Shown here piece by piece: positions 1 through 64,000 of a DNA stretch of 64,000 nucleotides. The notes beneath the pieces were generated by a model that was not told where the DNA came from, ran no database searches, and worked only from the letters and a program-made list of their open reading frames with translations. The translations under genes and the position numbers were made by a program. The stretch is taken from positions 158,776-222,775 of the IMG/VR virus record IMGVR_UViG_3300036770_007547; one strand, given 5' to 3'. Positions within the stretch are counted from its first letter, which is position 1. Every line of letters begins with the position of its first letter.

Positions 1-1
1 G

Positions 2-2317
2 AATCAACAAATTTCAGTGGCAGCCAAATCCACACAAGGTCCAGTGGTCAGTGCTGGTACTGTGGTGCGCGAGGGACAGGCAGCTCGCGACGACGGGGCT
101 GGCATCGCAAATCCATCACCCACGGTGGCCTCGGCCGCCGGTCCCGGCATCAGCAACGCCCAACCGTTCCAACCCAATCCCACCGAAGGCATCAATGCAC
201 AGACGCGCCCCATCTCTGCCACGCAGCAGATACCACCGCCTACCGCGCCTGATCCCATACCCAGCCAATGGGAGGCCGAGGGATTTGATGACCCCACAGC
301 CACATCAGTTGATGCCAATCAAACACCGCAGAGACCAACCCCAACACAGCAGCGCGGCACCGGTAGTCCAAGCGACGATGCAGTGCAACCGGCCACGCCC
401 ACATCCACAGTGGATTCTGCCGGATCCAGTTTGGTCAGTCGGTTTGATCGTGCCATCGTACCACAAGACAATGTGCTAGACAAATATGCCAGTTACACCT
501 ATAGCCTCAGCATCTACATCATGAGTCCTCAAGCCTATTCACAAATGCTGAGTAGCAAGCGTAAAACACTGAATGGGTCCAACCTATTGATACAAAGCGG
601 TGGTGCTCCCATCACAGGACGCAATCAAGAATTTCCCCTGGACTTTTACATCGATGACATGGAAATGGAACAAGTCATGCCCGGACGCGGCACACACATG
701 GCTCACAATGTCACCAAAATGAAGTTTCGTATATTTGAGCCCAATGGCATTTCATTGCTGCCTAGGCTGTATGCCGCTGCCAAAAAATACGTGGCCAACA
801 CAGCCACCACTGGTCAGACCGATCCCGGAGAAAATCCCTCCACAGTGAAATCCAGCAATGCCAATCAAAACTATGCCGCGCAAAACTATCTCATGGTGAT
901 ACGTTTTTATGGCTACGATGATCAAGGCAACATCATAACCGATCCCACTAGCTACGATGCAGCGCAACGCACCGATGCCAATGCCATCGTGGAAAAGTTC
1001 ATACCATTCCAATTCACCAACATACGATTCAAGATCGCCAACAAGATCACCGAGTACGATTGTGAATGCGTGTGTCCGCAAAATCAAGTGGCCATGGGAC
1101 AAGGTCGCGGCGTGATCCCTTTCAACATCGAGCTCACGGCCACCACATTGAAAAATCTATTGGGAGCCACGGTGCTCAACAATTCGGCACAGGATCCCGG
1201 AGCCAACGCACGCGATCAAAACACCACTGCTGGTGCTCCCGAGAAAGCCAACTCAGCACCAAGTCCCACGTTGGTGACTGGCCTGGCCGAGGCATTGAAT
1301 CGATTCCAAGACGAATTGGTGGCCAAGGGTGTGTACACCAAACCGGATCGATACAAGTTCGTGATCAGTCATTCCGAACTGGCCGAGTCATCGGTGGTGC
1401 CGCCCGGTCCCGTCGACAAGAAACTCACACCCAACGTGACCCCAAACACCGCGGGACAAGCCAAAGACCCCGACCAACAAAGCGTGAACAACAATGCCAA
1501 AACATCGTCGAGCACGGCTGGACAAAGCATCATGCAGTTCCTCAACATGGCAGTGCAAAGAACCGAGTTCATAACCAATCAGCAAACCAAACTCAAGACC
1601 AAGGACGAAAATGGCAATCCCAAAGAGCTGCCAGCAGCATCGGCATCGTCGGCCATGGCCTGGTTTCGCGTGGGCGTGCAAGCCAAGCCCATTGGTGATG
1701 TCATAGATCCCAAGCGCGGTGACTATCCCTACGAGATCACATACGAGATCGCGCCGTTTGGAATCAATGACATGAAAAGCGAATATTTTCCGGGTGGAAA
1801 ATTCCGAGGCACACAAAAACGCTATGCCTATTGGTTTTCGGGAGAAAACACACAGATATTGGATTTTGAACAGGATTTCAACTATCTCTACTACATCACT
1901 GTGACCGGCAGCCAGAAAGATCCTTCACAAAACACTGCCAGTTATCGCGAAGTCGAGCGCAGGATCTATGCAGCAGCCAGCCCGGAATCCACGCAAGGTG
2001 CTGAAAATGGTGTGTTTGATCCCGTGGCCACTGCCGCTGACTATCTCTACAGTCCCAGTGACTTTGCCAAAACACGCATGACCATACTGGGAGATCCGGC
2101 TTGGATCGCCCAAGGCGAAGTATGGTCGGGCATACGTGGACTCACCAACAACAGTTCGTCATCGGGACAAGATGCCTACTTTGATGCATTCTTGTCGGAT
2201 GGCACCATAAATTTTGACAGCCAGGAAGCACTGTTTGAGCTCAGCTGGAATCTGCCCGAAGACTACAATCTGTACACCGGTCTCATGGGCATACAAGGTG
2301 ACAGGACCAATCGATAA
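2..2317 (+). CDS. Baseplate hub-like / tail-associated structural protein (open at the window edge, 5' partial)
   Basis: Frame is open from position 2. Low-complexity P/T/Q-rich N-terminus, then DNVLDKYASYTYSLSIY, FYIDDMEM, FEPNGISLL, FYGYD and TILGDPAWI segments that I recall from phage hub-like proteins. Lies upstream of the gp5-like and gp25 genes. Confidence 0.55.
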   Translation, partial: NQQISVAAKSTQGPVVSAGTVVREGQAARDDGAGIANPSPTVASAAGPGISNAQPFQPNPTEGINAQTRPISATQQIPPPTAPDPIPSQWEAEGFDDPTATSVDANQTPQRPTPTQQRGTGSPSDDAVQPATPTSTVDSAGSSLVSRFDRAIVPQDNVLDKYASYTYSLSIYIMSPQAYSQMLSSKRKTLNGSNLLIQSGGAPITGRNQEFPLDFYIDDMEMEQVMPGRGTHMAHNVTKMKFRIFEPNGISLLPRLYAAAKKYVANTATTGQTDPGENPSTVKSSNANQNYAAQNYLMVIRFYGYDDQGNIITDPTSYDAAQRTDANAIVEKFIPFQFTNIRFKIANKITEYDCECVCPQNQVAMGQGRGVIPFNIELTATTLKNLLGATVLNNSAQDPGANARDQNTTAGAPEKANSAPSPTLVTGLAEALNRFQDELVAKGVYTKPDRYKFVISHSELAESSVVPPGPVDKKLTPNVTPNTAGQAKDPDQQSVNNNAKTSSSTAGQSIMQFLNMAVQRTEFITNQQTKLKTKDENGNPKELPAASASSAMAWFRVGVQAKPIGDVIDPKRGDYPYEITYEIAPFGINDMKSEYFPGGKFRGTQKRYAYWFSGENTQILDFEQDFNYLYYITVTGSQKDPSQNTASYREVERRIYAAASPESTQGAENGVFDPVATAADYLYSPSDFAKTRMTILGDPAWIAQGEVWSGIRGLTNNSSSSGQDAYFDAFLSDGTINFDSQEALFELSWNLPEDYNLYTGLMGIQGDRTNR

Positions 2318-3777
2318 TGTCGGTCAATGAATTATTGATAGAGATAAGGAAACTGCAAGACCAAAAGCAGACACTGTCTGCCGAAGTCAATTCGGCCACC
2401 CAAGCTGCATTGGAGGCCTATGATCGTGTCAAGGCATCCTACAACGATCGCAACGATCCACCTTACAACGCCGACGGACAAAACTTCGCTGACAAGCAAG
2501 CCTACACCAATTATCTGCGCTCGCGTTACAACACGGCCATGTATCAACGACGGGTGTTGCAGAATCAACTCAATGATGTGACACGACAGATATCGCAGCT
2601 AGAACAACAGATCAACGAGACCCGTACCGATCAAGGCACCGGGGTCACTGCGTTGACTCTCAGAAACGGTGACGTGGTGGCAGTGTCCAGCCAAAGCCAG
2701 ATCGAAAATCTCCTGGATCAAGGTCGTATCAGTGAGGCTCAGGCCGAAACCGCGAGATCGGCATTGACCGAGTCCCAACGCGGCCAACCCGTGGCCAAGG
2801 CCCGCGCCGATCAAGGACCGGGCACAGTGTCAGCTGGCGAGATCGTGCTCGAAGATTCGCGAGCACGCGGAGAAAGTGCCACATATCAGGCTCCACCATT
2901 GCCGCAAGGATCGTCACAGCCCATAAACGAGGAAACGCTGGGAGAAAGCAATGCTGTTCCCAGCGTGTTGCCCCAGCCAACTCCGTTGTCTCCGCCAGCT
3001 GCATTGCCACCAGGCGGAGATCCTGATCTAGCGGCCCAGGCCAGACCCGAACCTTCGGTGACCACCAGCTCGGGTGTGGACAGCCTAGAAACTTACTTGC
3101 CATCAAGCACCACAGTCAACTACATTTACAAGGCCACGCTGTGTGTGAGCAAATTCAGCAAAGGGCGATTCACGCAGGATCTAGAAGGCGTGTTGTTGAC
3201 TTTTCCCGGACAAGACATCGGCAAAGACACCGGTACTTTCCAGACTTCGGCCACGGTCGACTCTGCAAGAGAGTCACAAACACCCAATGCCACGAACAAT
3301 CGTGCGGGCACTGGCACACAGGCCAATCCTCAGACCACCAGCGTGGGTTCCAGCAACGGTATCAGCTATCAAGGCACGCCCACGGGTACCACCCAAGGCG
3401 TGGTCAAACCAGCCGCTGTGGATGCGTCGCAGAGCGGCGATCCAACTGCCACTCGTGGATCGATCAACCCACGCACGCTGGCCCCAGCAGCCACAGCCAC
3501 ACCGCCCACCAGTGACAGCCAACCCGTGGGCTTACAAGCACCACCGGCGGTGGGCACCAACAGCGCCGATGTGTCTATACAGGTATTCTTGACCAACGGC
3601 AGCGTGAGAACCGCGACCACGGAAGCACAGATACAAGAACTTTTTATACAAGGTCAGATAACTGCCCTCGAGCGAACACAGGCCATAAATGGCCTGCAGA
3701 TCAAACAACGATCGGCGCAGAGTTCCAGCACAAACACAGTACCACAACGAATAGTAAAGGACGACAATGGCGGATAA
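2317..3777 (+). CDS. Structural hypothetical protein (coiled-coil N-terminus; internal segment resembling a hub C-terminus)
   Basis: 486 aa, TAATG-coupled to the upstream stop. Coiled-coil N-terminus, low-complexity T/Q/A/P, central YIYKATLCVSKFSKGRFTQDLEGVLL segment. Confidence 0.55.
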   Translation: MSVNELLIEIRKLQDQKQTLSAEVNSATQAALEAYDRVKASYNDRNDPPYNADGQNFADKQAYTNYLRSRYNTAMYQRRVLQNQLNDVTRQISQLEQQINETRTDQGTGVTALTLRNGDVVAVSSQSQIENLLDQGRISEAQAETARSALTESQRGQPVAKARADQGPGTVSAGEIVLEDSRARGESATYQAPPLPQGSSQPINEETLGESNAVPSVLPQPTPLSPPAALPPGGDPDLAAQARPEPSVTTSSGVDSLETYLPSSTTVNYIYKATLCVSKFSKGRFTQDLEGVLLTFPGQDIGKDTGTFQTSATVDSARESQTPNATNNRAGTGTQANPQTTSVGSSNGISYQGTPTGTTQGVVKPAAVDASQSGDPTATRGSINPRTLAPAATATPPTSDSQPVGLQAPPAVGTNSADVSIQVFLTNGSVRTATTEAQIQELFIQGQITALERTQAINGLQIKQRSAQSSSTNTVPQRIVKDDNGG

Positions 3778-6469
3778 CATCATTCGCACCAAAGGACGTG
3801 GTGCCAGTTACAAGTTTGACAAAGGCGGTGTTCCCGCCGAATTTGGTCCCTATATTGGTGTGATCAAAAACAACATCGATCCCACGAGATCGGGTCGTTT
3901 GCAGGTGTACATCGAACAATTGGGCGGCAACAATCCTGATGATCCCAGTCTGTGGAGAACCGTGAGCTATTGCCCGCCTTTCTATGGTGTGACTCCCAGG
4001 AACAACGCCACAGGCAGTGCTGGTACCGGTACCTACAAAGGCAATCAGCAGAGTTACGGCATGTGGTTCACTCCGCCCGACCTCGGCGTGCAAGTGATAT
4101 GCTTTTTCGTGGCCGGAGATCCCAATCAAGGCTATTGGTTGGCCTGTGTGCCTGATCCAGGTGTCACCCACATGATCCCGGCCATTGGTGCCAGCCGTAA
4201 CTATATCACCAAAAACAGTCAGCAAGAAACTGAGATATCTGCTGCCGATGCAAAACAAATGCCGGTGGTAGAAATCAATCAGGACAATCCGGGTCTTGAA
4301 GAGAGTCCAAGATTTTTTGATCAAGAAAAACCCATACACGATTATGTTTACACAGTGTTGTTGAACCAAGGGTTGTTGGGTGACTATATCCGTGGTCCCA
4401 TATCAAGCTCGGCACAACGCGAAAGTCCCAGCTCGGTGTTTGGGATGAGCAGTCCCGGACGACCCATCTACCAAGGTGTGAGCGGCATACAAAGCGAAGA
4501 AGAAGTGCTGGCCAAGGTGCAGTCGGGTGCCATCAAGATCGAAGATGTCAAGATTGAAGGACGACGTGGTGGACACAGCATCATCATGGACGATGGTGAT
4601 CTGCGCGGTCGCGACAATCTCATACGCATACGCACAGCCAAGGGACATCAGATCACCATGAGCGATGAAGCTGATTGTCTCTACATCATCGCAGCCAATG
4701 GTCAGACCTGGATCGAGCTGGGCAGCGAGGGAACTGTGGACGTGTATTCCACCAATTCAGTGAACGTGCGCAGCCAAGGTGAGATCAATCTCCATGCTGA
4801 CAAAAACATCAACATCAATGCCGGTGAAAATCTCAACATCCGTGCCAAAAACATGCAGGTTGAGACCAAAGAAACATTGAACATGTCGGCCAGCACCGAT
4901 TTCACTCTTTACAGCAAAACCAAACTGGGCGTCAAAAGCGATGGTGGCATCAACCTGGATGCCAAGACCGGTGGCTGGAAAGCATCGGGTGGTCTCAAAC
5001 TGCGCGGCAGCCGTATCGACCTCAATGGAGGCAGCGCACCGGAATCTGTGACTGCTCCCAAGGTGTTGGTGGAATACAAGTTGGACGACACCAAGTTTGT
5101 GGCCGGCACCGGATGGCAAAAACAAGAAGGCACACTGGAAACCATAGTTCCGCGTGCGCCCACACACGAACCTTATCCCTATCACAATCGCGGCGTGCCC
5201 GTGGAAGTTGACCTGTCAGCATCGGCAAGTTCGCCACCGTCGCCGAGTGTGAGCCAGGCCCTGGGCACAGCATCTTCACAGGTACCATCGACCACGATCA
5301 ATGCCGCAGATGTTCTCAGCACACCACCGGCCAGTGTTGGTATCGGCAGCTTGGACAAATCACAAGTGAGTGGGCTGTTGGCCCAATCCAAGGCCATCAC
5401 CAATCAAAACAGCAGTGTGTTCAGCATCGACAAAGGCATCGGCGAATATGGACTGCAACCCGTGCAACTGGAATCCGCGGGCTATCTCAAACCCGGCACC
5501 ATGCAACAGGCCTTGGCTGCAGTACCATCGGCACCCACAGCCGCTGACATAGCCGAAGCCAATCGTCTCACCGGACTGGGACTCAATTATACCCCACAAC
5601 AAGTGGCACAACAGCGCACGGTGCAGGAAATATTGTCTGCTCCCACGTCCTGGACTGGAAAGAGCGGAGTCAGCAGCTTCTCGTCGTTGTTGGGCGACAG
5701 CAATCTACAAAATCAAGTACAGCAAGGTCTATTGCAAAACAGCCTCTCTGGTCTGCAAACATCGGGCTTGGCCAAGGGCACAGAAAGTGCATCGGTGCTG
5801 GCACCATTGTTGGCAGTGGCATCAAAATTTGGAATAGCAAACACATCGTCGTTTGTGAAGGGTGTGGCCGCTCCAGACATCAACAGTGCCATGTCATCGT
5901 TGACTCGCAACTCTCAGTTTACCACTTCTTTTATCACAGACAAGTTGGGCGCATTCACATCTTTGAGTCGGCGAGCAGCATCGGTGACCAATACTGTGAA
6001 CCGAGCAGCGGTGGACTCAGCATTGACAGCCAGCCTAGGCGATCCAAAAATCCCGGCTCCCAGTTACAAACCACAGGTACGCAAGGAAGATCAGCCGTCT
6101 CAGTTCCAAGATCAACGCGACTCGTTCCAAGACAAAGTAGATGAAGCATCGATATTTTTCAGCGGAGTCAAGACTCAGCTAGATGCTCTCTATGATTCGG
6201 CACAGGCCCTTAGATCCAGCGACAACATCAGTGCATCCCAAGTCGACGCACTTGAAAGCCGTCTCACCTCAGTGCGCAATCTTTACAACAACAACCGGGA
6301 AAAATATCTGCAGCCCATACAAGACGCAGTGAATTCGGCCCCCATCGAACTCCGCGATGAATTCAACAGCCAATATCTCGGTTACACGCGGCAAATACGC
6401 ATATTACAGGGATTGGTGGCCAGCGTGCGCGAGATCATAGCTGAACTACGGGCAAGACAGACCACATAA
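3767..6469 (+). CDS. gp5/VgrG-like baseplate central spike with long C-terminal extension
   Basis: N-terminal OB-fold motifs (GVIKNNIDPTRSGRLQVYI, YGMWFTPPDLGVQVICFF), the GHSIIMDD/IRIRTAKGHQI segment, and beta-helix repeats (INLHADKNININAGENLNIRA). Directly upstream of gp25. Confidence 0.85.
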   Translation: MADNIIRTKGRGASYKFDKGGVPAEFGPYIGVIKNNIDPTRSGRLQVYIEQLGGNNPDDPSLWRTVSYCPPFYGVTPRNNATGSAGTGTYKGNQQSYGMWFTPPDLGVQVICFFVAGDPNQGYWLACVPDPGVTHMIPAIGASRNYITKNSQQETEISAADAKQMPVVEINQDNPGLEESPRFFDQEKPIHDYVYTVLLNQGLLGDYIRGPISSSAQRESPSSVFGMSSPGRPIYQGVSGIQSEEEVLAKVQSGAIKIEDVKIEGRRGGHSIIMDDGDLRGRDNLIRIRTAKGHQITMSDEADCLYIIAANGQTWIELGSEGTVDVYSTNSVNVRSQGEINLHADKNININAGENLNIRAKNMQVETKETLNMSASTDFTLYSKTKLGVKSDGGINLDAKTGGWKASGGLKLRGSRIDLNGGSAPESVTAPKVLVEYKLDDTKFVAGTGWQKQEGTLETIVPRAPTHEPYPYHNRGVPVEVDLSASASSPPSPSVSQALGTASSQVPSTTINAADVLSTPPASVGIGSLDKSQVSGLLAQSKAITNQNSSVFSIDKGIGEYGLQPVQLESAGYLKPGTMQQALAAVPSAPTAADIAEANRLTGLGLNYTPQQVAQQRTVQEILSAPTSWTGKSGVSSFSSLLGDSNLQNQVQQGLLQNSLSGLQTSGLAKGTESASVLAPLLAVASKFGIANTSSFVKGVAAPDINSAMSSLTRNSQFTTSFITDKLGAFTSLSRRAASVTNTVNRAAVDSALTASLGDPKIPAPSYKPQVRKEDQPSQFQDQRDSFQDKVDEASIFFSGVKTQLDALYDSAQALRSSDNISASQVDALESRLTSVRNLYNNNREKYLQPIQDAVNSAPIELRDEFNSQYLGYTRQIRILQGLVASVREIIAELRARQTT

Positions 6470-6476
6470 ATAGTGC

Positions 6477-6851
6477 ATGCCTACGTTTATCGGTTTCAAC
6501 ACCATCAATCAATACAAAAAATTCACGCTCACTGACTTTGACTTGGTCAAGAGAGATCTTTCCAACGCTTTGAACATACAGCAAGGTGAGATTCCCGGGA
6601 GACCGCAATACGGCACCACCATATGGAGCTACATTTTTGAAAACCAAAGTCCCGAGACCAATCAAGCCATACTGCAAGAATTGCAACGAGTGATCGAGCT
6701 TGATCCTCGCATCTTTGTCAGCAACGCTCGGGTATATCCTCAGCAAAATGGGGTGCTAATCGAACTCGAAGTCACAGTGGCACCCACGACCACACCACAA
6801 CTGTTGCAACTGTTTTTTGATCAGCAGACACGACAAGCCATCGCTATCTAA
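6477..6851 (+). CDS. gp25/GpW-like baseplate wedge subunit
   Basis: 124 aa with DLSNALNIQQGEIPGRPQYGTTIWSYIFE and IELDPRI, the typical gp25 pattern. Sits between the spike and wedge genes. Confidence 0.9.
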   Translation: MPTFIGFNTINQYKKFTLTDFDLVKRDLSNALNIQQGEIPGRPQYGTTIWSYIFENQSPETNQAILQELQRVIELDPRIFVSNARVYPQQNGVLIELEVTVAPTTTPQLLQLFFDQQTRQAIAI

Positions 6852-6900
6852 AACTGTGTAGTTTATAGCGTCGATAAATATCGGATACACAGGTAAAGAC

Positions 6901-9900
6901 ATGGCCAAGACCACAAGACAGACCGCGATATTTGGTGTAGAGGATTGGAAAAGACTCTACCAGACCTATCGCGAAGCCGATTTCCAGAGCTACGATTTCG
7001 AGACTCTGCGCAAGAGCTTCGTTGATTATCTGCGTTTGTACTATCCCGAAAGCTTCAACGACTACATCGAAAGCAGCGAATTCATTGCCTTGCTGGATGT
7101 GATGGCGTTCATGGGACAGGCCCTGGCCTTCCGCAACGATCTCAATGCACGTGAAAACTTCCTAGACACCGCCGAGCGCCGAGACAGCGTGGTGAGACTG
7201 GCCAATCTCGTGGGTTATACACCCAAGCGCAACGTGCCAGCCGAAGGCTACATCAAGATCATGAGTGTGAGCACCTCGGAAAGCATCACCGATTTCAACG
7301 GAGTCAATCTCAGCAACGTGACCATAGACTGGGATGATCCTGCCAACCCCAATTGGCTTGAACAGTTTACTACGGTGGTAAACGCGGCCCTGGTGGACAG
7401 TCAAAAGTACGGGCGTCCCGGAAATCGCCAAACCATACAGGGCGTGGACACCGATGAATACACCATCAATCTGGTCCCGGGATTCTTGCCAGTGATCCCT
7501 TATGTGTCCATCGTTGACGGTGTCAGCATGCCATTTGAAGTGGTCAGTGCCACCAGTACCGGAAAAAATTTCATTTACGAGCCTGCACCACAACCGTCAG
7601 GCGCATTCAACATGCTGTATCGCAACGACGGCCAAGGGTTTGGCAGCAACGACACTGGGTTCTTCTTTTTGTTCAAGCAAGGCGTGTTGCAAAATCAAGA
7701 CTTCAATCTCGCCGAAGCTTTGCCCAACCGAGTGGTCAACATCAACATCGAAGGTTGTAATCAAAACGATCATTGGCTGTTCAAGCTCGATGATGTGGGC
7801 AGCATTGAAAGCGAATGGCAGTACGTGGACAATGTTTTTGCTGGTGCCACCGAACAGCTGGCGCCGGATCAGCGCAAATTCTACACCATCACCAGCCGCA
7901 CCAATGATCAGATCTCGCTGAGATTCGGTGACGGTGTGTTCAGCAGCATACCCGTGGGTATCTTCCGTGCCTATGTGCGTGCATCAAATGGATTGGAATA
8001 CATCATCAATCCCGAAGAGATGCAAAACATACTGTTGCCCATCAGCTACATCAGTCGTCGTGGTCGCTTGGAAACCATTACATTCACTTGCAGCGTGATG
8101 TCGCCGGTCACAAATGCTCAAGCCCGCGAAAGCATCGCTGAAATCAAGCAGCGTGCCCCGGCCCGTTACTACACGCAGAATCGTATGGTCAACGGCGAGG
8201 ACTACAACAATTTTCCATTTACACAATTCAACTCGATCATCAAGAGCAAGGCTGTGGCTCGCAGTTCTATTGGAACCAGCCGCTACGTAGATCTCACCGA
8301 CATCACTGGCAAATATTCCAGCACCAATATATTTGGCAGTGATGGCATGATCTATCGAGAAAATACACTGCCTTCAGTGGAGTTTACCTGGCTCAATCGC
8401 AACGACATCGTTGACACCATCAAGAATTCTGTGGAACCGTTGATCAGCAGCCGAGGCATGCTGCAATTTTACTATCAGAATTTCCCAAGACCTTCTCTGT
8501 CTGTGCTCAATGCCGGGTGGCAGCAAAGCACCACATTGGTGAACGAGACCACGGGATTTTTCTATCAAGGCAACAGCACGAGACCGCTGCCTATAGGTCC
8601 TTACACCAGCAACAATGCGCAATACGTGACTGTGGGCAGTCTAGTAAAGTTTGTTCCGCCTTCGGGCTACTTCTTTGATGCCAACAATCGACTGCGTGCT
8701 GGAACACCCACACGTGCCGATGAAAAATTGGTGGTCTGGGCCACAGTGACCAACGTGGTGCTTGAAGGGACCAATCAAGGTCTGGGCAACCTACCCAATG
8801 GTGTAGGTCCAGTCACGCTCAACAACTTTGTGCCCACGGGCGCTCTAGCCGAATTGGTGATTCCCAAGTTCTCCATAGATCTTCCCGACAGCCTCGAGCA
8901 ACAGATGATCCAACAGATCGAACTGTATCGTAATTTTGCCATTGGATACGACAATCTCAACAGCACTTGGTATCTCATCATTTCCAGCAATCTCAACGAA
9001 AATGCTGTGTTCAGCCGTACCTATGCAAAAAACACCCAGGGTCTCAATCTAGATGCATCCTGGTTGGTGCAATTTACCACCGACGGTGTCACATACACTG
9101 TGAACAGTCGCAGCCTTGACTACAAATTTGCCTCGGTGTTGCAGACACGATTCTTCTACGCAGGATCCGGACAAGTCTATGACAACAAGACCGGCAGCGT
9201 GATCAACGATTTCGTCAATGTGCTCAAGGTCAATGCCCTGCCCGACAGCAATCTCCCATTGCCCACCGACATCGTCATGGACATCATTGGACAGCCGTTG
9301 CAAAGCGATGGTTTTGTCAACGACTACGAAGTGGTGATCAGCTACAAAGACAGTGACGCAGATGGTGTGGCCGACGATCCTGATTTCTTTGAAACCATAG
9401 TGGCTCCCAATGTCAGTCCGGCCAACAAACTGGTGTTCTTCCAGCAGGTCACTGACTTTGACAATCTCGAACGCTACCTGCCTTTGACTCCCGGCGAAGT
9501 CAACAGCGGATTTGACACTGTGCAAGACATTGAGCTGGTAAAGGCCGAGTTCATCAACGGGCAAATATTTTATGCACGCACCCAAAACACGTTCTGGGAA
9601 CTCAAGATCGAACTGATCAATGGATTGATCACACGCACTTTGGTACCTCGTTTGGATTTCCTGGCACGCATTGGGCGCGGCGATCTCGCTTTCCAATACC
9701 GCCACAACAGTCCATTGACCAATGTGATTGATCCCGGAACCACGAACATCATTGATCTTTACTTGGTCACCGACAGCTACTACACACAGTATCAAAACTA
9801 CATCAAAGACACCACTGGTTCCGTGCCCGAGCCAGCACCGCCCACCATCTCGGACCTTACTGCGGCCTACAACACACTCAACGAATACAAGATGGTGTCA

Positions 9901-10416
9901 GACAACATCGTTCTCAATTCAGTGACGTTCAAGCCTTTGTTTGGTGCCAAGGCAGCCACCGAGCTGCGCGGTATCATCAAAGTGGTGCGTGCCCAAAACA
10001 CCGTGGCTTCGGACAGTGAAATCAAGAGCCAGGTCATATCAAACATCAACAACTATTTCACCATCGACAAATGGGACTTTGGCGACAGCTTTTTCTTCTC
10101 GGAACTGGCAGCATATTTGCACGAGCGCCTGGGCTCCATCATCAGTTCAGTGGTGCTGGTGCCATTGAATCCGCTCAAAACTTTTGGAGACTTGTACGAA
10201 ATACGTTCAGCGCCCAACGAAATTTTCGTCAGCGCAGCCACAGTCAGCGATGTGGAAGTCATTGATGCTCTCACACAAACCAACATCCGTAGTCAGACCA
10301 GCGTGGCTGGTTTGTATCCGGTAAGTACATTGGGATCACCGTCACAGACGGTGGGTCAAGCTGGAACCACACCGTTGGTGACTGGTAACAGCGGAACAGA
10401 TTACGGGACTATTTGA
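6901..10416 (+). CDS. gp6-like baseplate wedge protein
   Basis: N-terminal YDFETLRKSFVDYL, SSEFIALLDVMA, ENFLDTAERRDSVVRLANLVGY; also APARYYTQNRMVNGEDY. Follows gp25. Confidence 0.85.
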   Translation: MAKTTRQTAIFGVEDWKRLYQTYREADFQSYDFETLRKSFVDYLRLYYPESFNDYIESSEFIALLDVMAFMGQALAFRNDLNARENFLDTAERRDSVVRLANLVGYTPKRNVPAEGYIKIMSVSTSESITDFNGVNLSNVTIDWDDPANPNWLEQFTTVVNAALVDSQKYGRPGNRQTIQGVDTDEYTINLVPGFLPVIPYVSIVDGVSMPFEVVSATSTGKNFIYEPAPQPSGAFNMLYRNDGQGFGSNDTGFFFLFKQGVLQNQDFNLAEALPNRVVNINIEGCNQNDHWLFKLDDVGSIESEWQYVDNVFAGATEQLAPDQRKFYTITSRTNDQISLRFGDGVFSSIPVGIFRAYVRASNGLEYIINPEEMQNILLPISYISRRGRLETITFTCSVMSPVTNAQARESIAEIKQRAPARYYTQNRMVNGEDYNNFPFTQFNSIIKSKAVARSSIGTSRYVDLTDITGKYSSTNIFGSDGMIYRENTLPSVEFTWLNRNDIVDTIKNSVEPLISSRGMLQFYYQNFPRPSLSVLNAGWQQSTTLVNETTGFFYQGNSTRPLPIGPYTSNNAQYVTVGSLVKFVPPSGYFFDANNRLRAGTPTRADEKLVVWATVTNVVLEGTNQGLGNLPNGVGPVTLNNFVPTGALAELVIPKFSIDLPDSLEQQMIQQIELYRNFAIGYDNLNSTWYLIISSNLNENAVFSRTYAKNTQGLNLDASWLVQFTTDGVTYTVNSRSLDYKFASVLQTRFFYAGSGQVYDNKTGSVINDFVNVLKVNALPDSNLPLPTDIVMDIIGQPLQSDGFVNDYEVVISYKDSDADGVADDPDFFETIVAPNVSPANKLVFFQQVTDFDNLERYLPLTPGEVNSGFDTVQDIELVKAEFINGQIFYARTQNTFWELKIELINGLITRTLVPRLDFLARIGRGDLAFQYRHNSPLTNVIDPGTTNIIDLYLVTDSYYTQYQNYIKDTTGSVPEPAPPTISDLTAAYNTLNEYKMVSDNIVLNSVTFKPLFGAKAATELRGIIKVVRAQNTVASDSEIKSQVISNINNYFTIDKWDFGDSFFFSELAAYLHERLGSIISSVVLVPLNPLKTFGDLYEIRSAPNEIFVSAATVSDVEVIDALTQTNIRSQTSVAGLYPVSTLGSPSQTVGQAGTTPLVTGNSGTDYGTI

Positions 10417-13400
10417 TGGCCAAGCGCAGGACCATAGACTTACTTCCTGAGATTTTCCAGACAGACACCAATCGTCAGTTCCTGTCGGCCACCTTGGATC
10501 AGATGATCCAAGAGCCCAGCGTACAACGAATACAAGGTTATGTGGGACGTCGCATCGGTCCAGGAGTGATACCCAGCGATCCATATGTCAACGAGCCCAC
10601 CAAATCTCGCACCGATTACCAGCTCGAGCCCGGTGTCATATTCCTCAAACCCGACACCTCCACTGCCACTGACACCATCACCTATCCCGGCATGTTGGAT
10701 GCTCTGCGATTGGACAACGGAATCACGGTTCGCCAGGATCGCATGTTCGAGAATCAGTACTACGCCTATGATCCCTTTGTAGATCTCGACAAGTTCAGCA
10801 ACTACAGCCAGTACTTTTGGTTGAGCGAAGGGCCCGATGCGGTCGATGTCAGCAGCACTGCCATCCCCATCACCGATGATTTCACAGTCACACGCGGCAG
10901 CAACGACTACACTTTTTCAGGAGTGGCCGGCGAAAATCCCATATTGACCCTGGCACGTGGCGGAACCTATAATTTTGCGGTAAATCAAAACGGTCACAAC
11001 TTTTGGATCCAAACAGCACCGGGAGTGAACGGTGTGAATCCCGACTTCCCCAATCTCAGTACTCGAGATGTGCTGGGCGTGATCAACAACGGCGAAGACA
11101 ACGGCACAGTGCAGTTCAACGTGCCCTACAAAGACGCACAGAATTTCTACTATGGTCTCAACACCATGGAGCCTGTGGATCTCTTGGGTCAGGGATTCAA
11201 GTTCAACGAGATCAACAACATCTATGTCAACGATTTCTTGGCCAAGCATCCCCAGGGCATCGACGGTATCACCGAACTCAACGGACTCACCATTGTTTTC
11301 CCCAGTCGCATCGGCGATGCCGATGATGGCGGTTGGCGCATAGACACACAGTTTGATCCACTGGTGCGTACCACGCCCGATCGTATTGGCACCTACTTCA
11401 GCTATGATCTAGTCACGAGAACCGTGGCCGATCGCACGTCAGAGACTCGCAGCTTTGACTTGGTCACACGCACCGTGCCCAATCAAGTGGTGCAAGAAGT
11501 GGGATTCGATGCCACAGTGCTACCGTTTGACGAGCAGCCATTTGGAGCCACCACCAATGTCGAGACCGGCGTACCTGATCCCTTGGATGGCACACCCGGC
11601 ACATTTGACTTTGATCCCGAGGACAGCAGCACCGATGATTGGGGCTTTGACGCTCCTGAAATCGAAGTCACTGCCGGTCCCACCGATCCCTTGGATGGCA
11701 CACCGGGCACGTTTGACGTCAGTGGATTTGAAGAGCCCCAGGTCCTGTCAGTATCGGGTCCACCCGATCCACTGGACGGTGCCGACGGTAGCTATGACAG
11801 CCTACCCTATGATCAAGACACCGACATCGTGTTGCGAGCACAGCGTTACAGCGTGTGGCAGATACAGTATGTCGAGGATGCCGACGGCGAATACTACATG
11901 ACACTGCGCAGCGTGGCACAGATACCCAATCTGTCGCGTTTCCGCATCAGCTACGGTGCCGAATACAGCAGCACCGAATGGTGGAAAGATGGTTCAGGAT
12001 TCTTGGATCGTGTTCCGCCCTTGAGTGCCGTGCTAGATGAGCTGTGGTATCAGGATTCCACCAATCCCGATATTTTTGGATTGATACGCTTGGTGGATGT
12101 GGCCGATGCCAACCCCATCAATGTCGACGACATAGTGGGGCAGACCAAATACACCAGTCCCAATGGTGTGATATTCACCAATGGACTCAAGATTAAGTTT
12201 CGAGGTCCCACCAATCCAGTTGAATATCAAAATCAAGAATTCTATGTAGAAGGTGTGGGCACTGGTCCAGGCAACGAACTCAAAGTGGGATTCGTTGATG
12301 GCGAAGCCTACTTTGGGCCGTTCCATGTGTTTGAGAATCGACGCATGACCGGTGCCGAACACAGCGACGAGGTGTTGCAGCAGTACATCTATGACACGCT
12401 GGAGGAAAGCATAGCCGCCGCTGGATCGGCTGGTCCGTTGTTGGCCACCCTAGGAACCGATCCCCAGCCCGGAGTGATCAAGAACAACGGCATCAAATTG
12501 ATACCGGTCACAGACATGGTCACTCCTGAGACTTACACTCTCAACGAACCCGTGCCCTACAGCGACTTTGGATTTGATGTTGGCAACTTTGATGCCACGC
12601 TGAATGCTCCGTTGTTGCCTGACTATATCACCATGAGTCGAGCAAGTCCGGATCAGAACCCCTGGAGTCGCAGCAATCGATGGTTCCACAAAGATGTGAT
12701 CGCTTACAGCGCCGAGCTCAACAATTCAGTACCAGTCTATGACAACGAGTATCGAGCGCAACGTCCCATTATCGAATTCCGTGCCGGACTCAAGCTCTGG
12801 AATTTTGGTTCGCAGTCACAGGGACAAGTCAATGTGATCGATTTCCTGGAAACTGATGCTCTCAGCAACATCAATGGGCAGATCGGTTATGGCTATGATG
12901 GATACGAATTCGTGGAAGGCACCCGTGTGGTGTTTGCGTCGGACCGAGATCGAGAAGTTCGCAATCGGATCTATCGTGTCACGTTTGTTGACAGCAACGA
13001 TGACGGCAATTCTCTGATAAGGCTGGTGGCCGAACCCAATGGCATAGCACAAGCCAATCAAACTTTGGTGTGTTTGAACGGTGTCCAACAACAAGGACAG
13101 GCATTCTGGTTTGACGGAAACAATTGGATACTGGGGCAACAAAAAACATCCATCAACCAGTCTCTGTTGTTTGATGTGTTTGATTCCGACGGTATCAGTT
13201 TTGGAAATCAAACTCGTTATCCCAGCAACACGTTTGTGGGCAATCGACTGTTTGGATATCGGCGCGACGAAACTGCCACAGTGGACTCGGTGCTGGGCTT
13301 TGGACTGACCTATCAAAACATCGAAAACATCGGCGACATCGTGTTTGAAAATTTCCTGTACACAGAAAATTTCCTCTACATCGAAGACAACGCCAGTATT

Positions 13401-16400
13401 GAAAAATCCGTGGGCGATGGCTATGTGCGGCAGTACCTAGATCGTGTGAGTTTCCTCAATCAGATCGGATGGCAACCTGCCCAGGCCGAAAGCCGCAGCC
13501 GCCAGGTGTTTAGATTCAATTTCACTGGTGCTGATCTCGTGTTGGATGTGCCGGTGTTGTTGGATTACACATATTCTTCCACGCAGATGTTCGTGGAAGG
13601 TGTGTTCTATGACACTGATCGATACACAGTATCGATACAAGGTGAAACCACACGCATCAGCTTTGTGGATGCACCTCCCGTGGGCAGCTTGATCGAACTC
13701 CAGGTCATCAGTGATTTTGCCAGCGAGTTGGCATACTATCAAATCCCAATCAATCTCGAAAACAACCCGCTCAATCTCGACAGCACTCGGTTTACCTTGG
13801 GCGGATTGCGCAATCACTACGACAGCATCGGGCAGAATCTCAGGGATCTAGAAGGACCGATCAACGGTGCCAACAACAGTCGCGACCTCGGCAACATACT
13901 TCGATATGGTACCAGCATCGTTCAGATGAGCGCACCCATGATACTCCCCGGCGTGTTTTTGCGCAAGCCCGAGTATGATGTGTTTGCATCCATCGAATAC
14001 AACAGCCGCGAGTACATCAAGTACAAGACACAGTTGCTGGATCTCGCAGCCAAAGGGGATTATGTCAATCTCACTCCCACTGAGATACTAGACAACGCAG
14101 TCGAAGAAATCACGCTGGGAAAGACCGAATCCTTCCCGTTCTACTGGAGTGACATGTTGCCGTCGGGCGATACCTTCACTCGTTTGCTTTATACAGTGTC
14201 GCCCATTACCACCAATGTGTTTGATACCACAAGAATTTTTGACTTGAACAGCTCCAACTTCCAAGGCGTTCTTGTGTTCTTGAACGGGCGCATACTCACA
14301 CGCAACTACGATTATCTAGTGCCCAACGATCGTGCAGTGGTCGAACTCTTGATCCCATTGGCCATCGGTGATGTCATTGAGATACGCGAGTATGACACCA
14401 CTTATGGCAGCTATGTACCAAACACGCCCACCAAGATGGGTTTGTATCCAGCCTTCAAGCCCGAGATATTCATAGACACCAGTTATGCCGAACCAACTGC
14501 TATGATACGCGGTCACGACGGTTCATTGACTGTGGCATTTGGTGATTTTCGTGACGATGTCTTGTTGCAGTTTGAAACCAGGATTTTCAACAACATCAAG
14601 ATCAATACTCCGGTTCCGCTAAAAGATGTTGATGTGATCCCCGGACAGTTCCGGGACACCGGATACAGCCTGGCCGAAATCAATTCTATATTGCTGCCTG
14701 ACTTTTTGTCATGGGTGGGGTACAACGGTCTCAATGCCAACGAACAAACATACATCGGCACCGATGAGTTTACCTACAATTACAGTCAATCCGGCAATCG
14801 ACTCACTGGTGAACCATTGCTGGGTGCCTGGCGAGGAATCTATGATTATTTCTTTGATACCTCGGCGCCCACCACACGTCCTTGGGAAATGCTGGGATTC
14901 AGCCAACGACCCGACTGGTGGGAATCGGTTTACGGCCCTGCGCCCTATACCTCGGGCAACTTGGTGTTGTGGCGAGATCTCGAACGAGGATACATCGCCG
15001 ATCCCAACGATCCAAGATTTGATGCTCGCTATGCCCGACCCGGTTTGACATCGGTGATACCAGCCGGCACCGAGGGACAACTCTTGAGTCCTTTGGGCAG
15101 CGTGGTTGGAAAATTTGACAAAAACAGTTTCCGACGCAGTTGGGTGTTTGGAGACAACGGCCCGGTGGAATATGCTTGGCGTACCAGCTCGAGCTGGCCG
15201 TTCGCTGTGATGCGCTTGCTGGCGCTCACCAAACCAGCCAAGTTTTTTGGACTGTTTGTGGATCGCGATCGTTATGCCTATGACAGCAATCTCGAACAGT
15301 ATCTTTGGAACGAAAGATATCGTCTCGATCCCGCAGACATAGCACCGTTGTACGGCAACGGAGTCAGTCGTGCCAGCTACATCAACTGGATCATTGACTA
15401 CAATCAACAGACTGGTGCAGACAGCACCACCAATCTCACAGTAGATCTCGCCAACTTGGATGTGAGATTGTGTTGGAGGTTGGCTGGATTCACATCCAAG
15501 ACTCTGCTCAAAGTGTTTACAGAGCGCTCCACTCCGCGCGGTGACAACCGTAGCTTGATGCTACCAGACGAAAGCTATCAACTGTTGCTGTATCAGAACG
15601 AAACCACCGAAGAAGTGGCCTACAGCAGCGTGATGGTACAGGTGTCCGATCAGGGCTGGACCGTGCTGGGCTACAATTTGCAAAAATCTTATTTTGAAAT
15701 TCTCACCAGCAATCCAGCCGGTACGTTCCGGACCATAGAAGCTGCCGGCACTACGGTGCGTGTGCCCGATGAATACACCGACATCGTGACACGAGTACCT
15801 TACGGATATACATTCACTAGTCGTGCTGCGGTGTGTGATTTCTTGTTGAGTTATGGTAGATTCTTGGGTGATCGAGGATTCCGATTCACCACCCAAGAAA
15901 ATGGCTATACCATGGATTGGTTCCAGATGGCCAACGAATTCTTGTACTGGAGCAACCAAGGATGGGGCACCGGCAGCGTGATCAATCTCAACCCTGGTGC
16001 CAACCTCCTGGAGTTCCAGCGCAGCGGCGAAGTAGTAGAAAGCGTCACTCCGTTCCGTCCCTACAGCATCGTACTGAATCAAGCACGACAGCCCATGGCA
16101 GCGTCTGACTTGGTGTTTGATCGCATCGAAGATCAATTCCGTATACGGAATCTCAGCGCAGTCAGCACCATAAACTTTGCCAATGTGCGACTGACCACTT
16201 ACGAGCACATGATCGTGCTCAACAACACCAGCATATTTGACGAATTGATCTACGATCCCAGCACCGGCAATCGTCAGAGTCGCATCCTGGTTTCGGGTTA
16301 CAAGAGCGCCGACTGGGACGGCACTGTGAATGCTCCTGGATTTGTGTTCAACATCAGCAACGTGCCCGAATGGCAGAGCAATCGCAAGTACACCAAAGGT

Positions 16401-19400
16401 GAGATCGTGCTGTTCAAAGACGAGTACTGGTCTGCTTCGACTATAATACAGCCCACCGAGACCTTTGACTACAGCAAATGGATCAAGAGCGACTATGCCG
16501 AGATCCAACGCGGGCTGTTGCCCAATGCTGCTTTGAGCAGCGACGAACTGTCCAACTCTTATGACATTTATTCAGCGAATCTAGAACAAGAAGTTGACTT
16601 GTTCAGCTACGGACTCATTGGATTCAGACCACGTGCTTACATGCAGTTCTTGGATCTCAATGATGTCAGCCAGGTCAATCTCTATCGACAGTTCCTTGAC
16701 AGCAAAGGCACACGCATCAGCACTGGTGTGTTCAACGAAGCTGACCTTGGTAAAGAAATAGCTCGCTACGACATCTATGAATACTGGGCCATGCTCCGCA
16801 ACAGCTACGGGGCCACTGCCAATCGCAGCTACTTTGAACTCTTGTTGAACGAAGGCAATCTGCAAAGCAATCCCAGCACCATACAAGTGGTACAGACAGT
16901 GGTCACTGACAGCGTGGCTGATCAGATAGTGACTGTGGATTCAATATGGAAAAGCAGCTACAAAATCACATCGCCGTCGATATTGCCCACCACGCTTTCT
17001 GCAGTTCGTCCCGACCAAGCACTGCCCAGCGCAGGATATGTCAATCTCGAAGACGTGGACATCACAGTGTTCAGCCTCGAAAACAATGTAGATCCTGACA
17101 TCATCAATCAAATCAACGTGGGCACCACGGTATGGGTAGCCAATGTCAATGTCTATGATTGGAACATCTATCGCACAGAAAAAGTAGATGCAGCAGTGAC
17201 ACGAGTGTCTGACAATCTAAACGGCACCAGCACAGTGACGTTTGATCGAGCTCACGATCTCGAGGTTGGCGACACACTGATCATCAAGTATTTCAACGAC
17301 GATGTCAATGGTTTCTATGTGGTACGAGGCACTCCGACATTGACCACTCTCACCATTGATTATGCATTTGATGGCAATGTTACCACGCTGACTGGAACCG
17401 GTCTTGGGCTGACCTTGTCAAGCTCGCGGGTGTCAGAACCCAGTCGTATCGCCCAGCTGCCCTATGCCACTCAGTTGTTTCCAGGAGTGCGAGCCTGGGT
17501 TGACACCAATCGTGACAATCGTTGGACAGTGTTGCAAAAGACCGAGCCCTTTACAGCGCAGGTGCCCCTCGCCCCCAGCGTGCCGGTGCGATACGAAAAC
17601 TTTGGAGCATCGATCAGCCAGGGACTTTACAATCTCAGTGCGTTGATCGGGGCTCCGGGATACAATCCTCTTGATCTAGCCGCAGCACCGGGTGCAGTCT
17701 ACAACTATGTTCGCAACGAAGAAGACGAATTCGAACAGCGCAGCGTCACCGAGCTCAATGCCATTGGTGTGCAAGGTTACGGAAACGCCATCGATGTGGG
17801 CAATCAGAACTGGGCCGTGGCCGGAGCCAGCGCCAGCAACAACAACATGGGCTATGTGACCACGGTGTATGTGGCACCTGGCACCGAAGATTTCCGACTC
17901 AAACAACTGTTGGTACCGCCCGATCAAGATTTTGGTGATCTAGAGTTTGGATACTCGGTGACCATGAGTCTCGACGAACAGTGGGTTTACATCGGTGCCC
18001 CGGGAAAAAACAAAGTTTATGCCTACACTCGAGTGGATCAACAGCCGCAGACTGTGAGCTACAACACCGACGGCGCTGCTAAAACGTTCAATTACAGCAA
18101 CCATCTCGTGGTCAACAGCAATGATCCTAGACAGATCGTTGTGTTGTACAATGACCAAGAGCTGGAGTACGCAACCAGTTGGACCGTGGACAGCAGCAAT
18201 GTGATCCTCACGTTCACACCACCGGCCGGACATGTTGTAACACTGAGCCGGCGAACCATACAACAGCTGGATCGAGCAGTATCTACCGATCTAATCCCCA
18301 CCAATATCGTGGGTTCGGGTTCGGGTGCTAGATTCACATGTGTGACCCAGCGTGGTGAATATCAAATCACTGCCACATCTGCAGGCATCGGATATGCAGT
18401 TGGTGATGTTCTCAGCATCGATCAAGACGACATCGACACCCGGGACGCACCAGCACCGGCCGCAGTGACCACAGCCTACACCGGAGGTAGTGGCACAACA
18501 GTGAATGTCACCAGCACCACCGGCATTGGCGTGGGCATGACCATCAGCGGCACAGGATTTGAAAGCGCACAGTATGTCACCGAAGTGGTGGACTCGACCA
18601 CCATCACGACAAATCTAGCCCCAGATAGCACACCGTCAGGCAATCTAGTGTTTAGCCACAATGCATTGTTGGTGATCACTGCCGTGGGACAAGAAACCTA
18701 TGAAGGTGACGGCAGCACAACAACATTCAGTATACTAGGTCGTTATACCACCACAACCGAAGTGTACGTGAACTCGGTGCAACAGACATTGGGCGTGGAC
18801 TACAACTTCAGCGACGACTATTCCAGCGTGATTTTTGTCACCGCACCGCTGTACGGTGATGCCATTGTGATCGACTTTGGCACACTAGAATCATTTACCA
18901 CCAACGGACACGGTGTGGCCGACCAAGCCAATTTCTCCATCGATGACTACTTGGCCACAGCCACTGACCTCTACAGTTTCTTGATCACAGTCAATGATCA
19001 AGTCTATCGGCCACATCTAGACTACGATCTCAACACAGACAGCTCGTTGGATCCTCCCGAACTGATATTCAACACTGTACCGGCCATAGGATCCAGTATC
19101 ACTGTGAGCACCGACAGCCATTTCAAATACGTGAACACTATCTCTGTGTCTGGTTTGGATGAGAACGCACGATTTGGTCACAGTGTGACCTGCAACACCA
19201 ATGGATCGGTGTTGATAGTCGGTGCGCCTAACCAAAGCGCTGATCAAGGGCGTGCCTACATATTCGATCGATCGGTACAGAGGTTCCTGGTCACCGATCC
19301 CACCGATCAAGTGTTTAGCACTGTGCGTGATCTAGAAGTTCCAGGCAACATCAGTGTCAGTGTCAATGGTAGATTTTTGTTGCCTGATACATTGAACATT

Positions 19401-22400
19401 GGCGGTCAGTTTTCGGTTGATGTGTCAAATCCTGCCAACCAAACCGTGACTTTGGATTACACACTCAATCTCGGTGACACAGTCGAGATCAACACCAATC
19501 AATTTGTGTTGGTAGAAACCGTGTCAGCCACACAATCAGCTGAAAAACCACAGTATGGATATCTAGTGGATCAGTGTATCAACGATTGCAGTCTTTACAT
19601 CAGTGCACCACGAGACAGCTACGAGATCAGCAATGGTGGCAGCGTTGAATTCTTGCGCAACCAAGCCCGCATATACGGTACCATCACCACAGATGTAGCC
19701 AATCCAGTTCTCACCATCGGCGATTACATACGCATCAACAATTATTTTGTGGAAGTCACTGGTGCCACAGTGAGCGATCTCGCCGATGACATCAATGCTG
19801 CTGCCATACCCAATGCAGTGGCCGCTGTCACACCGGATCTAGAATTTGCCGGCGATGGCGGTACCAAGATATTCAGCATAGGCAGCATTTATTCTGATGC
19901 CACCAGTTACACCACCGTGGTATATCTCGACGATGTTTTGCAAACCGAAGGCGTAGACTACACCTACGATGCCGACAACGAAAACATAGTGTTTGTGGTG
20001 GCTCCCATCATCACTTCGACTGTGCGTGTGGTGTCCGGGCGACTGACAATATCGGCCAAAAATATATCAGCAGCGCCCGAGTTAGACAAACTCAAGGTGT
20101 CACCGGGCACAGGATCTGTGTTCACAGATCTTGGAATAGAAACTTATGTGTATCAACAAACTGTGCGGCCACCGGTCAAGCAAGCATTTGCTGGATTCGG
20201 TGAAAGTATGTTTGTCAGCGACGACACCAGCACGCTGATCATTGGTGCTCCCAACGGTAGCACCATACTTGACACCAACTTTGATGATGGCAACACAGTG
20301 TTTGACAGCGACGGTACCAACTTTATCGATCCCATCGAGCAGAGTGGTGCTGTTTATTCCTACGATTTCTTGGACTCGGCTAACCCATCCATCACCAACC
20401 CAGGTCAACTGATTTTTGGGCAACAGTTCGTGATAGAAGGTCTACAGTCACTGGATCGTTTTGGAGCATCGGTGGACCTGACCACGGGCACACTGTTGAT
20501 CGGCGCCCCGGGCTACGATCTCGAGGACAGCGCATTGAGCGATTTTGGCCGTATAGCCCAGTTCCGCAACCTAGAAGATCAGCCGGCCTGGTTCCCGTTG
20601 AGACAGCAACAGCCCGTGGTCGATGTCAATCTCTTGAACACCATATTCATGTACGATCGTGCCAGTGGACAGCCCAGACAATACTTTGATTTCTTGGATC
20701 CCTTGCAAGGACGTTTGCTGGGTGCCGTGCAACAAAACATCGACTACATTGGTGCTGTGGATCCGGCTTTCTACAACCAAGGTGCTGTCAACAATCAAGG
20801 CAGCCGCTGGGGACAACAGCAAGTGGGACGGGTATGGTGGAACACTGCAAACGCTAGATTCATCGATCCCAACCAAGACGATATCATATATGCCAGCCGA
20901 CGCTGGGCCCAGCTCTTCCCGGGCAGCACAGTGGATGTTTATCAATGGGTAGTTAGTCCGGTGCCTCCCGCGCAGTATGCTGGAACCGGCACAGTGTTCA
21001 GCACACAGAGTTATGTGGTCAGCTCGTCTATCAACGAACAGGGATTCCTGCAGACACAGTACTACTTCTGGGTCACTGGTATCAGCACCATCGATCGAGA
21101 TGCCGGAAAGACCTTGAGCATCGACACTGTGCGACGCTACATTGAAAATCCAAGAGCCAGCGGCATCAGTTACATCGCTCCGTTGTCGGCATCGACCCTG
21201 GCCATCTACAACGGCAAAAACTATATTTCTGCCGAAGACACTGTGTTGCACGTCGAGTTCGACAAAGAACTCAACAACAGTGTGGTACACCAAGAATATC
21301 ATCTGATCGCTGAAGATCGCAGCGATGGCTTCTTGACACCGGTGTTGTACCGCAAGTTCCTGGACAGCATAAGCGGTGCCGACACGTTTGGTAATCAAGT
21401 TCCAGATCCTTTCTTGAGCCCCAGTGAAAGATACGGCATACAGTTCCGTCCGAGACAGAGCTTTTTTGCCAACCGCTTCCTGGCACTGAAAAACTATATC
21501 ACTCAGACCAACTCGGTGTTGGCACGAGTGCCCGTTGCCGAACAACGACGTTTTAGGCTGCTTGCCAGTTTTGATCCCACTCCGCCCGCTAGTTCGGGGC
21601 TGTGGAACCTAGAAGTGGCCACATACGATGAATTGCTGTATCAGGATCTACGCCAGGTATCCATGGGATATCGTTATCTAGTGGACACTGATCGCACCAA
21701 CAATGGTCTCTGGACCATATACGAAGTGGTACCGGGACTGACGCCCAGCGGCAAAGACCTGCAGATCAAGTTGGTGCAAAACTATGACACACGCAAATAC
21801 TGGACTCGAGTGCCCTGGTATCGTCCCGGTTACGATCCATTGAGTCGTATCTTTACCACTGTGCCCAATGTGGCCAGCCTGGATACCCTCACAGTGCCCG
21901 AAGGCACCAGCGTCAAAGTCGAAGCCAACCTCGATGCCAAGTGGGAGATCTATCTCCTAGAATCTGGCAGTTGGAACCGCGTGGCCGTGGAAGACGGTAC
22001 CATACAGATCAGCAACAGTCTATGGAACTATGGCATTGGAAACTTTGGTTTTGACCGTGAAGTGTTTGATGCACAGTACTTTGACCAGGCTCCGTTGATT
22101 GAAACACGCAATGTGATAGAAGGAATCAACCAAGAACTGTTCATAGACGATCTTGCCATCGAGCGCAATCGTCTCTTGATCATGATCTTCAATTTCATCC
22201 TCAGCGAGCAAGAAGCTCCCGAGTGGCTCACCAAGACCAGTCTCATCGACGTGGATCACATCGTGCGAGATCTCGTACCGTTCCAGAACTATCGCCGAGA
22301 CAATCAAGACTTTATCCAGGACTACATCGAAGAAGTCAAGCCCTATCACACACAGATCAAAGAATTCAATCTCAAGTATCAGGGCGCAGATGTCTATCAA

Positions 22401-25373
22401 GGCACCACCACAGACTTTGATGTACCGGCCTACTGGGATCAGACCGAACAGTTGTTCGTGAGTCCGGTGTTGGACAATACCGGAACACTGAGCCCCACCA
22501 GCAGCACTCCCAGCACCAGTGAGATATGGCAAACATCGCCTTGGGATCAATGGTATTCAAATTATCTACTCGGCATCGAAGAAGTCACTGTGCTGGATGG
22601 AGGATCTGGATACAACCTAGCCCCCGAGGTCATAGTCACCGGAGATTGCCAACGACAGGCTGTGATGCGTGCTCGCATCAACAGTGCTGGTCGAGTGGTC
22701 GATGTTGTTGTCCTGGATCCAGGCCAAGGATATCTCACCACAGCGACCATCACGTTCACGGGTGGCAATGGATCTGGCGCCAAAGCTGTGGCCTTGATGA
22801 ACAACAGCATGGTGCGAGGTATAACCACAAACATCAAGTACGATCGCTACGAATATCAGACATCGATACTGACATGGACCGCAGGCGTCACTTATGCACC
22901 GGGCAGCCGAGTTCGCTACGATGATCGTGTATGGACCAATTCTACCACAATCACCAGCTCTGAGTTTGATCCCACGCAGTGGACCTTGGTGGCAGCAGCT
23001 GATCTCAGTGGTGTGGATCGCACCATGGGATTCTATGTCCCAACCCCGACCACTCCGGGACTTGATCTTGCTCAGCTGATCACCGGAGTCGAGTATCCTG
23101 GCGTGCAAGTGGATGCTCCCGATTTCGATCAAGACACTGGTTTTGACCGTGGTAGATTTGACATCAATCCCTATGACAACATCAGCATCGACGAGACCGG
23201 ACAAACCACGTATGATGTGGCCATACTTGATGCCATCTATGAAAGCCAGTTTGATGATCCCTTCTTGGGCACACGCCCGTCGGACATCAACGTGGACGGC
23301 GGTGCATTCGTTGACACATACTCCAGTCATGCACCCGAAGAACTTGTGCCCGGCGCCAGTTTCGACACTCTAGACATGCGAGTGTATACCACTGCTGGTG
23401 ATGATTGGGCCCAGGACGGTCATGGATTCCCCATCGCCAGTCGCAATTTTATATTTGACAGCACCGAAGTCGAACTGTCGTTCTCGGGCGCTCTGCCATA
23501 CCCTGTGGGTGTAGCAGTCTACAACGCCACCAAGCGAGTCCAACTCAATCAAGGATTTGATTACACAGTTGATTGGGCCAACTTTACTGTGACCATACTT
23601 GACAACGCCGATGACAACAACATTTTGACCATCAATGTGTACGGTATTGGCGGTGGCAATCAGATACTCACCGAATCCTATCTTGGAACCGACAGTGGTG
23701 GCACACTGATATTCCCGGTCCAGACCAGCGTGATCGATGAACTTGTTGTGTTCGTCAACGGCGACAATGTCACTGATTTCACCTACGAGCAGTTCAATGT
23801 GGCTGACACCAAGATCATATTCAATGACAGCACTCTTTATGGTCCCAACGACCGCATCATAGTTTGTGCTCTTGGTGTATCTCCTTTGCGTGTTGGCACA
23901 TCCTGGAGCACACCAGTAACCGAATATGTGGTATCAGATGGCAGCATTGGATTCACACTCAGCGAGAGCATGTCTGGTACCAATCCAGCCAACCTCATAG
24001 TCAACAAAAACGGCGTGCGTGCCCGCCCACCACAGTCGGCCCGATACATCGGCGACAATACCACAGTCACTTACGATCTGCCACCGCCCGAAGGCTACAG
24101 CCAGATCGCTATGGCCGACAACGATGTCAGTGTTTATGTAGACAATCAACCATTGATACTGGGCGTGGATTTCGTGCTAGATCCACTAGACGACAGCACC
24201 CTATTGCGTACTGTGACCCTGACTGATGTGCCCGCAGCCGGTGCACAGATATTGATATCTGTGCGCACTGCCGCACAATACTGGGTGGTTGGAAACACCA
24301 TCACGTTCCAATCCCGACAAGGTCTGGTGCCCGTCGAGGGCGACATCATCAGCATAACTTCGTTCAACGACACTGCTTATCAAGACATACTCACACAGGT
24401 ATTTGTGGGCCCGGTAACACAGTCGTTTGGATTGGCACAGGCATTTGATGAGCGGCCATTCGACGAGGGCAACATCACCGATGATCCGGGATCTTATGAT
24501 TATTCATCGGGCAGTGATATATTGAGCAATCGATTCCCGTTGGGATTTGACATCACAGATTCCAATCGTTTGATAGTCACTTTGGACGGACGTTATCTGC
24601 AGCCCGATCGTGGTTACACCATCGACGGACAGGTTTTGGTGATTTCTGGACCCACCATCAACGCATCACAGACTGTTACTTGCACCAGCTTTACCATGAA
24701 GACTGTGCCCGCTCCGGTGGCATTCCGTATCTTCCAAGACATGCGTGGTGCACAACGGTTTTATCGCATAACCCCCAGTGCCAGCACCCGGCTCGCTCAG
24801 CCGCTCACAGCCACAGCTGATGTGATCTATGTGGACGATGTTACCAAACTCGATGACACCAATCCAGTTCGTGGTGTCCTAGGCACCATAACCATCAACG
24901 GTGAGCGCTTGCTGTATCGTTACAGAAATGTGGAAACCAACTCTGTGAGCGGACTGCGTCGAGGAACAGCTGGTACCGGAGCAGCCAATCATGCAGTTGA
25001 CAGCTGGGTCTATGACATAGGTCGGGGCAATCTGCTCCCGGCTTTCTATCAAGACACCATATTCCAGCAAGATTTCCTGGCCAACGGCACCAATCGAAGA
25101 TTTGTCACAGAAGGCATCAATCTCAATAGCCTGACTCCCGAGTTTTTCGACCAGGCCGTGCAGATTTATGTGGGCGGATTCTTGCAGACATCGGGCTACT
25201 ATTTCTTGAGCCAGAGTCCCATCGCAGTGGAATTTGATGTTGCGCCCCCAGCGGGCTATCAAGTCACTGTGATCGTGAGACAAGGACAAGAATTCTACGA
25301 ACCCGGACTAGAAAGCACCCTGCAAGATTCGGGATCTCTGGCCTCGGTGTTTTTGGCCAGCAATCGCACGTGA
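10416..25373 (+). CDS. Giant (~4,985 aa) baseplate/tail structural protein with FG-GAP repeats and FDxxxFD motifs
   Basis: Uninterrupted 15-kb ORF; ATG at 10416 overlaps the gp6 stop (TGATG). N-terminal RTIDLLPEIFQTDTNRQFL, seven FG/YG...GAP-type repeats, many acidic FD motifs, baseplate context. Confidence 0.8.
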   Translation: MAKRRTIDLLPEIFQTDTNRQFLSATLDQMIQEPSVQRIQGYVGRRIGPGVIPSDPYVNEPTKSRTDYQLEPGVIFLKPDTSTATDTITYPGMLDALRLDNGITVRQDRMFENQYYAYDPFVDLDKFSNYSQYFWLSEGPDAVDVSSTAIPITDDFTVTRGSNDYTFSGVAGENPILTLARGGTYNFAVNQNGHNFWIQTAPGVNGVNPDFPNLSTRDVLGVINNGEDNGTVQFNVPYKDAQNFYYGLNTMEPVDLLGQGFKFNEINNIYVNDFLAKHPQGIDGITELNGLTIVFPSRIGDADDGGWRIDTQFDPLVRTTPDRIGTYFSYDLVTRTVADRTSETRSFDLVTRTVPNQVVQEVGFDATVLPFDEQPFGATTNVETGVPDPLDGTPGTFDFDPEDSSTDDWGFDAPEIEVTAGPTDPLDGTPGTFDVSGFEEPQVLSVSGPPDPLDGADGSYDSLPYDQDTDIVLRAQRYSVWQIQYVEDADGEYYMTLRSVAQIPNLSRFRISYGAEYSSTEWWKDGSGFLDRVPPLSAVLDELWYQDSTNPDIFGLIRLVDVADANPINVDDIVGQTKYTSPNGVIFTNGLKIKFRGPTNPVEYQNQEFYVEGVGTGPGNELKVGFVDGEAYFGPFHVFENRRMTGAEHSDEVLQQYIYDTLEESIAAAGSAGPLLATLGTDPQPGVIKNNGIKLIPVTDMVTPETYTLNEPVPYSDFGFDVGNFDATLNAPLLPDYITMSRASPDQNPWSRSNRWFHKDVIAYSAELNNSVPVYDNEYRAQRPIIEFRAGLKLWNFGSQSQGQVNVIDFLETDALSNINGQIGYGYDGYEFVEGTRVVFASDRDREVRNRIYRVTFVDSNDDGNSLIRLVAEPNGIAQANQTLVCLNGVQQQGQAFWFDGNNWILGQQKTSINQSLLFDVFDSDGISFGNQTRYPSNTFVGNRLFGYRRDETATVDSVLGFGLTYQNIENIGDIVFENFLYTENFLYIEDNASIEKSVGDGYVRQYLDRVSFLNQIGWQPAQAESRSRQVFRFNFTGADLVLDVPVLLDYTYSSTQMFVEGVFYDTDRYTVSIQGETTRISFVDAPPVGSLIELQVISDFASELAYYQIPINLENNPLNLDSTRFTLGGLRNHYDSIGQNLRDLEGPINGANNSRDLGNILRYGTSIVQMSAPMILPGVFLRKPEYDVFASIEYNSREYIKYKTQLLDLAAKGDYVNLTPTEILDNAVEEITLGKTESFPFYWSDMLPSGDTFTRLLYTVSPITTNVFDTTRIFDLNSSNFQGVLVFLNGRILTRNYDYLVPNDRAVVELLIPLAIGDVIEIREYDTTYGSYVPNTPTKMGLYPAFKPEIFIDTSYAEPTAMIRGHDGSLTVAFGDFRDDVLLQFETRIFNNIKINTPVPLKDVDVIPGQFRDTGYSLAEINSILLPDFLSWVGYNGLNANEQTYIGTDEFTYNYSQSGNRLTGEPLLGAWRGIYDYFFDTSAPTTRPWEMLGFSQRPDWWESVYGPAPYTSGNLVLWRDLERGYIADPNDPRFDARYARPGLTSVIPAGTEGQLLSPLGSVVGKFDKNSFRRSWVFGDNGPVEYAWRTSSSWPFAVMRLLALTKPAKFFGLFVDRDRYAYDSNLEQYLWNERYRLDPADIAPLYGNGVSRASYINWIIDYNQQTGADSTTNLTVDLANLDVRLCWRLAGFTSKTLLKVFTERSTPRGDNRSLMLPDESYQLLLYQNETTEEVAYSSVMVQVSDQGWTVLGYNLQKSYFEILTSNPAGTFRTIEAAGTTVRVPDEYTDIVTRVPYGYTFTSRAAVCDFLLSYGRFLGDRGFRFTTQENGYTMDWFQMANEFLYWSNQGWGTGSVINLNPGANLLEFQRSGEVVESVTPFRPYSIVLNQARQPMAASDLVFDRIEDQFRIRNLSAVSTINFANVRLTTYEHMIVLNNTSIFDELIYDPSTGNRQSRILVSGYKSADWDGTVNAPGFVFNISNVPEWQSNRKYTKGEIVLFKDEYWSASTIIQPTETFDYSKWIKSDYAEIQRGLLPNAALSSDELSNSYDIYSANLEQEVDLFSYGLIGFRPRAYMQFLDLNDVSQVNLYRQFLDSKGTRISTGVFNEADLGKEIARYDIYEYWAMLRNSYGATANRSYFELLLNEGNLQSNPSTIQVVQTVVTDSVADQIVTVDSIWKSSYKITSPSILPTTLSAVRPDQALPSAGYVNLEDVDITVFSLENNVDPDIINQINVGTTVWVANVNVYDWNIYRTEKVDAAVTRVSDNLNGTSTVTFDRAHDLEVGDTLIIKYFNDDVNGFYVVRGTPTLTTLTIDYAFDGNVTTLTGTGLGLTLSSSRVSEPSRIAQLPYATQLFPGVRAWVDTNRDNRWTVLQKTEPFTAQVPLAPSVPVRYENFGASISQGLYNLSALIGAPGYNPLDLAAAPGAVYNYVRNEEDEFEQRSVTELNAIGVQGYGNAIDVGNQNWAVAGASASNNNMGYVTTVYVAPGTEDFRLKQLLVPPDQDFGDLEFGYSVTMSLDEQWVYIGAPGKNKVYAYTRVDQQPQTVSYNTDGAAKTFNYSNHLVVNSNDPRQIVVLYNDQELEYATSWTVDSSNVILTFTPPAGHVVTLSRRTIQQLDRAVSTDLIPTNIVGSGSGARFTCVTQRGEYQITATSAGIGYAVGDVLSIDQDDIDTRDAPAPAAVTTAYTGGSGTTVNVTSTTGIGVGMTISGTGFESAQYVTEVVDSTTITTNLAPDSTPSGNLVFSHNALLVITAVGQETYEGDGSTTTFSILGRYTTTTEVYVNSVQQTLGVDYNFSDDYSSVIFVTAPLYGDAIVIDFGTLESFTTNGHGVADQANFSIDDYLATATDLYSFLITVNDQVYRPHLDYDLNTDSSLDPPELIFNTVPAIGSSITVSTDSHFKYVNTISVSGLDENARFGHSVTCNTNGSVLIVGAPNQSADQGRAYIFDRSVQRFLVTDPTDQVFSTVRDLEVPGNISVSVNGRFLLPDTLNIGGQFSVDVSNPANQTVTLDYTLNLGDTVEINTNQFVLVETVSATQSAEKPQYGYLVDQCINDCSLYISAPRDSYEISNGGSVEFLRNQARIYGTITTDVANPVLTIGDYIRINNYFVEVTGATVSDLADDINAAAIPNAVAAVTPDLEFAGDGGTKIFSIGSIYSDATSYTTVVYLDDVLQTEGVDYTYDADNENIVFVVAPIITSTVRVVSGRLTISAKNISAAPELDKLKVSPGTGSVFTDLGIETYVYQQTVRPPVKQAFAGFGESMFVSDDTSTLIIGAPNGSTILDTNFDDGNTVFDSDGTNFIDPIEQSGAVYSYDFLDSANPSITNPGQLIFGQQFVIEGLQSLDRFGASVDLTTGTLLIGAPGYDLEDSALSDFGRIAQFRNLEDQPAWFPLRQQQPVVDVNLLNTIFMYDRASGQPRQYFDFLDPLQGRLLGAVQQNIDYIGAVDPAFYNQGAVNNQGSRWGQQQVGRVWWNTANARFIDPNQDDIIYASRRWAQLFPGSTVDVYQWVVSPVPPAQYAGTGTVFSTQSYVVSSSINEQGFLQTQYYFWVTGISTIDRDAGKTLSIDTVRRYIENPRASGISYIAPLSASTLAIYNGKNYISAEDTVLHVEFDKELNNSVVHQEYHLIAEDRSDGFLTPVLYRKFLDSISGADTFGNQVPDPFLSPSERYGIQFRPRQSFFANRFLALKNYITQTNSVLARVPVAEQRRFRLLASFDPTPPASSGLWNLEVATYDELLYQDLRQVSMGYRYLVDTDRTNNGLWTIYEVVPGLTPSGKDLQIKLVQNYDTRKYWTRVPWYRPGYDPLSRIFTTVPNVASLDTLTVPEGTSVKVEANLDAKWEIYLLESGSWNRVAVEDGTIQISNSLWNYGIGNFGFDREVFDAQYFDQAPLIETRNVIEGINQELFIDDLAIERNRLLIMIFNFILSEQEAPEWLTKTSLIDVDHIVRDLVPFQNYRRDNQDFIQDYIEEVKPYHTQIKEFNLKYQGADVYQGTTTDFDVPAYWDQTEQLFVSPVLDNTGTLSPTSSTPSTSEIWQTSPWDQWYSNYLLGIEEVTVLDGGSGYNLAPEVIVTGDCQRQAVMRARINSAGRVVDVVVLDPGQGYLTTATITFTGGNGSGAKAVALMNNSMVRGITTNIKYDRYEYQTSILTWTAGVTYAPGSRVRYDDRVWTNSTTITSSEFDPTQWTLVAAADLSGVDRTMGFYVPTPTTPGLDLAQLITGVEYPGVQVDAPDFDQDTGFDRGRFDINPYDNISIDETGQTTYDVAILDAIYESQFDDPFLGTRPSDINVDGGAFVDTYSSHAPEELVPGASFDTLDMRVYTTAGDDWAQDGHGFPIASRNFIFDSTEVELSFSGALPYPVGVAVYNATKRVQLNQGFDYTVDWANFTVTILDNADDNNILTINVYGIGGGNQILTESYLGTDSGGTLIFPVQTSVIDELVVFVNGDNVTDFTYEQFNVADTKIIFNDSTLYGPNDRIIVCALGVSPLRVGTSWSTPVTEYVVSDGSIGFTLSESMSGTNPANLIVNKNGVRARPPQSARYIGDNTTVTYDLPPPEGYSQIAMADNDVSVYVDNQPLILGVDFVLDPLDDSTLLRTVTLTDVPAAGAQILISVRTAAQYWVVGNTITFQSRQGLVPVEGDIISITSFNDTAYQDILTQVFVGPVTQSFGLAQAFDERPFDEGNITDDPGSYDYSSGSDILSNRFPLGFDITDSNRLIVTLDGRYLQPDRGYTIDGQVLVISGPTINASQTVTCTSFTMKTVPAPVAFRIFQDMRGAQRFYRITPSASTRLAQPLTATADVIYVDDVTKLDDTNPVRGVLGTITINGERLLYRYRNVETNSVSGLRRGTAGTGAANHAVDSWVYDIGRGNLLPAFYQDTIFQQDFLANGTNRRFVTEGINLNSLTPEFFDQAVQIYVGGFLQTSGYYFLSQSPIAVEFDVAPPAGYQVTVIVRQGQEFYEPGLESTLQDSGSLASVFLASNRT
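11577..11798 (+). repeat. Three imperfect coding repeats DPLDG(T/A)(P/D)G(T/S)(F/Y)D
   Basis: GATCCCTTGGATGGCACACC(C/G)GGCAC(A/G)TTTGAC at 11577 and 11685, with a diverged copy at 11766. Confidence 0.9.
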
Positions 25374-25380
25374 TAAATAG

Positions 25381-25551
25381 ATGATGCAAAATGAAACCAA
25401 AGATACCAAGCCCGAGCCGGTTGCCCAGCAATCTCAGCCAAAGACTGTGCGTCCCGGGCGCCCCGATGACTGGGGAGCCATACACATCGATGGCGTGGTA
25501 CGCATTTTCGATCCGAACACACAAGAAACCATAGTGAAGACACGCACATGA
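25381..25551 (+). CDS. Small hypothetical protein (56 aa), not in ORF track
   Basis: MMQNETK...RPDDWGAIHIDGVVRIFDPNTQETIVKTRT. Preceded by TAAATA; stop overlaps the next ATG (ATGA). Its IFDPN motif echoes the N-terminus of the next protein (LKIYDPNNREV). Confidence 0.7.
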   Translation: MMQNETKDTKPEPVAQQSQPKTVRPGRPDDWGAIHIDGVVRIFDPNTQETIVKTRT

Positions 25552-26150
25552 TTACCATGCCTGTATCAGTCGAGGGGTTTTTAAAGATATACGACCCCAA
25601 CAATCGCGAAGTCTTTGTAGACAAGCGCAATGCCATACATTACGAAAACATGAGTATCGCGCTGGCACAGAGCTTGGCCAATAAAAATCTCGGCTACATC
25701 TATGCCATGGCCTTTGGTAACGGCGGCAGTGCCGTGGATCAGACCGGCGTGATCACATATCTCCCGCCCAACACAGTGGGGCAGAACGCCAATCTCTACA
25801 ACCAGACATACCTCAAAGTGGTAGATGACAACAGCTCGGCCAACACCGATCCGAGTCGCAACAAACTCACTGTGTTGCACACAGCAGGAACAGTGTACAC
25901 GGACATTTTGGTAAGTTGTTTGCTTGATTACGGTGAACCCGCAGGACAGCAGGCATTTGATAATAGCACCAATTTCAATGGTGAATTCGTTTTTGACGAG
26001 TTGGGGTTGAAAGGCTGGGAAGGGTCGTCCAGTGAGCTTTTGTTGCTCACGCACGTGATTTTCCACCCGGTACAGAAGAGCTTAAACCGTCAGATACAGA
26101 TTGACTACACAGTGCGCATTCAAACTCTAACGAACTTGAGTGCGACATAA
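25548..26150 (+). CDS. Conserved tail/baseplate-associated hypothetical protein
   Basis: 200 aa with NAIHYENMS, FGNGG, FDELGL and THVIFHPVQKSLNRQIQIDYTVRI. Located in the structural operon. Confidence 0.65.
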   Translation: MITMPVSVEGFLKIYDPNNREVFVDKRNAIHYENMSIALAQSLANKNLGYIYAMAFGNGGSAVDQTGVITYLPPNTVGQNANLYNQTYLKVVDDNSSANTDPSRNKLTVLHTAGTVYTDILVSCLLDYGEPAGQQAFDNSTNFNGEFVFDELGLKGWEGSSSELLLLTHVIFHPVQKSLNRQIQIDYTVRIQTLTNLSAT

Positions 26151-26205
26151 ATATGTGTAGTTAAACTGATGGTAAATATCTTTTACAAGGTAAGGTGACA
26201 CAAGC

Positions 26206-27909
26206 ATGGCATATACGATTAACTTAACAGATGGCAGTATTTTTGCTACCATCGCCGACGGTACAATCAATACCAGCTCAAGCATGGTGCTTGTTGGTAA
26301 GAACTACGCTGGATACGGCGAGTTCCTCGACGAGAACTTTATACATCTGCTAGAGAATGGTGCTAACACCACTCCCCCTGGAGCTCCGCTCACTGGACAG
26401 TTGTGGTGGGACAAAACCAACAACGTGATGAAGGTCTATAACGGCACCACGTTCAAGGTTATTTCAGCGTCAACTGCTGCGGCCACACAGCCTACTTCAA
26501 ACGTGGCTGGTGACCTTTGGTTTGACACCGTCAATCAACAGCTCAAAGTCTACAACGGCGCCAACTTTATCCTGGTAGGACCAGCCAGCTCGGCCGGTGA
26601 GGGAACGTCAGGTGCGATCGTCACCACAATCACTGACAACCTCGCAGTCGATCACGTGGTGATCCAGCTGTATGTGCAGAACGTGTTGGTGGGTTTGATC
26701 AGCAAAGACCCCACATTTACACCGGTTCCCGCTATCTCGGGTTTTGCCACAGTGAGTCCTGGAATCCAGTTGTCGACCACTGTTTCCAGCGTGTTGTTCC
26801 GCGGAACTGCCACCAATAGCCAGACCTTGGACAGCCTAAACAGCACACAATTTTTGCGCAGCGACACCAACGATACCACGTCAGGCACCCTGGGCATTCT
26901 CAACGACACTGGTTTCACAGTGGGTCTAGACCAAGATGCCAAGATATCGGTCAACACCATTACTTCTGAAATCACATTACAGAACCAAACACAAGATGCC
27001 AACCTCAGCCTCAAGGTCAATGACGGTGGTGCAGTGACCACAGTGTTTTTTGCCAATGGCGCCACTGGTGAGGTCAGCATCCCCACCACAGTCACAGCCA
27101 CCGGCAACGTCACCGCACCTTACTTTATTGGTAACGTGATCGGTGGTATTTCGGGCAACATCGGTGCTCCAGGTAACACCACACAAGTGATCTACAATGA
27201 CACCGGGCTCCTGGCAGCTTCGTCGAGCTTCACGTTCAACAGCAGCACCAATGCTCTCACAGTGGCCGGCAATATTTCCGGCGGCAACCTTTATGCGTCT
27301 GGTGGTATCACCAGCACAGAGAGCTTGGTCAAAATCGGTGGCAACGGTGTTGGAAACATTGGTCAGAGCACCAACACGTTCAACACAGTGTTTTCGGCCA
27401 ATGGTGTGTTTACCGCAGCTTCGGTTGAATCCATCACCAAGACCGGTGCCAACGGTATCGGAAACATCGGATCTAGTACCAGCGTGTTCAACACAGTGTT
27501 CGCTAAAGCTACTTCAGCACAGTACGCTGACGTGGCCGAGCGTTTTGCTGCCGACGAAGTGTTGGAAGCTGGAACCGTGGTCGAGCTTGGTGGTCCAGCA
27601 GAGATCACTCGCTCCACCGAAGAACTCAGTGAAAGCGTGTTTGGCGTGATATCAACTCGTGCGGCCTATCTCATGAACTCGGCAGCAGGCGACGATGAAA
27701 CCCACCCACCAGTGGCTATGACAGGTCGAGTACCGGTCAAAGTCAAAGGCACGGTGCAAAAAGGTGATCGCTTGGTGTCAGCCGGCGAGGGTATGGCTCG
27801 AGCAGCTAAACGCGGCGAAGCCACACCGTTTAACACGATTGGTCGAGCTCTTGAAGACAAAACCACAAACGATATCGGAATGGTAGAGGCCATCGTTACT
27901 ATAAAATAA
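26206..27909 (+). CDS. Tail fibre/spike with C-terminal intramolecular chaperone (peptidase G2-like) domain
   Basis: N-terminal LVGKNYAGYGEFLDENFIHLLEN and GQLWWD. C-terminal AQYADVAERF...PVAMTGRVPVKV...KGDRLVS...IGRALE. G/N/T-rich shaft. Confidence 0.75.
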   Translation: MAYTINLTDGSIFATIADGTINTSSSMVLVGKNYAGYGEFLDENFIHLLENGANTTPPGAPLTGQLWWDKTNNVMKVYNGTTFKVISASTAAATQPTSNVAGDLWFDTVNQQLKVYNGANFILVGPASSAGEGTSGAIVTTITDNLAVDHVVIQLYVQNVLVGLISKDPTFTPVPAISGFATVSPGIQLSTTVSSVLFRGTATNSQTLDSLNSTQFLRSDTNDTTSGTLGILNDTGFTVGLDQDAKISVNTITSEITLQNQTQDANLSLKVNDGGAVTTVFFANGATGEVSIPTTVTATGNVTAPYFIGNVIGGISGNIGAPGNTTQVIYNDTGLLAASSSFTFNSSTNALTVAGNISGGNLYASGGITSTESLVKIGGNGVGNIGQSTNTFNTVFSANGVFTAASVESITKTGANGIGNIGSSTSVFNTVFAKATSAQYADVAERFAADEVLEAGTVVELGGPAEITRSTEELSESVFGVISTRAAYLMNSAAGDDETHPPVAMTGRVPVKVKGTVQKGDRLVSAGEGMARAAKRGEATPFNTIGRALEDKTTNDIGMVEAIVTIK

Positions 27910-27924
27910 TTAGGACAAAGTAGC

Positions 27925-28908
27925 ATGACTTATTCTAGCCAGCAGTTAATTGAAGCCGCAGACTACAACGGATTTGTGTCCACCAACGCACAGAACATGA
28001 ATGGGTTGTTGGGCACAGGTTCTAGTGATCGTGGTCTTGGACAGACCACATTGAGCACGGTAGCGGCCGAAGAACTAGTCACTGCTACACAATGGGCCAC
28101 TCTCGTGAACTCTGTAGACAATCTTGCAGCACATCAGGGCACCACGATAACTGCCAGATCCGCACCGGTAACTGGTAACACCATTGAAATCTTGGCCAAC
28201 CTAGGTACCGACATCACCAGTCTAGACACCAATCGTGGCTGGGCCAACGTGGTTGGTACCACCATCAACACTTTCAGTGGCACCACTTCAAAAACCACCG
28301 ACACTGGTTCCGGTACATCTGCTTGGACCATAACCTTTACACACACCATCACTTTTGCCAGTGCCAATGCTGCTAGATACTTTTTCAACGCTGGTGGTCG
28401 CATCAAATGGGAAACGTCCAAGACATCCACGGGGCAGCAAGCTGACACCGAGTGGAATGATCTAGCCAATACCCTGGTGGGCGACATTTACATCACAGGT
28501 GGTGTCACTACACAGAACATCGTTGGTACCAACTATACTGGCACCACCAAAGTTGGCGGAACCGGCACACCCAACGTGTTGTTGACTGGCACGGGATGGT
28601 ACGATCTCACCACCAGTGACACACTGATCTATCGCCAATATGCTGATACTGCCCCCTATACCGGTCAGTACATAGCCATCAATGCCAAAACAGCAGCATC
28701 GGGCACTCAATTGGTGTTGACCACTACTTGGGTGGATCCGGGCGGTGGCACCTTCAACACCAGCGTGATAACTGGCGGTACAGCCACCAGCAGTCCGTTT
28801 ACTACATTTGGTACTGCTCCAGCCACAGTGGTTACCGTGATTCCTGCTGGCACCACTTATATCACCAATACTTGGGGTACACCCAGCATAGCAGCCTCGG
28901 TGGCCTGA
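27925..28908 (+). CDS. T/G-rich virion structural protein (tail-fibre-associated)
   Basis: 327 aa, Thr/Gly-rich, with IEAADYN and ARYFFNAGGRI motifs. Last gene of the structural block. Confidence 0.55.
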   Translation: MTYSSQQLIEAADYNGFVSTNAQNMNGLLGTGSSDRGLGQTTLSTVAAEELVTATQWATLVNSVDNLAAHQGTTITARSAPVTGNTIEILANLGTDITSLDTNRGWANVVGTTINTFSGTTSKTTDTGSGTSAWTITFTHTITFASANAARYFFNAGGRIKWETSKTSTGQQADTEWNDLANTLVGDIYITGGVTTQNIVGTNYTGTTKVGGTGTPNVLLTGTGWYDLTTSDTLIYRQYADTAPYTGQYIAINAKTAASGTQLVLTTTWVDPGGGTFNTSVITGGTATSSPFTTFGTAPATVVTVIPAGTTYITNTWGTPSIAASVA

Positions 28909-28913
28909 TTGGC

Positions 28914-28943
28914 TTGACAATCTGCCCCGGCATCTAGTACAAT
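28914..28943 (+). promoter_or_regulatory. Sigma70-like promoter at the head of the glycan/radical SAM cluster
   Basis: TTGACA (28914-28919), 18-nt spacer, TACAAT (28938-28943); ATG at 28950. Confidence 0.75.
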
Positions 28944-28949
28944 AACTAG

Positions 28950-29255
28950 ATGAATCCCGAAGACATCGTTGCTTTATCCCGCAGCAGATTCGATCATGAA
29001 TCTGCTCGCCGGGTGCTCAAAGAAAAATATCAAGCCAAACTTGTGTTTGCACATGCCGGCGGTATGTGGCAAGCTGGTCCAGAATTGCAGACCACTTTGC
29101 TGACTTGTCCAGAACCCGAAGCCGTGATACTAGATCTCTATGAAACACCGGTAAAAATCAATGTCCAGGATCTTATGACCAAAAGCCAAGAGCGTTGGCA
29201 AGAACAAATGACGGCTTGGCTGATCGAACATCAAAATCTGAGTCGGCAACGATGA
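28950..29255 (+). CDS. Hypothetical protein
   Basis: 101-aa ORF after the promoter; stop overlaps the next ATG (ATGA). Confidence 0.75.
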   Translation: MNPEDIVALSRSRFDHESARRVLKEKYQAKLVFAHAGGMWQAGPELQTTLLTCPEPEAVILDLYETPVKINVQDLMTKSQERWQEQMTAWLIEHQNLSRQR

Positions 29256-30004
29256 ATCGTGGAGTAGTTATTTTCGCCACAGATTCAGACTCGATCAAAT
29301 ACACAGCCATGGCCCAGTGGAGCGCTGATCGTATACAACGACATCTCGGATTGCCAGTGACTGTGATCAATGGGCAAGACCTGTCACCGCAACAGCGTTG
29401 GTTTGACGATTTTGGCAGCAACGTGGATTGGTACAATTCGGATCGCAGCGATGCTTGGAATCTAAGTCCCTATGACGAGACCTTGGTGTTGGATGCCGAC
29501 TACGTGGTGTCCAGCGATTGTTTGATCAAGCTGTTTGAAACAAAGCAAGATTTTTTGGCCATGGGCGAGGCCTACGACGTGACCGGTCTACGAGAAAACA
29601 TCAACCAATTTGGCAGATACAACATGCCCATGGCCTGGGCCACAGTGATGTTTTTCCGTCGCAGTCGGCTGGCTCGGGCAGTGTTTGAAATGATGCAAAT
29701 GATACGCGAACACTGGCATCACTATCGCGATCTTTATGGGTTTCCGGGATCTTTGTTCCGCAACGACTACGCACTCAGTATCGCGCTCAATACCTTGCAC
29801 GGACATCAAGGGCGTTGGCCAGCCATACCTTGGAAGATGGCCAGCCTTGATCCCGAACACAAATTGACACAGCTCGATCAAGATCGTTTCGAAGTCATCT
29901 ATTCAAAACCCGATGGACGACGCAGCCGAATCATGATAGATGGACAGGATTTCCATGCCATGTGTAAACGCGACCTTGGAGCCATAGTCGATGCTGCGAT
30001 GTGA
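29252..30004 (+). CDS. GT-A-like glycosyltransferase
   Basis: Likely start ATG 29252 (MNRGVVIFA). ETLVLDADY DxD motif; FRNDYALSIAL. Confidence 0.6.
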   Translation: MNRGVVIFATDSDSIKYTAMAQWSADRIQRHLGLPVTVINGQDLSPQQRWFDDFGSNVDWYNSDRSDAWNLSPYDETLVLDADYVVSSDCLIKLFETKQDFLAMGEAYDVTGLRENINQFGRYNMPMAWATVMFFRRSRLARAVFEMMQMIREHWHHYRDLYGFPGSLFRNDYALSIALNTLHGHQGRWPAIPWKMASLDPEHKLTQLDQDRFEVIYSKPDGRRSRIMIDGQDFHAMCKRDLGAIVDAAM

Positions 30005-30719
30005 ACGTGGGTACCTCATTCCAGCCATTGGTCAGGAATACCTGATTTGCGCACAACGGTTGAAGCAGAGCCTGCTGGATTGGAATCCCGGAGCAGATGT
30101 CACTATAATCACTGCCGAAGATCTGCCACACGGTGACCAGGGTGGTCAAGCCAATGATTGGCAGATGTTCTATGTTTCGCCTTACCGCCAGACCATAAAA
30201 CTCGAATCCGACATGTTGTGCACCAGCCAATTCGATCACTGGTGGTCACTGTTTGAAAACCTAGATGTGGTCATCAGCCAAGGCTGCCGCGATTGGAAAG
30301 GGCAACACAGCCCGGTGCGACGATACCGAAGATTCTTGGACGCCAACCATCTACCAGATGTCTACAATGCCATCACCTATTGGCGTCTCAGCGACACTGC
30401 CCGCGATTTTTTCGATCTCACCCGAGTGATCTGGCAGAACTGGAAATCGATTTCTTCCAATTTGAAATTCGCTGACCAAGAACCCAGCACCGACTTTGTT
30501 TATGCTGTGGCAGCCGAGACCATGGGAAGACAGCGTGTGACTTTGCCAGTGGGCATCGGCCCCACGATCACGCACATGAAACCAGTGATAGGTGGTTCTT
30601 TGACCGGGCCTTGGACACGAGAAATGATGTGGGAAAAAGTCGATGGTGAGTTGCGTATAAACACCATAAGCCAACACGGCATGTTCCATTATCAGATCAA
30701 GGACTGGGATCCATCATGA
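29991..30719 (+). CDS. GT-A-like glycosyltransferase paralogue
   Basis: SPYRQTIKLESDML resembles SPYDETLVLDADY of the preceding ORF; DVYNAITYW, STDFVYAVAA. Confidence 0.55.
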   Translation: MLRCERGYLIPAIGQEYLICAQRLKQSLLDWNPGADVTIITAEDLPHGDQGGQANDWQMFYVSPYRQTIKLESDMLCTSQFDHWWSLFENLDVVISQGCRDWKGQHSPVRRYRRFLDANHLPDVYNAITYWRLSDTARDFFDLTRVIWQNWKSISSNLKFADQEPSTDFVYAVAAETMGRQRVTLPVGIGPTITHMKPVIGGSLTGPWTREMMWEKVDGELRINTISQHGMFHYQIKDWDPS

Positions 30720-31060
30720 AACAATACCCTGCATTGATCCAGGCCATGCAGCAACGCATGCCTTTGCCTGCACCGCCGCAGTATCGTCTCTATTACGACG
30801 ATCTAGGAAGGCCGATAACTTACACCACCGAAGATTTGCCCGGTAATTATGTGGTGCTCACTGTGGACGAGTATGCGTTTGCCAGCCCACATGTGCGTGT
30901 GAAAAACGGCAAGTTGATCACAGTGTCGCGGCGCCCGGCCGAGAAACTGATATCAGTGTCGGATCACGGACAAAGATGTCATCCCTGTGATGTCACAGTG
31001 ATAGTGTCTGAATCAATGCCAGCAAGATTATGGAGATTACAAGATGAATCCACGATATGA
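30716..31060 (+). CDS. Hypothetical protein
   Basis: 114-aa ORF overlapping its neighbours in the operon. Confidence 0.7.
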   Translation: MKQYPALIQAMQQRMPLPAPPQYRLYYDDLGRPITYTTEDLPGNYVVLTVDEYAFASPHVRVKNGKLITVSRRPAEKLISVSDHGQRCHPCDVTVIVSESMPARLWRLQDESTI

Positions 31061-31973
31061 CATCGCGGACCTAGATTGCATATTCCTCACCTACGACGAA
31101 CCACAACGCGAAGAATTTTGGGTGAAAATCAAAAACATGATCCCTTGGGCTCAACGAGTGGATGGTGTCAAGGGATCGGATGCTGCACACAAGGCCGCGG
31201 CCGATGCCAGCCAAACCGAACGGTTCGTCCTCATCGACGGGGACAACATACCCGACATGGAGTTTTTTAATTTGATACTAGAGTTCCCCACATTGGAACA
31301 TCAACAAGCAGTGTATCGATGGCGGGCCAGGAATCACATCAATGGATTGATGTACGGCAACGGGGGCATCAGTTCATGGACACGCGAATTCGCATGGAAC
31401 ATGCGCACACATGAAAACACCGACGGTCGAGAAGAAACACAGGTGGAATTTTGTTTCGATCCCCTTTACTGGTCCATGCATGATTGTTATTCGACCACAT
31501 ACCCCAACGGCAGTGCTTTCCAGGCCTGGCGTGCGGGGTTCCGAGAAGGTGTCAAGATGTGCTTGGATCAAGGACGCCGACCTACAGTCGCAGAATTCCG
31601 CGAACGAGTACACAGTCGAAATCTCGACAATCTCACTGTATGGCACAATGTGGGCGACGATGTCGAACATGGTATCTGGGCCATCATGGGCGCCAGGATG
31701 GGAACTTATCTGACCATGTTGGATGATTGGGACTATCGAGAGGTACAGAGCTTTGACGCTCTAGCCAAACTTTGGGAAGTGGAACAATACGTGGATCCCT
31801 ACGAAGCCGCCGATACCTATGCCAAAGGTTTGCGAACACGGTTGGATCTTCCCACGTGCAGACTTGACCCCGAACAAAGCCGATTCTTCAAGCATCATTA
31901 TCGCAGCAATTGGTCGAACCTGGGTGTGATGGTGCGCGAGATCGATGTCATACGTCGCCAGGAAGGATGGTAA
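31044..31973 (+). CDS. Glycosyltransferase-like protein (GT-A, DxD)
   Basis: CIFLTYDEP, RVDGVKGSDAAHKAAA, FVLIDGDN, NGLMYGNGG, AWRAGFREGVK. Confidence 0.55.
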   Translation: MNPRYDIADLDCIFLTYDEPQREEFWVKIKNMIPWAQRVDGVKGSDAAHKAAADASQTERFVLIDGDNIPDMEFFNLILEFPTLEHQQAVYRWRARNHINGLMYGNGGISSWTREFAWNMRTHENTDGREETQVEFCFDPLYWSMHDCYSTTYPNGSAFQAWRAGFREGVKMCLDQGRRPTVAEFRERVHSRNLDNLTVWHNVGDDVEHGIWAIMGARMGTYLTMLDDWDYREVQSFDALAKLWEVEQYVDPYEAADTYAKGLRTRLDLPTCRLDPEQSRFFKHHYRSNWSNLGVMVREIDVIRRQEGW

Positions 31974-33005
31974 TTGAACATAATCGGTCTCGATGATGGC
32001 TATCGATTCAAACTCGAAAGCATGCCACGTGGCGCACACAAGTCCCAACCCATAACACATCGTTGCAATCGACCCAGTCGTGTGGTCACTGTGGACTTCA
32101 ACGGCAACTGTCTGGTGTGTAGCTGTGATGGATGGTTACCGGTACCAGTGGGGCAGGTACAAGATTTCAGCACACTGGATTCGGTATGGGCTTCGTCGCG
32201 GGCACAGATGTTGCAACAAGACATAGACCAAGGAAGGTTCACCTGGTGCGCTGTGGAACACTGTGGCATCAAGCACAACGACATTGACCATGGCATGTAC
32301 GAACTCGCCATCAACATCGATGAAAGCTGCAACCTTTCCTGCGCCAGCTGCCGACGTGACACCATCATGCATACCACCGGTGCTGTGGTCGAGAAAAAAC
32401 AACAAGACATGCAGCGCATACTGGAATGGTTGGAGGATTTTGATCGACCTTTGCATGTGGTGACTTCGGGCAACGGAGATCCGTTGGCCAGCGTGGTCAT
32501 GCGTAAATTCCTGCAGAATTATCAACCTCGCCCGGCACAGTTTTGGACCATGTTCACCAACGGACTGTTGATCAAAAAACAGCTGGAACGACTGCCTGTG
32601 CTGGCAGCTATAAAAAATTTCCGCATCAGCGTGGATGCAGCCCGTGCCGACACATATGCTCGCGTGCGTCGCGGTGGACATTGGCCCACGCTCATGGAAA
32701 ACTTTGAATTCCTGCAAAATTTTGACGGCGACTTTGAAGTCACTGTGAATTTTTGTGTGCAACAAGCCAACTATCAAGAGATACCCGAGTTCATCGCACT
32801 GTGCCAAACGCATGGATTCAAGCCACACATACACGAACTCGATGACTGGGGCACCTGGGATCGATTCCACGAACACAATGTGTTGGACCTCCGTCATCCC
32901 GACCATGTGGCTTGTCGGAACATCGTGGAATCCAGCCTGGGTAAAAATCACAAACGTCGATGGTTTTTCAGCACAAGACTCTTGGAGCTATTGTCACTGA
33001 CATGA
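31974..33005 (+). CDS. Radical SAM protein with N-terminal twitch-like Cys domain
   Basis: CNLSCASC (CxxxCxxC); N-terminal C...GNCLVCSC...C...C; GNGDP in place of GGEP; FRISVDAA. Confidence 0.85.
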   Translation: MNIIGLDDGYRFKLESMPRGAHKSQPITHRCNRPSRVVTVDFNGNCLVCSCDGWLPVPVGQVQDFSTLDSVWASSRAQMLQQDIDQGRFTWCAVEHCGIKHNDIDHGMYELAINIDESCNLSCASCRRDTIMHTTGAVVEKKQQDMQRILEWLEDFDRPLHVVTSGNGDPLASVVMRKFLQNYQPRPAQFWTMFTNGLLIKKQLERLPVLAAIKNFRISVDAARADTYARVRRGGHWPTLMENFEFLQNFDGDFEVTVNFCVQQANYQEIPEFIALCQTHGFKPHIHELDDWGTWDRFHEHNVLDLRHPDHVACRNIVESSLGKNHKRRWFFSTRLLELLSLT

Positions 33006-34393
33006 CCAACAAAAGCCATTTCATGAACGCGGCCGAAGAGATGCAGAAGAAACTGGCGGCTGTGAGTCCCAGTCTTTGCCTGGCCAAATGGAAACAGACC
33101 AGCCTGCATCTCACCACAGGACACACCAACTCGTGCTATCATCCACCCCTGCATCGCATACCCATCGAGCCCTTGGCCCAGGATCCCGGTGCCTTGCACA
33201 ACACAGATCACAAGCGACAGCAGCGAGTGATGATGCTGAAGGGAGAACGTCCTGCAGAATGCCAGTACTGCTGGAACATGGAAGACCTGGGCCATCTCAG
33301 TGATCGTCATTATCGCAGTGGCGAACCCTGGGCAGCCATAGACTTTGATCGCATCGCCAACAGCCAAGGAGACGAACTTGATGTTATCCCCAGTTATGTT
33401 GAAGTCAATTTTAGCCATGCTTGCAATCTTAAATGCAGTTATTGTAGTCCGCAATTCTCATCGACTTGGGGCGACGAAGTGGCCAGACTGGGCGGCTATC
33501 CTACTAGCACTCCTCATAATGCACCTGAGTATTTTCATGGTGATCGCCGACCTATTCCGTTACGGGAGCATAATCCCTATGTAGAGGCCTTCTGGCAGTG
33601 GTGGCCAACACTGTATCCCCGCCTGCAACATTTCCGCATGACCGGAGGCGAACCGCTCATGGACCGGAACACCTACCGAGTGTTTGACTATGTGTTGGCC
33701 ATGCCCAAGCCTGACCTGCATCTCAATGTCACGTCGAATTTCAGCGTGGAACCAGGCCTGTGGGTCAAATATTTAGATTATGTTGAGCGCCTGTGTGCCA
33801 CCAACATCGAACATTTCATGCAGTACGTGAGCCTGGATTCGGGCATACGAGAACATGCTGAATACATACGTCATGGACTCAGCATGGGTAGGATTCATAC
33901 TTACGTGGATGAATACCTAGAACGTGTGCCGGGACGTAACAGTCTCACTTTCATCATCACCATGAACAATCTATCGGTGTTGGGACTGCAACGTCTGTTA
34001 GAATATATACTGGAGTTGAGACAGACACACAGCAAGACCTATCAAAAGATCTGGTTTGATACTCCCGTATTGCGTCAACCCGCATGGCAGAGCCTGCAGA
34101 TCTTGCCCGAGAGTTATGCTGCCACCCTGGAGCGCACTGCTGACTGGATGGAGCTGAACATGGAAACGCCGGATGACCCATTCCATGGATTCAAAGACTT
34201 CGAAGTGCAGCGCCTGCGCCGCGACATAGCCTGGATGCGCGAAGGTCAGCGACTGGACCATGACCAGGCCCAAGCCGACTTTTACAGATTCTTTGCCGAA
34301 CACGACCGCCGCCGCGGCACTGATTTTTTACAGACCTTTCCCGAAATGCGCGAGTGGTGGAAACACTGTGAACGTCTCTCCAATCAAACATAG
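33002..34393 (+). CDS. N-terminal twitch-domain radical SAM protein
   Basis: Likely start ATG 33002. CLAKW...SCYHP...CQYCW; CNLKCSYC; MTGGEPL. Confidence 0.9.
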   Translation: MTNKSHFMNAAEEMQKKLAAVSPSLCLAKWKQTSLHLTTGHTNSCYHPPLHRIPIEPLAQDPGALHNTDHKRQQRVMMLKGERPAECQYCWNMEDLGHLSDRHYRSGEPWAAIDFDRIANSQGDELDVIPSYVEVNFSHACNLKCSYCSPQFSSTWGDEVARLGGYPTSTPHNAPEYFHGDRRPIPLREHNPYVEAFWQWWPTLYPRLQHFRMTGGEPLMDRNTYRVFDYVLAMPKPDLHLNVTSNFSVEPGLWVKYLDYVERLCATNIEHFMQYVSLDSGIREHAEYIRHGLSMGRIHTYVDEYLERVPGRNSLTFIITMNNLSVLGLQRLLEYILELRQTHSKTYQKIWFDTPVLRQPAWQSLQILPESYAATLERTADWMELNMETPDDPFHGFKDFEVQRLRRDIAWMREGQRLDHDQAQADFYRFFAEHDRRRGTDFLQTFPEMREWWKHCERLSNQT

Positions 34394-35510
34394 ACTTTTT
34401 CTAGATGAGTTCAGCAACGTACAAAGCTGTCTACGGCCCTGGGCCCACCACACTTTCCATGACCTAGCTGCCAGCTATCACGGACCTGGGTGCTATGTAC
34501 TGAGTCGTCAACAGTTGGTGCAGAACATCGAACTGGTACGCAAGTTATGCGAGCTCGATGATCATGTCATGGTGTTGGAAAATTCTTCGGAAGGATCGGA
34601 GACACTCACTGGCCATTTCCGACAAATGGGCATCGAAGAATTGGTACGATCTCGACGCTTGCTGGTGATCGCGGGCGGAGACATGGATCACACATATCCA
34701 CATCTGCTTTATCAGCATTTTTTGTGTTGTGTGCTTGATTATCCGGAAAATCGTCTGGCGCAACAACGCACACAAGACATATTTGACCACAAGTCCCGGC
34801 CCTACGACTTCATGTTCCTGAACGGTCGTGGCCGCGGGCATCGACGCTATCTATGGCATCGATTCCAACAGTTGGGTCTGCTGGATCGTGCCTTGTGGAC
34901 CATGCTGGATGGCCGCCCCATATACCCCACTGGACTGACTTTGCACCACAGCGGACATGATCTCATGAGCGATGTCATACCCTTGCAGTGGTTGCCGACA
35001 AAGTATGAATATCATGAATTCCGAGACTCGCAAGTGATTCCTGGCCCGCCCAATCGCACCTTTGTCAAGCCCGAACTGTTCAAACACACCTGGGGCGACA
35101 TTTATCTGGAACCACAGGGCTATGTTGACACCTATTTCAGTGTGGTCACCGAAACTGTGTTTGAATCGCAACACAGTTTTTTCACTGAAAAGATAGCCAA
35201 GCCCTTGGCCCAGGGCCATCCCTGGATAGCAGTGGCCAATCCTGGATTCTACCGGGATTTGCGTGCCCTGGGATTCAGAACTTTTTCACATGTGATAGAC
35301 GAAAGTTTTGATGCCATCCAGGATCATCAGACTCGTCTAGAGCGCATAGTTGCCGTGGTGCAAGACATTTGCCGACAGGACCTTTCGGCTTTTGTGGATG
35401 CCTGCCAGGAGGTGTGTAAATACAATCAGCGCCATCTAGCAGCATTTTCACAATCACATCGCCGGAAATTGCCCCGACGATTTTTTGATTTCATAAAAAC
35501 CAATGAATGA
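34368..35510 (+). CDS. GT-B-like (GT10/exostosin-like C-terminus) putative glycosyltransferase
   Basis: Likely GTG start at 34368. YFSVVTET...FFTEKIAKP...PW...LRALGFRTF..VIDESFD motif, shared with two paralogues at 44.6-46.9 kb. Confidence 0.5.
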   Translation: MNVSPIKHRLFLDEFSNVQSCLRPWAHHTFHDLAASYHGPGCYVLSRQQLVQNIELVRKLCELDDHVMVLENSSEGSETLTGHFRQMGIEELVRSRRLLVIAGGDMDHTYPHLLYQHFLCCVLDYPENRLAQQRTQDIFDHKSRPYDFMFLNGRGRGHRRYLWHRFQQLGLLDRALWTMLDGRPIYPTGLTLHHSGHDLMSDVIPLQWLPTKYEYHEFRDSQVIPGPPNRTFVKPELFKHTWGDIYLEPQGYVDTYFSVVTETVFESQHSFFTEKIAKPLAQGHPWIAVANPGFYRDLRALGFRTFSHVIDESFDAIQDHQTRLERIVAVVQDICRQDLSAFVDACQEVCKYNQRHLAAFSQSHRRKLPRRFFDFIKTNE

Positions 35511-36840
35511 CATCGAGTATCGCCAACAAATCCTGGACAATATATCCGCCAGCTTTTGTGCAGCCAAATGGTACAACGCCACGATATGGTTGGGATCGGG
35601 CCAGACCACGTCGTGCCATCACCCGCCCGCTCATGCCATAGACATCACAGCCATCCATGACAATCCCAAGGCCTTACATAACACGTCCGCTAAAAAACAA
35701 GACCGCGCTGACATGCAGGCTGGTCGTAGACCCGCTGGTTGCGAGTATTGCTGGAAGATCGAAGACATGGGCAGAGACGCTGTGTCGGATCGTGTATACA
35801 AGAGCCGCATATACCCGATCCAGGCTATATATGATGCAAGCGAGATGGATCCGAATGTGGACGTCGATCTCCGCACGCTGGAGATTGCCTTTGACCGCAC
35901 TTGTCAGCTGGCTTGTTCTTACTGTAATCCTGCTTTTAGCTCTACCTGGGTTAAAGACATCCGGACTCATGGACCATATCTGGCCCTGGAATCTGATGGT
36001 CGAAACCATTTTACTCACGCTCATGATCATGCCCAGTTGTATCGCTTCGGTGAGGATAATCCATATATCAGCGCGTTTTTTCGGTGGTGGGAAACGGACC
36101 TCCACCGCACCTTGGACGAGCTGCGCATCACTGGTGGCGAACCGCTCATGTCGGGATATACATGGCAATTGCTGGAATGGTTCAAGGCGAATCAGGGTCG
36201 TTCCAAGACGCGTCTAGCCATCAACTCAAATCTCAGCATCACACGTCAGCGTCTCCGGGAATTCATTGAAGCCACGCAGTACATAGAAAATCTCGATGTT
36301 TACACCAGCAACGAAAGTGTTGGCGGCCAGGCCGAGTACATACGTGACGGACTTGACTATGATCTCTGGATGCACAATGTACAAGAACTCCTGGAACATC
36401 AACACATCCGCGCAGTACACAGCATGTGTACCATCAATGCACTTTGCTTGGACAGTCTGCCGGAATATCTGGACCAACTGATACAGCTGAAAAAACACTA
36501 CGGACGAGATCGAGTCAATTTCACTCTCAACATACTGAGATTTCCCAGCTTCCAATCACCGTTGGTGTTGCCCGATGACTTGCGAACATGCTATCGTGAT
36601 CGTTTGGTCCAGTTCATGGTCAAACACAAAGGATGTTCGTATCTGCACGAACACGAATGGCGGCATCTGCAACGACTGGTAGACTATCTAGACGTGGTCA
36701 AAACTCCGCACGCTGGCGCACGTGAACGATCGGTGTTGCAAAATGATTTCGCCAAGTTTTATCAACAGTATGATCAGCGACGCGGCAAATGCTTTGTCGA
36801 AACTTTTCCGGGAATGGCCCAATGGTACAGTCAACTATAG
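35503..36840 (+). CDS. N-terminal twitch-domain radical SAM protein
   Basis: CAAKW...SCHHP...CEYCW; CQLACSYC; ITGGEPL. Clear paralogue of 33002-34393. Confidence 0.9.
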   Translation: MNDIEYRQQILDNISASFCAAKWYNATIWLGSGQTTSCHHPPAHAIDITAIHDNPKALHNTSAKKQDRADMQAGRRPAGCEYCWKIEDMGRDAVSDRVYKSRIYPIQAIYDASEMDPNVDVDLRTLEIAFDRTCQLACSYCNPAFSSTWVKDIRTHGPYLALESDGRNHFTHAHDHAQLYRFGEDNPYISAFFRWWETDLHRTLDELRITGGEPLMSGYTWQLLEWFKANQGRSKTRLAINSNLSITRQRLREFIEATQYIENLDVYTSNESVGGQAEYIRDGLDYDLWMHNVQELLEHQHIRAVHSMCTINALCLDSLPEYLDQLIQLKKHYGRDRVNFTLNILRFPSFQSPLVLPDDLRTCYRDRLVQFMVKHKGCSYLHEHEWRHLQRLVDYLDVVKTPHAGARERSVLQNDFAKFYQQYDQRRGKCFVETFPGMAQWYSQL

Positions 36841-38528
36841 ATTTTTCACACATCGGGATTCTCCGAGATCGCGAGATATTGGCATCGATAAATCTCGACG
36901 AGTTTGAATATTCGGCCATGACATGGCCGGGTTGGATCGAACAAAAATTGCGCAGTCTCCATCGACCAGTTTTTGACGATCATCAGAGATTGGTGTTTTA
37001 TTATCACGAAGATTACTACACTGATCACAGTGTGGTAGGCAAAAAAATCAAGTGTCTACAGGAAAAGCTGAATCTAGTGGACATCTCGAATTTTTTCTGT
37101 GTGATCATCAGCAGCAATCCTGCACTGGATCAAGAGATCCAAGAGTTGAAACAGATCTCGACAGATCCAACGCCGTTGGGTCATGCCACTGTGGCTGGAT
37201 CTTACAATAGATCACAGCTGGAGTCCAAACGTCGTTACTCGTACTCCAGTCCCGAACCAGTTGGAGTCAGCCTGGACAGCCTCTCGCCCCGGCATCAATA
37301 TCTGCTGTCAGAGAGCCAGTATTTTTGCATGTATCCTTGGACGCATCTTCATGCTTGGCCCACCGGTGAAGTGTGGCCATGCTGCATGGCCGATTCCAAG
37401 CCGGGTCCCTTGGGCAATTCAAAGACCCAGGAGCTGAAGATGATCTGGAACGGCGATAAAATGAAACAACTGCGCCTCGACATGCTGAACGAAAAACCCA
37501 ACGATCTTTGTGTGCGCTGTTACGAAAAAGAACAGAGTGGATTTTTCAGCGGACGTCGCAGCGCCAACAAGCATCAGGGACACCACATCTCCAAGATAGA
37601 CAGCACCGGCATTGATGGGTCAGTGGAAGACTTCCAGATGGTGTATTGGGACATAAGATTCAGTAATCTTTGCAATCTCCGGTGTCGCACTTGTGGATAT
37701 ATCTTCAGCAGCCAATGGTGGAAAGATCAAAAGAAACTCATGGGCGAGTGGGGTGACAAATGGGCTCGGGAAACTCCGGTGTTGAACTATGCTGGACGGC
37801 ACGAAACTGACATGTGGGAACAGATGATGCCACATCTTGACTACGTAGAACAGATCTACTTTGCTGGCGGCGAACCCTTGCTCATGGAAGAACACTATCT
37901 CATATTAGACGAACTGGTCCGACGCGAGCGATTTGATGTGAGATTGATATACAACACCAATTTCACCGAAACCAGACTGAAAGATCGTTTGGTTTTCGAG
38001 TATTGGAAGAAATTTGATTCAGTGAGCGTGGGCGCCAGCCTTGATGCCATGGGCCCACGTGCAGAATACATCCGCAAAGGCACTGACTGGTACCAGATCG
38101 AATCCAATCGTGAAAAGATGTTGGAGATATGTCCCGACGTGGATTTCTATGTCAGTCCCACGCTCAGTATATTGAATGCATATCATATCTCAGAATTCCA
38201 TAGAGATTGGACCCAGCGTGGATTGATACAAGCGCAAGATCTCAATGTCAACATCTTGCAAGATCCCCTGCACTATCGAATCGATGTGGCCACACAGCCG
38301 ATGAAACTCGAACTCAGTGCCATGTGGAAAGATCACCTGGACTGGTTAGAACCACAGGACTCGCTCAAGCGAGCCACGAACGGATTCAAGAGTGCGATAT
38401 CTTTCTTGAACAACATCGATAACTCACACATGATTCCAGTGTTCTGGGCCAAGACCAACGAACTAGATGCCATACGCAACGAACGTTTGTTGGACCATGT
38501 TCCTGAATTGAAGGCATTACAAGCATGA
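36789..38528 (+). CDS. N-terminal twitch-domain radical SAM protein with extra ~170-aa N-terminal domain
   Basis: CMYPW...VWPCC...CVRC; CNLRCRTC; FAGGEPL. Start may be ATG 36822. Confidence 0.9.
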   Translation: MLCRNFSGNGPMVQSTIDFSHIGILRDREILASINLDEFEYSAMTWPGWIEQKLRSLHRPVFDDHQRLVFYYHEDYYTDHSVVGKKIKCLQEKLNLVDISNFFCVIISSNPALDQEIQELKQISTDPTPLGHATVAGSYNRSQLESKRRYSYSSPEPVGVSLDSLSPRHQYLLSESQYFCMYPWTHLHAWPTGEVWPCCMADSKPGPLGNSKTQELKMIWNGDKMKQLRLDMLNEKPNDLCVRCYEKEQSGFFSGRRSANKHQGHHISKIDSTGIDGSVEDFQMVYWDIRFSNLCNLRCRTCGYIFSSQWWKDQKKLMGEWGDKWARETPVLNYAGRHETDMWEQMMPHLDYVEQIYFAGGEPLLMEEHYLILDELVRRERFDVRLIYNTNFTETRLKDRLVFEYWKKFDSVSVGASLDAMGPRAEYIRKGTDWYQIESNREKMLEICPDVDFYVSPTLSILNAYHISEFHRDWTQRGLIQAQDLNVNILQDPLHYRIDVATQPMKLELSAMWKDHLDWLEPQDSLKRATNGFKSAISFLNNIDNSHMIPVFWAKTNELDAIRNERLLDHVPELKALQA

Positions 38529-39736
38529 TACCGCACGACAAATTTTGCGTGTTGCCCTGGATCAGTCTAGAGACTTCACCTGTGGGCACAGTGCGGCCTT
38601 GCTGTCTGGCCGAACACGAGATCGTGGATGATCTCGGCTGCAAATTCAATCTTGATCGCGCAAATCTCCATGAGATCCAACACAGCGCACACATGCGTCG
38701 ACTGCGACAACAGTTCCTGGACGGTGAGAAACCCACCACATGTCGCAAGTGCTGGAGCGAAGAAGACGCTGGTCGCACCAGCAAACGCATGCACACCTTG
38801 GATCGTCTCAAGCACATCGTCAAAGATGAAGAATGGACTGTGGATGCCCGGCCTTTGATGTTCCTTGATCTCAAGCTGGGCAACATCTGCAATCTCAAAT
38901 GCAGGATCTGCGGATCATGGAGCAGCTCTTCGTTTGCCACTGAAGAAATATCAAACATACCCGATCCGGCATTCCGCAAAAGCAGTGTCCACTATCAGAT
39001 GCTGAAGCAAGGCGCCTGGCCCCGAGAGAATCCCACATTCTGGGCGCAGATCGACGGATTACTAGATCAGATCCGCTACATCGAATTCACCGGCGGTGAA
39101 CCTTTCATGATCCAAGAACACTTTGACATGCTGCAAGGCATGGTGGATCGTGGCATCGCTCACAACGTAGAGATACACTACAATACCAATGGCACACAAT
39201 GGCCCGAGGGTGCCGAAGCGATATGGCAGCACTTCCGGACTGTGGAAATCGCATTCAGCATCGACGATCTTGATCAACGATTCGAATATCAAAGAACCAA
39301 TGCAGCGTGGACCGAAGTCGTGGCCAATCTAAGTCGTTTCCGCGAGCTGCGGTCACGGCACCGGAACATACAGTTACAGGTGTGTAGCACAGTCAACATC
39401 TTCAATGTATGGCACCTCGAAGGCCTGGCCGAATGGATCGACCAGCAGGATTTCGATTTCATTTACTGGAACATGTTACACGAAGCCCGACATTTCAGTA
39501 TATCAGCTCTGCCGCCCGGAGCCAAGATGTTGGCAGCCCAGAGATTGGACACAGCCACAGTCAGCGATTTCCATCGCAGAGAATTTGATTTGATCCGGGA
39601 TTTCATGATGGCCGGAGAAAGCATGCCCGTGGAAACCATCCGCGAACAGATCCGGAGACTGGATCAGCGACGCGACCAGGACTTGAGATCCACGATCTGG
39701 GAATTGGCCGAGGCCCTGGACTATGACCCGACCTGA
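38525..39736 (+). CDS. N-terminal twitch-domain radical SAM protein
   Basis: CVLPW...VRPCC...CRKC; CNLKCRIC; FTGGEPF. Confidence 0.9.
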   Translation: MIPHDKFCVLPWISLETSPVGTVRPCCLAEHEIVDDLGCKFNLDRANLHEIQHSAHMRRLRQQFLDGEKPTTCRKCWSEEDAGRTSKRMHTLDRLKHIVKDEEWTVDARPLMFLDLKLGNICNLKCRICGSWSSSSFATEEISNIPDPAFRKSSVHYQMLKQGAWPRENPTFWAQIDGLLDQIRYIEFTGGEPFMIQEHFDMLQGMVDRGIAHNVEIHYNTNGTQWPEGAEAIWQHFRTVEIAFSIDDLDQRFEYQRTNAAWTEVVANLSRFRELRSRHRNIQLQVCSTVNIFNVWHLEGLAEWIDQQDFDFIYWNMLHEARHFSISALPPGAKMLAAQRLDTATVSDFHRREFDLIRDFMMAGESMPVETIREQIRRLDQRRDQDLRSTIWELAEALDYDPT

Positions 39737-41018
39737 CTCTTTTTGTATGGCACCGTGGACTCACACTTATGTGAGCCCACAGACTGAGCGCAGGATGTGC
39801 TGTGCCAGCCGCGAGCCTGCGCAGAATTTCCAGCAGTACATAGACACAGCCGCAGGCACAGGCCAGTACATCCCCATCACCCTAGACGAACACTGGAACA
39901 GCGATCACATGCGCAGCGTGCGTCGCAGGATGATGGCCGGGGACACCTTGCCTGAATGCGAAGTATGCAACAATCAACTGCTCAACACCGCGGTCTATCG
40001 CGACTATTTCAATCAGCTGTTTGGTCACAAGTATGCGGAGGCCATAGCCAGAACAGACACAGACGGACGCACCGACATGCAGCCCGTGAGCTGGGATTAT
40101 AGATTTTCAAATCTCTGCAATTTCAAATGTAGGATGTGTGGCGACATGCTGAGTTCGAGCTGGGAAACCGAACAGCGCCAGCATGACATGATCGATTGGA
40201 GCAATCCCAAGAACGCTTGGATGCAACCCCACACACGCCAGGAAATAAGTAAGTTCCAAGACACTGTGATCGAGCGCGAGTTCGCTGCGGCAGTGGAACA
40301 ACATCGTGTGGAAGAAGTGTATTGGGTGGGTGGAGAACCGCTCATGTACGAGCAACACTGGCGCTACATGCAACGCATCATTGAACTGGGAGACGGTCCA
40401 CGTGTCTATGCTAGGTATAATACTAATCTTAGTCGTTGCCATTATCGCGGCGTGGATCTTTTTCGCGACATCCTCGATCATTTACGAGATTACCAGATCT
40501 GCGCCAGCCTTGACGGAACTGGAGCCACAGGAGAATACATCCGAACCGGACTGCGCTACGACCAATGGCTTGAAAACTTCCAACGAGGTGTGGACCACCG
40601 AAGACACAGCCGCCAATTTAGACTCGACTTCACGCTCACCCTACCCGGTTTATACGAAGTCGGAAATATACAGGAATTGGCAGACACACACCAAGTAGAA
40701 GTTTTGGCCAAAGTGGTATTCAGTTTCACTCCCGACATCGTCATGAGTCCGCTGTGCTTGCCAAGGTCGTTGCTGGAGCCGAGACTGCGGAGTCTCATGT
40801 CACAAACACACGGGGCCATGCGAGATGTGCTCGAACAATTGATAAAACGTCCCACGTTCCAGGAATCTTGGCCTGACACCTGGCAAATGGGTCTTGCTAA
40901 AGGCAAGGCTCGTGTGTTAAAATTAGAGTCCATACGCAACGACAGTTATACCATGGCCGATATTTTACGCAAGGATCCCGAAGTCCATGAATGGTGGCAA
41001 CAAATCCCAACGCATTGA
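39723..41018 (+). CDS. N-terminal twitch-domain radical SAM protein
   Basis: CMAPW...RMCC...CEVC; CNFKCRMC; WVGGEPL. Confidence 0.9.
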   Translation: MTRPDSFCMAPWTHTYVSPQTERRMCCASREPAQNFQQYIDTAAGTGQYIPITLDEHWNSDHMRSVRRRMMAGDTLPECEVCNNQLLNTAVYRDYFNQLFGHKYAEAIARTDTDGRTDMQPVSWDYRFSNLCNFKCRMCGDMLSSSWETEQRQHDMIDWSNPKNAWMQPHTRQEISKFQDTVIEREFAAAVEQHRVEEVYWVGGEPLMYEQHWRYMQRIIELGDGPRVYARYNTNLSRCHYRGVDLFRDILDHLRDYQICASLDGTGATGEYIRTGLRYDQWLENFQRGVDHRRHSRQFRLDFTLTLPGLYEVGNIQELADTHQVEVLAKVVFSFTPDIVMSPLCLPRSLLEPRLRSLMSQTHGAMRDVLEQLIKRPTFQESWPDTWQMGLAKGKARVLKLESIRNDSYTMADILRKDPEVHEWWQQIPTH

Positions 41019-42060
41019 AATCGATCTCACAGATCATCACGAACACATCATCACTCTCTACATCGATGTGGGAGACACCAGTCTCGGTCACAAATGGTTG
41101 TGCGCCCTAGAGCATTTGATCAGCGGTGAGTATCACCTAGAGAAAAACTACTGTTTCTTGGGATTTCCCGATGGTGCACGCGATGGCAACTACATCCTAG
41201 ATCAAGTCAATCACAGCATACAAGCCATCAACACCGCTGATTTGGGATATCGCATACAGGATCGGTTTGACATGGCCACCATGTTTGAACACCAACCAAG
41301 ACCACGCACCATGCGCCAGGAGCGCATGAATGACTTGCATAGATACTTTGAAGAATTACAGGGCGTGAGTGGTTCCATGAGTGTGTACTATCAAAGGGCC
41401 GATGCTGCCACGCGGTGGCACATCAGACAACTCAATCTCTTGTGTCACGAGTTCGAATCATGGGCATTGAGCTGGCGCAAACAGCTGGAAGCACCAGACT
41501 GGATCCGCCCCAGCCAGCTCATGTGTTGGTTGGGGGCTCCGAGATTCAAGCTCGAACCCCAAGACTTTGAACTGTTTGGGGTCGACACCATAAGTCGCCG
41601 CCTGGGCGGTGTGTATGTGGGTGTGAACAAAGCAGTTGGAAAGCATCACTGGGAAGTGTTCCACGACGAGGGCCGTGACAGCAGGATCGGTGAGTTGACC
41701 ACCACAGTGTTGAAGGGACAGACCGAGGCCGCCGGGGACTTTGACATCGAATGGGGCCGCTATGCCGGGGACCAACCTTGGCAACTGGCCGAGCTGGAGG
41801 CTTTCCGTGATTGGCTGAGAGACAACGGGTTTGATCCCGAAGACAAAAGTCTCACTATCGGTCATCCCTGTGTGGCGCAAGTGGATCTCCAGCGCAGCTT
41901 TGGTTCAGAACATTATCGCGACATTTGGCAGCAATTAAATACGCATCTAAACGTGGCAGAGATACGAACTCCAAATGCAAGAACCACGTACCAGTATCGT
42001 TGGAGCGACACTGGATATGCTCAAAAACAAATTGATGTGATCAGCAAGGAAATGTCATGA
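40987..42060 (+). CDS. Hypothetical protein
   Basis: 357-aa ORF with operon-style overlaps; no motif recognised. Confidence 0.75.
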   Translation: MNGGNKSQRIEIDLTDHHEHIITLYIDVGDTSLGHKWLCALEHLISGEYHLEKNYCFLGFPDGARDGNYILDQVNHSIQAINTADLGYRIQDRFDMATMFEHQPRPRTMRQERMNDLHRYFEELQGVSGSMSVYYQRADAATRWHIRQLNLLCHEFESWALSWRKQLEAPDWIRPSQLMCWLGAPRFKLEPQDFELFGVDTISRRLGGVYVGVNKAVGKHHWEVFHDEGRDSRIGELTTTVLKGQTEAAGDFDIEWGRYAGDQPWQLAELEAFRDWLRDNGFDPEDKSLTIGHPCVAQVDLQRSFGSEHYRDIWQQLNTHLNVAEIRTPNARTTYQYRWSDTGYAQKQIDVISKEMS

Positions 42061-42158
42061 CATGGTTGAAACGATTGATCGGATGGATCAAACTAGAAAT
42101 ACGTTATCGCAGGAAACTGCGCGAGTTACGCAAACGCGACCCTTTCATTTATAAATGA
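42057..42158 (+). CDS. 33-aa highly basic peptide (MTWLKRLIGWIKLEIRYRRKLRELRKRDPFIYK), not in ORF track
   Basis: ATGA overlap with both neighbours; fills the gap exactly. Confidence 0.7.
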   Translation: MTWLKRLIGWIKLEIRYRRKLRELRKRDPFIYK

Positions 42159-43642
42159 ACATACTAGGAATCAGTGCGGGTTTCCATGACGGTTCAGTGA
42201 GCCTGGTGTCCCCGAACGGCGACATATTGTTTGCTGCCCACAGCGAAAGATACAGCCGTGTCAAAAACGATGATGGTATATCACCAGACATGCTGGCCGA
42301 AATCGACGGTACACAAATTGGCACACTGGCCTTTTACGAACGACCTTGGATGCATGGTTTGCAGCGAGCAGTGAGTGGGCAGACTCCTTTGCCACCCTTG
42401 AGCCTATCAGGCACGTTGTCCCAACATCTCAATGGCTGGTATCTGAAAAATGCCGTGGAAGATCGTAGATGCTTCTCGCATCATCTCAGTCATGCCGCTG
42501 CGGGTTTCCAGACATCACCGTTTGATGACGCCACTGTGGTGGTGATAGATGCCATTGGAGAACTTGACACTGTTTCCATCTATCGTGCCTGTTACGATGA
42601 CCAGGGCCAGGCACAGTATCAACGACTGTGGCGGCAAAGGTATCCACACAGCATTGGATTATTCTACAGTGCCGTGACCAAAGCCGTGGGACTCAAGCCC
42701 ATGGAAGAAGAATATATAACCATGGGCATGGCTGCTTATGGCAGCGATCTCGGTGCCGCCTGGATGCGCGAGCATCTCGTCGAGGATCTACAACAAGTGA
42801 GATTCCACAAGAATCTGCACATTGGATTCGATGAATACGAGTTGCCATTCACCCACAACGAAGATATCGCGGCTTCGGCCCAGGCCCTGACCGAGCAGTT
42901 GATCATGTCAGTGATGCGACGTGCTCGCGATCTCACCGGTGGTGGCAATCTCGTTTACATGGGTGGTGTGGCCTTGAATTGCCTGGCCAATCGTTTGTTG
43001 GGAGACTATTTTGATGACATTTGGATCATGCCCAATCCCGGAGATGCTGGATCGAGTCTTGGTGCAGCCGCTCTTGCTTATGGTCAGCGCCTGCGCTGGC
43101 GTGACCCTTATCTTGGTCACACTATCACTGGCGATTATCCTGTTCGTGCCCTACTCGATGATCTTGCTGACGGGGGTATTGCTGCTGTGGCTAGCGGACC
43201 AGCTGAGTTTGGTCCTCGTGCCCTAGGCAACCGTAGTCTATTAGCAGATCCTCGCGGAGAGGATATCAAGGATAGAGTCAATGAAATTAAGCGACGTCAA
43301 AAATTTAGACCCTTTGCCCCGGTCATACTGGCCGAGATGGTCAATGACTACTTTGATATGCCACCTGTTTGGCACCGCAGCGATTACATGCAAGTGGTCG
43401 CCCGGTGCCGTCGCCCTGATCTTTTTCCTGCTATATGTCATGTTGATGGCACCAGCCGAGTACAGACAGTTCCAAAGAATTCGCGATCGGGCATCCGCCA
43501 ACTCCTAGAACAATGGTATGCCCAGACCGGCTGTCCCATGTTATTGAACACCAGTCTCAATGTGCGCGGGGAACCCATGATCAACACTCGAGACGATGCT
43601 GATAGATTCACTAGATTTTACGGCGTGCCCGTGAGATCATAG
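42155..43642 (+). CDS. Carbamoyltransferase (NodU/CmcH/TobZ family)
   Basis: HDGSV, ERYSRVK, HHLSHAA, DAIGE, GGVALNC, GDAGSSLGAA, EFGPRALGNRS, RPFAP, HVDGTSRVQTV, LLNTSLN. Confidence 0.95.
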   Translation: MNILGISAGFHDGSVSLVSPNGDILFAAHSERYSRVKNDDGISPDMLAEIDGTQIGTLAFYERPWMHGLQRAVSGQTPLPPLSLSGTLSQHLNGWYLKNAVEDRRCFSHHLSHAAAGFQTSPFDDATVVVIDAIGELDTVSIYRACYDDQGQAQYQRLWRQRYPHSIGLFYSAVTKAVGLKPMEEEYITMGMAAYGSDLGAAWMREHLVEDLQQVRFHKNLHIGFDEYELPFTHNEDIAASAQALTEQLIMSVMRRARDLTGGGNLVYMGGVALNCLANRLLGDYFDDIWIMPNPGDAGSSLGAAALAYGQRLRWRDPYLGHTITGDYPVRALLDDLADGGIAAVASGPAEFGPRALGNRSLLADPRGEDIKDRVNEIKRRQKFRPFAPVILAEMVNDYFDMPPVWHRSDYMQVVARCRRPDLFPAICHVDGTSRVQTVPKNSRSGIRQLLEQWYAQTGCPMLLNTSLNVRGEPMINTRDDADRFTRFYGVPVRS

Positions 43643-44659
43643 ATAGGTTTCCAGTGGCCCACGACGACGTATGTCCTGGGTCACACAAGAAATCCCGCCA
43701 TCCCAAAAGTATCGATGCCGCAAAGGAGCGATTATGGGTTCGATCCTGTGGCGTTGACAGAACTCAAACACTTCTTTGTTGTAGCTGGAAAATATCACAT
43801 GATGCTCGTCGAGCACCAGGCAGTTGACATCAAACACAGTTTCGCTGACAAATCCGGTCCAGTGCGAGAGATACTGATCCACATAAGCAGCAAAGGCCGG
43901 ATCATCGTGGCTGCCTTCCACCCACCATCTTCCATTGAACGAAGACTCTTTGAATTGTCCCACGGCCAAGCTGGCTTCGATGTTGCTGAGTGGTACACGG
44001 CAAACTTCCCAGCCCGGGAACGTGTCTCGATAATTGATGTCAGCATCGTGTTTGCTTGACAATATCACTCCGGGTCGCAATATGGCAAACACAGCATCTC
44101 CGTGACCGTTGGTCTGACAACGGCGCACACGGAACCTTGAATCCAATGCATGCTGTTGTATCCACTCCATCTGCTGACTGGTCATGTATTCGCTGTTGTC
44201 AAACAGCACATCGGTGCCAACTCGAACTATGCAGCTGGCCACAGCGCCCGCCATCACAGCATCACGTGCCTGCAACACCGAGCCCGGTTGTAAACGCTGA
44301 TATTCGGTGATGATTCCGTTGTACTCGTAGTCATCGTTGAATCGCAACAAACGCTCGCCCAGGGTTATCTGTGTGTCTCTGGGGGTTATGGGTGGAGTAG
44401 GTGGACGCATGCCACGCGACAGCATGTCCTGGAAACTGAGAACTCCGGTGGGTTCAGGTCTGCGCACCCGGGCACCGAATCTTTGTATGACTCGAGCCAG
44501 ATTGTCCAGGTCTTCTTCGGTCTCTTCCATGATACGCTGTAGTTGTTTGCGTACCCGGCGGTCCGGTATCGAAGAAAAATGTTTTTTGCTATAGACGCGC
44601 CCCACTATCACTTCTTCCAAGGGCTGCCAACTGGTGTAAGATTGTACGGTCAATTCCAT
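43637..44659 (-). CDS. Amidinotransferase (glycine/inosamine-phosphate amidinotransferase-like)
   Basis: SWQPLEEVIVGR, PRD, HGD, FDVNCL and C-terminal GGISCVTQD (candidate catalytic Cys): pentein fold. Confidence 0.88.
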   Translation of the reverse strand: MELTVQSYTSWQPLEEVIVGRVYSKKHFSSIPDRRVRKQLQRIMEETEEDLDNLARVIQRFGARVRRPEPTGVLSFQDMLSRGMRPPTPPITPRDTQITLGERLLRFNDDYEYNGIITEYQRLQPGSVLQARDAVMAGAVASCIVRVGTDVLFDNSEYMTSQQMEWIQQHALDSRFRVRRCQTNGHGDAVFAILRPGVILSSKHDADINYRDTFPGWEVCRVPLSNIEASLAVGQFKESSFNGRWWVEGSHDDPAFAAYVDQYLSHWTGFVSETVFDVNCLVLDEHHVIFSSYNKEVFEFCQRHRIEPIIAPLRHRYFWDGGISCVTQDIRRRGPLETYL

Positions 44660-45840
44660 GTCAGGCTTTCAAGTAAGCTATTTAAACGCGGAGTGAGATC
44701 TCCGGTGAATAATCTCTGATTGTGTTCGAGATCAGGCCAACAGCGTTGATACCAATCGCGTAGATTTTTTTGTTGCATGATACCTTGTATGGCATCAAAC
44801 ACCTTCTCCCAGCGACGGTTGTTGTCAAGTTCTTGATCGTAGCTGTTGTCGATCACAGAATCAAACGTGCGGTAACCTAGACCTCTCAAGGCAGACAAGG
44901 TACCAGCAGCACCAAATATCACGAAAGGCTGTGCATGCTTGATGGGCTTGAAGGTTTTTTCTGTGACAAAGGCTCCCCGAGATCCGTCTGCGTCAAAGTG
45001 TGTCTCGAGTACGACCTGGAAGTAGCTGTTGGTGTAGTGTTCGCGCACATGGTGTGTGTGATCATTGTGCGCCTGATGATCCAAGGCATCGGCCCGGTAA
45101 GGACCGTTTTCCATGAATAGCTCGAGGCTTTGCTTCAGCCCCGGACGATACCAGAAACGTATGGGGTTGTCGGTAAAAGGTTCGTCTAGGGCCACTTGGG
45201 TGTTGTAGCTCCATATGGCTCGTTGCAACCATCCACGGCGCTGCATTTCGGTCATGGTAGTGGCCCGCCACCATTTGTGTGTGCGTACCAAGCTGGTGAA
45301 CGCATGCGGTCTTTTTCTTTTGTTGTCCGGAGCCACAGCCGGATGTTGTTGATTGCGCAAACGGAACAACAGCTCGTCGTCGGCAAAGTAACGACAGTTT
45401 TGCATGGTACTGGCCTCGGTGTTGGCCGATATCAATATCACACTTTCTGGTGGCAATGAATTGTTGAGGCATTGTTGATCCAGGCTCTGTCTTATACGGC
45501 CGGGATTGTCGCCTTCGCTGTAGAATATCAGTATCTTCACACGACACTGTTGACATAGCTGTTTCACTGCCTGGGGCACGAGATCGAGATGCTGTGTGTC
45601 ATGATCGAAAAATGTGAGAGCTATGGGATAGAACGCCTGATGTCTGACTTGATCATGAGTGATGGCTCTTACTGCTATGCCATGCACACGGCAATATTCA
45701 TAAAACATCACCGGCTCGCTCCAAGGCCAATGCTGGCTGAATTGATGCCACTCGGGTGTGTATGGTCGGGCCTGCCATCGTGCGATGTTTGGTGCTGGCC
45801 TTGCTTGATCCCAGACATGATCAAAAACAAAATCAATCAT
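44650..45840 (-). CDS. GT-B-like (GT10/exostosin-like) putative glycosyltransferase
   Basis: Likely start ATG 45840 (MIDFVFD). YFQVVLET...FVTEKTFKP...PF...LRGLGYRTF..VIDNSYD. Confidence 0.5.
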   Translation of the reverse strand: MIDFVFDHVWDQARPAPNIARWQARPYTPEWHQFSQHWPWSEPVMFYEYCRVHGIAVRAITHDQVRHQAFYPIALTFFDHDTQHLDLVPQAVKQLCQQCRVKILIFYSEGDNPGRIRQSLDQQCLNNSLPPESVILISANTEASTMQNCRYFADDELLFRLRNQQHPAVAPDNKRKRPHAFTSLVRTHKWWRATTMTEMQRRGWLQRAIWSYNTQVALDEPFTDNPIRFWYRPGLKQSLELFMENGPYRADALDHQAHNDHTHHVREHYTNSYFQVVLETHFDADGSRGAFVTEKTFKPIKHAQPFVIFGAAGTLSALRGLGYRTFDSVIDNSYDQELDNNRRWEKVFDAIQGIMQQKNLRDWYQRCWPDLEHNQRLFTGDLTPRLNSLLESLTWN

Positions 45841-46939
45841 TGAAATCTCGTCGCATTTTTTCCAGCATGCATGAAACTTCGTCCCATAACACACGTTCAA
45901 AGCCGCCACCATAAAAATGTCGATGATTGTGTTCGATCACTGGCAAGCAGCGTTGGTACATGTCGTTGAGTTGTTGATGATCCAGGCTGTCCATCCAACA
46001 CAACAGTTGCGATATCTTTGATAACCTCACAGCATCGTCGACTTCGCTGTCATAGCTTTCGTCCCAGACGTCATGAAAGGTGTGGAATCCATATCTGCGA
46101 AGATATTCGAGACTGCCAGCACAGCTTACCATCACAAACGGCATCTTGAGGCAGATGGGTTTGAATGTTTTTTCAGTGAGATGCTGTCGTGTGCCGCTGA
46201 ACACAGTTTCTGTGATCACGTAGGCTAGACTACTCGCAGTCTCGTGGAATTGTGTGAGACAATAGCTTTTCATGGGATGCCCGGTTTCCCCGGAAAAATT
46301 CCAGGGCAGTTGGGCTTGTCGTACCAGCTCACGTGCCTGGTCCCCGCCCAGGGCATGTGCTAGATCCAGCACAGACTGGCCCTCTACGGGACATTGATCC
46401 GGAAAGCTGATACAGGCATTGTGGACGTTGTGTTCCAACAGTTTCAGCAAAAGTCGCACTCGATGTTCGCGGCGTCCCCCGACTATGCGATTGGCACTGA
46501 AAAAACTGTGAGTTATATCCCGCTTGTTGGGGTCGGTGATCAACCATGTGCGGTCGTAGCCACGGAACCAATCCAAAGCAGCCCATCCGTGGAAAAAATA
46601 ATAGTAGTCTTTGAGGCGGTATCTTTCACACAGTTCACGCACATTGTCGCTTTGGTATTCGCTGTGTATCATGGCTCGATGCCTGGGACCTATCCTGTGA
46701 TTGAGATCACGATTGCGGATCTGTAGATCATCAAACAGCGGAGCATGCATGTCCAAATATATTGGCTCTTGATCGTGAAAGTAAGTATAATTTAGTTCAA
46801 AGCCATTGGCTGCGACCTTGACGAGATTTTCGGGTCGTGAGCTACCAAACGGATCGCAATAAAACATGCGTGTGGCGGGAACATGTTTCTGTATATAGGG
46901 CCAGAACAGGTAATGATAGATTTCATCGATCTTGATCAT
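45833..46939 (-). CDS. GT-B-like (GT10/exostosin-like) putative glycosyltransferase
   Basis: AYVITET...HLTEKTFKP...PF...LRRYGFHTF..VWDESYD. Confidence 0.5.
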   Translation of the reverse strand: MIKIDEIYHYLFWPYIQKHVPATRMFYCDPFGSSRPENLVKVAANGFELNYTYFHDQEPIYLDMHAPLFDDLQIRNRDLNHRIGPRHRAMIHSEYQSDNVRELCERYRLKDYYYFFHGWAALDWFRGYDRTWLITDPNKRDITHSFFSANRIVGGRREHRVRLLLKLLEHNVHNACISFPDQCPVEGQSVLDLAHALGGDQARELVRQAQLPWNFSGETGHPMKSYCLTQFHETASSLAYVITETVFSGTRQHLTEKTFKPICLKMPFVMVSCAGSLEYLRRYGFHTFHDVWDESYDSEVDDAVRLSKISQLLCWMDSLDHQQLNDMYQRCLPVIEHNHRHFYGGGFERVLWDEVSCMLEKMRRDFND

Positions 46940-48533
46940 GTTTGACGTTTTTTACATCAGTGAACCCACGGGATTGTTCCCACACGAAAAACCAGCGCGG
47001 GATCTAGAACATGCCAGACAGCAGTCTCGCACCCGATATTTATGGGTGGTCCATGGTGCCAATGATTATAGCACGTTTGACTGGTACTGGGAGCCACCGC
47101 CTGGACAGAAACACCAAGCACATGTGTGGCCCAGTCAACATCAAGCCAATGGAGGCACATGGTTGATACCACGCGAAGGTTATCAAGACATCAATCGCGA
47201 TCATGCAACCATAACACGCTGCAAGTCTGTGCCCAGGCTACACATCAAGCATTCATCCAGTGCCGATGTCGGTGATGTCAACACACGCTATATTGGTTCT
47301 TATCTGGGCACCTTGCGACGAGCCTTGTCTCACGTGACATGGACCTGGTGCTGGGTCACTGCCGATGTGTGTGACTATCAACATTTTGATTTCACTTGGC
47401 ATCCCAGTGAATGGCAAGATCACATGTTGTCTGTGTTTGCCAGTGGTTCTCAAAAGTTCGGAGACACATTCTATGTGCATGTGCCCACGTTCTTGGAAAA
47501 AAGCCAGAACCTAGCTCTGTTGGAGTGGTTCGACACCTTGAATTTCATACAAGATCCCTGTGTTCCTCGACATGCTGTGCCACGCATCAAGTATCACAGC
47601 GATTCCGTGGTACCGGCAGTGCTCGCACATGATTTTTCACAGCCAATCGCGGAATTCTATTGCCAACAACCGGCCACCAAGCTCGTGGATCTCAATCTTT
47701 GGCGCGATGAAACCAAAGCAGTGACTCTGTTGCGCACCGGGGGGACCAGTGTGTTGGTGCCACGTGAAGCCAAAAATCATCTGCGCACACAGATGTATGA
47801 CTATCCTGTGATAGATCGAGGCCAGGACCTAGAACCTTCAGAGGCATTGGACATCGTGTACATCTCCAACGGAGAACCCGACGCTGATCGAAACTGGGCC
47901 AGCCTGATGTTGCGCAAACAAGGACAGCCCAACCGCTTGGTGCGGGTGGATCGAGTGCCAGGTCGTGCTGCTGCCTATCATGCTGCTGCTCGAGCCAGTG
48001 AGACGCCGTGGTTCTTTGCTGTGTTTGCCAAGCTGGATGTGCTGGCCGACTTTGATTGGTCGTGGCAGCCGGATCGCCTGCAACAGCCCAAGCACTATAT
48101 CTTCCATGCACTCAATCCCGTGAACATGCTGGAATACGGGCACCAGGCCATGATCGCCTACAATCGTGATCTAGTGTTGGCCAATCCCGGTCGTGGTCTG
48201 GACTTTACCTTGGATGACGCACACGAAGTGGTGCCCATACTGTCGGGCGTGGCACGCTACAACACCGATGCCTGGACTGCTTGGCGTACTGCTTTCCGAG
48301 AAGTGATCAAACTGCAGGCCAGCCTGCCCGATGTCGAAAACGAATATCGCTTGCGCCAATGGTTGACCAAGGGACAAGGTCCCTATGGCGAATGGTCAGT
48401 GTACGGTGCCGAGGATGGCGTGGCCTACTACCAAGAAGTTGCGGGAGATTTTGATGAACTGCGCAAGAGCTACGAGTGGTCCTGGTTGGCCAGTTACTTG
48501 TTCTTCAAACGTGGGATTTCACCGACTCGGTGA
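46938..48533 (+). CDS. Multi-domain glycosyltransferase-like protein
   Basis: ATG 46938 (MFDVFY). C-terminal domain (DIVYISNGEP...AAYHAAARAS...AWRTAFREVIK) resembles 31044-31973. Confidence 0.5.
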   Translation: MFDVFYISEPTGLFPHEKPARDLEHARQQSRTRYLWVVHGANDYSTFDWYWEPPPGQKHQAHVWPSQHQANGGTWLIPREGYQDINRDHATITRCKSVPRLHIKHSSSADVGDVNTRYIGSYLGTLRRALSHVTWTWCWVTADVCDYQHFDFTWHPSEWQDHMLSVFASGSQKFGDTFYVHVPTFLEKSQNLALLEWFDTLNFIQDPCVPRHAVPRIKYHSDSVVPAVLAHDFSQPIAEFYCQQPATKLVDLNLWRDETKAVTLLRTGGTSVLVPREAKNHLRTQMYDYPVIDRGQDLEPSEALDIVYISNGEPDADRNWASLMLRKQGQPNRLVRVDRVPGRAAAYHAAARASETPWFFAVFAKLDVLADFDWSWQPDRLQQPKHYIFHALNPVNMLEYGHQAMIAYNRDLVLANPGRGLDFTLDDAHEVVPILSGVARYNTDAWTAWRTAFREVIKLQASLPDVENEYRLRQWLTKGQGPYGEWSVYGAEDGVAYYQEVAGDFDELRKSYEWSWLASYLFFKRGISPTR

Positions 48534-49587
48534 TGTATTCGACTTCGAGGTCAGTGAGCTCGGGATAAAAAGGCAAGCTCAATACACGACGGCTCAGCGC
48601 ACTGGCCGAACTCAGGAATCCCGGCCCCGGAAACTGATGGAACTCGGGTATTTCGTGCAACGGAGTACGATAATGCACACGGGCCTCGATGTGGGCCTGC
48701 AAAAGCGATTGCTCCAAGTCATCGCGATGATCCACATCGATCACAAACTTGTGCAAGGCATGTTCGTGTAAATTGTGTTCGGTGATCAAACAGCGCATGG
48801 ATCCTCGGAACTCTTTGATCCAATGTTCGGCGATCTTGGCCCGGCGTTGTTGCCATTGGTCCAGATACCTAGTCTTGACCATGAGATGCGCGGCATCTAT
48901 TTCACTGATGCGACTGTTTGTACCCCAAGTGCGATGACGGTTGTATTTGCCATTGTCGCGCCAAGCCCGTGCATAGTCGGCCAGTCTGGGATCGTTGGTG
49001 ACCACGGCACCACCGTTTCCGTATGCACTGAGATTTTTCATGGGATCAAAACTGATGGCAGCACCAGATCCGATCCTGCCACAATCGTCACTGATCCAAT
49101 GCTGGGCAGCATCTTCTATCACAGCGATGTGAGTGAATTTTTGCCAATCTCGCACCGAACCATGGTGTGTGATTGGATGTCCATAAAGCCCGACCAGACA
49201 CATGGCATTGATGCTGGAACGATCTGGAAGTTTTCTGAGATCCATGATACCGTCTGAATCCACATCGCACAATATCACATCCCAGCCCGCTCGCAGCCAG
49301 GCATTGATGGTGGCCACATATGTCATGGAAGGCACAGCCACCGTGGGTTGGGCGTCGGTTGTTTCGTGTCGCAAGAATTCAGCGATGATTTCCAGGGCTT
49401 GTGTGCCTGAATGACAGGTTATGGCCCATTTGCATCGATTTTTTCGTGCCAGCCAGTGTTCAAACTCTTCGGTCCAGTTTCCACTCATGACCTGCCCAGA
49501 TCTCAACACCTCATCGGTGACATCCAGGATTTCCTGGCGCAAGTTGTTGTACTGTTTCTTGATTCCAGTGAACGGGATTTTGATCAT
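48505..49587 (-). CDS. DegT/DnrJ/EryC1/StrS PLP-dependent sugar aminotransferase
   Basis: CHSGTQAL, IEDAAQ, SFDPMKNLSAYGNGG (PLP lysine), NSRISEIDAA, LSLPFYP. Confidence 0.93.
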   Translation of the reverse strand: MIKIPFTGIKKQYNNLRQEILDVTDEVLRSGQVMSGNWTEEFEHWLARKNRCKWAITCHSGTQALEIIAEFLRHETTDAQPTVAVPSMTYVATINAWLRAGWDVILCDVDSDGIMDLRKLPDRSSINAMCLVGLYGHPITHHGSVRDWQKFTHIAVIEDAAQHWISDDCGRIGSGAAISFDPMKNLSAYGNGGAVVTNDPRLADYARAWRDNGKYNRHRTWGTNSRISEIDAAHLMVKTRYLDQWQQRRAKIAEHWIKEFRGSMRCLITEHNLHEHALHKFVIDVDHRDDLEQSLLQAHIEARVHYRTPLHEIPEFHQFPGPGFLSSASALSRRVLSLPFYPELTDLEVEYITESVKSHV

Positions 49588-49593
49588 GATCGG

Positions 49594-50580
49594 TCACAAT
49601 GCCAGTCGTTGACGCCAGTAATCGCTGTTGATGATCCAGTTGTGATAGATTTGGAATCCTTGGTCAATGTCGACTTTGGGATTGAAATCCAGTAGTTGCT
49701 GTGCTAGAGTGATGTCGAGTCTTCCGCGACTGGGAAAATCCTGATCACGATCGCGCACTTCGATGTCACCACGGCCCACTAGTTTTTGTGCCAGTTGAGC
49801 TGCTTCTAGCAGTGTCCATGCATGACTCTTGGTTATGTTGAAGGTGTGATTGTTGGCTTGATCTCTCAGGCACGCAGCCACGATGCCATCGGCAGCATCA
49901 TCCACGTAGGTAAAATCCAAGCGCTCGTTGGCACCGTTGACGCGTATGGTTTCTCCGCGCATGGCAGTGATCAAGAAACGACTGATCACGCGATCCTCCA
50001 CGTCCAAGGGTCCGTATACTGCACTGGGACGGATCACCACATGCGCCATTCCATACTTGCGGGTGTAATCTCGCACCAACCATTCGCCGGCCAGCTTCAT
50101 GATGCCGTATTGACCTTGTGGACGGCATTCGGCATCTTCGGTCACTGCATCACGGAAGTCGCCATAGACCATGCTGGATGATATGTAAACAAACTTTTTC
50201 ACGCCCGACAGTCTCGCTGCTTCCAAGAGATTCAAAAGACCTTCCATCATGGTACGCGAGCCCAGCGCCGGCGCAGCATTCACCACTTTCTGTCTCGGGA
50301 AACTGGCCATGTGTATCACAGTGTCGGGCTGTTCTTGGCGAAACACATAATCCACATTGTGTGACACAGAGATATCGCCCACATACAATGGTGTATCGGG
50401 TGCGATGCGTTTTTCTCTTTCTTGGAACAGATACTGCATCTCATCTTCGGGTATGATACCGTAGTTGGTTTTGTTGTCCATGACCGTGGTCCAATGTCCC
50501 AGTGCTTGCAGACGATTCACCACATTGTGACCGATGAGACCAAGCCCACCTGTAACTAAGATTTTTCTTGATTGTTCCAT
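49594..50580 (-). CDS. NAD-dependent NDP-sugar epimerase/dehydratase (extended SDR)
   Basis: VTGGLGLIG (GxxGxxG), SSSMVYG, YGIMK (YxxxK), RPSAVYGP, DFTYVDD. Confidence 0.93.
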   Translation of the reverse strand: MEQSRKILVTGGLGLIGHNVVNRLQALGHWTTVMDNKTNYGIIPEDEMQYLFQEREKRIAPDTPLYVGDISVSHNVDYVFRQEQPDTVIHMASFPRQKVVNAAPALGSRTMMEGLLNLLEAARLSGVKKFVYISSSMVYGDFRDAVTEDAECRPQGQYGIMKLAGEWLVRDYTRKYGMAHVVIRPSAVYGPLDVEDRVISRFLITAMRGETIRVNGANERLDFTYVDDAADGIVAACLRDQANNHTFNITKSHAWTLLEAAQLAQKLVGRGDIEVRDRDQDFPSRGRLDITLAQQLLDFNPKVDIDQGFQIYHNWIINSDYWRQRLAL

Positions 50581-50807
50581 CTCAAGTAGTACTCCGTGAC
50601 TTTTCGTGGATCTGAAATTTCGCCTCGTATGGCCACATCATATCCCCAGTAATTTTCATCGGGTTGTGTATGATAGGTGAGATTGTGCGCATGCTCCATG
50701 ACCCATCGTCCTTGCTCGGTCTGTTGCCACTGGTATATGGGTTGTGCCGCATAGATGTCTACATCATCTACATCGCCCAGATTGAAGCGATAGAAAGTGA
50801 TCTTCAC
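50556..50807 (-). CDS. Hypothetical protein
   Basis: 83-aa ORF overlapping both neighbours in the - strand operon. Confidence 0.7.
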   Translation of the reverse strand: MKITFYRFNLGDVDDVDIYAAQPIYQWQQTEQGRWVMEHAHNLTYHTQPDENYWGYDVAIRGEISDPRKVTEYYLRWNNQEKS

Positions 50808-51487
50808 GATTGTACGAAATCAGAAACCATGGGAAAGATACGTGAAATGGCCTCTGCACAGGCCCGAGCCACTTCTTGATGCTCTCGTTGTGTGCCATTG
50901 GCACTCCTGAGCTCGATGAAATGTGCCCATGATCTCAGGGTACCATTCATGTAGATCCTGCTTTCGATCAATCCCTCGGGCAACACGGCACGAGCCTGTT
51001 CCTTGGCGATGCCTTTGGTGATGGCCCATTCGTAGTTGCGTCGAGCCAGTTCGATCACTTCGAGTTGTTTTATGTGCCAGGTCTTGGCCAGCTCTTGCGC
51101 TTCGATATCGGAATCATCGATGCTGATGCTGTTTTGCCGATTCTTTTGATCCTGCATGCGTAGCTCGCGCACTGTGAAATCTAGATCACGTGTGGGGTCG
51201 GCATACCTTTGGCTGAACTCTTGGAACGAGAAACTGCGATGTCTCAGTATCTGCCGTGCGATGTCTCGAGTGGTAGTGATTTCCATGCAGGCCGACACCA
51301 TTTCTAACGGACTCCAATGCTGATGTTTTACCAGGTAGCGTATGAGACGTTCCGAGGTCTCGGTGTTGAACTGATTGGCTGGATTGGAAACACGGGCACA
51401 GTACGCGATGAGTTCTTGTGCATCCGAGATGCCTTGATCTGCAAATTCAGTGCAAGGCTGTGAATAAGAAACCAGGCGTACTTTCAT
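50804..51487 (-). CDS. thyX: FAD-dependent thymidylate synthase
   Basis: AYCARVSNP, HWSPLE, RHRSFSFQEFSQRY (ThyX motif RHRx7SxR), EQARAVLP, QREH. Confidence 0.96.
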   Translation of the reverse strand: MKVRLVSYSQPCTEFADQGISDAQELIAYCARVSNPANQFNTETSERLIRYLVKHQHWSPLEMVSACMEITTTRDIARQILRHRSFSFQEFSQRYADPTRDLDFTVRELRMQDQKNRQNSISIDDSDIEAQELAKTWHIKQLEVIELARRNYEWAITKGIAKEQARAVLPEGLIESRIYMNGTLRSWAHFIELRSANGTQREHQEVARACAEAISRIFPMVSDFVQS

Positions 51488-51789
51488 GCAATACCTTTGA
51501 GTAGTTTGTCGGTTTCGGGTTGCAAAATACCGGCCACAGTCTCGATGTCCAGCACGAACTCCATGCTCACGATGTCTTCCTCATTGGACCGTATGAACGT
51601 GTTGACCATTTGCTCGATGACATCTTCATCAAAGCCCTGTTCTCGGAGACGCTTTAGATTGATGGTTCGTTGGCGCCGTTCGCGTGTACGGAACACCACC
51701 TTTTTCACACAATCTATCGGTACATGCTGCTTGTCGACTTGGTCAACTATGGATTCCCAATTTTTTAGGAAGTCGTTAGTGAGCAGCAT
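51484..51789 (-). CDS. Hypothetical protein
   Basis: Likely start ATG 51789 (MLLTNDF); ATGA-coupled to thyX. Confidence 0.65.
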   Translation of the reverse strand: MLLTNDFLKNWESIVDQVDKQHVPIDCVKKVVFRTRERRQRTINLKRLREQGFDEDVIEQMVNTFIRSNEEDIVSMEFVLDIETVAGILQPETDKLLKGIA

Positions 51790-52471
51790 CCGCCACCACC
51801 TGTTTCTTGGGGCGACCCCGAGTGGTTTTCTTGGCGGTGGCTGGCTCACCCAGCATCTCCCGAGCTTCCTTCAGCAATCTGGCACTCTCGGCCATGAGTC
51901 CTTTGGCTTCGTTTTCCATGCGTTGAGCTTGTTGCAAGAGATTCTGTGCGAGGCTTTGATCATCCAAGGCCATGGAAGCATCACTGCCTGCGATGGTTTT
52001 GGAACCTTGTCGGACTTGATCGGTGGGAGCGCCGATCTCTCGACCATAATCGTCACGTGGACGCACCTTGCCGGTCATGCCACGATTGTTGTCTAGGTCA
52101 GCCATTTCGCGAATGGCATCTTCGCCCAGCTTCATTTTACGGATGATCTCGTTCATCTCTTCGAGGTTGACATGACTACTGGGGTTGGGTGTGACCACGA
52201 TCTGTTTGGTTTGTACTTTTTTCAGCATGCCCTCGGCATGGAGAGTCTGTAGCATGGGTCTGCCATCATTGAACAGTTCGCGAAACAGTGCATCACCGAG
52301 GTTTTCCGCAGTCTGTGCTGGTGCACTTTCGATCACTCGCATCAAGGCATCGTGCATGGCCACTGGTAGAACATCGGGATATACTACCAAGCACATGTGC
52401 TCTTCGGCTGGAATCTCTCGGAACACGATGGCCACCTTTCGGTCTCCGTGTTTGCCCACGTGTTTGATCAT
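51776..52471 (-). CDS. Hypothetical protein (coiled-coil C-terminus)
   Basis: 231 aa; overlaps the upstream ORF by ATGA. Confidence 0.7.
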   Translation of the reverse strand: MIKHVGKHGDRKVAIVFREIPAEEHMCLVVYPDVLPVAMHDALMRVIESAPAQTAENLGDALFRELFNDGRPMLQTLHAEGMLKKVQTKQIVVTPNPSSHVNLEEMNEIIRKMKLGEDAIREMADLDNNRGMTGKVRPRDDYGREIGAPTDQVRQGSKTIAGSDASMALDDQSLAQNLLQQAQRMENEAKGLMAESARLLKEAREMLGEPATAKKTTRGRPKKQVVADAAH

Positions 52472-52701
52472 GATGCTTCTCCTTGTTCGGGTTGTGATTC
52501 GGGTCCGGGTTCTTCGCCGGCAGCCTGTTGTGACTGTGCCTGGTTCAAAACACCAGCCAGGAAAGTGTCCAGGCGTTGGTAAGCTTCACCCACAGCAGTC
52601 ATTTCAGATGCACGGAAGGCACCCCGTGTACATGCCAGTTCAATGATGTTTTTGAGGCTGGCAAGATCGTTGATGTTGAATTCAGAGCGTTGATTTTCCA
52701 T
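52468..52701 (-). CDS. Hypothetical protein
   Basis: 77 aa; TAAATA motif 5 nt upstream of the ATG. Confidence 0.7.
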   Translation of the reverse strand: MENQRSEFNINDLASLKNIIELACTRGAFRASEMTAVGEAYQRLDTFLAGVLNQAQSQQAAGEEPGPESQPEQGEAS

Positions 52702-52721
52702 GCAATTATTTACTACAAAGA

Positions 52722-52751
52722 AAACCCTGGATCAAATAAAATCCAGGGTTT
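52722..52751 (-). terminator. Putative intrinsic terminator after the VWA gene
   Basis: 11-bp inverted repeat AAACCCTGGAT/ATCCAGGGTTT with 8-nt loop, followed by a T-rich tract on the - strand. Confidence 0.7.
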
Positions 52752-52770
52752 GACAGTGATTCTGGAGAAA

Positions 52771-54048
52771 TTACTTGTCTTCGCCGTACAAAGCCCACTG
52801 ACCAAATGGTGGGTGTGGGTCGCGATCACCGTGGATGATCCATACAGTGTCGCAGTAGTTGGGATCGCCCCACGAACCAAACGGATAGCCATCTGTGAAA
52901 ACCACCAAGCGCCGGGGTTCAATCTCTTCGCGTTTGAGATACTCAAAGATGCAATCAAAATCGGTACCACCACCGCCCTTGAGTTCGTAGTTGGCAACAT
53001 CTTCGAGATTTTCGCTGGTGTAGATGCATACATTGTAAACTTCGGTGTCGAACGACGCCATGATGATGCGATAGCTGGAAAATTGTTCCATGATACCAGC
53101 CACTTCGGAGATAAAGTCTCGAGCCTGGGAGTCGGAGATCGAACCCGACATGTCATTCATGATCACGATATCGATCATGTCATCGTTGCGCATGCCCGGC
53201 ATCACCGCATCCATGTCCCAACCTTTGCGGCTGGTCTTCATCCAAGAATAGTCGCTCTTGATAGTGGATTCTAATTGCATGCGGAGCAGTTCACGCCAGT
53301 TCATCTTGGGCTCGGTGAGGTCCTGGATCAGTCGTCGCACACCCAAGGGCAAGTTGCCGGCATCGGATACCTGGGCGGCATTGAGCATGGCTTCTTTGAT
53401 CTCGTCTCGGATCTGATCTCGTTCTTCTTTGCTGAGCCGAGCTGGTCCTTTACCTTTGCCGTCTTGATCACCATCGCTGTTGCCGCCATCTTCGTCACCG
53501 TCCATGTGCTCGTCGATCATGCGATCGATCAATTGGTCAAGATCGATCTTTTCGGCATTTTCATAGATGTCGTCATAGATTTCTTCACTGCTCATGCCCT
53601 CGTATTTGGAGTCATAAAGGCAGGGCACCGAAGTGATGAATTCGCCCACTCGGTGTTTCTTGAGATCGGCATTGACTGCAAAGTCATTGGCGATGTTCCA
53701 CAGTTGTGGATCACGACTGCCGCGTCGTCCAAAATGGTCGTAGACACAATGCAGGACTTCGTGTCCAAACAAGAACTCAATCTCTTTGGGCCGTAGCATC
53801 TTGATGAATCGACTGTTGTAATAGAAATGGCGCCCATCAGTGGCGGCAGTGGCACACCATTCGTCGGCGTTGACCAGTTTGAGTCGCGTGGCTAGATTAC
53901 CAAAAAACGAAGCTCGAAGCAACATACCAATCCGGGCAGTGACCAACATCTCGCGCACTTCTCGATCCAACTTGGCATCCATGGGACCAATTAGATTGGC
54001 AAATTTTTTGGCATCATCTTTGTTCTGGGTACTGGTTGCAGTAGTCAT
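52771..54048 (-). CDS. Metallopeptidase-like + VWA domain protein (DUF2201-like), likely partner of the AAA ATPase
   Basis: TAATDG, GHEVLH (HExxH), acidic linker, DMSGS (MIDAS DxSxS), GGGGTDF, VVFTDG. Confidence 0.85.
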   Translation of the reverse strand: MTTATSTQNKDDAKKFANLIGPMDAKLDREVREMLVTARIGMLLRASFFGNLATRLKLVNADEWCATAATDGRHFYYNSRFIKMLRPKEIEFLFGHEVLHCVYDHFGRRGSRDPQLWNIANDFAVNADLKKHRVGEFITSVPCLYDSKYEGMSSEEIYDDIYENAEKIDLDQLIDRMIDEHMDGDEDGGNSDGDQDGKGKGPARLSKEERDQIRDEIKEAMLNAAQVSDAGNLPLGVRRLIQDLTEPKMNWRELLRMQLESTIKSDYSWMKTSRKGWDMDAVMPGMRNDDMIDIVIMNDMSGSISDSQARDFISEVAGIMEQFSSYRIIMASFDTEVYNVCIYTSENLEDVANYELKGGGGTDFDCIFEYLKREEIEPRRLVVFTDGYPFGSWGDPNYCDTVWIIHGDRDPHPPFGQWALYGEDK

Positions 54049-54072
54049 TCGCGCTCCTTCATTGTATTCTAT

Positions 54073-54101
54073 ATTATACGATAATCATGATTTCTGGTCA
54101 A
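54073..54101 (-). promoter_or_regulatory. Sigma70-like promoter for the VWA gene
   Basis: - strand TTGACC (54101-54096), 17-nt spacer, TATAAT (54078-54073); GAAGGAG RBS before ATG 54048. Confidence 0.8.
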
Positions 54102-54462
54102 CCGGATGCGCCAGCTGGAAAAAAGCCAGTTCTGCGTCGGTGGCCACGTAGATACGCAGATCATCGTAGCCGTTGGTCCATGACCAGTGTGGGTTGCAAT
54201 GATCAGGACGCTCAGTTAGTATGCTCTGTGCGATTCGGAAAGGTTGTGTTTTTATCCCGGGAAAGACAGTGACCCACTTCTGCATCTTGCTGTAATCGCG
54301 AATCTCGGCACTCCAGCCATAGGTGTCAAAGAACCATTTCAGTGCATCGTTGAATTGCAGTGGACCGTGATTCACGGCCATACGGTTGGAGAACTTGATG
54401 CAGTATTCAAACAAGTCTCGGTAGGTATAGCGACCATCCAATCGTATGATTTCGTATTTCAT
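54085..54462 (-). CDS. Hypothetical protein
   Basis: 125 aa; TAAATA 6 nt upstream. Confidence 0.65.
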
Positions 54463-54740
54463 CGTTGGTATTTAAGACTGAACATGATGGCATCACGACT
54501 GTCACGGAAATGGAAGTCCACGACCCAGAGGTTGCTTTGGGTGTCGGGTGTGTTGGCAGTGACGAACTGCCATTTGCGACGATCACCAGGCGGGCCAAAA
54601 TCTCGGGCAACATTTCGCAGTAGATCCTGTACCTGTTGATGCGAGTAAGGTACGAATTCGTACTGGACCACGGTGGTGGGAGGGACGGGATCTGACATAG
54701 CCCTATGTCCGCTCACGCGATAGATCCCGTCCCGGTTCAA
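54459..54740 (-). CDS. Hypothetical protein
   Basis: 93-aa ORF overlapping the next gene; start uncertain. Confidence 0.55.
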
Positions 54741-54742
54741 CC

Positions 54743-55831
54743 TTAATTGTTGGCTTGAAGGATGTACTTGCCGTATTTCTGATGGAACTCATCAAAGTGC
54801 TTGAGCTTGGTGGGCTGGAATGGTAGACCATATGTGGTCAGCGCGATCCTGGCACCCATGACAACGATCTCGGTCTCAAAATTGTCCATCATGAACTTGA
54901 AGAAGTTATCGGCCATGGCATGGAACTCTTTGTCCGGAGACTTGTTTTCGATGGCTGCCTTGAGTTCGTAGCACAACGAAGTCACGAGACTGTACATGGC
55001 CGAAACTTCTTTGACTTTGAGCTCTTTTTCTTTGCCGGCTAGAATGGCTTCGGGCTTGGGCAGTTTACTTGAAATCTTGCGGTGAGCCATGAACTTGACT
55101 GCGAGACCCTCGCCCACAGTACCAGCGATGAGATCGGTGGCAGTGACATCATCGAGGTCCTCGTCTTTGAGCAGTTCGCTGACAAAATGCCACGAGCGTG
55201 GGGTAGCGAACGCACGGCTGGCGCTCTTGCTGTCAAAGTCGTAGAGATCTTGTTTGGCGAACGTGATATAACCCACCACATCCTTGTGCTCGTTGTTGAG
55301 CACTGCCCACTCATGCCATGCGGCAAAGTCGGGACGCATTTCCACATGCACGAAACGGTTGCTCAGCGGAGTGGGCATGCGATAAGTGACACCTTTGTCG
55401 CTCTCGCGATTGCCCGCGGCGATCATCACCACATTGTCGGGTAGCACATACCGACCAACACGACGATTCAGCACCAACTGATAGGCCGCAGCCTGCACCG
55501 CCGGTGGTGCCGAATTCATCTCGTCCATGAATAACACAACGATGGGATACTGGCTGGCCAATTCCTCATCGGGCAGATCGATGGGCGGTGCCCAATCCAT
55601 TTTACCGGCGTCTTTGTTGTAGAACGGAATACCACGGATGTCAGTGGGATCCATCTGACCCAGACGGAGATCGATCATGAGCCCGCCCAATTCTTGAGCG
55701 ATCTCGGCCACCACTTCACTCTTGCCGATGCCGGGAGGGCCCCAGAGAAAAATCGGACGTTTCACAGCGAAACATTTTTGGATGGTTTTGCGAGCACCAA
55801 TCGCGGTAACGGTGCGATGTTCTACGGACAT
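54743..55831 (-). CDS. MoxR/dynein-related AAA+ ATPase
   Basis: Walker A GPPGIGKS, Walker B VLFMDE, AAGNR, PLSNRF, ATPRSW. Confidence 0.9.
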
Positions 55832-55868
55832 AGGGCTATTCCTCTTGGTTGATTGCTACAGTCACTAA

Positions 55869-55973
55869 ATTATACAATATCTCGATATATTGGTCAACTA
55901 CGAAAGTCAATGAATTTGTGGGCCTTGTTGTTTACTGTTCTAGTATTGTATGAAAATGGGATTTTCTGGTCAA
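55869..55973 (-). promoter_or_regulatory. Two tandem sigma70-like promoters upstream of the AAA gene
   Basis: TTGACC(55973-55968)-N17-TACAAT(55950-55945) and TTGACC(55897-55892)-N17-TATAAT(55874-55869). Confidence 0.75.
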
Positions 55974-56000
55974 CCTCGAGCATTGTAGCGTAAATACCAC

Positions 56001-56234
56001 ATGATTTCGGCCAAACAACATCTCAAAGACAGCAACATGACCTACTGGTATCACTTCCGTCACAGCATGGCCAATGGTGGAAGATTGCTGTGGCTGGCCA
56101 TCAGCAGTTTCGTGCATGCTGTGTTTCCGCAGATAGCGCCACAACATGCCGCTCGCGGCATCATCCGCATCTACAATCGCATGCGTGAATACCGCCACCT
56201 CAGGCGATTGATGAAGTCAGTAGACTCGACTTGA
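56001..56234 (+). CDS. Small hypothetical protein (DUF6356-like)
   Basis: HLKDSNMTYWYH..H...SSFVHAVFP pattern; TAAATA 4 nt upstream. Confidence 0.6.
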   Translation: MISAKQHLKDSNMTYWYHFRHSMANGGRLLWLAISSFVHAVFPQIAPQHAARGIIRIYNRMREYRHLRRLMKSVDST

Positions 56235-56906
56235 TGTGCCGGGCCGGGCTCGTGAGTTTTCGGGCAAATCTTCAAACACCGTGACGCTGGGTGCAATCAC
56301 TGTTCCGTTGCCAATCTTCATGTGTCGACCGTCTTGATGTCGATTGACGATGGTGCTTTTGACTCCCACAAAGCAATCTTCCCCCACTTCGCATCCGCCA
56401 GTCACGCAGGCACCGATTTGTATCAATGATCGAGATCCCACCACGACGTCGTGGCTGATGTAGGCCTGATCCTTGACTGTGACATGATCATGTATCACAG
56501 CACCGTGATTGATCTGGGCTCGTGATCCTATGATGACGTTGTGTCCCAATCGCGCTCGTGGACTGATCTGTGCCGAAGGATGTGCCACAGTGGCACCCAC
56601 CAATCTATGGTCCTGCATGATGCCTATCAGTCCCAGTCGTTTGTTGCGTGTGCGTCGACTTATCGGATGCTGCCCCGGTACCCAGGTGGTACCCACTAGG
56701 TATTCACAATCGGCTCTTTCATCCAGGGCTTCGTCGAGCGTGATATCTTCTAGACCCAAGTCATTGGGGATACCATCGGGATCGTACACACCTCTTATGG
56801 GACGTTGTGTGGCCGATACAAGTTCTACTAGATGTGGAAGGCTGGCGGCCCATCCCAAGATCACGATGGGTCGGCGATTGTAGGTCAAGTCAAGTGTGAA
56901 TCTCAT
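56217..56906 (-). CDS. NeuD/PglD-like sugar acyltransferase (hexapeptide beta-helix)
   Basis: N-terminal IVILG Rossmann-like segment, ATVAHPSAQIS, hexapeptide repeats ([LIV]G.....I), IGHD-like ISHD motif. Confidence 0.8.
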   Translation of the reverse strand: MRFTLDLTYNRRPIVILGWAASLPHLVELVSATQRPIRGVYDPDGIPNDLGLEDITLDEALDERADCEYLVGTTWVPGQHPISRRTRNKRLGLIGIMQDHRLVGATVAHPSAQISPRARLGHNVIIGSRAQINHGAVIHDHVTVKDQAYISHDVVVGSRSLIQIGACVTGGCEVGEDCFVGVKSTIVNRHQDGRHMKIGNGTVIAPSVTVFEDLPENSRARPGTSSRVY

Positions 56907-56939
56907 GTTGGATATTTATTGGTTGATGACATGGTCATG

Positions 56940-56964
56940 AAAAAGCCCGCCGAAGCGGGCTTTT
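56940..56964 (-). terminator. Intrinsic terminator downstream of tmRNA (possibly bidirectional)
   Basis: - strand AAAAGCCCGC-TTCG-GCGGGCTTTTT. Confidence 0.9.
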
Positions 56965-57278
56965 GGTGGGTTTGATAACAAGGCCTGTCCTGCCCCGTCT
57001 AGCCTTAGGCGGCTAGAGCAAACACCTCATCGTTGGCATTTGTAGGTTTCGCTTCTACGGCCGGGAAATCCCAACCCTAAGGGCTTCTGCCTTGCCCCGC
57101 TGTCCACTCTGCTACTCCTTGCACTGTCGAAACTATTTCGGGCCCATCAGAAGCATACTAGCAACACCGACCATAAAGGTTCTCTTTACGATGTTTACAG
57201 TCTAATATGCTTCTGGTGGACCCGGCCGGTACCGCCCCGGCGTCCAGAACACATTTTGCATCGCTTCATACAGCGATA
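56965..57278 (-). ncRNA. ssrA: Circularly permuted (two-piece) tmRNA; tag ANDEVFALAA*
   Basis: - strand order: acceptor piece ending GCCGG-GGCGGTA-CCGGC-CGGGTCC-A-CCA (57214), 68-nt intervening segment with 12-bp stem, then coding piece starting GGGCCCGAAATAGTTTCGAC (57145). G3:U70 pair; tag ORF 57037-57005. Outer ends approximate. Confidence 0.92.
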
Positions 57279-57285
57279 ATACTAT

Positions 57286-58293
57286 TTACTTGATCTGTGA
57301 CCAAACTTTTTGACGAATATCATCCTGCAGTTTTGTGGGAAGATGCACATAGTCGAGTTCAGCACTCAGCTTGGCACCGTTCTTGAAAGCCCAATCAAAG
57401 AACTTGATGACTTCTTGGCTTTCTTTCTTGTTCACAGGTTCTTTGTACATAAGGATGAAGCTGGCAGTGGTGATGGGCCATGAGTCTTTGCCGGGTTGAT
57501 TGACAATGCTGAGTCCCATACCAGGAACTGAGAACCAATCGGCACCTGCTGCGGCCGCTGCGAATGTAGCATCATCAGGCCGGACGAACTTGCCATCTTT
57601 GTTCTGAAGTTGGAAGTAAGGGATGCTGTTCTTCTTAGCATAGGCATATTCTACATAACCGATGCTACCTTTGATACGACCAACATTTGCTGCCACGCCT
57701 TCATTGCCCTTACCGCCAACAGACGACGCTGCGGGCCACTTGACAGCAGCACCTTTGCCTACCTTTTCAGCCCAGAGCTTTGAAGCTTCGGTGAGGTAAT
57801 CGGTAAAGTTGAAGGTTGTGCCTGAACCGTCTGCACGATGGACTACTGTGATATTGAGATCGGGCAGTTTCTTGCCAGGGTTCAGTGCAGCGATCTTGGG
57901 ATCGTTCCAGTTAACGATCCAGCCCATGAACATCTCTGCCAGCACTTCGCCAGTTACTTTGAGTTCACCCTGCTTAAAACCATCAAGGTTGAACACGGGC
58001 ACAGTGCCGCCAATGATCGCGGGGAACTGCACCATGCCATCCTTGTCTAAGTCTACACCTTTGACGGGTGCATCGCTGGCACCAAATGTAACTGTCTTGG
58101 CACGGATCTGACGCAGGCCGCCACTTGAACCAATACTCTGATAGTTGAGGCTGACACCGGTTTCTTTCTTGTAGGCTTCAGCCCACTTGGCGTATACAGG
58201 ATAGGGAAATGTTGCGCCTGCACCTGTGATAGTCTGTGCTTGCGCTGATACAACAAATAGTGCCGCCAGCATGGAAATTACAAATTGTTTCAC
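57286..58293 (-). CDS. pstS: Phosphate ABC transporter substrate-binding protein
   Basis: GTG start 58293 with AAGGAG RBS; signal peptide; ITGAGATFPYP, YQSIGSSGG, FGASD, RADGSGTT, GKGNEGV, GYVEYAY. Confidence 0.96.
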   Translation of the reverse strand: MKQFVISMLAALFVVSAQAQTITGAGATFPYPVYAKWAEAYKKETGVSLNYQSIGSSGGLRQIRAKTVTFGASDAPVKGVDLDKDGMVQFPAIIGGTVPVFNLDGFKQGELKVTGEVLAEMFMGWIVNWNDPKIAALNPGKKLPDLNITVVHRADGSGTTFNFTDYLTEASKLWAEKVGKGAAVKWPAASSVGGKGNEGVAANVGRIKGSIGYVEYAYAKKNSIPYFQLQNKDGKFVRPDDATFAAAAAGADWFSVPGMGLSIVNQPGKDSWPITTASFILMYKEPVNKKESQEVIKFFDWAFKNGAKLSAELDYVHLPTKLQDDIRQKVWSQIK

Positions 58294-58329
58294 TGTGGTC
58301 TCCTTGTGAGTGTGATAGTGATTGTGTGC

Positions 58330-58378
58330 TTTATACACCAACCTATTTAATTACGTTGATATTACAATCTTGTTACAA
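58330..58378 (-). promoter_or_regulatory. Putative Pho box array plus -10 element upstream of pstS
   Basis: - strand TTGTAAC-N4-TTGTAAT-N4-ACGTAAT (11-nt period, 58378-58350), then TATAAA at 58335-58330. Confidence 0.65.
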
Positions 58379-58384
58379 CTATCA

Positions 58385-58558
58385 TCAATGCGGTATCTGT
58401 CGGGGAAGATAGGGCACTGACCTAGGACCGTGTAATTGTTGCAGTAGCAGTCGAGCCTCTTCTGCGGTCTCGGCTGCCACTCTGGCCTTGGTCTCGATGC
58501 TGCCAGGACCGGGAGGTCGGATCACGGCCTCCCACAATCGTAACTTAGAACTGGACAT
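58385..58558 (-). CDS. Small hypothetical protein
   Basis: Likely start ATG 58558 (MSSSKLRLWEA); 57 aa. Confidence 0.55.
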   Translation of the reverse strand: MSSSKLRLWEAVIRPPGPGSIETKARVAAETAEEARLLLQQLHGPRSVPYLPRQIPH

Positions 58559-58940
58559 TGAACCTGCGACCGCGATATTCAAAGGTCACTGTCTCACCTA
58601 TTTGTTGGGTGATGGGCACGGAACGGCAGACCTGGCGTTGTTCGTACCCGGCTTGATCTTGACCGATGCGACTGCCCACGCTGGCTCCCACCACTGCACC
58701 CAGCACCGTGGCCACATCCTTGCCGGTGCCCTTGCCCACCTGGTTGCCCACGATGCCACCAGTGACACCACCGATCACGGTGCCCACACCCGAGTTGTCT
58801 ACTCGAACTTGTTCGATGTGGCACTGTTGTTGCAACGTGGTGGTATAACGCGGTTGGATGTCAACCACCCGAGCCACATCGTCTGCGGCTAAAGCTGTTG
58901 TTGATGCCAGAGTGGCCAAACACAAAAACAATTTTTTCAT
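58545..58940 (-). CDS. Secreted glycine-zipper 2TM domain protein
   Basis: MKKLFLCLA signal peptide; GTVIGGVTGGIVGNQVGKGTGKDVATVLGAVVGASVG; AAAGGA RBS. Confidence 0.85.
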   Translation of the reverse strand: MKKLFLCLATLASTTALAADDVARVVDIQPRYTTTLQQQCHIEQVRVDNSGVGTVIGGVTGGIVGNQVGKGTGKDVATVLGAVVGASVGSRIGQDQAGYEQRQVCRSVPITQQIGETVTFEYRGRRFNVQF

Positions 58941-59072
58941 GATGTATCCTTTGGAATCCCGCGACTGCCAGGGCGTGTGGGTCCCGCGGGTAGACGTTGA
59001 GCCTTTCACTGCAACAACCTTGCCAGAGCATCTGGGAGCGGCTCTGGGGGTTTACCCCTGCACAGCATACGG

Positions 59073-59330
59073 TTACTTATCTTGGTTTTCGCGCAGATGC
59101 GGCGGTTTTTCACGGCGATCTATGTTGGGATTTTTCAACAGATAGTCGCGACCAACTTTGTGTTCCTCGATCTCGCGCAGAGCTGTGACCACGGGTCCCG
59201 TGGCCTCCGCCACTTGTGGCAACCATCCCGAGTTCAACTCACGTGCTCGCCGGGCACCGATCAAGATCAGATCATATCTACTGCCCACGGCTGCGACTGC
59301 TGCTTCGCTGGTGATGCCTTTGGTCATCAT
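59073..59330 (-). CDS. rpoZ: RNA polymerase omega subunit homologue
   Basis: SRYDLILIGARRAREL and PVVTALREIEEHKV match the omega pattern; AGGAG RBS. Confidence 0.85.
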   Translation of the reverse strand: MMTKGITSEAAVAAVGSRYDLILIGARRARELNSGWLPQVAEATGPVVTALREIEEHKVGRDYLLKNPNIDRREKPPHLRENQDK

Positions 59331-59348
59331 GGTCTCCTATAAAACTAC

Positions 59349-59377
59349 AGTATACACTTGAGAGTGTTAGATGTCAA
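59349..59377 (-). promoter_or_regulatory. Sigma70-like promoter for rpoZ
   Basis: TTGACA(59377-59372)-N17-TATACT(59354-59349). Confidence 0.85.
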
Positions 59378-60114
59378 CACTGGATGCCCAGTCTGGAAAG
59401 ATATTCCAGGATCTGATCCACTATCAAGGCTTTGCCGGTGGCATCGGGATGATATCCATTTTCGGTGTTGTATCCGGATTTTGTGGCAAAATCATGCAGT
59501 CCCGGACCCGGGGTCAATTCCAACATGCGGTCTTCGCGACCTTGCAGCAATTTCTGGAATCTCGTGTCATCGAGGTCGTGGTGTTCGGTGAGCATGAACG
59601 CATAAACATAGCCGCGATTTTCTAGATAGTTGAACAAAAAGTCCAGTGCCGAATATCCAAGTCCGGGCACAATGTCCAGCCCCACTTGCCGTTCTATGGC
59701 TCGGTGCTGGCGACTTTCACGATGTAGGTATGTGTGTGCGCACAGATCATGGTTCCAGGGCACCCTGGGACTCGCGGCTGGATTGTCAAATTCGCAGGGC
59801 ACATCCAGTCGCATGGCGATGCTGATGTTGAACATTATCAGAGTGTTGTGCCTGGGATACTGGTAACGCTCCAGCACCGATCTCAAGGATTCGGCGATCA
59901 AGATGTTGCCGTGACTGGCTGCAGCCATGTTCACCAAACTCTGCACATGCAACCGTTGCGCCAACATTCCGGCCCAACTGGCCGGCTGAGACACCGATCC
60001 CTGCCCTTGATCGATGAACGAACATCCGCCCATGCTGTTGCTCGTGGGTGGACACCCGCCCACACCATCTTGTGTAAAGCTGTTGCCTCCGATCAAGAGA
60101 TTTTCGATGCGCAT
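59374..60114 (-). CDS. SGNH/GDSL-like hydrolase
   Basis: Likely start ATG 60114 (MRIENL). IGGNSFT (block I-like), NMAAASHGN, C-terminal NGYHP (block V-like). Confidence 0.55.
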   Translation of the reverse strand: MRIENLLIGGNSFTQDGVGGCPPTSNSMGGCSFIDQGQGSVSQPASWAGMLAQRLHVQSLVNMAAASHGNILIAESLRSVLERYQYPRHNTLIMFNISIAMRLDVPCEFDNPAASPRVPWNHDLCAHTYLHRESRQHRAIERQVGLDIVPGLGYSALDFLFNYLENRGYVYAFMLTEHHDLDDTRFQKLLQGREDRMLELTPGPGLHDFATKSGYNTENGYHPDATGKALIVDQILEYLSRLGIQC

Positions 60115-60142
60115 GCGATTAGTTATCGCAGATAAATACTTG

Positions 60143-60868
60143 ATGCTTGAATTGCTGGTGGTACTCGTGAGTACCCATATAACAATAGCATCAGTCACCA
60201 TCTATCTGCATCGTTGCCAAGCCCATAGATCAGTAGAATTGCATCCCATCGTGAGCCATTTCATGCGATTCTGGCTGTGGCTCACGACTGGCATGGTGAC
60301 CCGAGAGTGGGTGGCCATACATCGCAAACATCATCAGGCCTGCGAAACCGCGCAAGATCCACACAGCCCACAAGTGCATGGCATCCTCAAGGTGCTGTTT
60401 GCTGGTGCTTGGTTGTATGCCGACGCTACCAAAAATCGCCGGATGATCGAGCAGTACGGACGAGGCACACCCGACGACTGGATCGAGCGCAATGTCTACA
60501 GCCGGCACAGCAGCCTCGGCTTCCTGTTGCTGTTGATCGTGGAAGTGGCCCTGTTCCACGGTTGGGGTCTGGTAATGTGGCTGGTTCAGATGTTCTGGAT
60601 TCCGTTCTGGGCCGCAGGTGTCATCAACGGATTGGGACACTGGTGGGGCTATCGCAACACTGACACCCGAGATTGCAGTCGCAACATCTTTCCCTGGGGC
60701 ATCATTGTGGGCGGCGAGGAATTACACAACAATCATCACGATGCACCGGCATCGGCTCGACTCAGTCAGAAATGGTGGGAGTTTGACATCGGCTATTTGT
60801 ACATACAGATCTTGAGCCGTGCCGGACTGGCACGGATACGTGTGATAGATCAACCCGTGGTGCCGTAA
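60143..60868 (+). CDS. Membrane fatty-acid (delta-9-like) desaturase
   Basis: Three His boxes (HRCQAH, HRKHH, HNNHH); EFDIG; hydrophobic segments. Confidence 0.92.
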   Translation: MLELLVVLVSTHITIASVTIYLHRCQAHRSVELHPIVSHFMRFWLWLTTGMVTREWVAIHRKHHQACETAQDPHSPQVHGILKVLFAGAWLYADATKNRRMIEQYGRGTPDDWIERNVYSRHSSLGFLLLLIVEVALFHGWGLVMWLVQMFWIPFWAAGVINGLGHWWGYRNTDTRDCSRNIFPWGIIVGGEELHNNHHDAPASARLSQKWWEFDIGYLYIQILSRAGLARIRVIDQPVVP

Positions 60869-61323
60869 CGACCTATGCGGTCCGCGGCATACGAAGCCGC
60901 GAATGCCTGGGGCTTGACAAAGGGTACCACGTTGCAAACTCCTCGAATATAACCGATGGCCTGGGAGATCACGCAGCTAGAACCAGCCAGCTCGGAAGGA
61001 TTGATGTCGAGATGTACCTGTATGTCTCGATCCAGTATACGAGGCGCCAGTGCCAAGTACATTTCACTCACACGATACACTTCGTTCATGAGTCTCATGC
61101 TGGGTCGATCGGCCCGCTGATCGAAATCGCGTTCGCGAGTGATGTCTCCAAATATGCGGCAACCACGACAGCCATCGATGTGAACCACCACAGCCACTGT
61201 GTATTCGGCCCACCATTCTCGTCTTATTTTGAAGCGCACGCTGTCGGCACCGAGATAGATGCGTGTGTTCGGTCCCGTGGAATTGATGTAATCAACGACT
61301 TGATCTAGGTCAATGCGTGCCAT
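60850..61323 (-). CDS. YkuK-like ribonuclease H-fold protein
   Basis: Likely start ATG 61323 with AAGGAG RBS. IYLGADS, RLMNEV, VHLDIN, KPQAFAASYAAD. Confidence 0.75.
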   Translation of the reverse strand: MARIDLDQVVDYINSTGPNTRIYLGADSVRFKIRREWWAEYTVAVVVHIDGCRGCRIFGDITRERDFDQRADRPSMRLMNEVYRVSEMYLALAPRILDRDIQVHLDINPSELAGSSCVISQAIGYIRGVCNVVPFVKPQAFAASYAADRIGRYGTTG

Positions 61324-61368
61324 ATCTTCTCCTTTGATATTTATAACCGGCATTGTTGCATTTGTATG

Positions 61369-61449
61369 TGGTGCCCCTGCTCGGATTCGAACCGAGAACT
61401 TCACCACTCCTTTTGAGAGAGCTGCCTTTACCAATTTGGCCACAGGGGC
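61369..61449 (-). tRNA. trnL: tRNA-Leu(CAA)
   Basis: GCCCCTG/CAGGGGC acceptor, CT-CAA-AA loop, TTCGAAT, encoded CCA. Confidence 0.88.
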
Positions 61450-61470
61450 GGGAATCAATTAAATATTTCC

Positions 61471-62358
61471 ATGAACAAGCTAACGATGGATCGCACCATG
61501 GTAGATGTGTACATCACCAACGTGTGCAATCTTACCTGTGAGGACTGCCGGAGTTTCAACAACTACCGGTTCAAAGGACACATCCAGTACGATCATGCCG
61601 TGCACCAGGCCTGGGCCTCGCGCTTGGATATTCCTGATTTTGGTGTGCTGGGTGGGGAACCCTGTCTCCATCCCGATCTATTTGATTGGTTACATGGACT
61701 GCGTGAATGCTGGCCGCGATCTCGGGGACTATTGATCACCAACGGTACACACATGTCCCGGGTCAAGAATCTCCATGAAACCTTGGCCGAGCTTGATTAC
61801 GAAGTTCAGATATCTATACACAGTCCTCGCATGCGGGGATTCGTGGCCGATCAGATTCTCCAAACTTTCGGCATCTGTGAAGTGGTACCGCCACGCATCG
61901 ACGACGACTGGAAACACAACACAAATTTTTATCTCATGTCTAGCCTAGGTGTCAAACTAGAGATACAGAACACCTGGAACTTTCAAACATCACCATTTGC
62001 TGGTCCGGGATTCCAGTTGCATCGCAGCGACCCATATCGAGCTCATGCCAATTGCAACATAAAACACTGCACGCATTTTATTGCAGGGAAATTTTACAAA
62101 TGTGCCGTGGTGGGCTTGATGCCTGAATTTTTGAAACAACAAGGAAAACCCGTGCCAGAAATCCTGGAATCCTACCAGCCGTTGACATTGGAAAATCTCA
62201 GTCAGGCCAAGCTGGATGAGCTGCTTGATCCCATACCACAATGCCAGGTTTGTCCGGAAAACTATACCAAACAACACATCATGGCCGATTTCAAACAACC
62301 ACAGATACTAAAACGCTACGAAAAGTATCAACCGTCGCTTTCCTGCCAGCAACCATGA
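61471..62358 (+). CDS. Radical SAM protein with C-terminal Cys-rich domain
   Basis: CNLTCEDC, LGGEPCL, ITNGT; C-terminal C..HCTH...YKC...CQVC. Confidence 0.88.
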   Translation: MNKLTMDRTMVDVYITNVCNLTCEDCRSFNNYRFKGHIQYDHAVHQAWASRLDIPDFGVLGGEPCLHPDLFDWLHGLRECWPRSRGLLITNGTHMSRVKNLHETLAELDYEVQISIHSPRMRGFVADQILQTFGICEVVPPRIDDDWKHNTNFYLMSSLGVKLEIQNTWNFQTSPFAGPGFQLHRSDPYRAHANCNIKHCTHFIAGKFYKCAVVGLMPEFLKQQGKPVPEILESYQPLTLENLSQAKLDELLDPIPQCQVCPENYTKQHIMADFKQPQILKRYEKYQPSLSCQQP

Positions 62359-62789
62359 GGGAATGATTCTATCATCCATGAAGCTAAAGGTGTAACAAAT
62401 TTGAATCGCAATTCACCATCCCACCCTATGTCTCGACTGGGAAATGCTGTGTCTACTGGACCAAACCCATTGTTGTCATGATGGAATCGAGCACGATAGC
62501 GTATCAATGGCCATATGTTGATGTCGTTGAATTTCAGCTCTTCGATGTGATATGACTGATTCACGACTAGATCTGCTGCCTCGGGGCTTGGTTGATCATC
62601 TATGTGAAGGCGTTTACCGCTGAGCGCCAACGCGAAGTCGTGTGTTTGGCGTTGGTCGCTGTGTTCCCAATCCACCACATGCAATTGATGTGTCACAGGC
62701 GAACTCAAAATCTCGACACCGTTGATGTTCAGACAAAATTTGCTGGGAATACAGGTCTTGAACTTTATGCTGATTTTGATTTTATTCAC
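62328..62789 (-). CDS. Hypothetical protein
   Basis: 153 aa, GTG start; TAAATA 4 nt upstream. Confidence 0.6.
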   Translation of the reverse strand: MNKIKISIKFKTCIPSKFCLNINGVEILSSPVTHQLHVVDWEHSDQRQTHDFALALSGKRLHIDDQPSPEAADLVVNQSYHIEELKFNDINIWPLIRYRARFHHDNNGFGPVDTAFPSRDIGWDGELRFKFVTPLASWMIESFPHGCWQESDG

Positions 62790-62883
62790 GCGATATTTAT
62801 AAAGTCATGTGCTACACAGGTTGGAACTTACAGAAGAAATCGTCGAGTGACCCATCGGTGCAGGACAGGTATCGACGATATCG

Positions 62884-62957
62884 TGGTCTCGGTGGGAGGA
62901 ATCGAACCTCCGCCACATGCTCCCAAAGCACGCATGATACCATTTCACCACACCGAG
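62884..62957 (-). tRNA. trnP: tRNA-Pro(TGG)
   Basis: CTCGGTG/CACCGAG acceptor, TT-TGG-GA loop, TTCGATT, CCA. Confidence 0.9.
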
Positions 62958-63016
62958 TCTCGGGGCCGGGGATCGAAGATTTGAGCTTCGGGCTCACTTG
63001 GCAAATCCCCAATGAT

Positions 63017-63105
63017 TGGAGGAGGGATGGTAGAATCGAACTCCAACCGCTCTCGCAGTCCATCTGTTTTCAAGACAGTGCTGGGCCCAGCCCAGATAAC
63101 CCTCC
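63017..63105 (-). tRNA. trnS: Atypical tRNA-Ser(TGA)
   Basis: CT-TGA-AA loop, long variable arm, TTCGATT, CCA. Folds best with an 8-nt acceptor strand, 6-bp D-stem, 4-bp T-stem with one bulge and U73. Confidence 0.75.
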
Positions 63106-63217
63106 AGTGATTGACCGGTTACCGGATCCGGTTCGGGCTTTTGGTCCCCGAGGCTCGTAAACTCACCCACCCTTGATGTCGTGCCTGCGCAGAGGACCGG
63201 CCGGGCATCGCCGTGTG

Positions 63218-63292
63218 TGGTGCTGATGAGAGGAATCGAACCTCCGACTTACGCCTTACCAAGGCGTTACTCTACCCCTGAGTTACATCAGC
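63218..63292 (-). tRNA. trnT: tRNA-Thr(GGT)
   Basis: GCTGATG/CATCAGC acceptor, TT-GGT-AA loop, CCA. Confidence 0.93.
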
Positions 63293-63401
63293 TGGGATCA
63301 GTCGCACCAGGTCTCATAGGCATTGACCAACATCACGCATTCTAGGACTTCGCCGGTGACGATCAGTGCCAAAGCAGACAAGGCCAGTGCTGCAAGATAT
63401 A

Positions 63402-63479
63402 TGGTGGCAGTGGAGGGATTCGAGCCCCCGATCTTCCGCGTATGAAGCGGCTGCATTGGACCAGCTATGCTACACTGCC
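63402..63479 (-). tRNA. trnM: tRNA-Met(CAT), elongator-type (Ile2 not excluded)
   Basis: GGCAGTG/CACTGCC acceptor, TT-CAT-AC loop, CTCGAAT T-loop, CCA. Confidence 0.85.
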
Positions 63480-63558
63480 TGGATTGATTTGTGTTCATCA
63501 TGTATTATATGACACTAGCATGGAAATGTGTTTGCACTTTCATACATGAGCTTATTAC

Positions 63559-63633
63559 TGGCCCGACCGGCAGGAATCGAACCCGCATCGTACGCTTTAG
63601 AAGAGCGTTGCCTTTCCGTTAGACTACGGTCGG
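63559..63633 (-). tRNA. trnR: tRNA-Arg(TCT)
   Basis: CCGACCG/CGGTCGG acceptor, CT-TCT-AA loop, CCA. Confidence 0.9.
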
Positions 63634-63642
63634 TAATTGTAT

Positions 63643-63717
63643 TGGTGGGTGCGGGGAGTTTCGAAATCCCGACTCTCTGGTTAAAAGCCAGATACTCTTC
63701 CTCTGAGTTACGCACCC
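63643..63717 (-). tRNA. trnK: tRNA-Lys(TTT)
   Basis: GGGTGCG/CGCACCC acceptor, CT-TTT-AA loop, CCA. Confidence 0.9.
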
Positions 63718-63723
63718 CGGATT

Positions 63724-63799
63724 TGGTAGCCACAGCTGGGTTCGAACCAGCGACCACCGCGTTATCAACACGGTGCTCTACCTGCTGAGCTATGTGGCT
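63724..63799 (-). tRNA. trnI: tRNA-Ile(GAT)
   Basis: AGCCACA/TGTGGCT acceptor, TT-GAT-AA loop, TTCGAAC, CCA. Confidence 0.92.
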
Positions 63800-63802
63800 A
63801 GA

Positions 63803-64000
63803 TCACATGGTAGGGCCGTTGCCGTTGCGAAAACCTACCTCACCTCCTTCGGCTTCGATCCTCTTTATCACATCTTCAAAAAGAATGGGCGCGAAATTGG
63901 GAGTTTGTTCTACACACACGCAATGGTAACGGACATCGATCTTATCGCCGTAGGCGATTTCTCCGGTCTTGGTCACACCACGAGCTCGCATCACACGATT
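63803..64000 (-). CDS. C-terminal fragment, possibly of a calcineurin-like phosphoesterase (truncated by the window edge)
   Basis: DVRYHCVCVEQTPNFAPILFE resembles C-termini of phage metallophosphoesterases as I recall them; no catalytic motifs fall inside the window. Confidence 0.45.
   Translation of the reverse strand, partial: NRVMRARGVTKTGEIAYGDKIDVRYHCVCVEQTPNFAPILFEDVIKRIEAEGGEVGFRNGNGPTM

What the first reader, a model, noticed from the sequence alone, without database searches (positions are those of the whole stretch)
28950..50580. Candidate undescribed system: ~22-kb phage radical-SAM/glycosyltransferase/tailoring cluster next to the tail genes
Seen: right after the tail-fibre genes, about 20 tightly overlapping ORFs encode six N-twitch radical SAMs, four GT-A-like and three GT-B-like proteins, a carbamoyltransferase, an amidinotransferase, a DegT aminotransferase and an NDP-sugar epimerase/dehydratase. 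A NeuD/PglD-like acyltransferase (56.2 kb), an SGNH-like protein (59.4 kb) and a seventh radical SAM (61.5 kb) lie nearby. Known: SDR plus DegT make NDP-aminosugars; amidino- and carbamoyl-transferases tailor aminocyclitols and aminoglycosides; twitch radical SAMs such as BtrN and MoeK5 oxidise or epimerise sugars. Inference: a phage-encoded assembly line for a heavily modified glycan (amino/guanidino/carbamoyl/acetyl, radical-tailored). It could decorate the virion, analogous to giant-virus fibril glycans, or remodel host LPS. DNA hypermodification is the main alternative.
Basis: partly seen in the sequence, partly recalled or inferred. Interest (0 to 1): 0.85.

Follow-up and report, generated by a model that had tools for sequence, protein, structure and literature searches.

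The report
Jumbo-phage radical-SAM sugar-tailoring gene cluster
A widespread group of uncultured giant freshwater phages carries, just after its tail-fibre genes, a conserved, separately transcribed block of sugar-transferring and radical-chemistry enzymes that most likely builds a heavily decorated sugar chain whose target is still unknown.

Summary
Window 28950-50580 carries 20 closely packed genes. Five are N-terminal-twitch radical SAM enzymes that pass the NCBIfam NF033640 cut-off. A sixth radical SAM has the same layout but misses the cut-off. The block also holds a NodU-type carbamoyltransferase, an AGAT/StrB1-type amidinotransferase, a DegT aminotransferase and an SDR epimerase/dehydratase. 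Three paralogs have a GT-B-like fold resembling giant-virus glycosyltransferases. One protein, plus the C-terminus of another, has a weakly supported GT-A-like fold. Two further "GT-A-like" proteins remain unverified.

This is not a recent capture. The gene order a-GA1-GA2-b-X31-R1-F1-R2-R3-R4-R5-Y40-carbamoyltransferase recurs beside the tail-fibre genes in 65-80 of 80 sampled IMG/VR loci. At least 598 viral contigs carry an R2 relative. The cultured Ralstonia phage RsoM2USA has a reduced syntenic version. Tailoring genes vary at fixed insertion points.

The block has its own sigma-70-like promoter ending 5-7 nt before the first ATG, in 51 of 55 relatives.

Bacterial N-twitch enzymes, mostly in Bdellovibrionota and Bacteroidota, sit with NDP-sugar enzymes, glycosyltransferases and carbamoyltransferases.

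Best reading: a cytoplasmic pathway for a radically tailored glycan. The acceptor (virion protein, host envelope or DNA) is unresolved. Related tail-fibre-side cassettes have been noted in pelagimyophages. This conserved block and the function of N-twitch enzymes have not been described.

The parts
28914..28943 (+). Sigma-70-like promoter (TTGACA, 18 nt, TACAAT) ending 6 nt before the ATG of the first gene. This implies a leaderless or near-leaderless transcript.
   Evidence: Best match (11 of 12) in the scan of 25000-44999. 51 of 55 related loci have a -35/-10 pair ending 5-7 nt before that ATG. 46 of 55 have a GC hairpin plus T-tract just upstream.
28950..29255 (+). Gene a, 101 aa, conserved small protein of unknown function.
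   Evidence: No Pfam or PHROG hit. Found in 67 of 80 loci at median 57% identity.
29195..30004 (+). GA1, 269 aa. Putative nucleotide-sugar transferase, unverified. The true start is probably near 29249.
   Evidence: No Pfam or PDB hit. Paralog of GA2. Found in 69 of 80 loci. At least 3763 homologs, all unnamed. Homolog RsoM2USA_353.
29991..30719 (+). GA2, 242 aa, paralog of GA1.
   Evidence: phrog_1903, unknown function. hhalign 99% to GA1, with LDADY aligned to LEADM. Found in 70 of 80 loci.
30716..31060 (+). Gene b, 114 aa, function unknown.
   Evidence: No hits. Found in 65 of 80 loci.
31044..31973 (+). X31, 309 aa: GT-A-like N-terminal domain with an invariant D65-G-D67, followed by a helical domain. 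It is the most conserved non-radical-SAM protein of the block.
   Evidence: 71% median identity in 75 of 80 loci. AF2 pLDDT 76. Top Foldseek PDB hits are all GT-A folds: RmlT, PcManGT, GtrB, HddC, STIV A197, with E from 6e-3. Homologs sit beside bacterial N-twitch genes in 9 of 80 loci, and one is fused to a radical SAM.
31974..33005 (+). rS0, 343 aa: radical SAM with an N-terminal SPASM-like domain. Accessory gene, not a member of NF033640.
   Evidence: Found in only 4 of 80 loci.
32960..34393 (+). R1, N-twitch radical SAM.
   Evidence: NF033640 309 bits. Found in 80 of 80 loci at 67% identity. Homolog RsoM2USA_349.
34260..35510 (+). F1, GT-B-like glycosyltransferase. The first 38 or so residues are probably not translated.
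   Evidence: AF2 pLDDT 87, with residues 1-38 below 50. Foldseek results.
35503..36840 (+). R2, N-twitch radical SAM.
   Evidence: NF033640 296 bits. At least 598 viral contigs carry a relative; the best 80 are 64-76% identical. 49% identical to RsoM2USA_202.
36789..38528 (+). R3, N-twitch radical SAM with an N-terminal extension of about 175 aa.
   Evidence: NF033640 385 bits over residues 176-576. A metagenomic protein fuses a Y40 domain to an R3-like enzyme.
38525..39736 (+). R4, N-twitch radical SAM.
   Evidence: NF033640 332 bits. More than 7500 homologs.
39723..41018 (+). R5, N-twitch radical SAM.
   Evidence: NF033640 288 bits. 71% median identity.
40987..42060 (+). Y40, 357 aa. Orphan family with invariant H118, N150, H154 and K219. 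Probable partner of the N-twitch enzymes.
   Evidence: No Pfam or PDB match. 648 representative proteins. Fusion protein P0386 joins Y40 to an N-twitch radical SAM.
42155..43642 (+). NodU/Nol-type carbamoyltransferase.
   Evidence: Pfam. 45% identical to RsoM2USA_199 and 52% to marine virus AG-345-D19. Lies directly upstream of an N-twitch gene in Halobacteriovorax.
43637..44659 (-). Amidinotransferase of the AGAT/StrB1 type.
   Evidence: Profile against PDB, 2e-20. Found in 32 of 80 loci.
44650..46939 (-). F2 (44650-45912) and F3 (45833-46939), GT-B-like paralogs of F1.
   Evidence: BLASTP 1e-13 to 2e-19 over their C-terminal parts. Placed in alignment A7 with F1.
46932..48533 (+). Z46, 533 aa: an unknown N-terminal part followed by an X31-like C-terminal domain.
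   Evidence: BLASTP to X31, 1.4e-5. Recurs after F3 in relatives.
48505..49587 (-). DegT-family sugar aminotransferase. Nearest solved relatives are C3 and scyllo-inositol aminotransferases.
   Evidence: Pfam 211 bits. PDB matches: Gln-scyllo-inositol transaminase 4e-49, then DesV, QdtB and WbpE. It follows Z46 in all 5 loci where that stretch is visible.
49594..50580 (-). SDR NDP-sugar epimerase, dehydratase or decarboxylase.
   Evidence: Pfam. PDB matches: UDP-glucose 4-epimerase 8.5e-28, dTDP-glucose 4,6-dehydratase, UXS.
56217..56906 (-). NeuD/PglD-like hexapeptide acyltransferase, a probable satellite of the pathway.
   Evidence: A homolog lies inside the cluster in relative L008.
61471..62358 (+). 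rS7, a radical SAM without a twitch domain, a probable satellite.
   Evidence: Homologs lie inside the cluster in relatives, for example L009, L015 and L037.

Best explanation
The block is a conserved operon of a large clade of uncultured jumbo myophages. These phages are distant relatives of the Rak2/CBB/PA5oct-type phages and of RsoM2USA. The operon has its own promoter. It makes and tailors sugars in the cytoplasm and joins them into a decorated glycan.

Proposed mechanism (inferred, not shown):
- Host NDP-sugars are the starting material.
- The five orthologous N-twitch radical SAM enzymes each remove a hydrogen atom from a particular sugar C-H bond.
- Their single auxiliary Fe-S cluster then takes the electron, as in BtrN. 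This yields keto-sugars, or epimerised or deoxygenated sugars.
- Y40 and X31 act as partners of these enzymes.
- The DegT enzyme aminates keto positions.
- The amidinotransferase converts amines to guanidino groups.
- The carbamoyltransferase and the acyltransferase cap hydroxyl or amino groups.
- X31 and Z46 (GT-A-like), possibly GA1 and GA2, and F1-F3 (GT-B-like) transfer the sugars.

The most likely acceptor is a virion protein of the adjacent tail-fibre and baseplate module. This would resemble giant-virus fibril glycans. The acceptor is the least secure step.
For: Shown:
- Enzyme identities.
- N-twitch architecture with four invariant auxiliary Cys, and homology of that domain to the BtrN twitch domain. 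The radical SAM core is nearest to viperin, MoaA and BlsE, which act on nucleotides or nucleoside-sugars.
- GT-B-like fold of F1, with matches to Mimivirus L138 and a GT10.
- GT-A-like fold of X31.
- Strict synteny next to the tail-fibre genes in 65-80 of 80 loci, with tailoring genes varying at fixed points: FkbM methyltransferase, kinase-like, GDSL-like and halogenase-like genes, extra N-twitch copies and extra F copies.
- The same order tail fibre-a?-GA1-GA2-b?-X31-R1-X31' occurs in cultured phage RsoM2USA. There an SDR gene lies among genes annotated as structural (PMC8504454).
- Gene fusions Y40+N-twitch and radical SAM+X31.
- Bacterial N-twitch genes lie with FdtA, an NDP-hexose 2,3-dehydratase and an EryCIII-like GT. 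Others lie with SIS, a cytidylyltransferase, a carbamoyltransferase, GT2 and DegT, or with GT2 pairs. GT1 and GT2 genes recur among their neighbours.
- No cluster protein has a convincing membrane segment.
Against: - No member of NF033640 has a known reaction.
- GA1, GA2, Y40, a and b have no fold or family assignment.
- The Foldseek matches to solved GT structures are weak (E 6e-3 to 0.05).
- The operon has a sigma-70-like promoter, and most relatives have a terminator after the tail-fibre genes. The neighbouring structural genes carry a TAAATA motif instead. The operon may therefore be expressed at a different time from the virion genes.
- Several bacterial N-twitch+X31 modules lack classical glycosyltransferases.
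- Nothing links the products to any virion protein.
Confidence: 0.45

Rival explanations
1. The pathway remodels the host envelope. The soluble transferases and tailoring enzymes act on host undecaprenyl-linked O-units, lipid A-core or capsule precursors at the cytoplasmic face of the membrane. Host flippases then export the altered glycan. This would block superinfection or retain progeny.
For: This is the standard reading of glycosyltransferase and LPS-type genes in the tail-fibre-side hypervariable region of pelagi- and cyanomyophages (PMC7029224). A sigma-70-like promoter fits expression before the late genes. The variable tailoring content fits surface diversification.
Against: The block holds no initiating phosphoglycosyltransferase, flippase, polymerase, ligase or any membrane protein. 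The backbone is a conserved core of the clade, with radical SAMs 57-71% identical. That is more than expected for an optional host-conversion island. The phages appear lytic, so the benefit would be short-lived.
Confidence: 0.2
2. The pathway hypermodifies DNA. Sugars or tailored groups are attached to phage DNA bases to evade restriction and other defences.
For: Phages are known to glycosylate DNA, and the genes for it are expressed early (own knowledge, T-even phages). The sigma-70-like promoter fits early expression. The radical SAM core is nearest to viperin, MoaA and BlsE, which act on nucleotides or nucleoside-sugars. The variable tailoring fits an arms race.
Against: The window holds no base hydroxymethylase, TET/JBP, DNA kinase or pyrophosphorylase. 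The thymidylate synthase present is ThyX. The F1 fold search of viral structures returns giant-virus glycan transferases. No T-even DNA glucosyltransferase appears in the top 50. The block lies in the tail-fibre module rather than a replication module, also in RsoM2USA. Only 64 kb of the 223 kb genome was seen.
Confidence: 0.15
3. The pathway makes a diffusible small molecule, such as an aminocyclitol-, aminoglycoside- or nucleoside-like compound. The compound is made during infection and acts on the host or on competitors.
For: A twitch radical SAM, a DegT aminotransferase, an amidinotransferase and a carbamoyltransferase together follow the logic of aminocyclitol pathways. The nearest solved relative of the DegT enzyme is a scyllo-inositol transaminase. 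In Poseidonocella the N-twitch genes lie in a cluster with a PKS and deoxysugar enzymes. S-SCSM2R authors proposed 'antibiotic synthesis genes' (PMC12801897).
Against: There is no inositol or 2-deoxy-scyllo-inosose synthase and no exporter. At least five, and possibly seven, transferase-like proteins suggest an oligomer rather than a pseudodisaccharide. The fixed position by the tail-fibre genes would be unexplained.
Confidence: 0.12
4. The N-twitch radical SAMs modify a protein or peptide, for example by cross-links or epimerisation in virion proteins or in the small proteins a and b. The transferases would play a minor part.
For: Most characterised SPASM and twitch enzymes act on peptides (own knowledge). 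AnSME, SkfB and other peptide maturases appear among the PDB matches. Small conserved ORFs accompany the enzymes.
Against: No RRE/PqqD-like domain, leader-type precursor, protease or exporter is present. Proteins a and b look like ordinary folded proteins. Sugar enzymes recur as neighbours in both bacteria and phages.
Confidence: 0.08

Closest known systems
Host-recognition (hypervariable) cluster of pelagimyophages and cyanomyophages (PMC7029224)
   Same: It lies beside the tail-fibre genes. It holds many glycosyltransferases and LPS-type sugar genes, with radical SAM cassettes that come and go. Its function is untested.
   Different: Here a 13-gene backbone with five orthologous N-twitch radical SAMs is strictly conserved and syntenic across a jumbo-phage clade. 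Only defined insertion points vary. The block also has its own conserved promoter.
Giant-virus virion glycan clusters (Mimivirus fibril glycosylation genes including L136, L138, R141 and L142; chlorovirus capsid glycans). Recalled from own knowledge.
   Same: A virus-encoded sugar-nucleotide dehydratase or epimerase, an aminotransferase, an acetyltransferase and several cytoplasmic glycosyltransferases. The F1 fold matches Mimivirus L138 (3e-4) and a Mimivirus GT10.
   Different: Giant-virus clusters are not known to contain radical SAM enzymes, a carbamoyltransferase or an amidinotransferase. Attachment of a glycan to the virion has not been shown here.
BtrN and aminoglycoside/aminocyclitol tailoring (BtrN, BtrS, StrB1). 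Recalled from own knowledge, apart from the PDB matches.
   Same: A single-auxiliary-cluster twitch domain homologous to that of BtrN. A DegT-family aminotransferase nearest to a scyllo-inositol transaminase. A StrB1/AGAT-type amidinotransferase.
   Different: The twitch domain is N-terminal rather than C-terminal, and the core is closer to viperin. No cyclitol synthase is present. There are five paralogs plus many transferases.
Mycobacteriophage virion glycosylation by phage glycosyltransferases encoded near structural genes. Recalled from own knowledge.
   Same: Phage glycosyltransferases lie next to structural genes and act in the cytoplasm on virion proteins.
   Different: Those systems have one to a few transferases and no radical tailoring. 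No homology was tested here.
T-even phage DNA glucosylation
   Same: Soluble phage glycosyltransferases that use host NDP-sugars and are expressed from early promoters.
   Different: The window holds no hydroxymethylase. The F1 fold search does not return T-even DNA glucosyltransferases.

Membership tests
NCBIfam NF033640 N_Twi_rSAM (twitch domain-containing radical SAM protein) | Whole-protein HMM score at or above the curated cut-off of 170 bits | tested here: met
   R1 309, R2 296, R3 385, R4 332 and R5 288 bits. Not met by 31974-33005 (46 bits) or 61471-62358 (21 bits).
NCBIfam NF033640 N_Twi_rSAM | CX3CX2C radical SAM motif preceded by an N-terminal Cys-rich twitch (partial SPASM) domain | tested here: met
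   Invariant C122, C126 and C129, plus C8, C27, C73 and C76 in R4 numbering. Pfam places SPASM before Radical_SAM. Residues 6-79 match BtrN residues 186-261 at 2.5e-5.
NCBIfam NF033640 N_Twi_rSAM | A defined catalytic reaction | not testable with these tools
   No paper in the library holds the family name. No characterised member was found.
NodU/CmcH-type O-carbamoyltransferase | Carbam_trans_N and Carbam_trans_C domains above the Pfam cut-offs | tested here: met
   127 and 168 bits. The NodU equivalog model scores 136 bits against a cut-off of 1000, so this is not a NodU ortholog.
Amidinotransferase (AGAT/StrB1, guanidino-group-modifying superfamily) | Homology over the whole fold, with the C-terminal catalytic Cys and the His/Asp block conserved | tested here: met
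   The profile matches AGAT at 2e-20 in three stretches, and also StrB1, SxtG and HsvA. Invariant C325 and the H186-x-D188 block align with AGAT. Pfam itself gave no hit.
DegT/DnrJ/EryC1 sugar aminotransferase | Pfam PF01041 above its cut-off, and similarity to solved sugar aminotransferases | tested here: met
   211 bits. 4e-49 to a Gln-scyllo-inositol transaminase, then DesV, QdtB and WbpE.
GT-A fold glycosyltransferase | Nucleotide-binding Rossmann-like domain with a DxD motif, seen as fold similarity to solved GT-A enzymes | tested here: inconclusive
   X31: the top 12 PDB hits are GT-A enzymes, but with E 6e-3 to 0.04 and TM about 0.3. D65-G-D67 is invariant. GA1 and GA2: no model made, no family hit.
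GT-B fold glycosyltransferase (GT10-like) | Two Rossmann-like domains, seen as fold similarity to solved or annotated GT-B enzymes | tested here: inconclusive
   Confident model (pLDDT 87). PDB hits are almost all GT-B but weak (0.03 to 1). BFVD hits: Indivirus glycosyltransferase 1e-4, Mimivirus L138 3e-4, Mimivirus GT10 7.5e-3. No Pfam GT hit for any of 24 family members.
Phage DNA glycosylation system (T-even type) | A base hydroxymethylase together with DNA-specific glucosyltransferases | tested here: not met
   No hydroxymethylase in the window; ThyX is present instead. No T-even transferase among the F1 fold matches. The other 159 kb of the genome was not seen.
Virus-encoded virion glycan cluster (giant-virus type) | The glycan is attached to virion proteins | not testable with these tools
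   Only position next to the tail-fibre genes and enzyme resemblance are available.
Lipid-linked O-antigen or capsule locus | An initiating phosphoglycosyltransferase, with a flippase and polymerase or an ABC exporter | tested here: not met
   No such Pfam hits and no convincing membrane segments in 28950-50580.

The most novel reading that the evidence does not exclude
N-twitch radical SAMs, the GT-A-like X31 and the orphan Y40 form an uncharacterised radical glycan-tailoring machine. It is shared by an abundant clade of jumbo phages and by predatory and other bacteria, especially Bdellovibrionota. The phages use five dedicated paralogs of the radical SAM to build a hyper-modified glycan (amino, guanidino, carbamoyl, acyl) on their tail or baseplate proteins. 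This would be the first radical-SAM-dependent virion glycosylation and would reveal new sugar radical chemistry.
Probability: 0.3. Interest if true: 0.85.

Novelty: new variant of a known kind. Interest (0 to 1): 0.68.

Why it matters
- **Scale.** At least 598 IMG/VR contigs carry a relative of R2, and thousands of homologs exist for every core protein. No core protein has a known function.
- **Chemistry.** Five orthologous copies of an uncharacterised radical SAM family, kept in fixed order, point to new carbohydrate radical chemistry.
- **Biology.** They also point to a phage trait important enough to be core to the clade.
- **Testability.** Cultured phage RsoM2USA carries a reduced syntenic version. 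The long-open question of what the tail-fibre-side 'LPS-like' genes of aquatic myophages do can therefore be tested directly.

Tried and rejected
Searches that found nothing useful:
- Megablast of the block against GenBank phages: no match.
- Profile searches of PDB sequences with GA1, GA2, X31, Y40 and the F family: nothing significant.
- Pfam scans of every member of the F, GA1 and Y40 alignments: nothing.
The single-protein scan found nothing. A six-sequence alignment worked.
- Homolog search with a Vibrio phage K566 N-twitch protein: only 2 hits.
- Homolog search with GA1: only unnamed orthologs.
- IMG/VR scan with the DegT protein: only the window's own contig, because the method needs exact 8-residue words. 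DegT conservation therefore rests on the 5 loci where that stretch was within the fetched flank.
- Exact-sequence look-up of the Reichenbachiella N-twitch protein: failed.
- tblastn of F1 against GenBank phages: no match.

Readings considered and rejected:
- X31 is not related to GA1 or Y40.
- A recent bacterial capture: rejected on flat G+C and clade-wide synteny.
- A lipid-linked O-antigen or capsule locus: rejected for lack of initiating, flipping and polymerising proteins.
- Simple membership of the late tail operon: rejected on the conserved terminator and promoter.

Full report
**What is there.**
The window is the last 64 kb of a 222,775-bp metagenomic phage contig, JGI 3300036770. Positions 17-28908 encode baseplate hub and wedge proteins, a 4986-aa virion structural protein and tail-fibre-like proteins.

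From 28950 to 43642, fourteen genes run on the + strand with short gaps or overlaps. Three genes follow on the - strand (43637-46939), one on the + strand (46932-48533) and two on the - strand (48505-50580). G+C is flat at 0.48-0.53 throughout.

**Identities.**
- *N-twitch radical SAMs.* Five proteins (R1-R5) pass the curated cut-off of NCBIfam NF033640 with 288-385 bits against 170. Pfam places SPASM ahead of Radical_SAM in them.
- An alignment with phage homologs keeps four N-terminal Cys and the CX3CX2C motif invariant.
- A profile of the family matches the C-terminal twitch domain of BtrN with its N-terminal 75 residues (2.5e-5). Its core matches viperin best (2e-11), then AnSME, SkfB, BlsE and MoaA.
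- *Sixth radical SAM.* 31974-33005 has the same domain order but scores only 46 bits and is rare in relatives.
- *Carbamoyltransferase, DegT and SDR.* These calls are solid. The DegT enzyme is nearest to a glutamine-scyllo-inositol transaminase and to the C3 aminotransferases DesV, QdtB and WbpE. The SDR lies between UDP-glucose 4-epimerases, dTDP-glucose 4,6-dehydratases and UDP-glucuronate decarboxylases.
- *Amidinotransferase.* 43637-44659 has no Pfam hit. A 15-sequence profile matches AGAT, StrB1, SxtG and HsvA at 2e-20 to 3e-15, with the catalytic Cys aligned.
- *F family.* F1, F2 and F3 are paralogs. The F1 model is confident (pLDDT 87). Its matches to solved structures are nearly all GT-B enzymes, but weak. 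In the viral structure library it matches giant-virus glycosyltransferases, including Mimivirus L138 and a GT10.
- *X31 and Z46.* X31 (pLDDT 76) gives only GT-A-fold proteins as top hits, weakly, and has an invariant D-G-D. The C-terminus of Z46 resembles X31.
- *GA1 and GA2.* They are paralogs of each other and otherwise unassigned.
- *Y40.* It belongs to an orphan family with 648 representative sequences.
- *Membrane segments.* None of the 20 proteins has a convincing one.

**Conservation.**
- At least 598 IMG/VR contigs, up to 345 kb long, encode a relative of R2. The best 80 are 64-76% identical.
- In those 80 loci, each covering 10 kb either side, the order is t1-TF-t3-a-GA1-GA2-b-X31-[variable]-R1-F1-R2-R3-R4-[F]-R5-Y40-carbamoyltransferase-[variable]-AmT-F2-F3-Z46. 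Core genes are present in 65-80 loci.
- Counts for genes beyond about 46.8 kb are limited by the fetched flank. DegT follows Z46 in all five loci where that stretch is visible.
- The variable slots hold extra N-twitch and F copies. They also hold an FkbM methyltransferase, an APS-kinase-like protein, a GDSL-like protein, a tryptophan-halogenase-like protein, SDRs, rS7 and a NeuD-like acyltransferase.
- Among GenBank phages, only four records hold N-twitch genes: RsoM2USA, Vibrio phages K566 and K567, and marine virus AG-345-D19. In AG-345-D19 they sit beside a carbamoyltransferase and an amidinotransferase.
- RsoM2USA, a cultured Ralstonia jumbo phage, has a reduced syntenic version. Its order is giant structural protein ORF361, SDR ORF358, tail-fibre-like ORF355, ORF354, GA1, GA2, ORF351, X31, R1 and a second X31. 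R2 and the carbamoyltransferase lie elsewhere in that genome. All of these genes are annotated as hypothetical. ORF356 and ORF361 were found in virions by mass spectrometry (PMC8504454).

**Transcription.**
- The 42-nt gap before gene a holds the best sigma-70-type match of the region. It reads TTGACA, 18 nt, TACAAT and ends 6 nt before the ATG.
- In 51 of 55 relatives a -35/-10 pair ends 5-7 nt before that ATG. In 46 of 55 a GC hairpin with a T-tract precedes it.
- Neighbouring genes, including baseplate and tail-fibre genes, instead carry TAAATA 8-60 nt upstream.
- My inference is that the block is its own transcription unit, probably leaderless, and may be expressed on a different schedule from the virion genes.

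**Bacterial relatives.**
- A genome scan found at least 458 N-twitch loci. They are mainly in Bdellovibrionota and Bacteroidota, often with 2-6 copies per 20 kb.
- Recurrent neighbours are other radical SAMs, B12-radical SAMs, PhyH dioxygenases, GT1/GT4, GT2 and ABC ATPases.
- *Poseidonocella:* two N-twitch genes lie with FdtA, an NDP-hexose 2,3-dehydratase, an EryCIII-like GT and a PKS.
- *Halobacteriovorax:* a carbamoyltransferase lies directly upstream of the N-twitch gene. SIS, cytidylyltransferase, GT2 and DegT genes are nearby.
- *A Bdellovibrionota genome:* GT2 pairs and about eight radical SAMs.
- *Other loci:* some hold only N-twitch, X31-like and further radical SAM genes.
- *Fusions:* Y40 is fused to an R3-like N-twitch enzyme in one metagenomic protein. 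A radical SAM is fused to an X31-like domain in another.

**Interpretation.**
The identifiable enzymes, the two fold assignments, the bacterial neighbourhoods and the fusions all point to sugar or nucleotide-sugar chemistry. Several transferases would then assemble the product.

Two steps are inference only. The first is that N-twitch enzymes oxidise, epimerise or deoxygenate sugar positions, with their single auxiliary cluster acting as in BtrN. The second is the acceptor.

Three observations favour a virion protein as the acceptor:
- the block keeps a fixed place beside the tail-fibre module, also in RsoM2USA;
- no lipid-carrier machinery is present;
- F1 resembles the transferases of giant-virus fibril glycan clusters.

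The separate sigma-70-like promoter keeps host-envelope remodelling and DNA modification open. Only 64 kb of the 223 kb genome was seen.

I put about 0.65 on 'sugar or glycan tailoring pathway'. I put about 0.35 on 'the virion is the acceptor'.

**Comparison with what is known.**
- Tail-fibre-side clusters of glycosyltransferases with radical SAM cassettes were described in pelagimyophages and read as host O-chain modification (PMC7029224).
- A cyanophage with DegT-like, amidinotransferase and radical SAM genes was read as 'antibiotic synthesis' (PMC12801897).
- Neither study tested function. Neither reports this conserved backbone, the N-twitch family, the Y40 and X31 partners or the promoter architecture.
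- No paper in the library names N_Twi_rSAM.
- I therefore rate this as a new variant of a known kind, with high practical interest because a cultured phage offers a direct test.

Noticed in passing
window 56914-57306 (- strand): Phage-encoded tmRNA of the betaproteobacterial type (RF01850, 116 bits; ARAGORN flags it as permuted) with tag peptide ANDEVFALAA. It hints at a betaproteobacterial host. This fits RsoM2USA, a Ralstonia phage, being the nearest cultured relative.
   Followed up: partly
window 61369-63799 (- strand): Array of seven tRNA genes (Leu, Pro, Thr, Met, Arg, Lys, Ile). The ORF listed at 60850-61458 overlaps tRNA-Leu, so its upstream part is probably not coding.
   Followed up: partly
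window 10413-25373 (+ strand): Single 4986-aa ORF between the baseplate wedge and tail-fibre genes. Its first 2000 residues are about 30% identical to 'virion structural proteins' of PA5oct-type Pseudomonas jumbo phages. Other parts match RsoM2USA ORF361, which was detected in virions.
   Followed up: partly
window 28860-28952 and the same spot in L005-L084: Conserved hairpin terminator, then a -35/-10 promoter, then an ATG only 5-7 nt after the -10 element. This implies a leaderless mRNA for the first gene of the cluster. The window itself keeps the promoter but lacks the hairpin.
   Followed up: yes
window 6467, 6875, 26148, 26173, 44684(-), 54474(-), 56918(-), 58349(-), 61460: The hexamer TAAATA sits 8-60 nt upstream of many gene starts, in about half of its 20 occurrences in the window. 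It looks like a T4-late-type phage promoter. It is absent in front of the cluster's first gene.
   Followed up: partly
L085, L086 (Haliscomenobacter MAG), L087 (Legionellales MAG): Contigs of 43-183 kb binned into bacterial MAGs carry the whole phage cluster at 42-65% identity. They are probably mis-binned phage contigs, or weak host hints.
   Followed up: no
L018:19808-21055 and relatives; L049:20019-20804; L025:19061-19897: Relatives insert a tryptophan-halogenase-like flavoenzyme (306 bits), an FkbM methyltransferase and an APS-kinase-like P-loop protein just after the carbamoyltransferase.
   Followed up: partly
L109, L121, L133, L102 and other bacterial loci: N-twitch radical SAM genes are strongly expanded in Bdellovibrionota and some Bacteroidota, with up to six copies in 20 kb, often alongside other radical SAM families. 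The overlap with predatory bacteria is unexplained.
   Followed up: partly
window 50804-60868: Auxiliary genes typical of aquatic phages lie here: ThyX, a DUF2201/VWA protein with a MoxR-type AAA ATPase, PstS with a signal peptide, and a fatty-acid desaturase.
   Followed up: no
window 38525-39736: The public gene call for R4 (384 aa) starts 19 codons later than the ORF used here. That call would remove the invariant first Cys of the twitch domain, so the longer start is probably correct.
   Followed up: partly
L003:19971-26707 and 36283-37338 (Vibrio phage K566): A KVP40-like Vibrio phage carries five N-twitch radical SAM genes in a region that otherwise holds NAD-salvage genes. None of the other core genes of this cluster was detected there.
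   Followed up: partly

What the first reader, a model, noticed from the sequence alone, without database searches (positions are those of the whole stretch)
31974..41018. Six tandem radical SAM paralogues with inverted (N-terminal) twitch domains
Seen: CxxxCxxC motifs CNLSCASC, CNLKCSYC, CQLACSYC, CNLRCRTC, CNLKCRIC and CNFKCRMC, each preceded by a Cys cluster (C..PW/KW...CC or SC.HP...CxxC). There are two visible subtypes: 'C.AKW..SC.HP' (33002, 35503) and 'C..PW..CC' (36789, 38525, 39723), plus a divergent GNGDP member. Known: SPASM/twitch domains are usually C-terminal; an N-terminal twitch radical SAM family of unknown function exists, mostly from uncultured aquatic sources. Inference: divergent paralogues doing sequential radical chemistry on one sugar or peptide scaffold, a large Fe-S/SAM investment for a phage.
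Basis: partly seen in the sequence, partly recalled or inferred. Interest (0 to 1): 0.72.

Follow-up and report, generated by a model that had tools for sequence, protein, structure and literature searches.

The report
Phage radical-SAM sugar-tailoring gene island
A giant bacteriophage from subsurface water carries six iron-sulfur "radical SAM" enzyme genes of an uncharacterised, mostly viral family. They sit in a conserved block with sugar-modifying genes next to its tail-fibre genes, so they probably reshape an unusual sugar coat, but no member of the family has ever been assayed.

Summary
Six ORFs between 31974 and 41018 each have an intact CxxxCxxC motif, a GGE-type SAM motif and an N-terminal four-Cys twitch-like cluster.

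- **Family membership:** five of the six (R2-R6) score 288-385 bits against NCBIfam NF033640 (N_Twi_rSAM, cut-off 170). The "GNGDP" member, R1, has the same inverted layout but scores only 46 bits.
- **Not strictly tandem:** a non-radical-SAM ORF (34260-35510) separates R2 from R3.
- **Source:** the window is the end of a 223-kb fragment of a Rak2/CBB-like jumbo myovirus. Complete relatives are 337-353 kb. The fragment holds about 12 radical SAM genes.
- **Conservation:** R2-R6 are 18-33% identical to each other, yet each has its own orthologue (50-80% identity, all motifs intact) in 74-80 of 80 related viral contigs.
- **Conserved neighbours:** a carbamoyltransferase, an amidinotransferase, an NDP-4-amino-4,6-dideoxyhexose gene set and several unannotated, possibly glycosyltransferase-like ORFs, all directly downstream of baseplate and fibre genes.
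- **Arrays are the norm:** 70 of 80 diverse viral loci hold at least two copies, and fused double or triple enzymes exist.
- **No characterised relative:** none was found by sequence or by fold.

Best reading (about 0.5): position-specific radical tailoring of sugars in a phage-made glycoconjugate. The chemistry itself is inferred, not shown.

The parts
29195..30004 (+). 269-aa ORF, weakly GT8-like (N-terminal Rossmann part through an LDADY DxD motif)
   Evidence: A profile of this ORF, its paralogue 29991-30719 and their orthologues hits glycogenin (GT8) in 18 of 21 PDB matches, but only at E 0.027-1. hhalign to the Pfam-confirmed GT8 of Vibrio phage K566 gives E 0.006 and probability 6%. Present in 47 of 80 related loci and in RsoM2USA.
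29991..30719 (+). 242-aa paralogue of the previous ORF
   Evidence: (55 of 80 loci). PHROG phrog_1903, unknown function.
30716..31060 (+). 114-aa conserved ORF, unknown function
   Evidence: Orthologue in 50 of 80 loci. No family hit.
31044..31973 (+). 309-aa ORF with an invariant LIDGDN motif. It is the most conserved non-radical-SAM partner and is possibly a GT-A glycosyltransferase.
   Evidence: 63-75% identical orthologues in 67 of 80 loci. A 39% identical homologue lies directly upstream of the R2-type radical SAM gene in cultured Ralstonia phage RsoM2USA, and a second copy lies downstream. It is called 'GT2-like' only by automatic names of ESM Atlas neighbour clusters. No Pfam, NCBIfam, PHROG or PDB sequence hit.
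31974..33005 (+). R1: 343-aa radical SAM protein with an N-terminal SPASM-type Cys cluster, CNLSCASC and GNGDP. It is an accessory member outside NF033640.
   Evidence: Pfam SPASM at residues 31-97 and Radical_SAM at 117-275. NF033640 gives only 46 bits against a cut-off of 170. Present in 14 of 80 related loci, sometimes at another position.
32960..34393 (+). R2: 477-aa N-twitch radical SAM protein, subtype C.AKW..SC.HPP
   Evidence: NF033640 309 bits. Orthologues in 77 of 80 loci at 61-78% identity, motifs intact in 76 of 76. 36% identical to RsoM2USA_349.
34260..35510 (+). X3: 416-aa non-radical-SAM ORF that interrupts the array. It is one of three paralogues sharing a C-terminal E-T..F....TEK..KP....PF motif.
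   Evidence: BLASTP to 44650-45912 and 45833-46939 gives E 1e-13 to 1e-19 over the C-terminal ~105 aa. Invariant E298 T299 E310 K311 K314. Present in 56 of 80 loci. No Pfam, NCBIfam, PHROG or PDB hit. The likeness to the GT10 fucosyltransferase motif is from memory and is not verified.
35503..36840 (+). R3: 445-aa N-twitch radical SAM protein, same subtype as R2
   Evidence: NF033640 296 bits. 79 of 80 loci. Motifs intact in 80 of 80.
36789..38528 (+). R4: 579-aa N-twitch radical SAM protein, subtype C..PW..CC, with a ~175-aa N-terminal extension of unknown nature
   Evidence: NF033640 385 bits over residues 176-576. Pfam SPASM at 180-245, E 8e-13. 80 of 80 loci. Orthologue lengths vary from 419 to 552 aa.
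38525..39736 (+). R5: 403-aa N-twitch radical SAM protein
   Evidence: NF033640 332 bits. More than 7,500 metagenomic homologues at E<=1e-5. AlphaFold2 model with pLDDT 93.7 and pTM 0.90. 79 of 80 loci.
39723..41018 (+). R6: 431-aa N-twitch radical SAM protein
   Evidence: NF033640 288 bits. 74 of 80 loci at 60-76% identity.
40987..42060 (+). 357-aa conserved protein of unknown function that always follows R6. The model shows a cyclophilin-like beta-barrel with a helical insert.
   Evidence: 73 of 80 loci. AF2 pLDDT 84.6. No Foldseek PDB match at E<0.1. VIA-align gives Z about 8 to many cyclophilins over ~140 residues. AFDB cluster hits are uncharacterised proteins only.
42057..42158 (+). 33-aa micro-ORF ending in ...ELRKRDPFIYK. 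Its stop overlaps the start of the carbamoyltransferase gene.
   Evidence: Conserved in 72 of 80 loci. The same C-terminal motif occurs in at least 120 viral contigs. A carbamoyltransferase gene starts within 400 nt downstream in 73 of 120, while an N-twitch radical SAM gene is nearby in only 31 of 120.
42155..43642 (+). NodU/CmcH-family carbamoyltransferase
   Evidence: Pfam Carbam_trans_N and Carbam_trans_C, E 1e-37 and 1e-50. 64 of 80 loci. Carbamoyltransferases also recur beside N-twitch genes in bacterial loci.
43637..44659 (-). Amidinotransferase (AGAT/StrB1/SxtG/HsvA family)
   Evidence: phmmer against PDB gives E 1.7e-15 to L-arginine:glycine amidinotransferase and 1.3e-13 to inosamine-phosphate amidinotransferase. 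The C-terminal GG..C.T.D.RRRG block aligns with the catalytic-Cys block of AGAT. 52 of 80 loci.
44650..45912 (-). 420-aa paralogue of X3
   Evidence: (56 of 80).
45833..46939 (-). 368-aa paralogue of X3
   Evidence: (53 of 80).
46932..48533 (+). 533-aa ORF whose C-terminal half is homologous to the 31044-31973 protein
   Evidence: BLASTP gives 27% identity over 247 aa, E 1e-5. 18 of 80 loci; many loci end before this point.
48505..49587 (-). DegT/PseC/WecE-type NDP-4-keto-sugar aminotransferase
   Evidence: Pfam DegT_DnrJ_EryC1, E 4e-62. The best NCBIfam matches are PseC and dTDP-4-amino-4,6-dideoxygalactose transaminase, both below equivalog cut-offs.
49594..50580 (-). SDR NDP-hexose 4,6-dehydratase/epimerase-like enzyme
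   Evidence: Pfam Epimerase, E 7e-47. The best NCBIfam match is dTDP-glucose 4,6-dehydratase at 124 bits, below the cut-off of 365.
56217..56906 (-). NeuD/PglB/VioB-family sugar N-acetyltransferase, about 6 kb from the block. It may complete the amino-sugar pathway.
   Evidence: Pfam Hexapep. TIGR03570 gives 98.8 bits, below the cut-off of 160.8.

Best explanation
The block from about 29.2 to 50.6 kb is a conserved glycan-building and glycan-tailoring island in the host-recognition region of a ~340-kb Rak2/CBB-like jumbo myovirus, directly downstream of its baseplate and fibre genes.

What the N-twitch enzymes are (shown): radical SAM enzymes whose single auxiliary [4Fe-4S] (twitch) domain has moved to the N-terminus.

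What they probably do (inferred):
1. Each paralogue uses the 5'-deoxyadenosyl radical to abstract one specific hydrogen from a sugar. The sugar may be nucleotide-activated or already transferred onto the growing glycan.
2. The fully Cys-ligated auxiliary cluster then takes the electron from the substrate radical, as in BtrN. This gives a keto-sugar, or by a variant of the same step an epimer or deoxy-sugar.
3. The keto and amino positions made this way, together with those made by the co-encoded 4,6-dehydratase-like SDR and DegT aminotransferase, are decorated by the amidinotransferase (guanidino or amidino group), the carbamoyltransferase (O-carbamoyl) and an N-acetyltransferase.
4. The unannotated GT-like ORFs assemble the product.
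5. The product most likely decorates virion fibres or the infected cell's envelope.

Shown versus inferred: family membership, intact motifs, the conserved co-inherited five-enzyme set and the gene neighbourhood are shown. Substrate, chemistry, order of steps and destination of the product are inferred.
For: - Membership and intact cofactor motifs.
- The N-terminal region is homologous to the twitch domain of the sugar dehydrogenase BtrN. Profile positions 8-74 align to BtrN 188-257 at E 7.8e-4. The four conserved Cys have BtrN-like spacing.
- Invariant Arg61, Arg88 and Arg257 and nearly invariant Arg383 fit an anionic substrate such as a nucleotide or phosphate. This is inference.
- Each of R2-R6 has its own orthologue in 74-80 of 80 related contigs. 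Each also pairs with its own counterpart in a distant eight-copy array on a contig binned as Bacteriovoracaceae, with support 97-100. The set is therefore old and co-inherited, as expected for non-redundant steps of one pathway.
- Natural fusions join R2-like to R3-like, R4-like to R5-like and R5-like to R6-like domains in the window's gene order, with all motifs intact.
- Sugar context in the window: carbamoyltransferase, amidinotransferase, DegT, SDR and NeuD-type acetyltransferase.
- The same context in independent lineages: four N-twitch-type genes (two over the NF033640 cut-off, two just under it) are interleaved with two Pfam-confirmed GT8 genes and a GT4-like gene in cultured Vibrio phage K566. 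In cultured Ralstonia phage RsoM2USA, the homologue of the 31044-31973 protein and an R2-type enzyme lie behind the fibre genes. GT1, GT2, DegT and transketolase genes lie beside a triple-fused homologue. Carbamoyltransferase, GT2 and PhyH recur in bacterial loci. Another copy in this genome sits beside a sugar nucleotidyltransferase-cupin protein and a methyltransferase.
- Position behind baseplate hub and wedge genes and fibre-like ORFs.
- Literature: radical SAM cassettes and LPS-type genes in the host recognition cluster of pelagimyophages (PMC7029224), and an aminotransferase / radical SAM / amidinotransferase trio in cyanophage S-SCSM2R (PMC12801897). In that genome the amidinotransferase lies beside KdsA and KdsB.
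Against: - No member of the family has a known substrate.
- The fold search shows only the generic radical SAM core, with peptide-modifying enzymes (SkfB, CteB, anSME) scoring as well as sugar or nucleotide enzymes (BlsE, viperin, DesII) at Z about 12 and TM 0.35-0.41.
- The supposed glycosyltransferases of the window are not verified. The 31044 protein and the X3 family have no hit in any library, and the GT8 likeness of 29195/29991 is weak.
- In 63 diverse viral loci outside this clade, most neighbours have no Pfam hit. The commonest annotated neighbours are further radical SAM proteins, DUF6071, metallophosphoesterases, SMC-like ATPases and fatty-acid desaturases. Only a few are sugar enzymes.
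- No conserved Cys that could act as an H-donor for an epimerase was seen.
- Gene context cannot tell an NDP-sugar from a glycan, a lipid-linked sugar or an aminocyclitol.
- No flavodoxin or 2Fe-2S ferredoxin gene was found on this fragment.
Confidence: 0.5

Rival explanations
1. The island makes a soluble aminocyclitol- or aminoglycoside-like small molecule rather than a glycan attached to the virion or the cell. BtrN-like oxidation, transamination, amidino transfer (as StrB1 does in streptomycin synthesis) and O-carbamoylation (as TobZ does) would together build a guanidino- and carbamoyl-decorated pseudo-sugar. The phage would use it against the host or against competing phages.
For: The enzyme families match those of aminoglycoside pathways: a twitch domain like BtrN's, an amidinotransferase with E 1.3e-13 to inosamine-phosphate amidinotransferase, a carbamoyltransferase and a DegT aminotransferase. 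The authors of PMC12801897 read a similar trio in cyanophage S-SCSM2R as 'antibiotic synthesis genes'.
Against: No inositol-phosphate or 2-deoxy-scyllo-inosose synthase, exporter or self-resistance gene was seen among the ORFs scanned. The block sits in the fibre region and carries several GT-like ORFs. In K566 the radical SAM genes alternate with GT8 genes, which are typical of LPS. In S-SCSM2R the amidinotransferase lies beside KdsA/KdsB, which make an LPS sugar.
Confidence: 0.15
2. The enzymes modify a protein or peptide, as most SPASM/twitch enzymes do. Examples would be cross-links, epimerisation or formylglycine-type oxidation in the fibre proteins encoded just upstream.
For: The structural neighbours include the peptide enzymes SkfB, CteB, anSME, SuiB and ChlB at the same scores as the sugar enzymes. 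The block follows fibre-like ORFs and a 4,986-aa ORF. Many neighbours in the wider viral sample are unannotated.
Against: No RRE/PqqD domain, peptidase or transporter was found in the block. Genes abut or overlap, leaving no room for precursor genes. The one conserved micro-ORF follows carbamoyltransferases, not radical SAM genes. From general knowledge, characterised twitch enzymes mostly act on small molecules (BtrN, MoaA). The co-conserved partners are small-molecule or sugar enzymes.
Confidence: 0.15
3. The enzymes act on nucleotides or on lipids. One option is viperin-like dehydration or another nucleotide or DNA modification. Another is C-H chemistry on lipid A or fatty acyl chains.
For: There are weak core matches to viperin models and structures (NF038283 up to 28.6 bits), and the conserved arginines could bind a triphosphate. 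Fatty-acid desaturase and DUF6071 genes recur near N-twitch arrays in other viral contigs. In this window they lie beside another radical SAM gene, at 59374-62358. A PagP-annotated gene lies near the K566 array.
Against: Viperin, MoaA and QueE models all score far below their cut-offs. No DNA-modification genes are in the block. The desaturase-associated radical SAM protein of this window (61471-62358) is of the ordinary N-terminal-core type, not N-twitch. The PagP annotation was not confirmed by Pfam.
Confidence: 0.08

Closest known systems
NCBIfam NF033640, 'twitch domain-containing radical SAM protein' (N_Twi_rSAM)
   Same: R2-R6 match the whole 398-position model at 288-385 bits against a cut-off of 170. 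Three more copies in the genome also pass.
   Different: The family is only a sequence definition. No member has a known substrate, structure or paper. R1 shares the inverted layout but fails the cut-off.
BtrN (2-deoxy-scyllo-inosamine dehydrogenase, butirosin pathway), the founding twitch-domain enzyme
   Same: It has one auxiliary [4Fe-4S] bound by four Cys with nearly the same spacing. The N-terminal 70 residues of the family profile align to BtrN's twitch domain at E 7.8e-4. Both sit in a sugar or aminocyclitol context with aminotransferases.
   Different: In BtrN the twitch domain follows the radical SAM core, while here it precedes it. The cores are not specifically related. The N-twitch proteins have an extra ~100-residue helical C-terminal region with a conserved D..R motif.
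Host recognition clusters of T4-like pelagimyophages and cyanomyophages (PMC7029224), and the aminotransferase / radical SAM / amidinotransferase genes of cyanophage S-SCSM2R (PMC12801897)
   Same: Both are variable islands beside tail-fibre genes that hold glycosyltransferases, LPS-type sugar genes and radical SAM cassettes. The S-SCSM2R amidinotransferase is 29% identical to the one here.
   Different: Those papers only note the genes. S-SCSM2R has no NF033640 member over the cut-off. Here the phage belongs to another lineage (Rak2/CBB-like jumbo phages), and the five-enzyme set is conserved rather than variable.
SPASM-domain peptide maturases and anSME (SkfB, CteB, anSME)
   Same: These are the best Foldseek and VIA matches to the R5 model. 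Pfam's SPASM model recognises the N-terminal Cys cluster.
   Different: Those enzymes have a C-terminal domain, usually with two auxiliary clusters, an RRE or a peptide substrate gene nearby. None of this is present here. TM is only 0.35-0.41.
Radical SAM enzymes of sugar tailoring (DesII, BlsE; from memory also the epimerases NeoN and HygY and the dehydratase AprD4)
   Same: These set the precedent for radical H-abstraction on NDP-sugars and aminoglycosides. BlsE and DesII are among the top structural matches (Z 12.4 and 12.1).
   Different: There is no specific sequence relationship. TIGR04466 BlsE scores 16.9 bits against a cut-off of 400. No conserved H-donor Cys was seen.

Membership tests
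NCBIfam NF033640 N_Twi_rSAM | Whole-protein HMM score at or above the curated cut-off of 170 bits, with end-to-end alignment | tested here: met
   R2 309.3, R3 296.2, R4 385.1, R5 332.0 and R6 288.1 bits, covering model positions 1-2 to 387-398. This is NOT met by R1, which scores 46.4 bits over positions 108-322 only.
Radical SAM superfamily | CxxxCxxC cluster motif plus a GGE-type SAM-binding motif | tested here: met
   All six have CxxxCxxC. GGEP is invariant in R2-R6 and their relatives, and R1 has GNGDP. Both motifs are kept in every one of 74-83 orthologues of R2-R6. Pfam Radical_SAM gives E 5e-9 to 8e-5.
Twitch domain (truncated SPASM, one auxiliary cluster) | A single set of 3-4 cluster Cys, without the second CxxCxxxxxCxxxC set of SPASM, and homologous to a known twitch domain | tested here: met
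   Only four Cys are conserved in the N-terminal ~80 residues: C8, C26/27, C73 and C76 in R5 numbering. The profile aligns to the BtrN twitch domain at E 7.8e-4. Pfam SPASM matches the N-terminus in R1, R4, R5 and R6.
Twitch domain (truncated SPASM, one auxiliary cluster) | The domain actually binds a [4Fe-4S] cluster | not testable with these tools
   This needs anaerobic purification with Fe/S analysis, EPR or Mossbauer spectroscopy.
BtrN-type radical SAM sugar dehydrogenase | Two-electron oxidation of a secondary alcohol of a sugar or aminocyclitol, with the auxiliary cluster as electron acceptor | not testable with these tools
   Only the twitch-domain homology and the gene context are available. 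The cores are not specifically similar.
Viperin / prokaryotic viperin (NF038283) | HMM score at or above 180 bits | tested here: not met
   The best score is 28.6 bits, for R5.
MoaA GTP 3',8-cyclase (TIGR02666) | HMM score at or above 284 bits | tested here: not met
   The best score is 44.2 bits for R1, and no more than 27.5 bits for the others.
RiPP-type SPASM/twitch peptide maturase system | An adjacent precursor-peptide gene and a peptide-recognition (RRE/PqqD) domain or partner | tested here: not met
   No RRE/PqqD hit was found in any ORF of the block. Genes overlap or abut. The only conserved small ORF (42057-42158) co-occurs with carbamoyltransferases (73 of 120 loci) rather than with N-twitch genes (31 of 120).
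Phage host-recognition / glycan-modification island (as described for pelagimyophages, PMC7029224) | Lies beside tail-fibre or baseplate genes and holds sugar-nucleotide and glycosyl-transfer genes | tested here: inconclusive
   Position is met: baseplate hub and wedge at 3767-10416 and fibre-like ORFs at 26206-28908. Sugar-nucleotide and tailoring enzymes are met. Glycosyltransferases proper are only weakly indicated.
Amidinotransferase family (AGAT/StrB1), for ORF 43637-44659 | Full-length homology including the C-terminal catalytic-Cys block | tested here: met
   E 1.7e-15 to AGAT, with four aligned stretches spanning residues 4-340. The ...GGISCVTQDIRRRG block is aligned to AGAT's ...GGFHCWTCDVRRRG block. 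Activity was not tested.

The most novel reading that the evidence does not exclude
N-twitch radical SAM enzymes are a large, mainly viral class of oxygen-independent 'glycan editors'. Each paralogue would rewrite one position of one sugar residue, by oxidation, epimerisation or deoxygenation, after or during glycosyl transfer. A phage could then turn common host sugars into a rare, heavily decorated glycan with guanidino, carbamoyl and amino groups, without carrying a full set of NDP-sugar pathways. The arrays and fused double or triple enzymes would form an assembly line paired with glycosyltransferases. The resulting glycan would determine virion-host recognition or block superinfection.
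Probability: 0.2. Interest if true: 0.85.

Novelty: new variant of a known kind. Interest (0 to 1): 0.62.

Why it matters
- **Size of the gap:** a profile of this genome's copies finds 7,624 clusters (50% identity) at E<=1e-30 among 1.8 billion representatives. Their nearest neighbours in the ESM Atlas are almost all viral. No member of the family has a known reaction.
- **A defined system to study:** this window gives a conserved, co-inherited set of five enzymes with a fixed set of partner genes.
- **Cultured phages to test it in:** Ralstonia phage RsoM2USA has two members and Vibrio phage K566 has two to five.
- **If the sugar reading is right:** it would show a new way in which phages make unusual surface glycans, and it would add new radical chemistry for carbohydrate tailoring.
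- **If it is wrong:** the family still marks an unknown but very common activity of large phages.

Tried and rejected
- **Search for a characterised relative.** NCBIfam equivalogs are all far below cut-off. PDB by sequence, and Foldseek and VIA-align on a high-confidence R5 model against PDB and Swiss-Prot AFDB, show only the generic core. Literature searches for the family name, accession and layout found nothing specific.
- **RiPP reading.** It was rejected as the leading hypothesis once the conserved 33-aa ORF proved to follow carbamoyltransferases.
- **Heteromer test.** Complex prediction on the R4 core plus R5 gave 'no answer' (score 0.00, controls not run). This is no evidence either way.
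- **Partner ORFs.** 31044, 40987 and the X3 family have no PDB sequence hit and no NCBIfam or PHROG hit. hhalign of these families against each other and against K566 GT8 and GT4 proteins was uninformative. The 40987 model has no convincing structural relative.
- **Reductant genes.** No flavodoxin or 2Fe-2S ferredoxin was found on the 223-kb fragment.
- **Cultured-phage homologues.** R1 has no homologue in the cultured-phage collection, and megablast of the block found nothing.
- **Operon signals.** Promoter- and terminator-like sites are no more frequent than in shuffles. The operon reading therefore rests on gene overlap only.
- **Not done.** The 33-aa ORF is too short for the search for homologous proteins. 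Read laying was not used, because no RNA run holds the locus.

Full report

Each carries one CxxxCxxC motif with the quoted letters. Upstream of it lies a Cys set spaced C-x18/19-C-x42-53-CxxC (R1: CxxxxC).

Pfam finds Radical_SAM in all six and places a SPASM-type match N-terminal to it in R1, R4, R5 and R6. NCBIfam NF033640, 'twitch domain-containing radical SAM protein', matches R2-R6 end to end at 288-385 bits against a curated cut-off of 170. R1 reaches only 46 bits.

R2/R3 have C.AKW...SC.HPP, R4/R5/R6 have C..PW...CC, and R1 has GNGDP instead of the invariant GGEP.

Two corrections apply. First, a 416-aa ORF without any radical SAM feature (X3, 34260-35510) sits between R2 and R3. Second, only five of the six pass the family test.

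**2. What is the N-terminal Cys cluster?**

A profile of the eight full copies in this genome aligns its positions 8-74 to the C-terminal twitch domain of BtrN (residues 188-257) at E 7.8e-4. Only four Cys are conserved there, in both a 63-sequence and an 8-sequence alignment. There is therefore one auxiliary cluster, not the two of SPASM.

The 'inverted twitch' description is thus supported at the sequence level. Cluster binding itself cannot be tested here.

**3. Where does the window come from?**

The window is the last 64 kb of a 222,775-bp IMG/VR virus record that CheckV rates 64% complete.

- Baseplate hub and wedge proteins lie at 3767-10416, and the wedge is 34-37% identical to those of Pectobacterium phage CBB, Sinorhizobium phage Phosso and other ~350-kb jumbo myoviruses.
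- Two relatives with terminal repeats are 337 and 353 kb long.
- The best public DNA holder is a subsurface metagenome. Weaker matches come from lagoon and lake water.
- The phage carries a two-piece tmRNA of the betaproteobacterial type and seven tRNAs. This hints at a betaproteobacterial host.
- Two contigs carrying the same module are binned in a Haliscomenobacter MAG, so the host is not settled.

**4. How many radical SAM genes does the genome hold?**

The 223-kb fragment has eight NF033640 members: five here, plus copies at genome positions 1.9, 9 and 71 kb. It also has R1 and three radical SAM ORFs of ordinary layout. No flavodoxin or plant-type ferredoxin gene was found on the fragment.

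**5. The paralogues are old and individually conserved.**

They share only 18-33% identity with each other. In 80 IMG/VR loci found through R5 (51-79% identity), each of R2, R3, R4, R5 and R6 has its own orthologue in 74-80 loci, mostly at 60-75% identity. Every orthologue keeps CxxxCxxC and GGEP, and all but two keep the N-terminal Cys set. R1 is present in only 14 loci.

In a maximum-likelihood tree, each of R2, R4, R5 and R6 pairs with a single copy, and R3 groups with two copies, of an eight-copy array on a contig binned as Bacteriovoracaceae. Support values are 97-100. The set therefore predates this phage clade.

**6. Arrays and fusions are the rule in this family.**

- Among 80 diverse viral loci found with a looser alignment, 70 hold at least two copies within 6 kb, and the commonest counts are four to seven.
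- Among bacterial genome contigs, 21 of 71 loci hold at least two copies.
- Of the 150 best cluster representatives, 33 are fusions of two or three complete domains. Every domain but two keeps an intact CxxxCxxC motif.
- The fusions include R2-like to R3-like, R4-like to R5-like and R5-like to R6-like proteins, in the window's own gene order.
- A structure-based test of an R4-R5 complex gave no answer.

**7. The neighbourhood.**

From 28950 to 43642 all genes are on the + strand and abut or overlap. The partners are listed below.

| Coordinates (strand) | Protein | Evidence |
|---|---|---|
| 42155-43642 (+) | NodU/CmcH-type carbamoyltransferase | |
| 43637-44659 (-) | amidinotransferase, E 1.7e-15 to AGAT with the catalytic-Cys block aligned | |
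| 48505-49587 (-) | DegT/PseC-type aminotransferase | |
| 49594-50580 (-) | 4,6-dehydratase-like SDR | |
| 56217-56906 (-) | NeuD-family sugar acetyltransferase, about 6 kb further on | |

Carbamoyltransferase, amidinotransferase, the 31044 protein and the 40987 protein are co-conserved with the radical SAM set in 52-73 of 80 loci.

Several ORFs look like glycosyltransferases but could not be confirmed:
- 29195-30004 and 29991-30719 give consistent but weak matches to glycogenin, a GT8 enzyme.
- The very conserved 31044-31973 protein has an LIDGDN motif, and only automatic 'GT2-like' names among its Atlas neighbours point to a function.
- X3 and its two paralogues share a C-terminal TEK-containing motif. 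The motif resembles that of GT10 enzymes from memory only.
- The 40987 protein folds with confidence but has no convincing structural relative.

**8. Independent contexts.**

- In cultured Vibrio phage K566, four N-twitch-type genes alternate with two Pfam-confirmed GT8 genes and a GT4-like gene. Two of the four pass the NF033640 cut-off and two score just under it.
- In cultured Ralstonia phage RsoM2USA, a minimal version lies behind the fibre genes: two 29195/29991-like ORFs, a 31044-like ORF, one R2-type enzyme and a second 31044-like ORF.
- A triple-fused homologue lies among GT1, GT2, DegT, transketolase-type and other radical SAM genes.
- Neighbours in bacterial loci include carbamoyltransferases, GT2, PhyH dioxygenases and B12-radical SAM enzymes.
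- Against this, in 63 viral loci outside the window's clade most neighbours have no Pfam hit. The annotated ones are mainly further radical SAM proteins, DUF6071, metallophosphoesterases, SMC-like ATPases and fatty-acid desaturases, with only a few sugar enzymes.

The sugar association is therefore good for this clade and for several others, but it is not demonstrated for the family as a whole.

**9. Is there a characterised relative?**

No. All NCBIfam equivalogs (MoaA, viperin, BlsE, anSME-type and peptide maturases) score far below their cut-offs. The R5 model (pLDDT 93.7) matches SkfB, CteB, anSME, viperin, BlsE and DesII alike, at TM 0.35-0.41 and Z about 12. This is the common core only.

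The literature holds only passing mentions. One notes radical SAM cassettes in the host recognition cluster of pelagimyophages (PMC7029224). The other notes an aminotransferase / radical SAM / amidinotransferase trio in cyanophage S-SCSM2R, read there as antibiotic genes (PMC12801897). In S-SCSM2R the amidinotransferase lies beside KdsA and KdsB, and that genome has no NF033640 member over the cut-off.

**10. Peptide hypothesis.**

The block has no RRE domain and no room for precursor genes. The one small conserved ORF (42057-42158, 33 aa, ending ...ELRKRDPFIYK) is kept in 72 of 80 loci. However, its C-terminal motif occurs in at least 120 viral contigs. There it precedes a carbamoyltransferase gene in at least 73 cases and has an N-twitch gene nearby in only 31. 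It is a partner or upstream ORF of the carbamoyltransferase, not a radical SAM substrate.

**11. Most likely mechanism.**

Shown:
- radical SAM enzymes with an N-terminal single auxiliary cluster;
- a conserved non-redundant set of five;
- co-inheritance with amino-sugar, amidino- and carbamoyl-transfer enzymes in the fibre region of a jumbo phage.

Inferred by analogy with BtrN and from the fully Cys-ligated auxiliary site:
- each paralogue abstracts one hydrogen from a defined sugar carbon and passes the electron to the auxiliary cluster, giving a keto-sugar (or an epimer or deoxy-sugar);
- the other enzymes aminate, amidinate, carbamoylate and acetylate the product;
- the GT-like proteins assemble it on virion fibres or on the host envelope;
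- four arginines, three invariant and one nearly so, fit a nucleotide- or phosphate-bearing substrate.

I put this reading at about 0.5. The rivals are a soluble aminoglycoside-like product (0.15), protein modification (0.15) and nucleotide or lipid chemistry (0.08). The remainder is left open.

**12. Verdict.**

The finding is real and belongs to a curated but wholly uncharacterised family. What is new here:
- the five-member set is ancient, co-inherited and near-universal in a clade of ~340-kb phages;
- multi-copy arrays and fusions are typical of the family in viruses;
- the set has a fixed set of partner genes;
- two cultured phages offer a direct test.

Noticed in passing
window 42057-42158 (+): A 33-aa micro-ORF whose stop overlaps the carbamoyltransferase start. 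Its C-terminal ...ELRKRDPFIYK-stop is invariant in at least 120 viral contigs, while the N-terminal half varies freely. It nearly always sits just upstream of a NodU/CmcH-type carbamoyltransferase gene. It could be a small subunit, a membrane anchor or a regulatory upstream ORF.
   Followed up: partly
window 56938-57328 (-): The phage encodes a two-piece (permuted) tmRNA of the betaproteobacterial type (RF01850 116 bits, RF04321 123 bits; tag ANDEVFALAA), next to a PstS-like phosphate-binding protein gene (57286-58341). This is a hint that the host is a betaproteobacterium.
   Followed up: partly
window 61369-63799 (-): An array of seven tRNA genes (Leu, Pro, Thr, Met, Arg, Lys, Ile).
   Followed up: no
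window 10413-25373 (+): A single 4,986-aa ORF lies between the baseplate wedge gene and the fibre-like ORFs. It is presumably a giant fibre or structural protein and was not analysed.
   Followed up: no
window 59374-62358: A second small module: a DUF6071-like ORF (59374-60201, -), a fatty-acid desaturase (60014-60868, +) and a radical SAM ORF of ordinary layout with a C-terminal Cys-rich tail (61471-62358, +). DUF6071 and desaturase genes also recur beside N-twitch arrays in other viral contigs.
   Followed up: partly
window 40987-42060 (+): A conserved 357-aa protein that always follows R6. Its model is confident (pLDDT 84.6) but has no Foldseek match in the PDB. It shows only a cyclophilin-like barrel likeness at Z about 8, with an inserted helical bundle. 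Invariant His, Glu and Cys residues (C153-H154-E155-x-E157) suggest an enzyme.
   Followed up: partly
window 52771-55831 (-): A MoxR-type AAA ATPase (54743-55831) and a DUF2201 metallopeptidase/VWA protein (52771-54048) form a pair. ThyX lies at 50804-51487.
   Followed up: no
L099 and L100 (contigs NZ_JBBAKG010000003.1 and NZ_JBBAKG010000001.1, 'MAG: Haliscomenobacter sp. EUL_031'): Two contigs of 148 and 183 kb in one bacterial MAG carry the complete phage module, including fibre genes. They are jumbo-phage contigs binned with a Saprospiraceae genome, which is either mis-binning or a host clue that conflicts with the tmRNA hint.
   Followed up: partly
genome G000:C1 64000-80000 (L176) and 1-14000 (L175): Other unusual cargo lies outside the window: a sodium:solute symporter, an AMP-binding enzyme, a cytidylyltransferase-cupin fusion and a methyltransferase beside another N-twitch copy, and two ClpP-family protease genes beside a further copy.
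   Followed up: partly
P0121-P0169 (representative proteins): Natural fusions of two or three complete N-twitch radical SAM domains in one polypeptide of up to 1,203 aa. Every domain but two keeps an intact CxxxCxxC motif.
   Followed up: partly

What the first reader, a model, noticed from the sequence alone, without database searches (positions are those of the whole stretch)
42155..50580. Amidinotransferase, carbamoyltransferase, DegT and SDR: route to a guanidino/carbamoyl aminosugar
Seen: all four enzymes retain recognisable catalytic motifs; the carbamoyl- and amidino-transferase genes converge tail-to-tail with a 6-nt overlap. Known: this chemistry parallels streptomycin/bluensomycin biosynthesis (StrS-type aminotransferase, StrB1 amidinotransferase, carbamoylation). 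Phage carbamoyltransferases have also been shown to act on 5-hydroxymethylcytosine. Inference: an aminoglycoside-like sugar as a glycan residue, or even a small molecule (aminoglycosides can inhibit phage infection, so a superinfection-exclusion role is conceivable).
Basis: partly seen in the sequence, partly recalled or inferred. Interest (0 to 1): 0.68.

Follow-up and report, generated by a model that had tools for sequence, protein, structure and literature searches.

The report
Jumbo-phage sugar-tailoring and glycosyltransferase island
The four enzymes are real, but they are only part of a roughly 19-kb gene island, conserved in hundreds of uncultured 340-kb phages, that most likely builds an unusual decorated sugar chain rather than modifying DNA or making an antibiotic.

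Summary
All four genes sit at the stated coordinates, and the 6-nt tail-to-tail overlap is real. The carbamoyltransferase, DegT aminotransferase and SDR keep their catalytic motifs. The amidinotransferase-like protein has no Pfam hit but matches AGAT, StrB1, SxtG and HsvA. It keeps the Cys, the His and both guanidino-binding Asp, but not the triad Asp. The SDR lacks the 4,6-dehydratase Asp-Glu pair, so it looks like an epimerase or oxidoreductase.

Between and beside the four genes lie:
- three paralogous GT-B glycosyltransferases;
- one multi-domain GT-A glycosyltransferase;
- six radical SAM enzymes with an N-terminal twitch domain;
- two conserved proteins of unknown function.

This order is kept in most of 80 fetched loci, out of at least 576 viral matches. 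The complete relatives are 337-345 kb T4-like jumbo myophages, and none is cultured.

Five complete relatives lack Thymidylat_synt and Tet_JBP hits. Four of them, plus the window's own record, lack TGT. The 5hmC reading is therefore disfavoured. No nucleotidyltransferase or Wzx/Wzy-type multi-pass protein was found. The best reading is cytoplasmic glycan assembly from host nucleotide sugars onto a phage or host acceptor. The product and acceptor are unknown.

The parts
31974..33005 (+). radical SAM enzyme a (weak N-twitch type)
   Evidence: Pfam Radical_SAM plus SPASM. NF033640 scores 43 bits, below its cut-off. It has Cx3Cx2C at residue 119.
32960..34393 (+). N-twitch radical SAM enzyme b
   Evidence: NF033640 scores 309 bits, over the cut-off. 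It has Cx3Cx2C plus four N-terminal Cys.
34260..35510 (+). GT-B glycosyltransferase paralogue 3 (x416); the true start is probably further in
   Evidence: hhalign against the P2/P3 family profile gives probability 99.5%, E 1.4e-22, and shares the TETV...TEK...GFRTF...DESFD block.
35503..36840 (+). N-twitch radical SAM enzyme c
   Evidence: NF033640 scores 296 bits. It is 49% identical to a gene about 2 kb upstream of the carbamoyltransferase of Ralstonia phage RsoM2USA.
36789..38528 (+). N-twitch radical SAM enzyme d, with about 175 extra N-terminal residues
   Evidence: NF033640 scores 386 bits. Pfam SPASM plus Radical_SAM.
38525..39736 (+). N-twitch radical SAM enzyme e
   Evidence: NF033640 E 5e-99. 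No solved relative scores below E 0.01.
39723..41018 (+). N-twitch radical SAM enzyme f
   Evidence: NF033640 E 1e-85.
40987..42060 (+). conserved protein of unknown function (x357), always next to the carbamoyltransferase
   Evidence: Present in 71 of 80 loci in the same position. No Pfam, PHROG or NCBIfam hit. Unrelated to the GT-B family.
42155..43642 (+). NodU/CmcH-family O-carbamoyltransferase (Kae1-like plus YrdC-like domains)
43637..44659 (-). amidinotransferase-clade guanidino-group-modifying enzyme (P0001)
44650..45840 (-). GT-B glycosyltransferase paralogue 2 (P0002). The longest ORF reaches 45912; the likely start is Met25 at 45840.
   Evidence: It aligns with P0003 in family alignment A3. 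The ESM Atlas holds it from residue 25, and its structure matches phage proteins fused to an Epimerase domain.
45833..46939 (-). GT-B glycosyltransferase paralogue 1 (P0003)
   Evidence: AlphaFold2 model with pLDDT 91.7. All top solved matches are GT-B enzymes: T4 beta-glucosyltransferase Z 10.7, PDB 6eji Z 10.1, alpha-1,3-fucosyltransferase Z 9.8, T4 alpha-glucosyltransferase Z 9.8.
46938..48533 (+). multi-domain GT-A-like glycosyltransferase (P0004) with three copies of a ~65-aa FDxxWxP module
   Evidence: AlphaFold2 model with pLDDT 91.9. Nearly all Foldseek PDB hits are GT-A glycosyltransferases: LH3 at 7e-5, PcManGT, mimivirus R699, ArnC, K4CP and PBCV-1 A64R. The repeat count varies among homologues.
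48505..49587 (-). DegT/DnrJ/EryC1/StrS-family PLP sugar aminotransferase
   Evidence: Pfam 4e-62. The best solved relatives are 7b0d, DesV, QdtB, 5u1z and WbpE; several of these are C-3 aminotransferases by my own recollection. Lys184 is invariant.
49594..50580 (-). extended SDR of GalE/epimerase type, not a 4,6-dehydratase
50556..50807 (-). small conserved ORF (x83) between ThyX and the SDR
   Evidence: Present in 54 of 80 loci at the same place. No family hit is known.
50804..51487 (-). canonical ThyX flavin-dependent thymidylate synthase. It is the upstream gene on the SDR-DegT strand and is probably not part of the pathway.
   Evidence: Pfam Thy1 2e-43. The RHRSFSFQEFSQRY motif is intact.

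Best explanation
The four enzymes belong to a conserved island of about 19 kb and 16 genes (window 31974-50807, ending beside ThyX). It lies just downstream of the baseplate and tail-fibre genes of an uncultured T4-like jumbo myophage.

Proposed working, all of it inferred:
1. The phage takes nucleotide sugars from the host, because it encodes no sugar nucleotidyltransferase.
2. The GalE-type SDR oxidises or epimerises a sugar, and the DegT enzyme aminates a keto sugar.
3. The amidinotransferase-like enzyme moves an amidino group, presumably from arginine, onto an amine.
4. The NodU/TobZ-type enzyme O-carbamoylates a hydroxyl using carbamoyl phosphate and ATP.
5. The six N-twitch radical SAM enzymes carry out further, unknown tailoring.
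6. The three GT-B enzymes and the GT-A enzyme assemble the product on an acceptor reachable from the cytoplasm. Virion proteins are the most likely acceptor.

Shown here: the enzyme families, their intact active-site residues, the glycosyltransferase folds, the conservation and gene order, and the lack of hits to three families that begin known DNA hypermodifications.

Inferred: the substrates, the order of steps, that the amidino and carbamoyl groups end up on a sugar, and the acceptor.
For: - Enzyme families and motifs.
- Glycosyltransferase folds: high-confidence models give GT-B for P0003 and GT-A for P0004. There is a third GT-B paralogue. The GT-B family occurs fused to NDP-sugar epimerase and UGDH domains in other phages.
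- Conserved order: ThyX-x83-SDR-DegT | P4 | P3-P2-AmidT | CarbT-x357-rSAM f/e/d/c-GT-B-rSAM b holds in most of 80 loci from at least 576 viral matches. It also holds on 98-353 kb metagenome contigs.
- Accessory insertions tie the parts together. A second amidinotransferase paralogue (27% identity; PRD, GHSD and GGWHC kept) sits between SDR and DegT in L087, and also in L033. Extra SDR and GT-B copies sit among the radical SAM genes.
- A distant cyanophage homologue lies beside KdsA, KdsB and a glycosyltransferase, and it was detected in that phage's virion proteome (PMC12801897).
- No PF00483 nucleotidyltransferase in the window's record or in five complete relatives.
- The only multi-pass membrane proteins in the record are SSF and MFS transporters more than 120 kb away.
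- Baseplate hub, baseplate wedge and fibre-like genes lie directly upstream on the same strand.
Against: - No substrate, product or acceptor is known, and no member of the clade is cultured.
- The SDR-DegT pair is dispensable where AmidT and CarbT persist (L039 and L041).
- In distant phages CarbT and AmidT associate with a radical SAM gene rather than with sugar enzymes. They may therefore act on something other than the aminosugar.
- The amidinotransferase-like family lacks the AGAT Asp254 equivalent, so its chemistry may differ.
- Adjacency to tail genes is weak evidence for the acceptor.
- GT-B matches with Z of 8-11 show the fold, not the specificity. The two T4 DNA glucosyltransferases are among the top ties.
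Confidence: 0.5

Rival explanations
1. The island remodels the host envelope. It alters a host surface polysaccharide (O-antigen, capsule or S-layer glycan) at the cytoplasmic face, using the host's lipid carrier and export machinery. The changed receptor then blocks superinfection.
For: - A comparative review of jumbo phages reads cyanophage sugar and glycosyltransferase clusters this way (PMC7824862).
- Soluble GT-A and GT-B enzymes commonly act on lipid-linked intermediates (established knowledge).
- The accessory content of the island varies between relatives, as expected for receptor diversification.
Against: - No multi-pass membrane protein that could serve as flippase or polymerase was seen in the 223-kb record; the only two are SSF and MFS transporters. 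Priming-transferase, Wzx and Wzy families were not searched directly.
- The core of the island is strictly conserved across a very wide clade. That fits a phage-intrinsic function better than a host-specific one.
- Nothing indicates lysogeny, although this was not examined in depth.
Confidence: 0.2
2. The radical SAM enzymes, the carbamoyltransferase and the amidinotransferase act directly on virion proteins. Examples would be lysine amidination, Ser/Thr/Cys carbamoylation, or radical SAM cross-links and epimerisation. The glycosyltransferases add sugars separately. The island would then be a protein post-translational modification factory.
For: - The rSAM-CarbT-AmidT trio recurs without SDR or DegT in marine virus AG-345-D19, and the rSAM-CarbT pair recurs in Ralstonia phage RsoM2USA.
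- SPASM and twitch radical SAM enzymes are typically peptide maturases (PMC11002830).
- Members of the Kae1/YrdC-type carbamoyltransferase superfamily carbamoylate a protein (HypF) and tRNA (own knowledge).
- A 4986-aa protein and fibre-like genes lie upstream.
Against: - No precursor peptide or recognition domain was identified.
- The closest solved relatives of CarbT and AmidT all act on small molecules.
- Extra SDR and GT-B paralogues are interleaved with the radical SAM genes in relatives, which points to sugar chemistry.
Confidence: 0.12
3. The island hypermodifies DNA. The carbamoyltransferase and the GT-B enzymes, and perhaps the amidinotransferase, decorate a modified base, as in 5-carbamoyloxymethylcytosine or T4 glucosyl-hmC.
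For: - A phage carbamoyltransferase of this Pfam architecture makes 5cmdC from 5hmdC in vitro (PMC8670742).
- The T4 beta- and alpha-glucosyltransferases are among the top structural ties of P0003.
- In RsoM2USA the homologous CarbT lies between a DNA ligase and a helicase.
- The host phage is T4-like.
Against: - No Thymidylat_synt hit (control genomes positive) in the window's record or in five 95-100% complete relatives.
- No Tet_JBP hit either, but the control was silent, so this result is weak.
- No TGT/DpdA hit in the window's record or in four complete relatives.
- ThyX has the canonical motif.
- In the MetaGPA study, carbamoyltransferases on unmodified contigs were the ones flanked by glycosyltransferases.
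- SDR and DegT have no role in any known base modification.
Confidence: 0.08
4. The island makes a diffusible aminoglycoside-like metabolite. This is the reader's second idea: a guanidino- and carbamoyl-bearing pseudo-oligosaccharide that acts as an antibiotic or an anti-phage compound.
For: - Every family here has a counterpart in aminoglycoside pathways: StrB1, StrS/BtrS-type DegT, the twitch radical SAM BtrN, TobZ and GT-B enzymes (pathway roles from own knowledge).
- The top solved DegT hit is deposited as a glutamine--scyllo-inositol transaminase.
Against: - No exporter or resistance gene lies in or near the island.
- The similarities are at family level only. The NCBIfam equivalog scores fall far below their cut-offs.
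- There is no evident benefit for a lytic jumbo phage.
Confidence: 0.07

Closest known systems
Virus-encoded glycosylation machineries: mimivirus fibril aminosugar clusters, chlorovirus PBCV-1 A64R, and mycobacteriophage virion glycosylation (own knowledge for the biology; R699 and A64R structures hit)
   Same: The virus carries its own NDP-sugar tailoring enzymes (SDR plus DegT-type aminotransferase) and soluble GT-A and GT-B transferases. It has no lipid-carrier export system. The genes lie near structural genes.
   Different: This island adds an amidinotransferase, a NodU-type carbamoyltransferase and six N-twitch radical SAM enzymes, which none of those systems has. The sugar nucleotides are not made by the virus. 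The acceptor has not been shown.
Jumbo cyanophage sugar and carbamoyltransferase clusters described by comparative genomics (PMC7824862)
   Same: Jumbo phages carry multi-gene clusters with paralogous glycosyltransferases. A second type of cluster has NodU/CmcH-like carbamoyltransferases and is predicted to make a sugar-derived product. Carbamoyltransferase homologues at 26-31% identity occur in Synechococcus, Prochlorococcus and Pelagibacter phages.
   Different: Those clusters have sugar kinases, nucleotidyltransferases, halogenase and 2OG oxygenases. They are sporadic and polymorphic. This island has a fixed core in a different phage lineage from non-marine samples (subsurface, lagoon), with radical SAM enzymes and an amidinotransferase.
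Streptomycin, bluensomycin and nebramycin tailoring enzymes (StrB1, StrS, TobZ)
   Same: The enzyme families match: StrB1 at 1e-13, TobZ at 3e-30, and the DegT/StrS family. Conceptually, all put amino, guanidino and carbamoyl groups on a carbohydrate.
   Different: No export or resistance gene was seen, and a cyclitol synthase was not searched for. Identity is low. The amidinotransferase lacks the StrB1 Asp179 equivalent. The host is a phage, and four glycosyltransferases point to a polymer or glycoconjugate.
Phage 5-hydroxymethylcytosine carbamoyltransferase (MetaGPA study, PMC8670742)
   Same: The same two Pfam domains, in a phage.
   Different: That enzyme co-occurs with a ThyA-like dCMP hydroxymethylase. 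No such gene was found here or in complete relatives. The neighbours here are sugar enzymes. The two sequences were not compared directly, because the published sequence exists only as printed letters and was left out.
Amidinotransferase plus O-carbamoyltransferase pairs in cyanobacterial guanidine-alkaloid clusters (SxtG with SxtI)
   Same: SxtG is among the solved relatives of P0001. Such clusters pair this family with a NodU/CmcH carbamoyltransferase (own knowledge).
   Different: None of the 20 island and flanking proteins scanned matched a polyketide-like starter enzyme or another gene specific to that pathway. The resemblance is limited to the two tailoring families.

Membership tests
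Amidinotransferases (AGAT/StrB1 clade of the guanidino-group-modifying enzyme superfamily) | Significant sequence similarity over the whole fold to characterised amidinotransferases and not to the hydrolases of the superfamily | tested here: met
   AGAT 1.7e-15, StrB1 1.3e-13, SxtG and HsvA match; no arginine deiminase or DDAH appears even at E up to 10. The family profile gives 2e-20.
Amidinotransferases (AGAT/StrB1 clade of the guanidino-group-modifying enzyme superfamily) | Nucleophilic Cys (AGAT C407), His (H303) and the two guanidino-binding Asp (D170, D305) | tested here: met
   C325, H186, D95 and D188 are invariant in 83 family members.
Amidinotransferases (AGAT/StrB1 clade of the guanidino-group-modifying enzyme superfamily) | Triad Asp (AGAT D254, StrB1 D179) | tested here: not met
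   It aligns with Val140 here and with Ser in 73 of 83 relatives. The flanking block (IVRVGTDV against FIRAGRDI) aligns without gaps. No 3D model was made, so a spatial substitute cannot be excluded.
Amidinotransferases (AGAT/StrB1 clade of the guanidino-group-modifying enzyme superfamily) | Match to the curated family model | tested here: not met
   No Pfam or NCBIfam hit at E up to 0.01. The only hit is PHROG 25854, of unknown function.
Amidinotransferases (AGAT/StrB1 clade of the guanidino-group-modifying enzyme superfamily) | Arginine-dependent amidino transfer to an amine | not testable with these tools
   This needs an enzyme assay.
NodU/CmcH/TobZ O-carbamoyltransferases | Kae1-like N domain plus YrdC-like C domain, with the metal-binding His motif and the carbamoyl-phosphate/ATP motifs | tested here: met
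   Both Pfam domains score over their cut-offs. HHLSHA, FGPRALG, FRPFAP and NTSLN are present, and the residues checked within them are invariant in 74 homologues.
DegT/DnrJ/EryC1/StrS sugar aminotransferases | Fold-type I PLP enzyme with the Schiff-base Lys and the Asp that binds the pyridine nitrogen | tested here: met
   Pfam 211 bits against a cut-off of 19.8. K184 and D159 are invariant. Regiospecificity is not resolved: every NCBIfam equivalog score is far below its cut-off.
NDP-hexose 4,6-dehydratases (RmlB type) | Catalytic Asp-Glu pair after the active-site Thr (TDE), in addition to YxxxK | tested here: not met
   The query has SSSMVYG at that position. TIGR01181 scores 124 bits against a cut-off of 365. 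The TDE motif is recalled from my own knowledge.
Extended SDR (GalE-like epimerase/oxidoreductase) | GxxGxxG, a Ser/Thr, and YxxxK | tested here: met
   GGLGLIG, S134-S136 and Y158/K162 are conserved in 65-69 of 69 homologues.
GT-B glycosyltransferases | Two Rossmann-like domains with an inter-domain cleft | tested here: met
   The P0003 model has pLDDT 91.7. Nearly all top solved matches are GT-B enzymes, Z 8-10.7 over 230-290 residues. The CAZy family is unresolved; GT10 is only a weak lead.
GT-A glycosyltransferases | Single Rossmann-like nucleotide-binding domain, usually with DxD | tested here: inconclusive
   The P0004 model has pLDDT 91.9. Nearly all Foldseek hits are GT-A enzymes (best 7e-5), but TM scores are low because the protein has several domains. 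A DxD motif was not identified.
5hmC carbamoylation system (MetaGPA) | A ThyA-like dCMP hydroxymethylase in the same genome | tested here: not met
   PF00303 is absent from the 223-kb record and from five relatives that are 95-100% complete; the control rang in 10 of 14 genomes.
Aminoglycoside biosynthetic gene cluster | Cyclitol-forming enzyme (2-deoxy-scyllo-inosose or inositol-phosphate synthase) plus a resistance or export gene | not tested
   No specific family search was run. None of the island proteins matched such families in the Pfam, NCBIfam or PHROG scans.

The most novel reading that the evidence does not exclude
The island makes a glycan carrying guanidino (N-amidino) and O-carbamoyl sugars, further altered by radical SAM chemistry, and attaches it to the tail or baseplate proteins of a very widespread clade of uncultured jumbo phages. 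It would be the first guanidino-sugar glycoconjugate known to me and a new kind of virion decoration. The recurrent trio of N-twitch radical SAM, carbamoyltransferase and amidinotransferase would be a previously unrecognised phage tailoring module.
Probability: 0.2. Interest if true: 0.8.

Novelty: new variant of a known kind. Interest (0 to 1): 0.55.

Why it matters
Virus-encoded glycosylation is well documented in giant viruses and in a few phages. Its chemistry and purpose in jumbo phages are almost unexplored.

This island is fixed in a clade with at least 576 matches among IMG/VR viral contigs. It combines enzyme families not seen together in any described glycan pathway. These include a phage-specific branch of the amidinotransferases that curated family models miss, and a six-fold expansion of an uncharacterised radical SAM family.

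Working out the product would assign functions to several large families of phage 'hypothetical proteins'. It could also reveal new sugar chemistry and a new layer of phage-host recognition or immune evasion.

Tried and rejected
- **DNA similarity to cultured phages:** a megablast of the region against 50,697 phage records found nothing. tblastn of P0003 also found nothing. P0001 matched only four distant records.
- **Profile searches of the solved-structure sequences:** the P2/P3 and P4 family profiles gave no hits. Single-sequence searches gave none either. The folds came only from predicted structures.
- **Bacterial genomes:** the scan for the amidinotransferase family returned a single locus. 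It is a phage contig binned into a Haliscomenobacter MAG, so it gives no bacterial pathway context and at most a weak host hint.
- **Promoter and terminator scans** across the island were at chance level.
- **Literature searches** for this gene combination in phages found no description.
- **Sequencing runs:** the search found only the probable source sample (subsurface metagenome) and one small-share lagoon run. No RNA run was found.
- **Distant loci L002-L004** (34% identity) showed no sugar context: a TctA transporter and methyltransferases.
- **x357 and the 309-aa ORF at 31044-31973** are not GT-B paralogues.
- **Considered and rejected:**
  - SDR as a 4,6-dehydratase: the residues are missing.
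  - ThyX as a disguised hydroxymethylase: the motif is canonical and there is no precedent.
  - A 7-deazaguanine pathway: no TGT/DpdA.
- **Not done:**
  - Direct comparison with the published 5hmC carbamoyltransferase. Its sequence is available only as printed letters, so it was left out.
  - A structure model of the amidinotransferase. The two fold jobs went to the unknown proteins.
  - The large representative-protein search. It was not needed.
  - A complex prediction. No binding claim is made.

Full report
**Where the window lies.** The window is the last 64 kb of a 222,775-bp linear IMG/VR virus record that CheckV rates 64% complete. The record encodes gp32-like, UvsX/RecA-like and T4-type terminase proteins. 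It also encodes gp5-like hub and gp6-like wedge baseplate proteins, followed by a 4986-aa ORF and fibre-like proteins. Its terminase is about 54% identical to those of the jumbo phages PA5oct and Atu_ph07, and about 52% to that of Phosso. It is therefore a distant T4-like jumbo myophage. The best-matching public run is labelled a subsurface metagenome.

**Check of the observation.** ORFs occupy exactly the stated positions.
- The carbamoyltransferase (42155-43642, +) has both Pfam carbamoyltransferase domains. It matches NovN, GdmN and TobZ. Its metal-binding and carbamoyl-phosphate/ATP motifs are conserved, and the residues checked within them are invariant in 74 homologues.
- The converging gene (43637-44659, -) gets no hit from Pfam or NCBIfam. 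It matches the solved amidinotransferases AGAT, StrB1, SxtG and HsvA at 1e-11 to 1e-15, or 2e-20 with a family profile. No hydrolase of the same superfamily appears.
- The equivalents of AGAT Asp170, His303, Asp305 and Cys407 are invariant in 83 family members. The third triad residue, Asp254 (StrB1 Asp179), is replaced by Val here and by Ser in most relatives.
- The two stop codons abut as TCATAG, which gives the reported 6-nt overlap.
- DegT (48505-49587, -) and the SDR (49594-50580, -) are clear family members with invariant catalytic residues.
- The SDR carries SSSMVYG where 4,6-dehydratases have Thr-Asp-Glu and decarboxylases have Ser-Glu. It scores far below the dehydratase equivalog cut-off. 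It therefore resembles GalE-type epimerases or oxidoreductases, not the dehydratase a streptomycin-like route would need.

**What lies between and beside the four genes.**
- The three ORFs between the amidinotransferase and DegT had no family hits.
- P0002 and P0003 are paralogues. A 62-sequence alignment gave an AlphaFold2 model of P0003 at pLDDT 91.7. Its solved-structure matches are almost all GT-B glycosyltransferases, Z 8 to 10.7.
- In other uncultured phages the same family is fused to NDP-sugar epimerase or UDP-glucose dehydrogenase domains. That ties the family to nucleotide sugars.
- A third paralogue sits among the radical SAM genes at 34260-35510 (hhalign probability 99.5%).
- P0004 modelled at pLDDT 91.9 and hits almost only GT-A glycosyltransferases.
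- Upstream on the + strand, running into the carbamoyltransferase, are six radical SAM genes. Five exceed the cut-off of NCBIfam NF033640, the N-terminal twitch-domain radical SAM family. All six have Cx3Cx2C and four N-terminal cysteines.
- A conserved protein of unknown function (x357) also lies there.
- The functional unit is therefore about 19 kb and 16 genes (31974-50807), ending beside ThyX, not four genes.

**Conservation.**
- The amidinotransferase-like protein has more than 2,200 homologues in the word-indexed protein collection. The top ones are about 60% identical.
- A pattern scan of IMG/VR confirmed at least 576 viral matches.
- In the 80 loci fetched, the order ThyX-x83-SDR-DegT | P4 | P3-P2-AmidT | CarbT-x357-rSAM f, e, d, c-GT-B-rSAM b is kept almost everywhere the contig reaches. 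It is also kept on metagenome contigs of 98 and 353 kb.
- Complete relatives are 337-345 kb, two of them with terminal repeats.
- No cultured phage has the island.
- Variation between relatives is informative. Two relatives carry a second amidinotransferase paralogue between SDR and DegT. Others carry extra SDR or GT-B copies among the radical SAM genes. These insertions link the sub-blocks.
- On the other hand, two relatives lack SDR and DegT yet keep the amidino- and carbamoyltransferases.
- In a distant marine phage the trio radical SAM-CarbT-AmidT recurs, with no SDR or DegT on that short contig. In cultured Ralstonia phage RsoM2USA the radical SAM-CarbT pair recurs about 2 kb apart, with three DUF6071 genes around it.
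- The linear SDR, DegT, AmidT, CarbT pathway is therefore plausible but not obligatory.

**Tests of the alternatives.**
Six-frame HMM searches found no Thymidylat_synt in the record or in five 95-100% complete relatives, while the controls rang.
- No Tet_JBP was found either, but its control was silent, so this result is weak.
- No TGT/DpdA was found in the record or in four complete relatives.
- The neighbouring ThyX has the canonical RHRxxS motif.
- In the study that discovered 5hmC carbamoyltransferases, those enzymes co-occurred with ThyA homologues. Carbamoyltransferases on unmodified contigs sat next to glycosyltransferases (PMC8670742), as here. DNA modification is therefore unlikely, though not excluded.
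- No PF00483 nucleotidyltransferase exists in the record or in the relatives, so sugar nucleotides must come from the host.
- The only multi-pass membrane proteins in the record are SSF and MFS transporters far from the island. Nothing suggests lipid-linked export or secretion of a metabolite.

**Most likely working.** The island tailors host nucleotide sugars and assembles a decorated glycan in the cytoplasm. The steps would be oxidation or epimerisation, transamination, amidino and carbamoyl transfer, and unknown radical SAM steps. Four soluble glycosyltransferases would attach the glycan to an acceptor. Virion proteins are the favoured acceptor for three reasons:
- The island directly follows the baseplate and fibre genes.
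- Its core is fixed across the clade.
- There is precedent in giant viruses and some phages (own knowledge).

A distant cyanophage homologue of the amidinotransferase lies among KdsA, KdsB and glycosyltransferase genes. It was detected in purified virions. Host-envelope remodelling, direct protein modification, DNA modification and a diffusible aminoglycoside-like product remain as rivals, in decreasing order of likelihood.

**Comparison with known systems, and novelty.** At family level the enzymes resemble StrB1, StrS and TobZ of aminoglycoside pathways. In logic the island resembles the glycosylation clusters of giant viruses and the sugar and carbamoyltransferase clusters noted in jumbo cyanophages (PMC7824862). 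It differs in four ways:
- It combines an amidinotransferase branch that curated models miss with a carbamoyltransferase.
- It has a six-fold expansion of an uncharacterised radical SAM family.
- It has four glycosyltransferases.
- It lacks any nucleotidyltransferase.

I rate it a new variant of a known kind. The genes and their conservation are solid; the chemistry and the target are inferred.

**Limits.**
- No structure was predicted for the amidinotransferase.
- The published 5hmC carbamoyltransferase sequence was not compared, because it exists only as printed letters.
- Expression is untested, since no RNA run holds the stretch.

Noticed in passing
window 46938-48533 and homologues in L009-L088: P4 homologues range from 513 to 1784 aa in steps of about 65 aa. 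They carry tandem arrays of a module with the motif [FWY]D[FWY]xWxP, from 1 to at least 11 copies. The window's protein has three. This is copy-number variation of a domain inside a putative glycosyltransferase.
   Followed up: partly
window 46937-46940: The divergent genes P3 (-) and P4 (+) share the palindrome CATG, so their two ATG start codons overlap by 2 nt. That leaves no intergenic space for promoters. P4 and DegT also converge with a 29-nt overlap.
   Followed up: no
G000 C1:1935-3056, 8953-10200, 71420-72613 and window 31974-41018: Eight NF033640 (N-terminal twitch radical SAM) paralogues score above the cut-off in the 223-kb record, and three more score below it. No member of this family appears to be characterised, and no solved relative scores below E 0.01.
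   Followed up: partly
window 10413-25373: A single 4986-aa ORF follows the gp5-like hub and gp6-like wedge genes. It is presumably a giant baseplate or fibre protein and a candidate acceptor for the island's product.
   Followed up: no
G000 C1:76181-83568 (L091 8181-15568): A sodium:solute symporter, an MFS transporter and two AMP-binding (acyl-adenylate-forming) enzymes are interleaved with the gp32-like and UvsX genes and lie near the terminase gene. These are unusual auxiliary genes for a phage.
   Followed up: no
L089 (NZ_JBBAKG010000003.1, 148 kb, labelled Haliscomenobacter sp. MAG): This contig of a bacterial MAG carries the whole island in the same order, from x231 to rSAM c. It is evidently a jumbo-phage contig binned with the MAG. 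That means contamination, or at most a weak host hint.
   Followed up: partly
L094 (Ralstonia phage RsoM2USA, record 123467-130403): This cultured 344-kb phage has an N-twitch radical SAM gene (49% identical to rSAM c), three DUF6071 paralogues and a carbamoyltransferase (45% identical). They lie between a DNA ligase and a helicase, and all are annotated as hypothetical. It is the only cultured handle on part of the module.
   Followed up: partly
L093 (Marine virus AG-345-D19, MH319727) 3-5371: A distant marine phage has a radical SAM gene, a carbamoyltransferase (52% identical), two unknown ORFs and an amidinotransferase homologue within 5.4 kb. Three contigs of this virus carry amidinotransferase homologues.
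   Followed up: partly
L039/L041 5050-5919 and 11387-12804: In these relatives a 289-aa protein of unknown function takes the place of SDR and DegT. A ferredoxin-reductase-like FAD/NAD protein and another unknown protein are inserted between the amidinotransferase and the carbamoyltransferase.
   Followed up: partly
window 52771-55831: A DUF2201 metallopeptidase/VWA protein and a MoxR-like AAA ATPase lie just beyond the island. The DUF2201 gene is syntenic in relatives.
   Followed up: no
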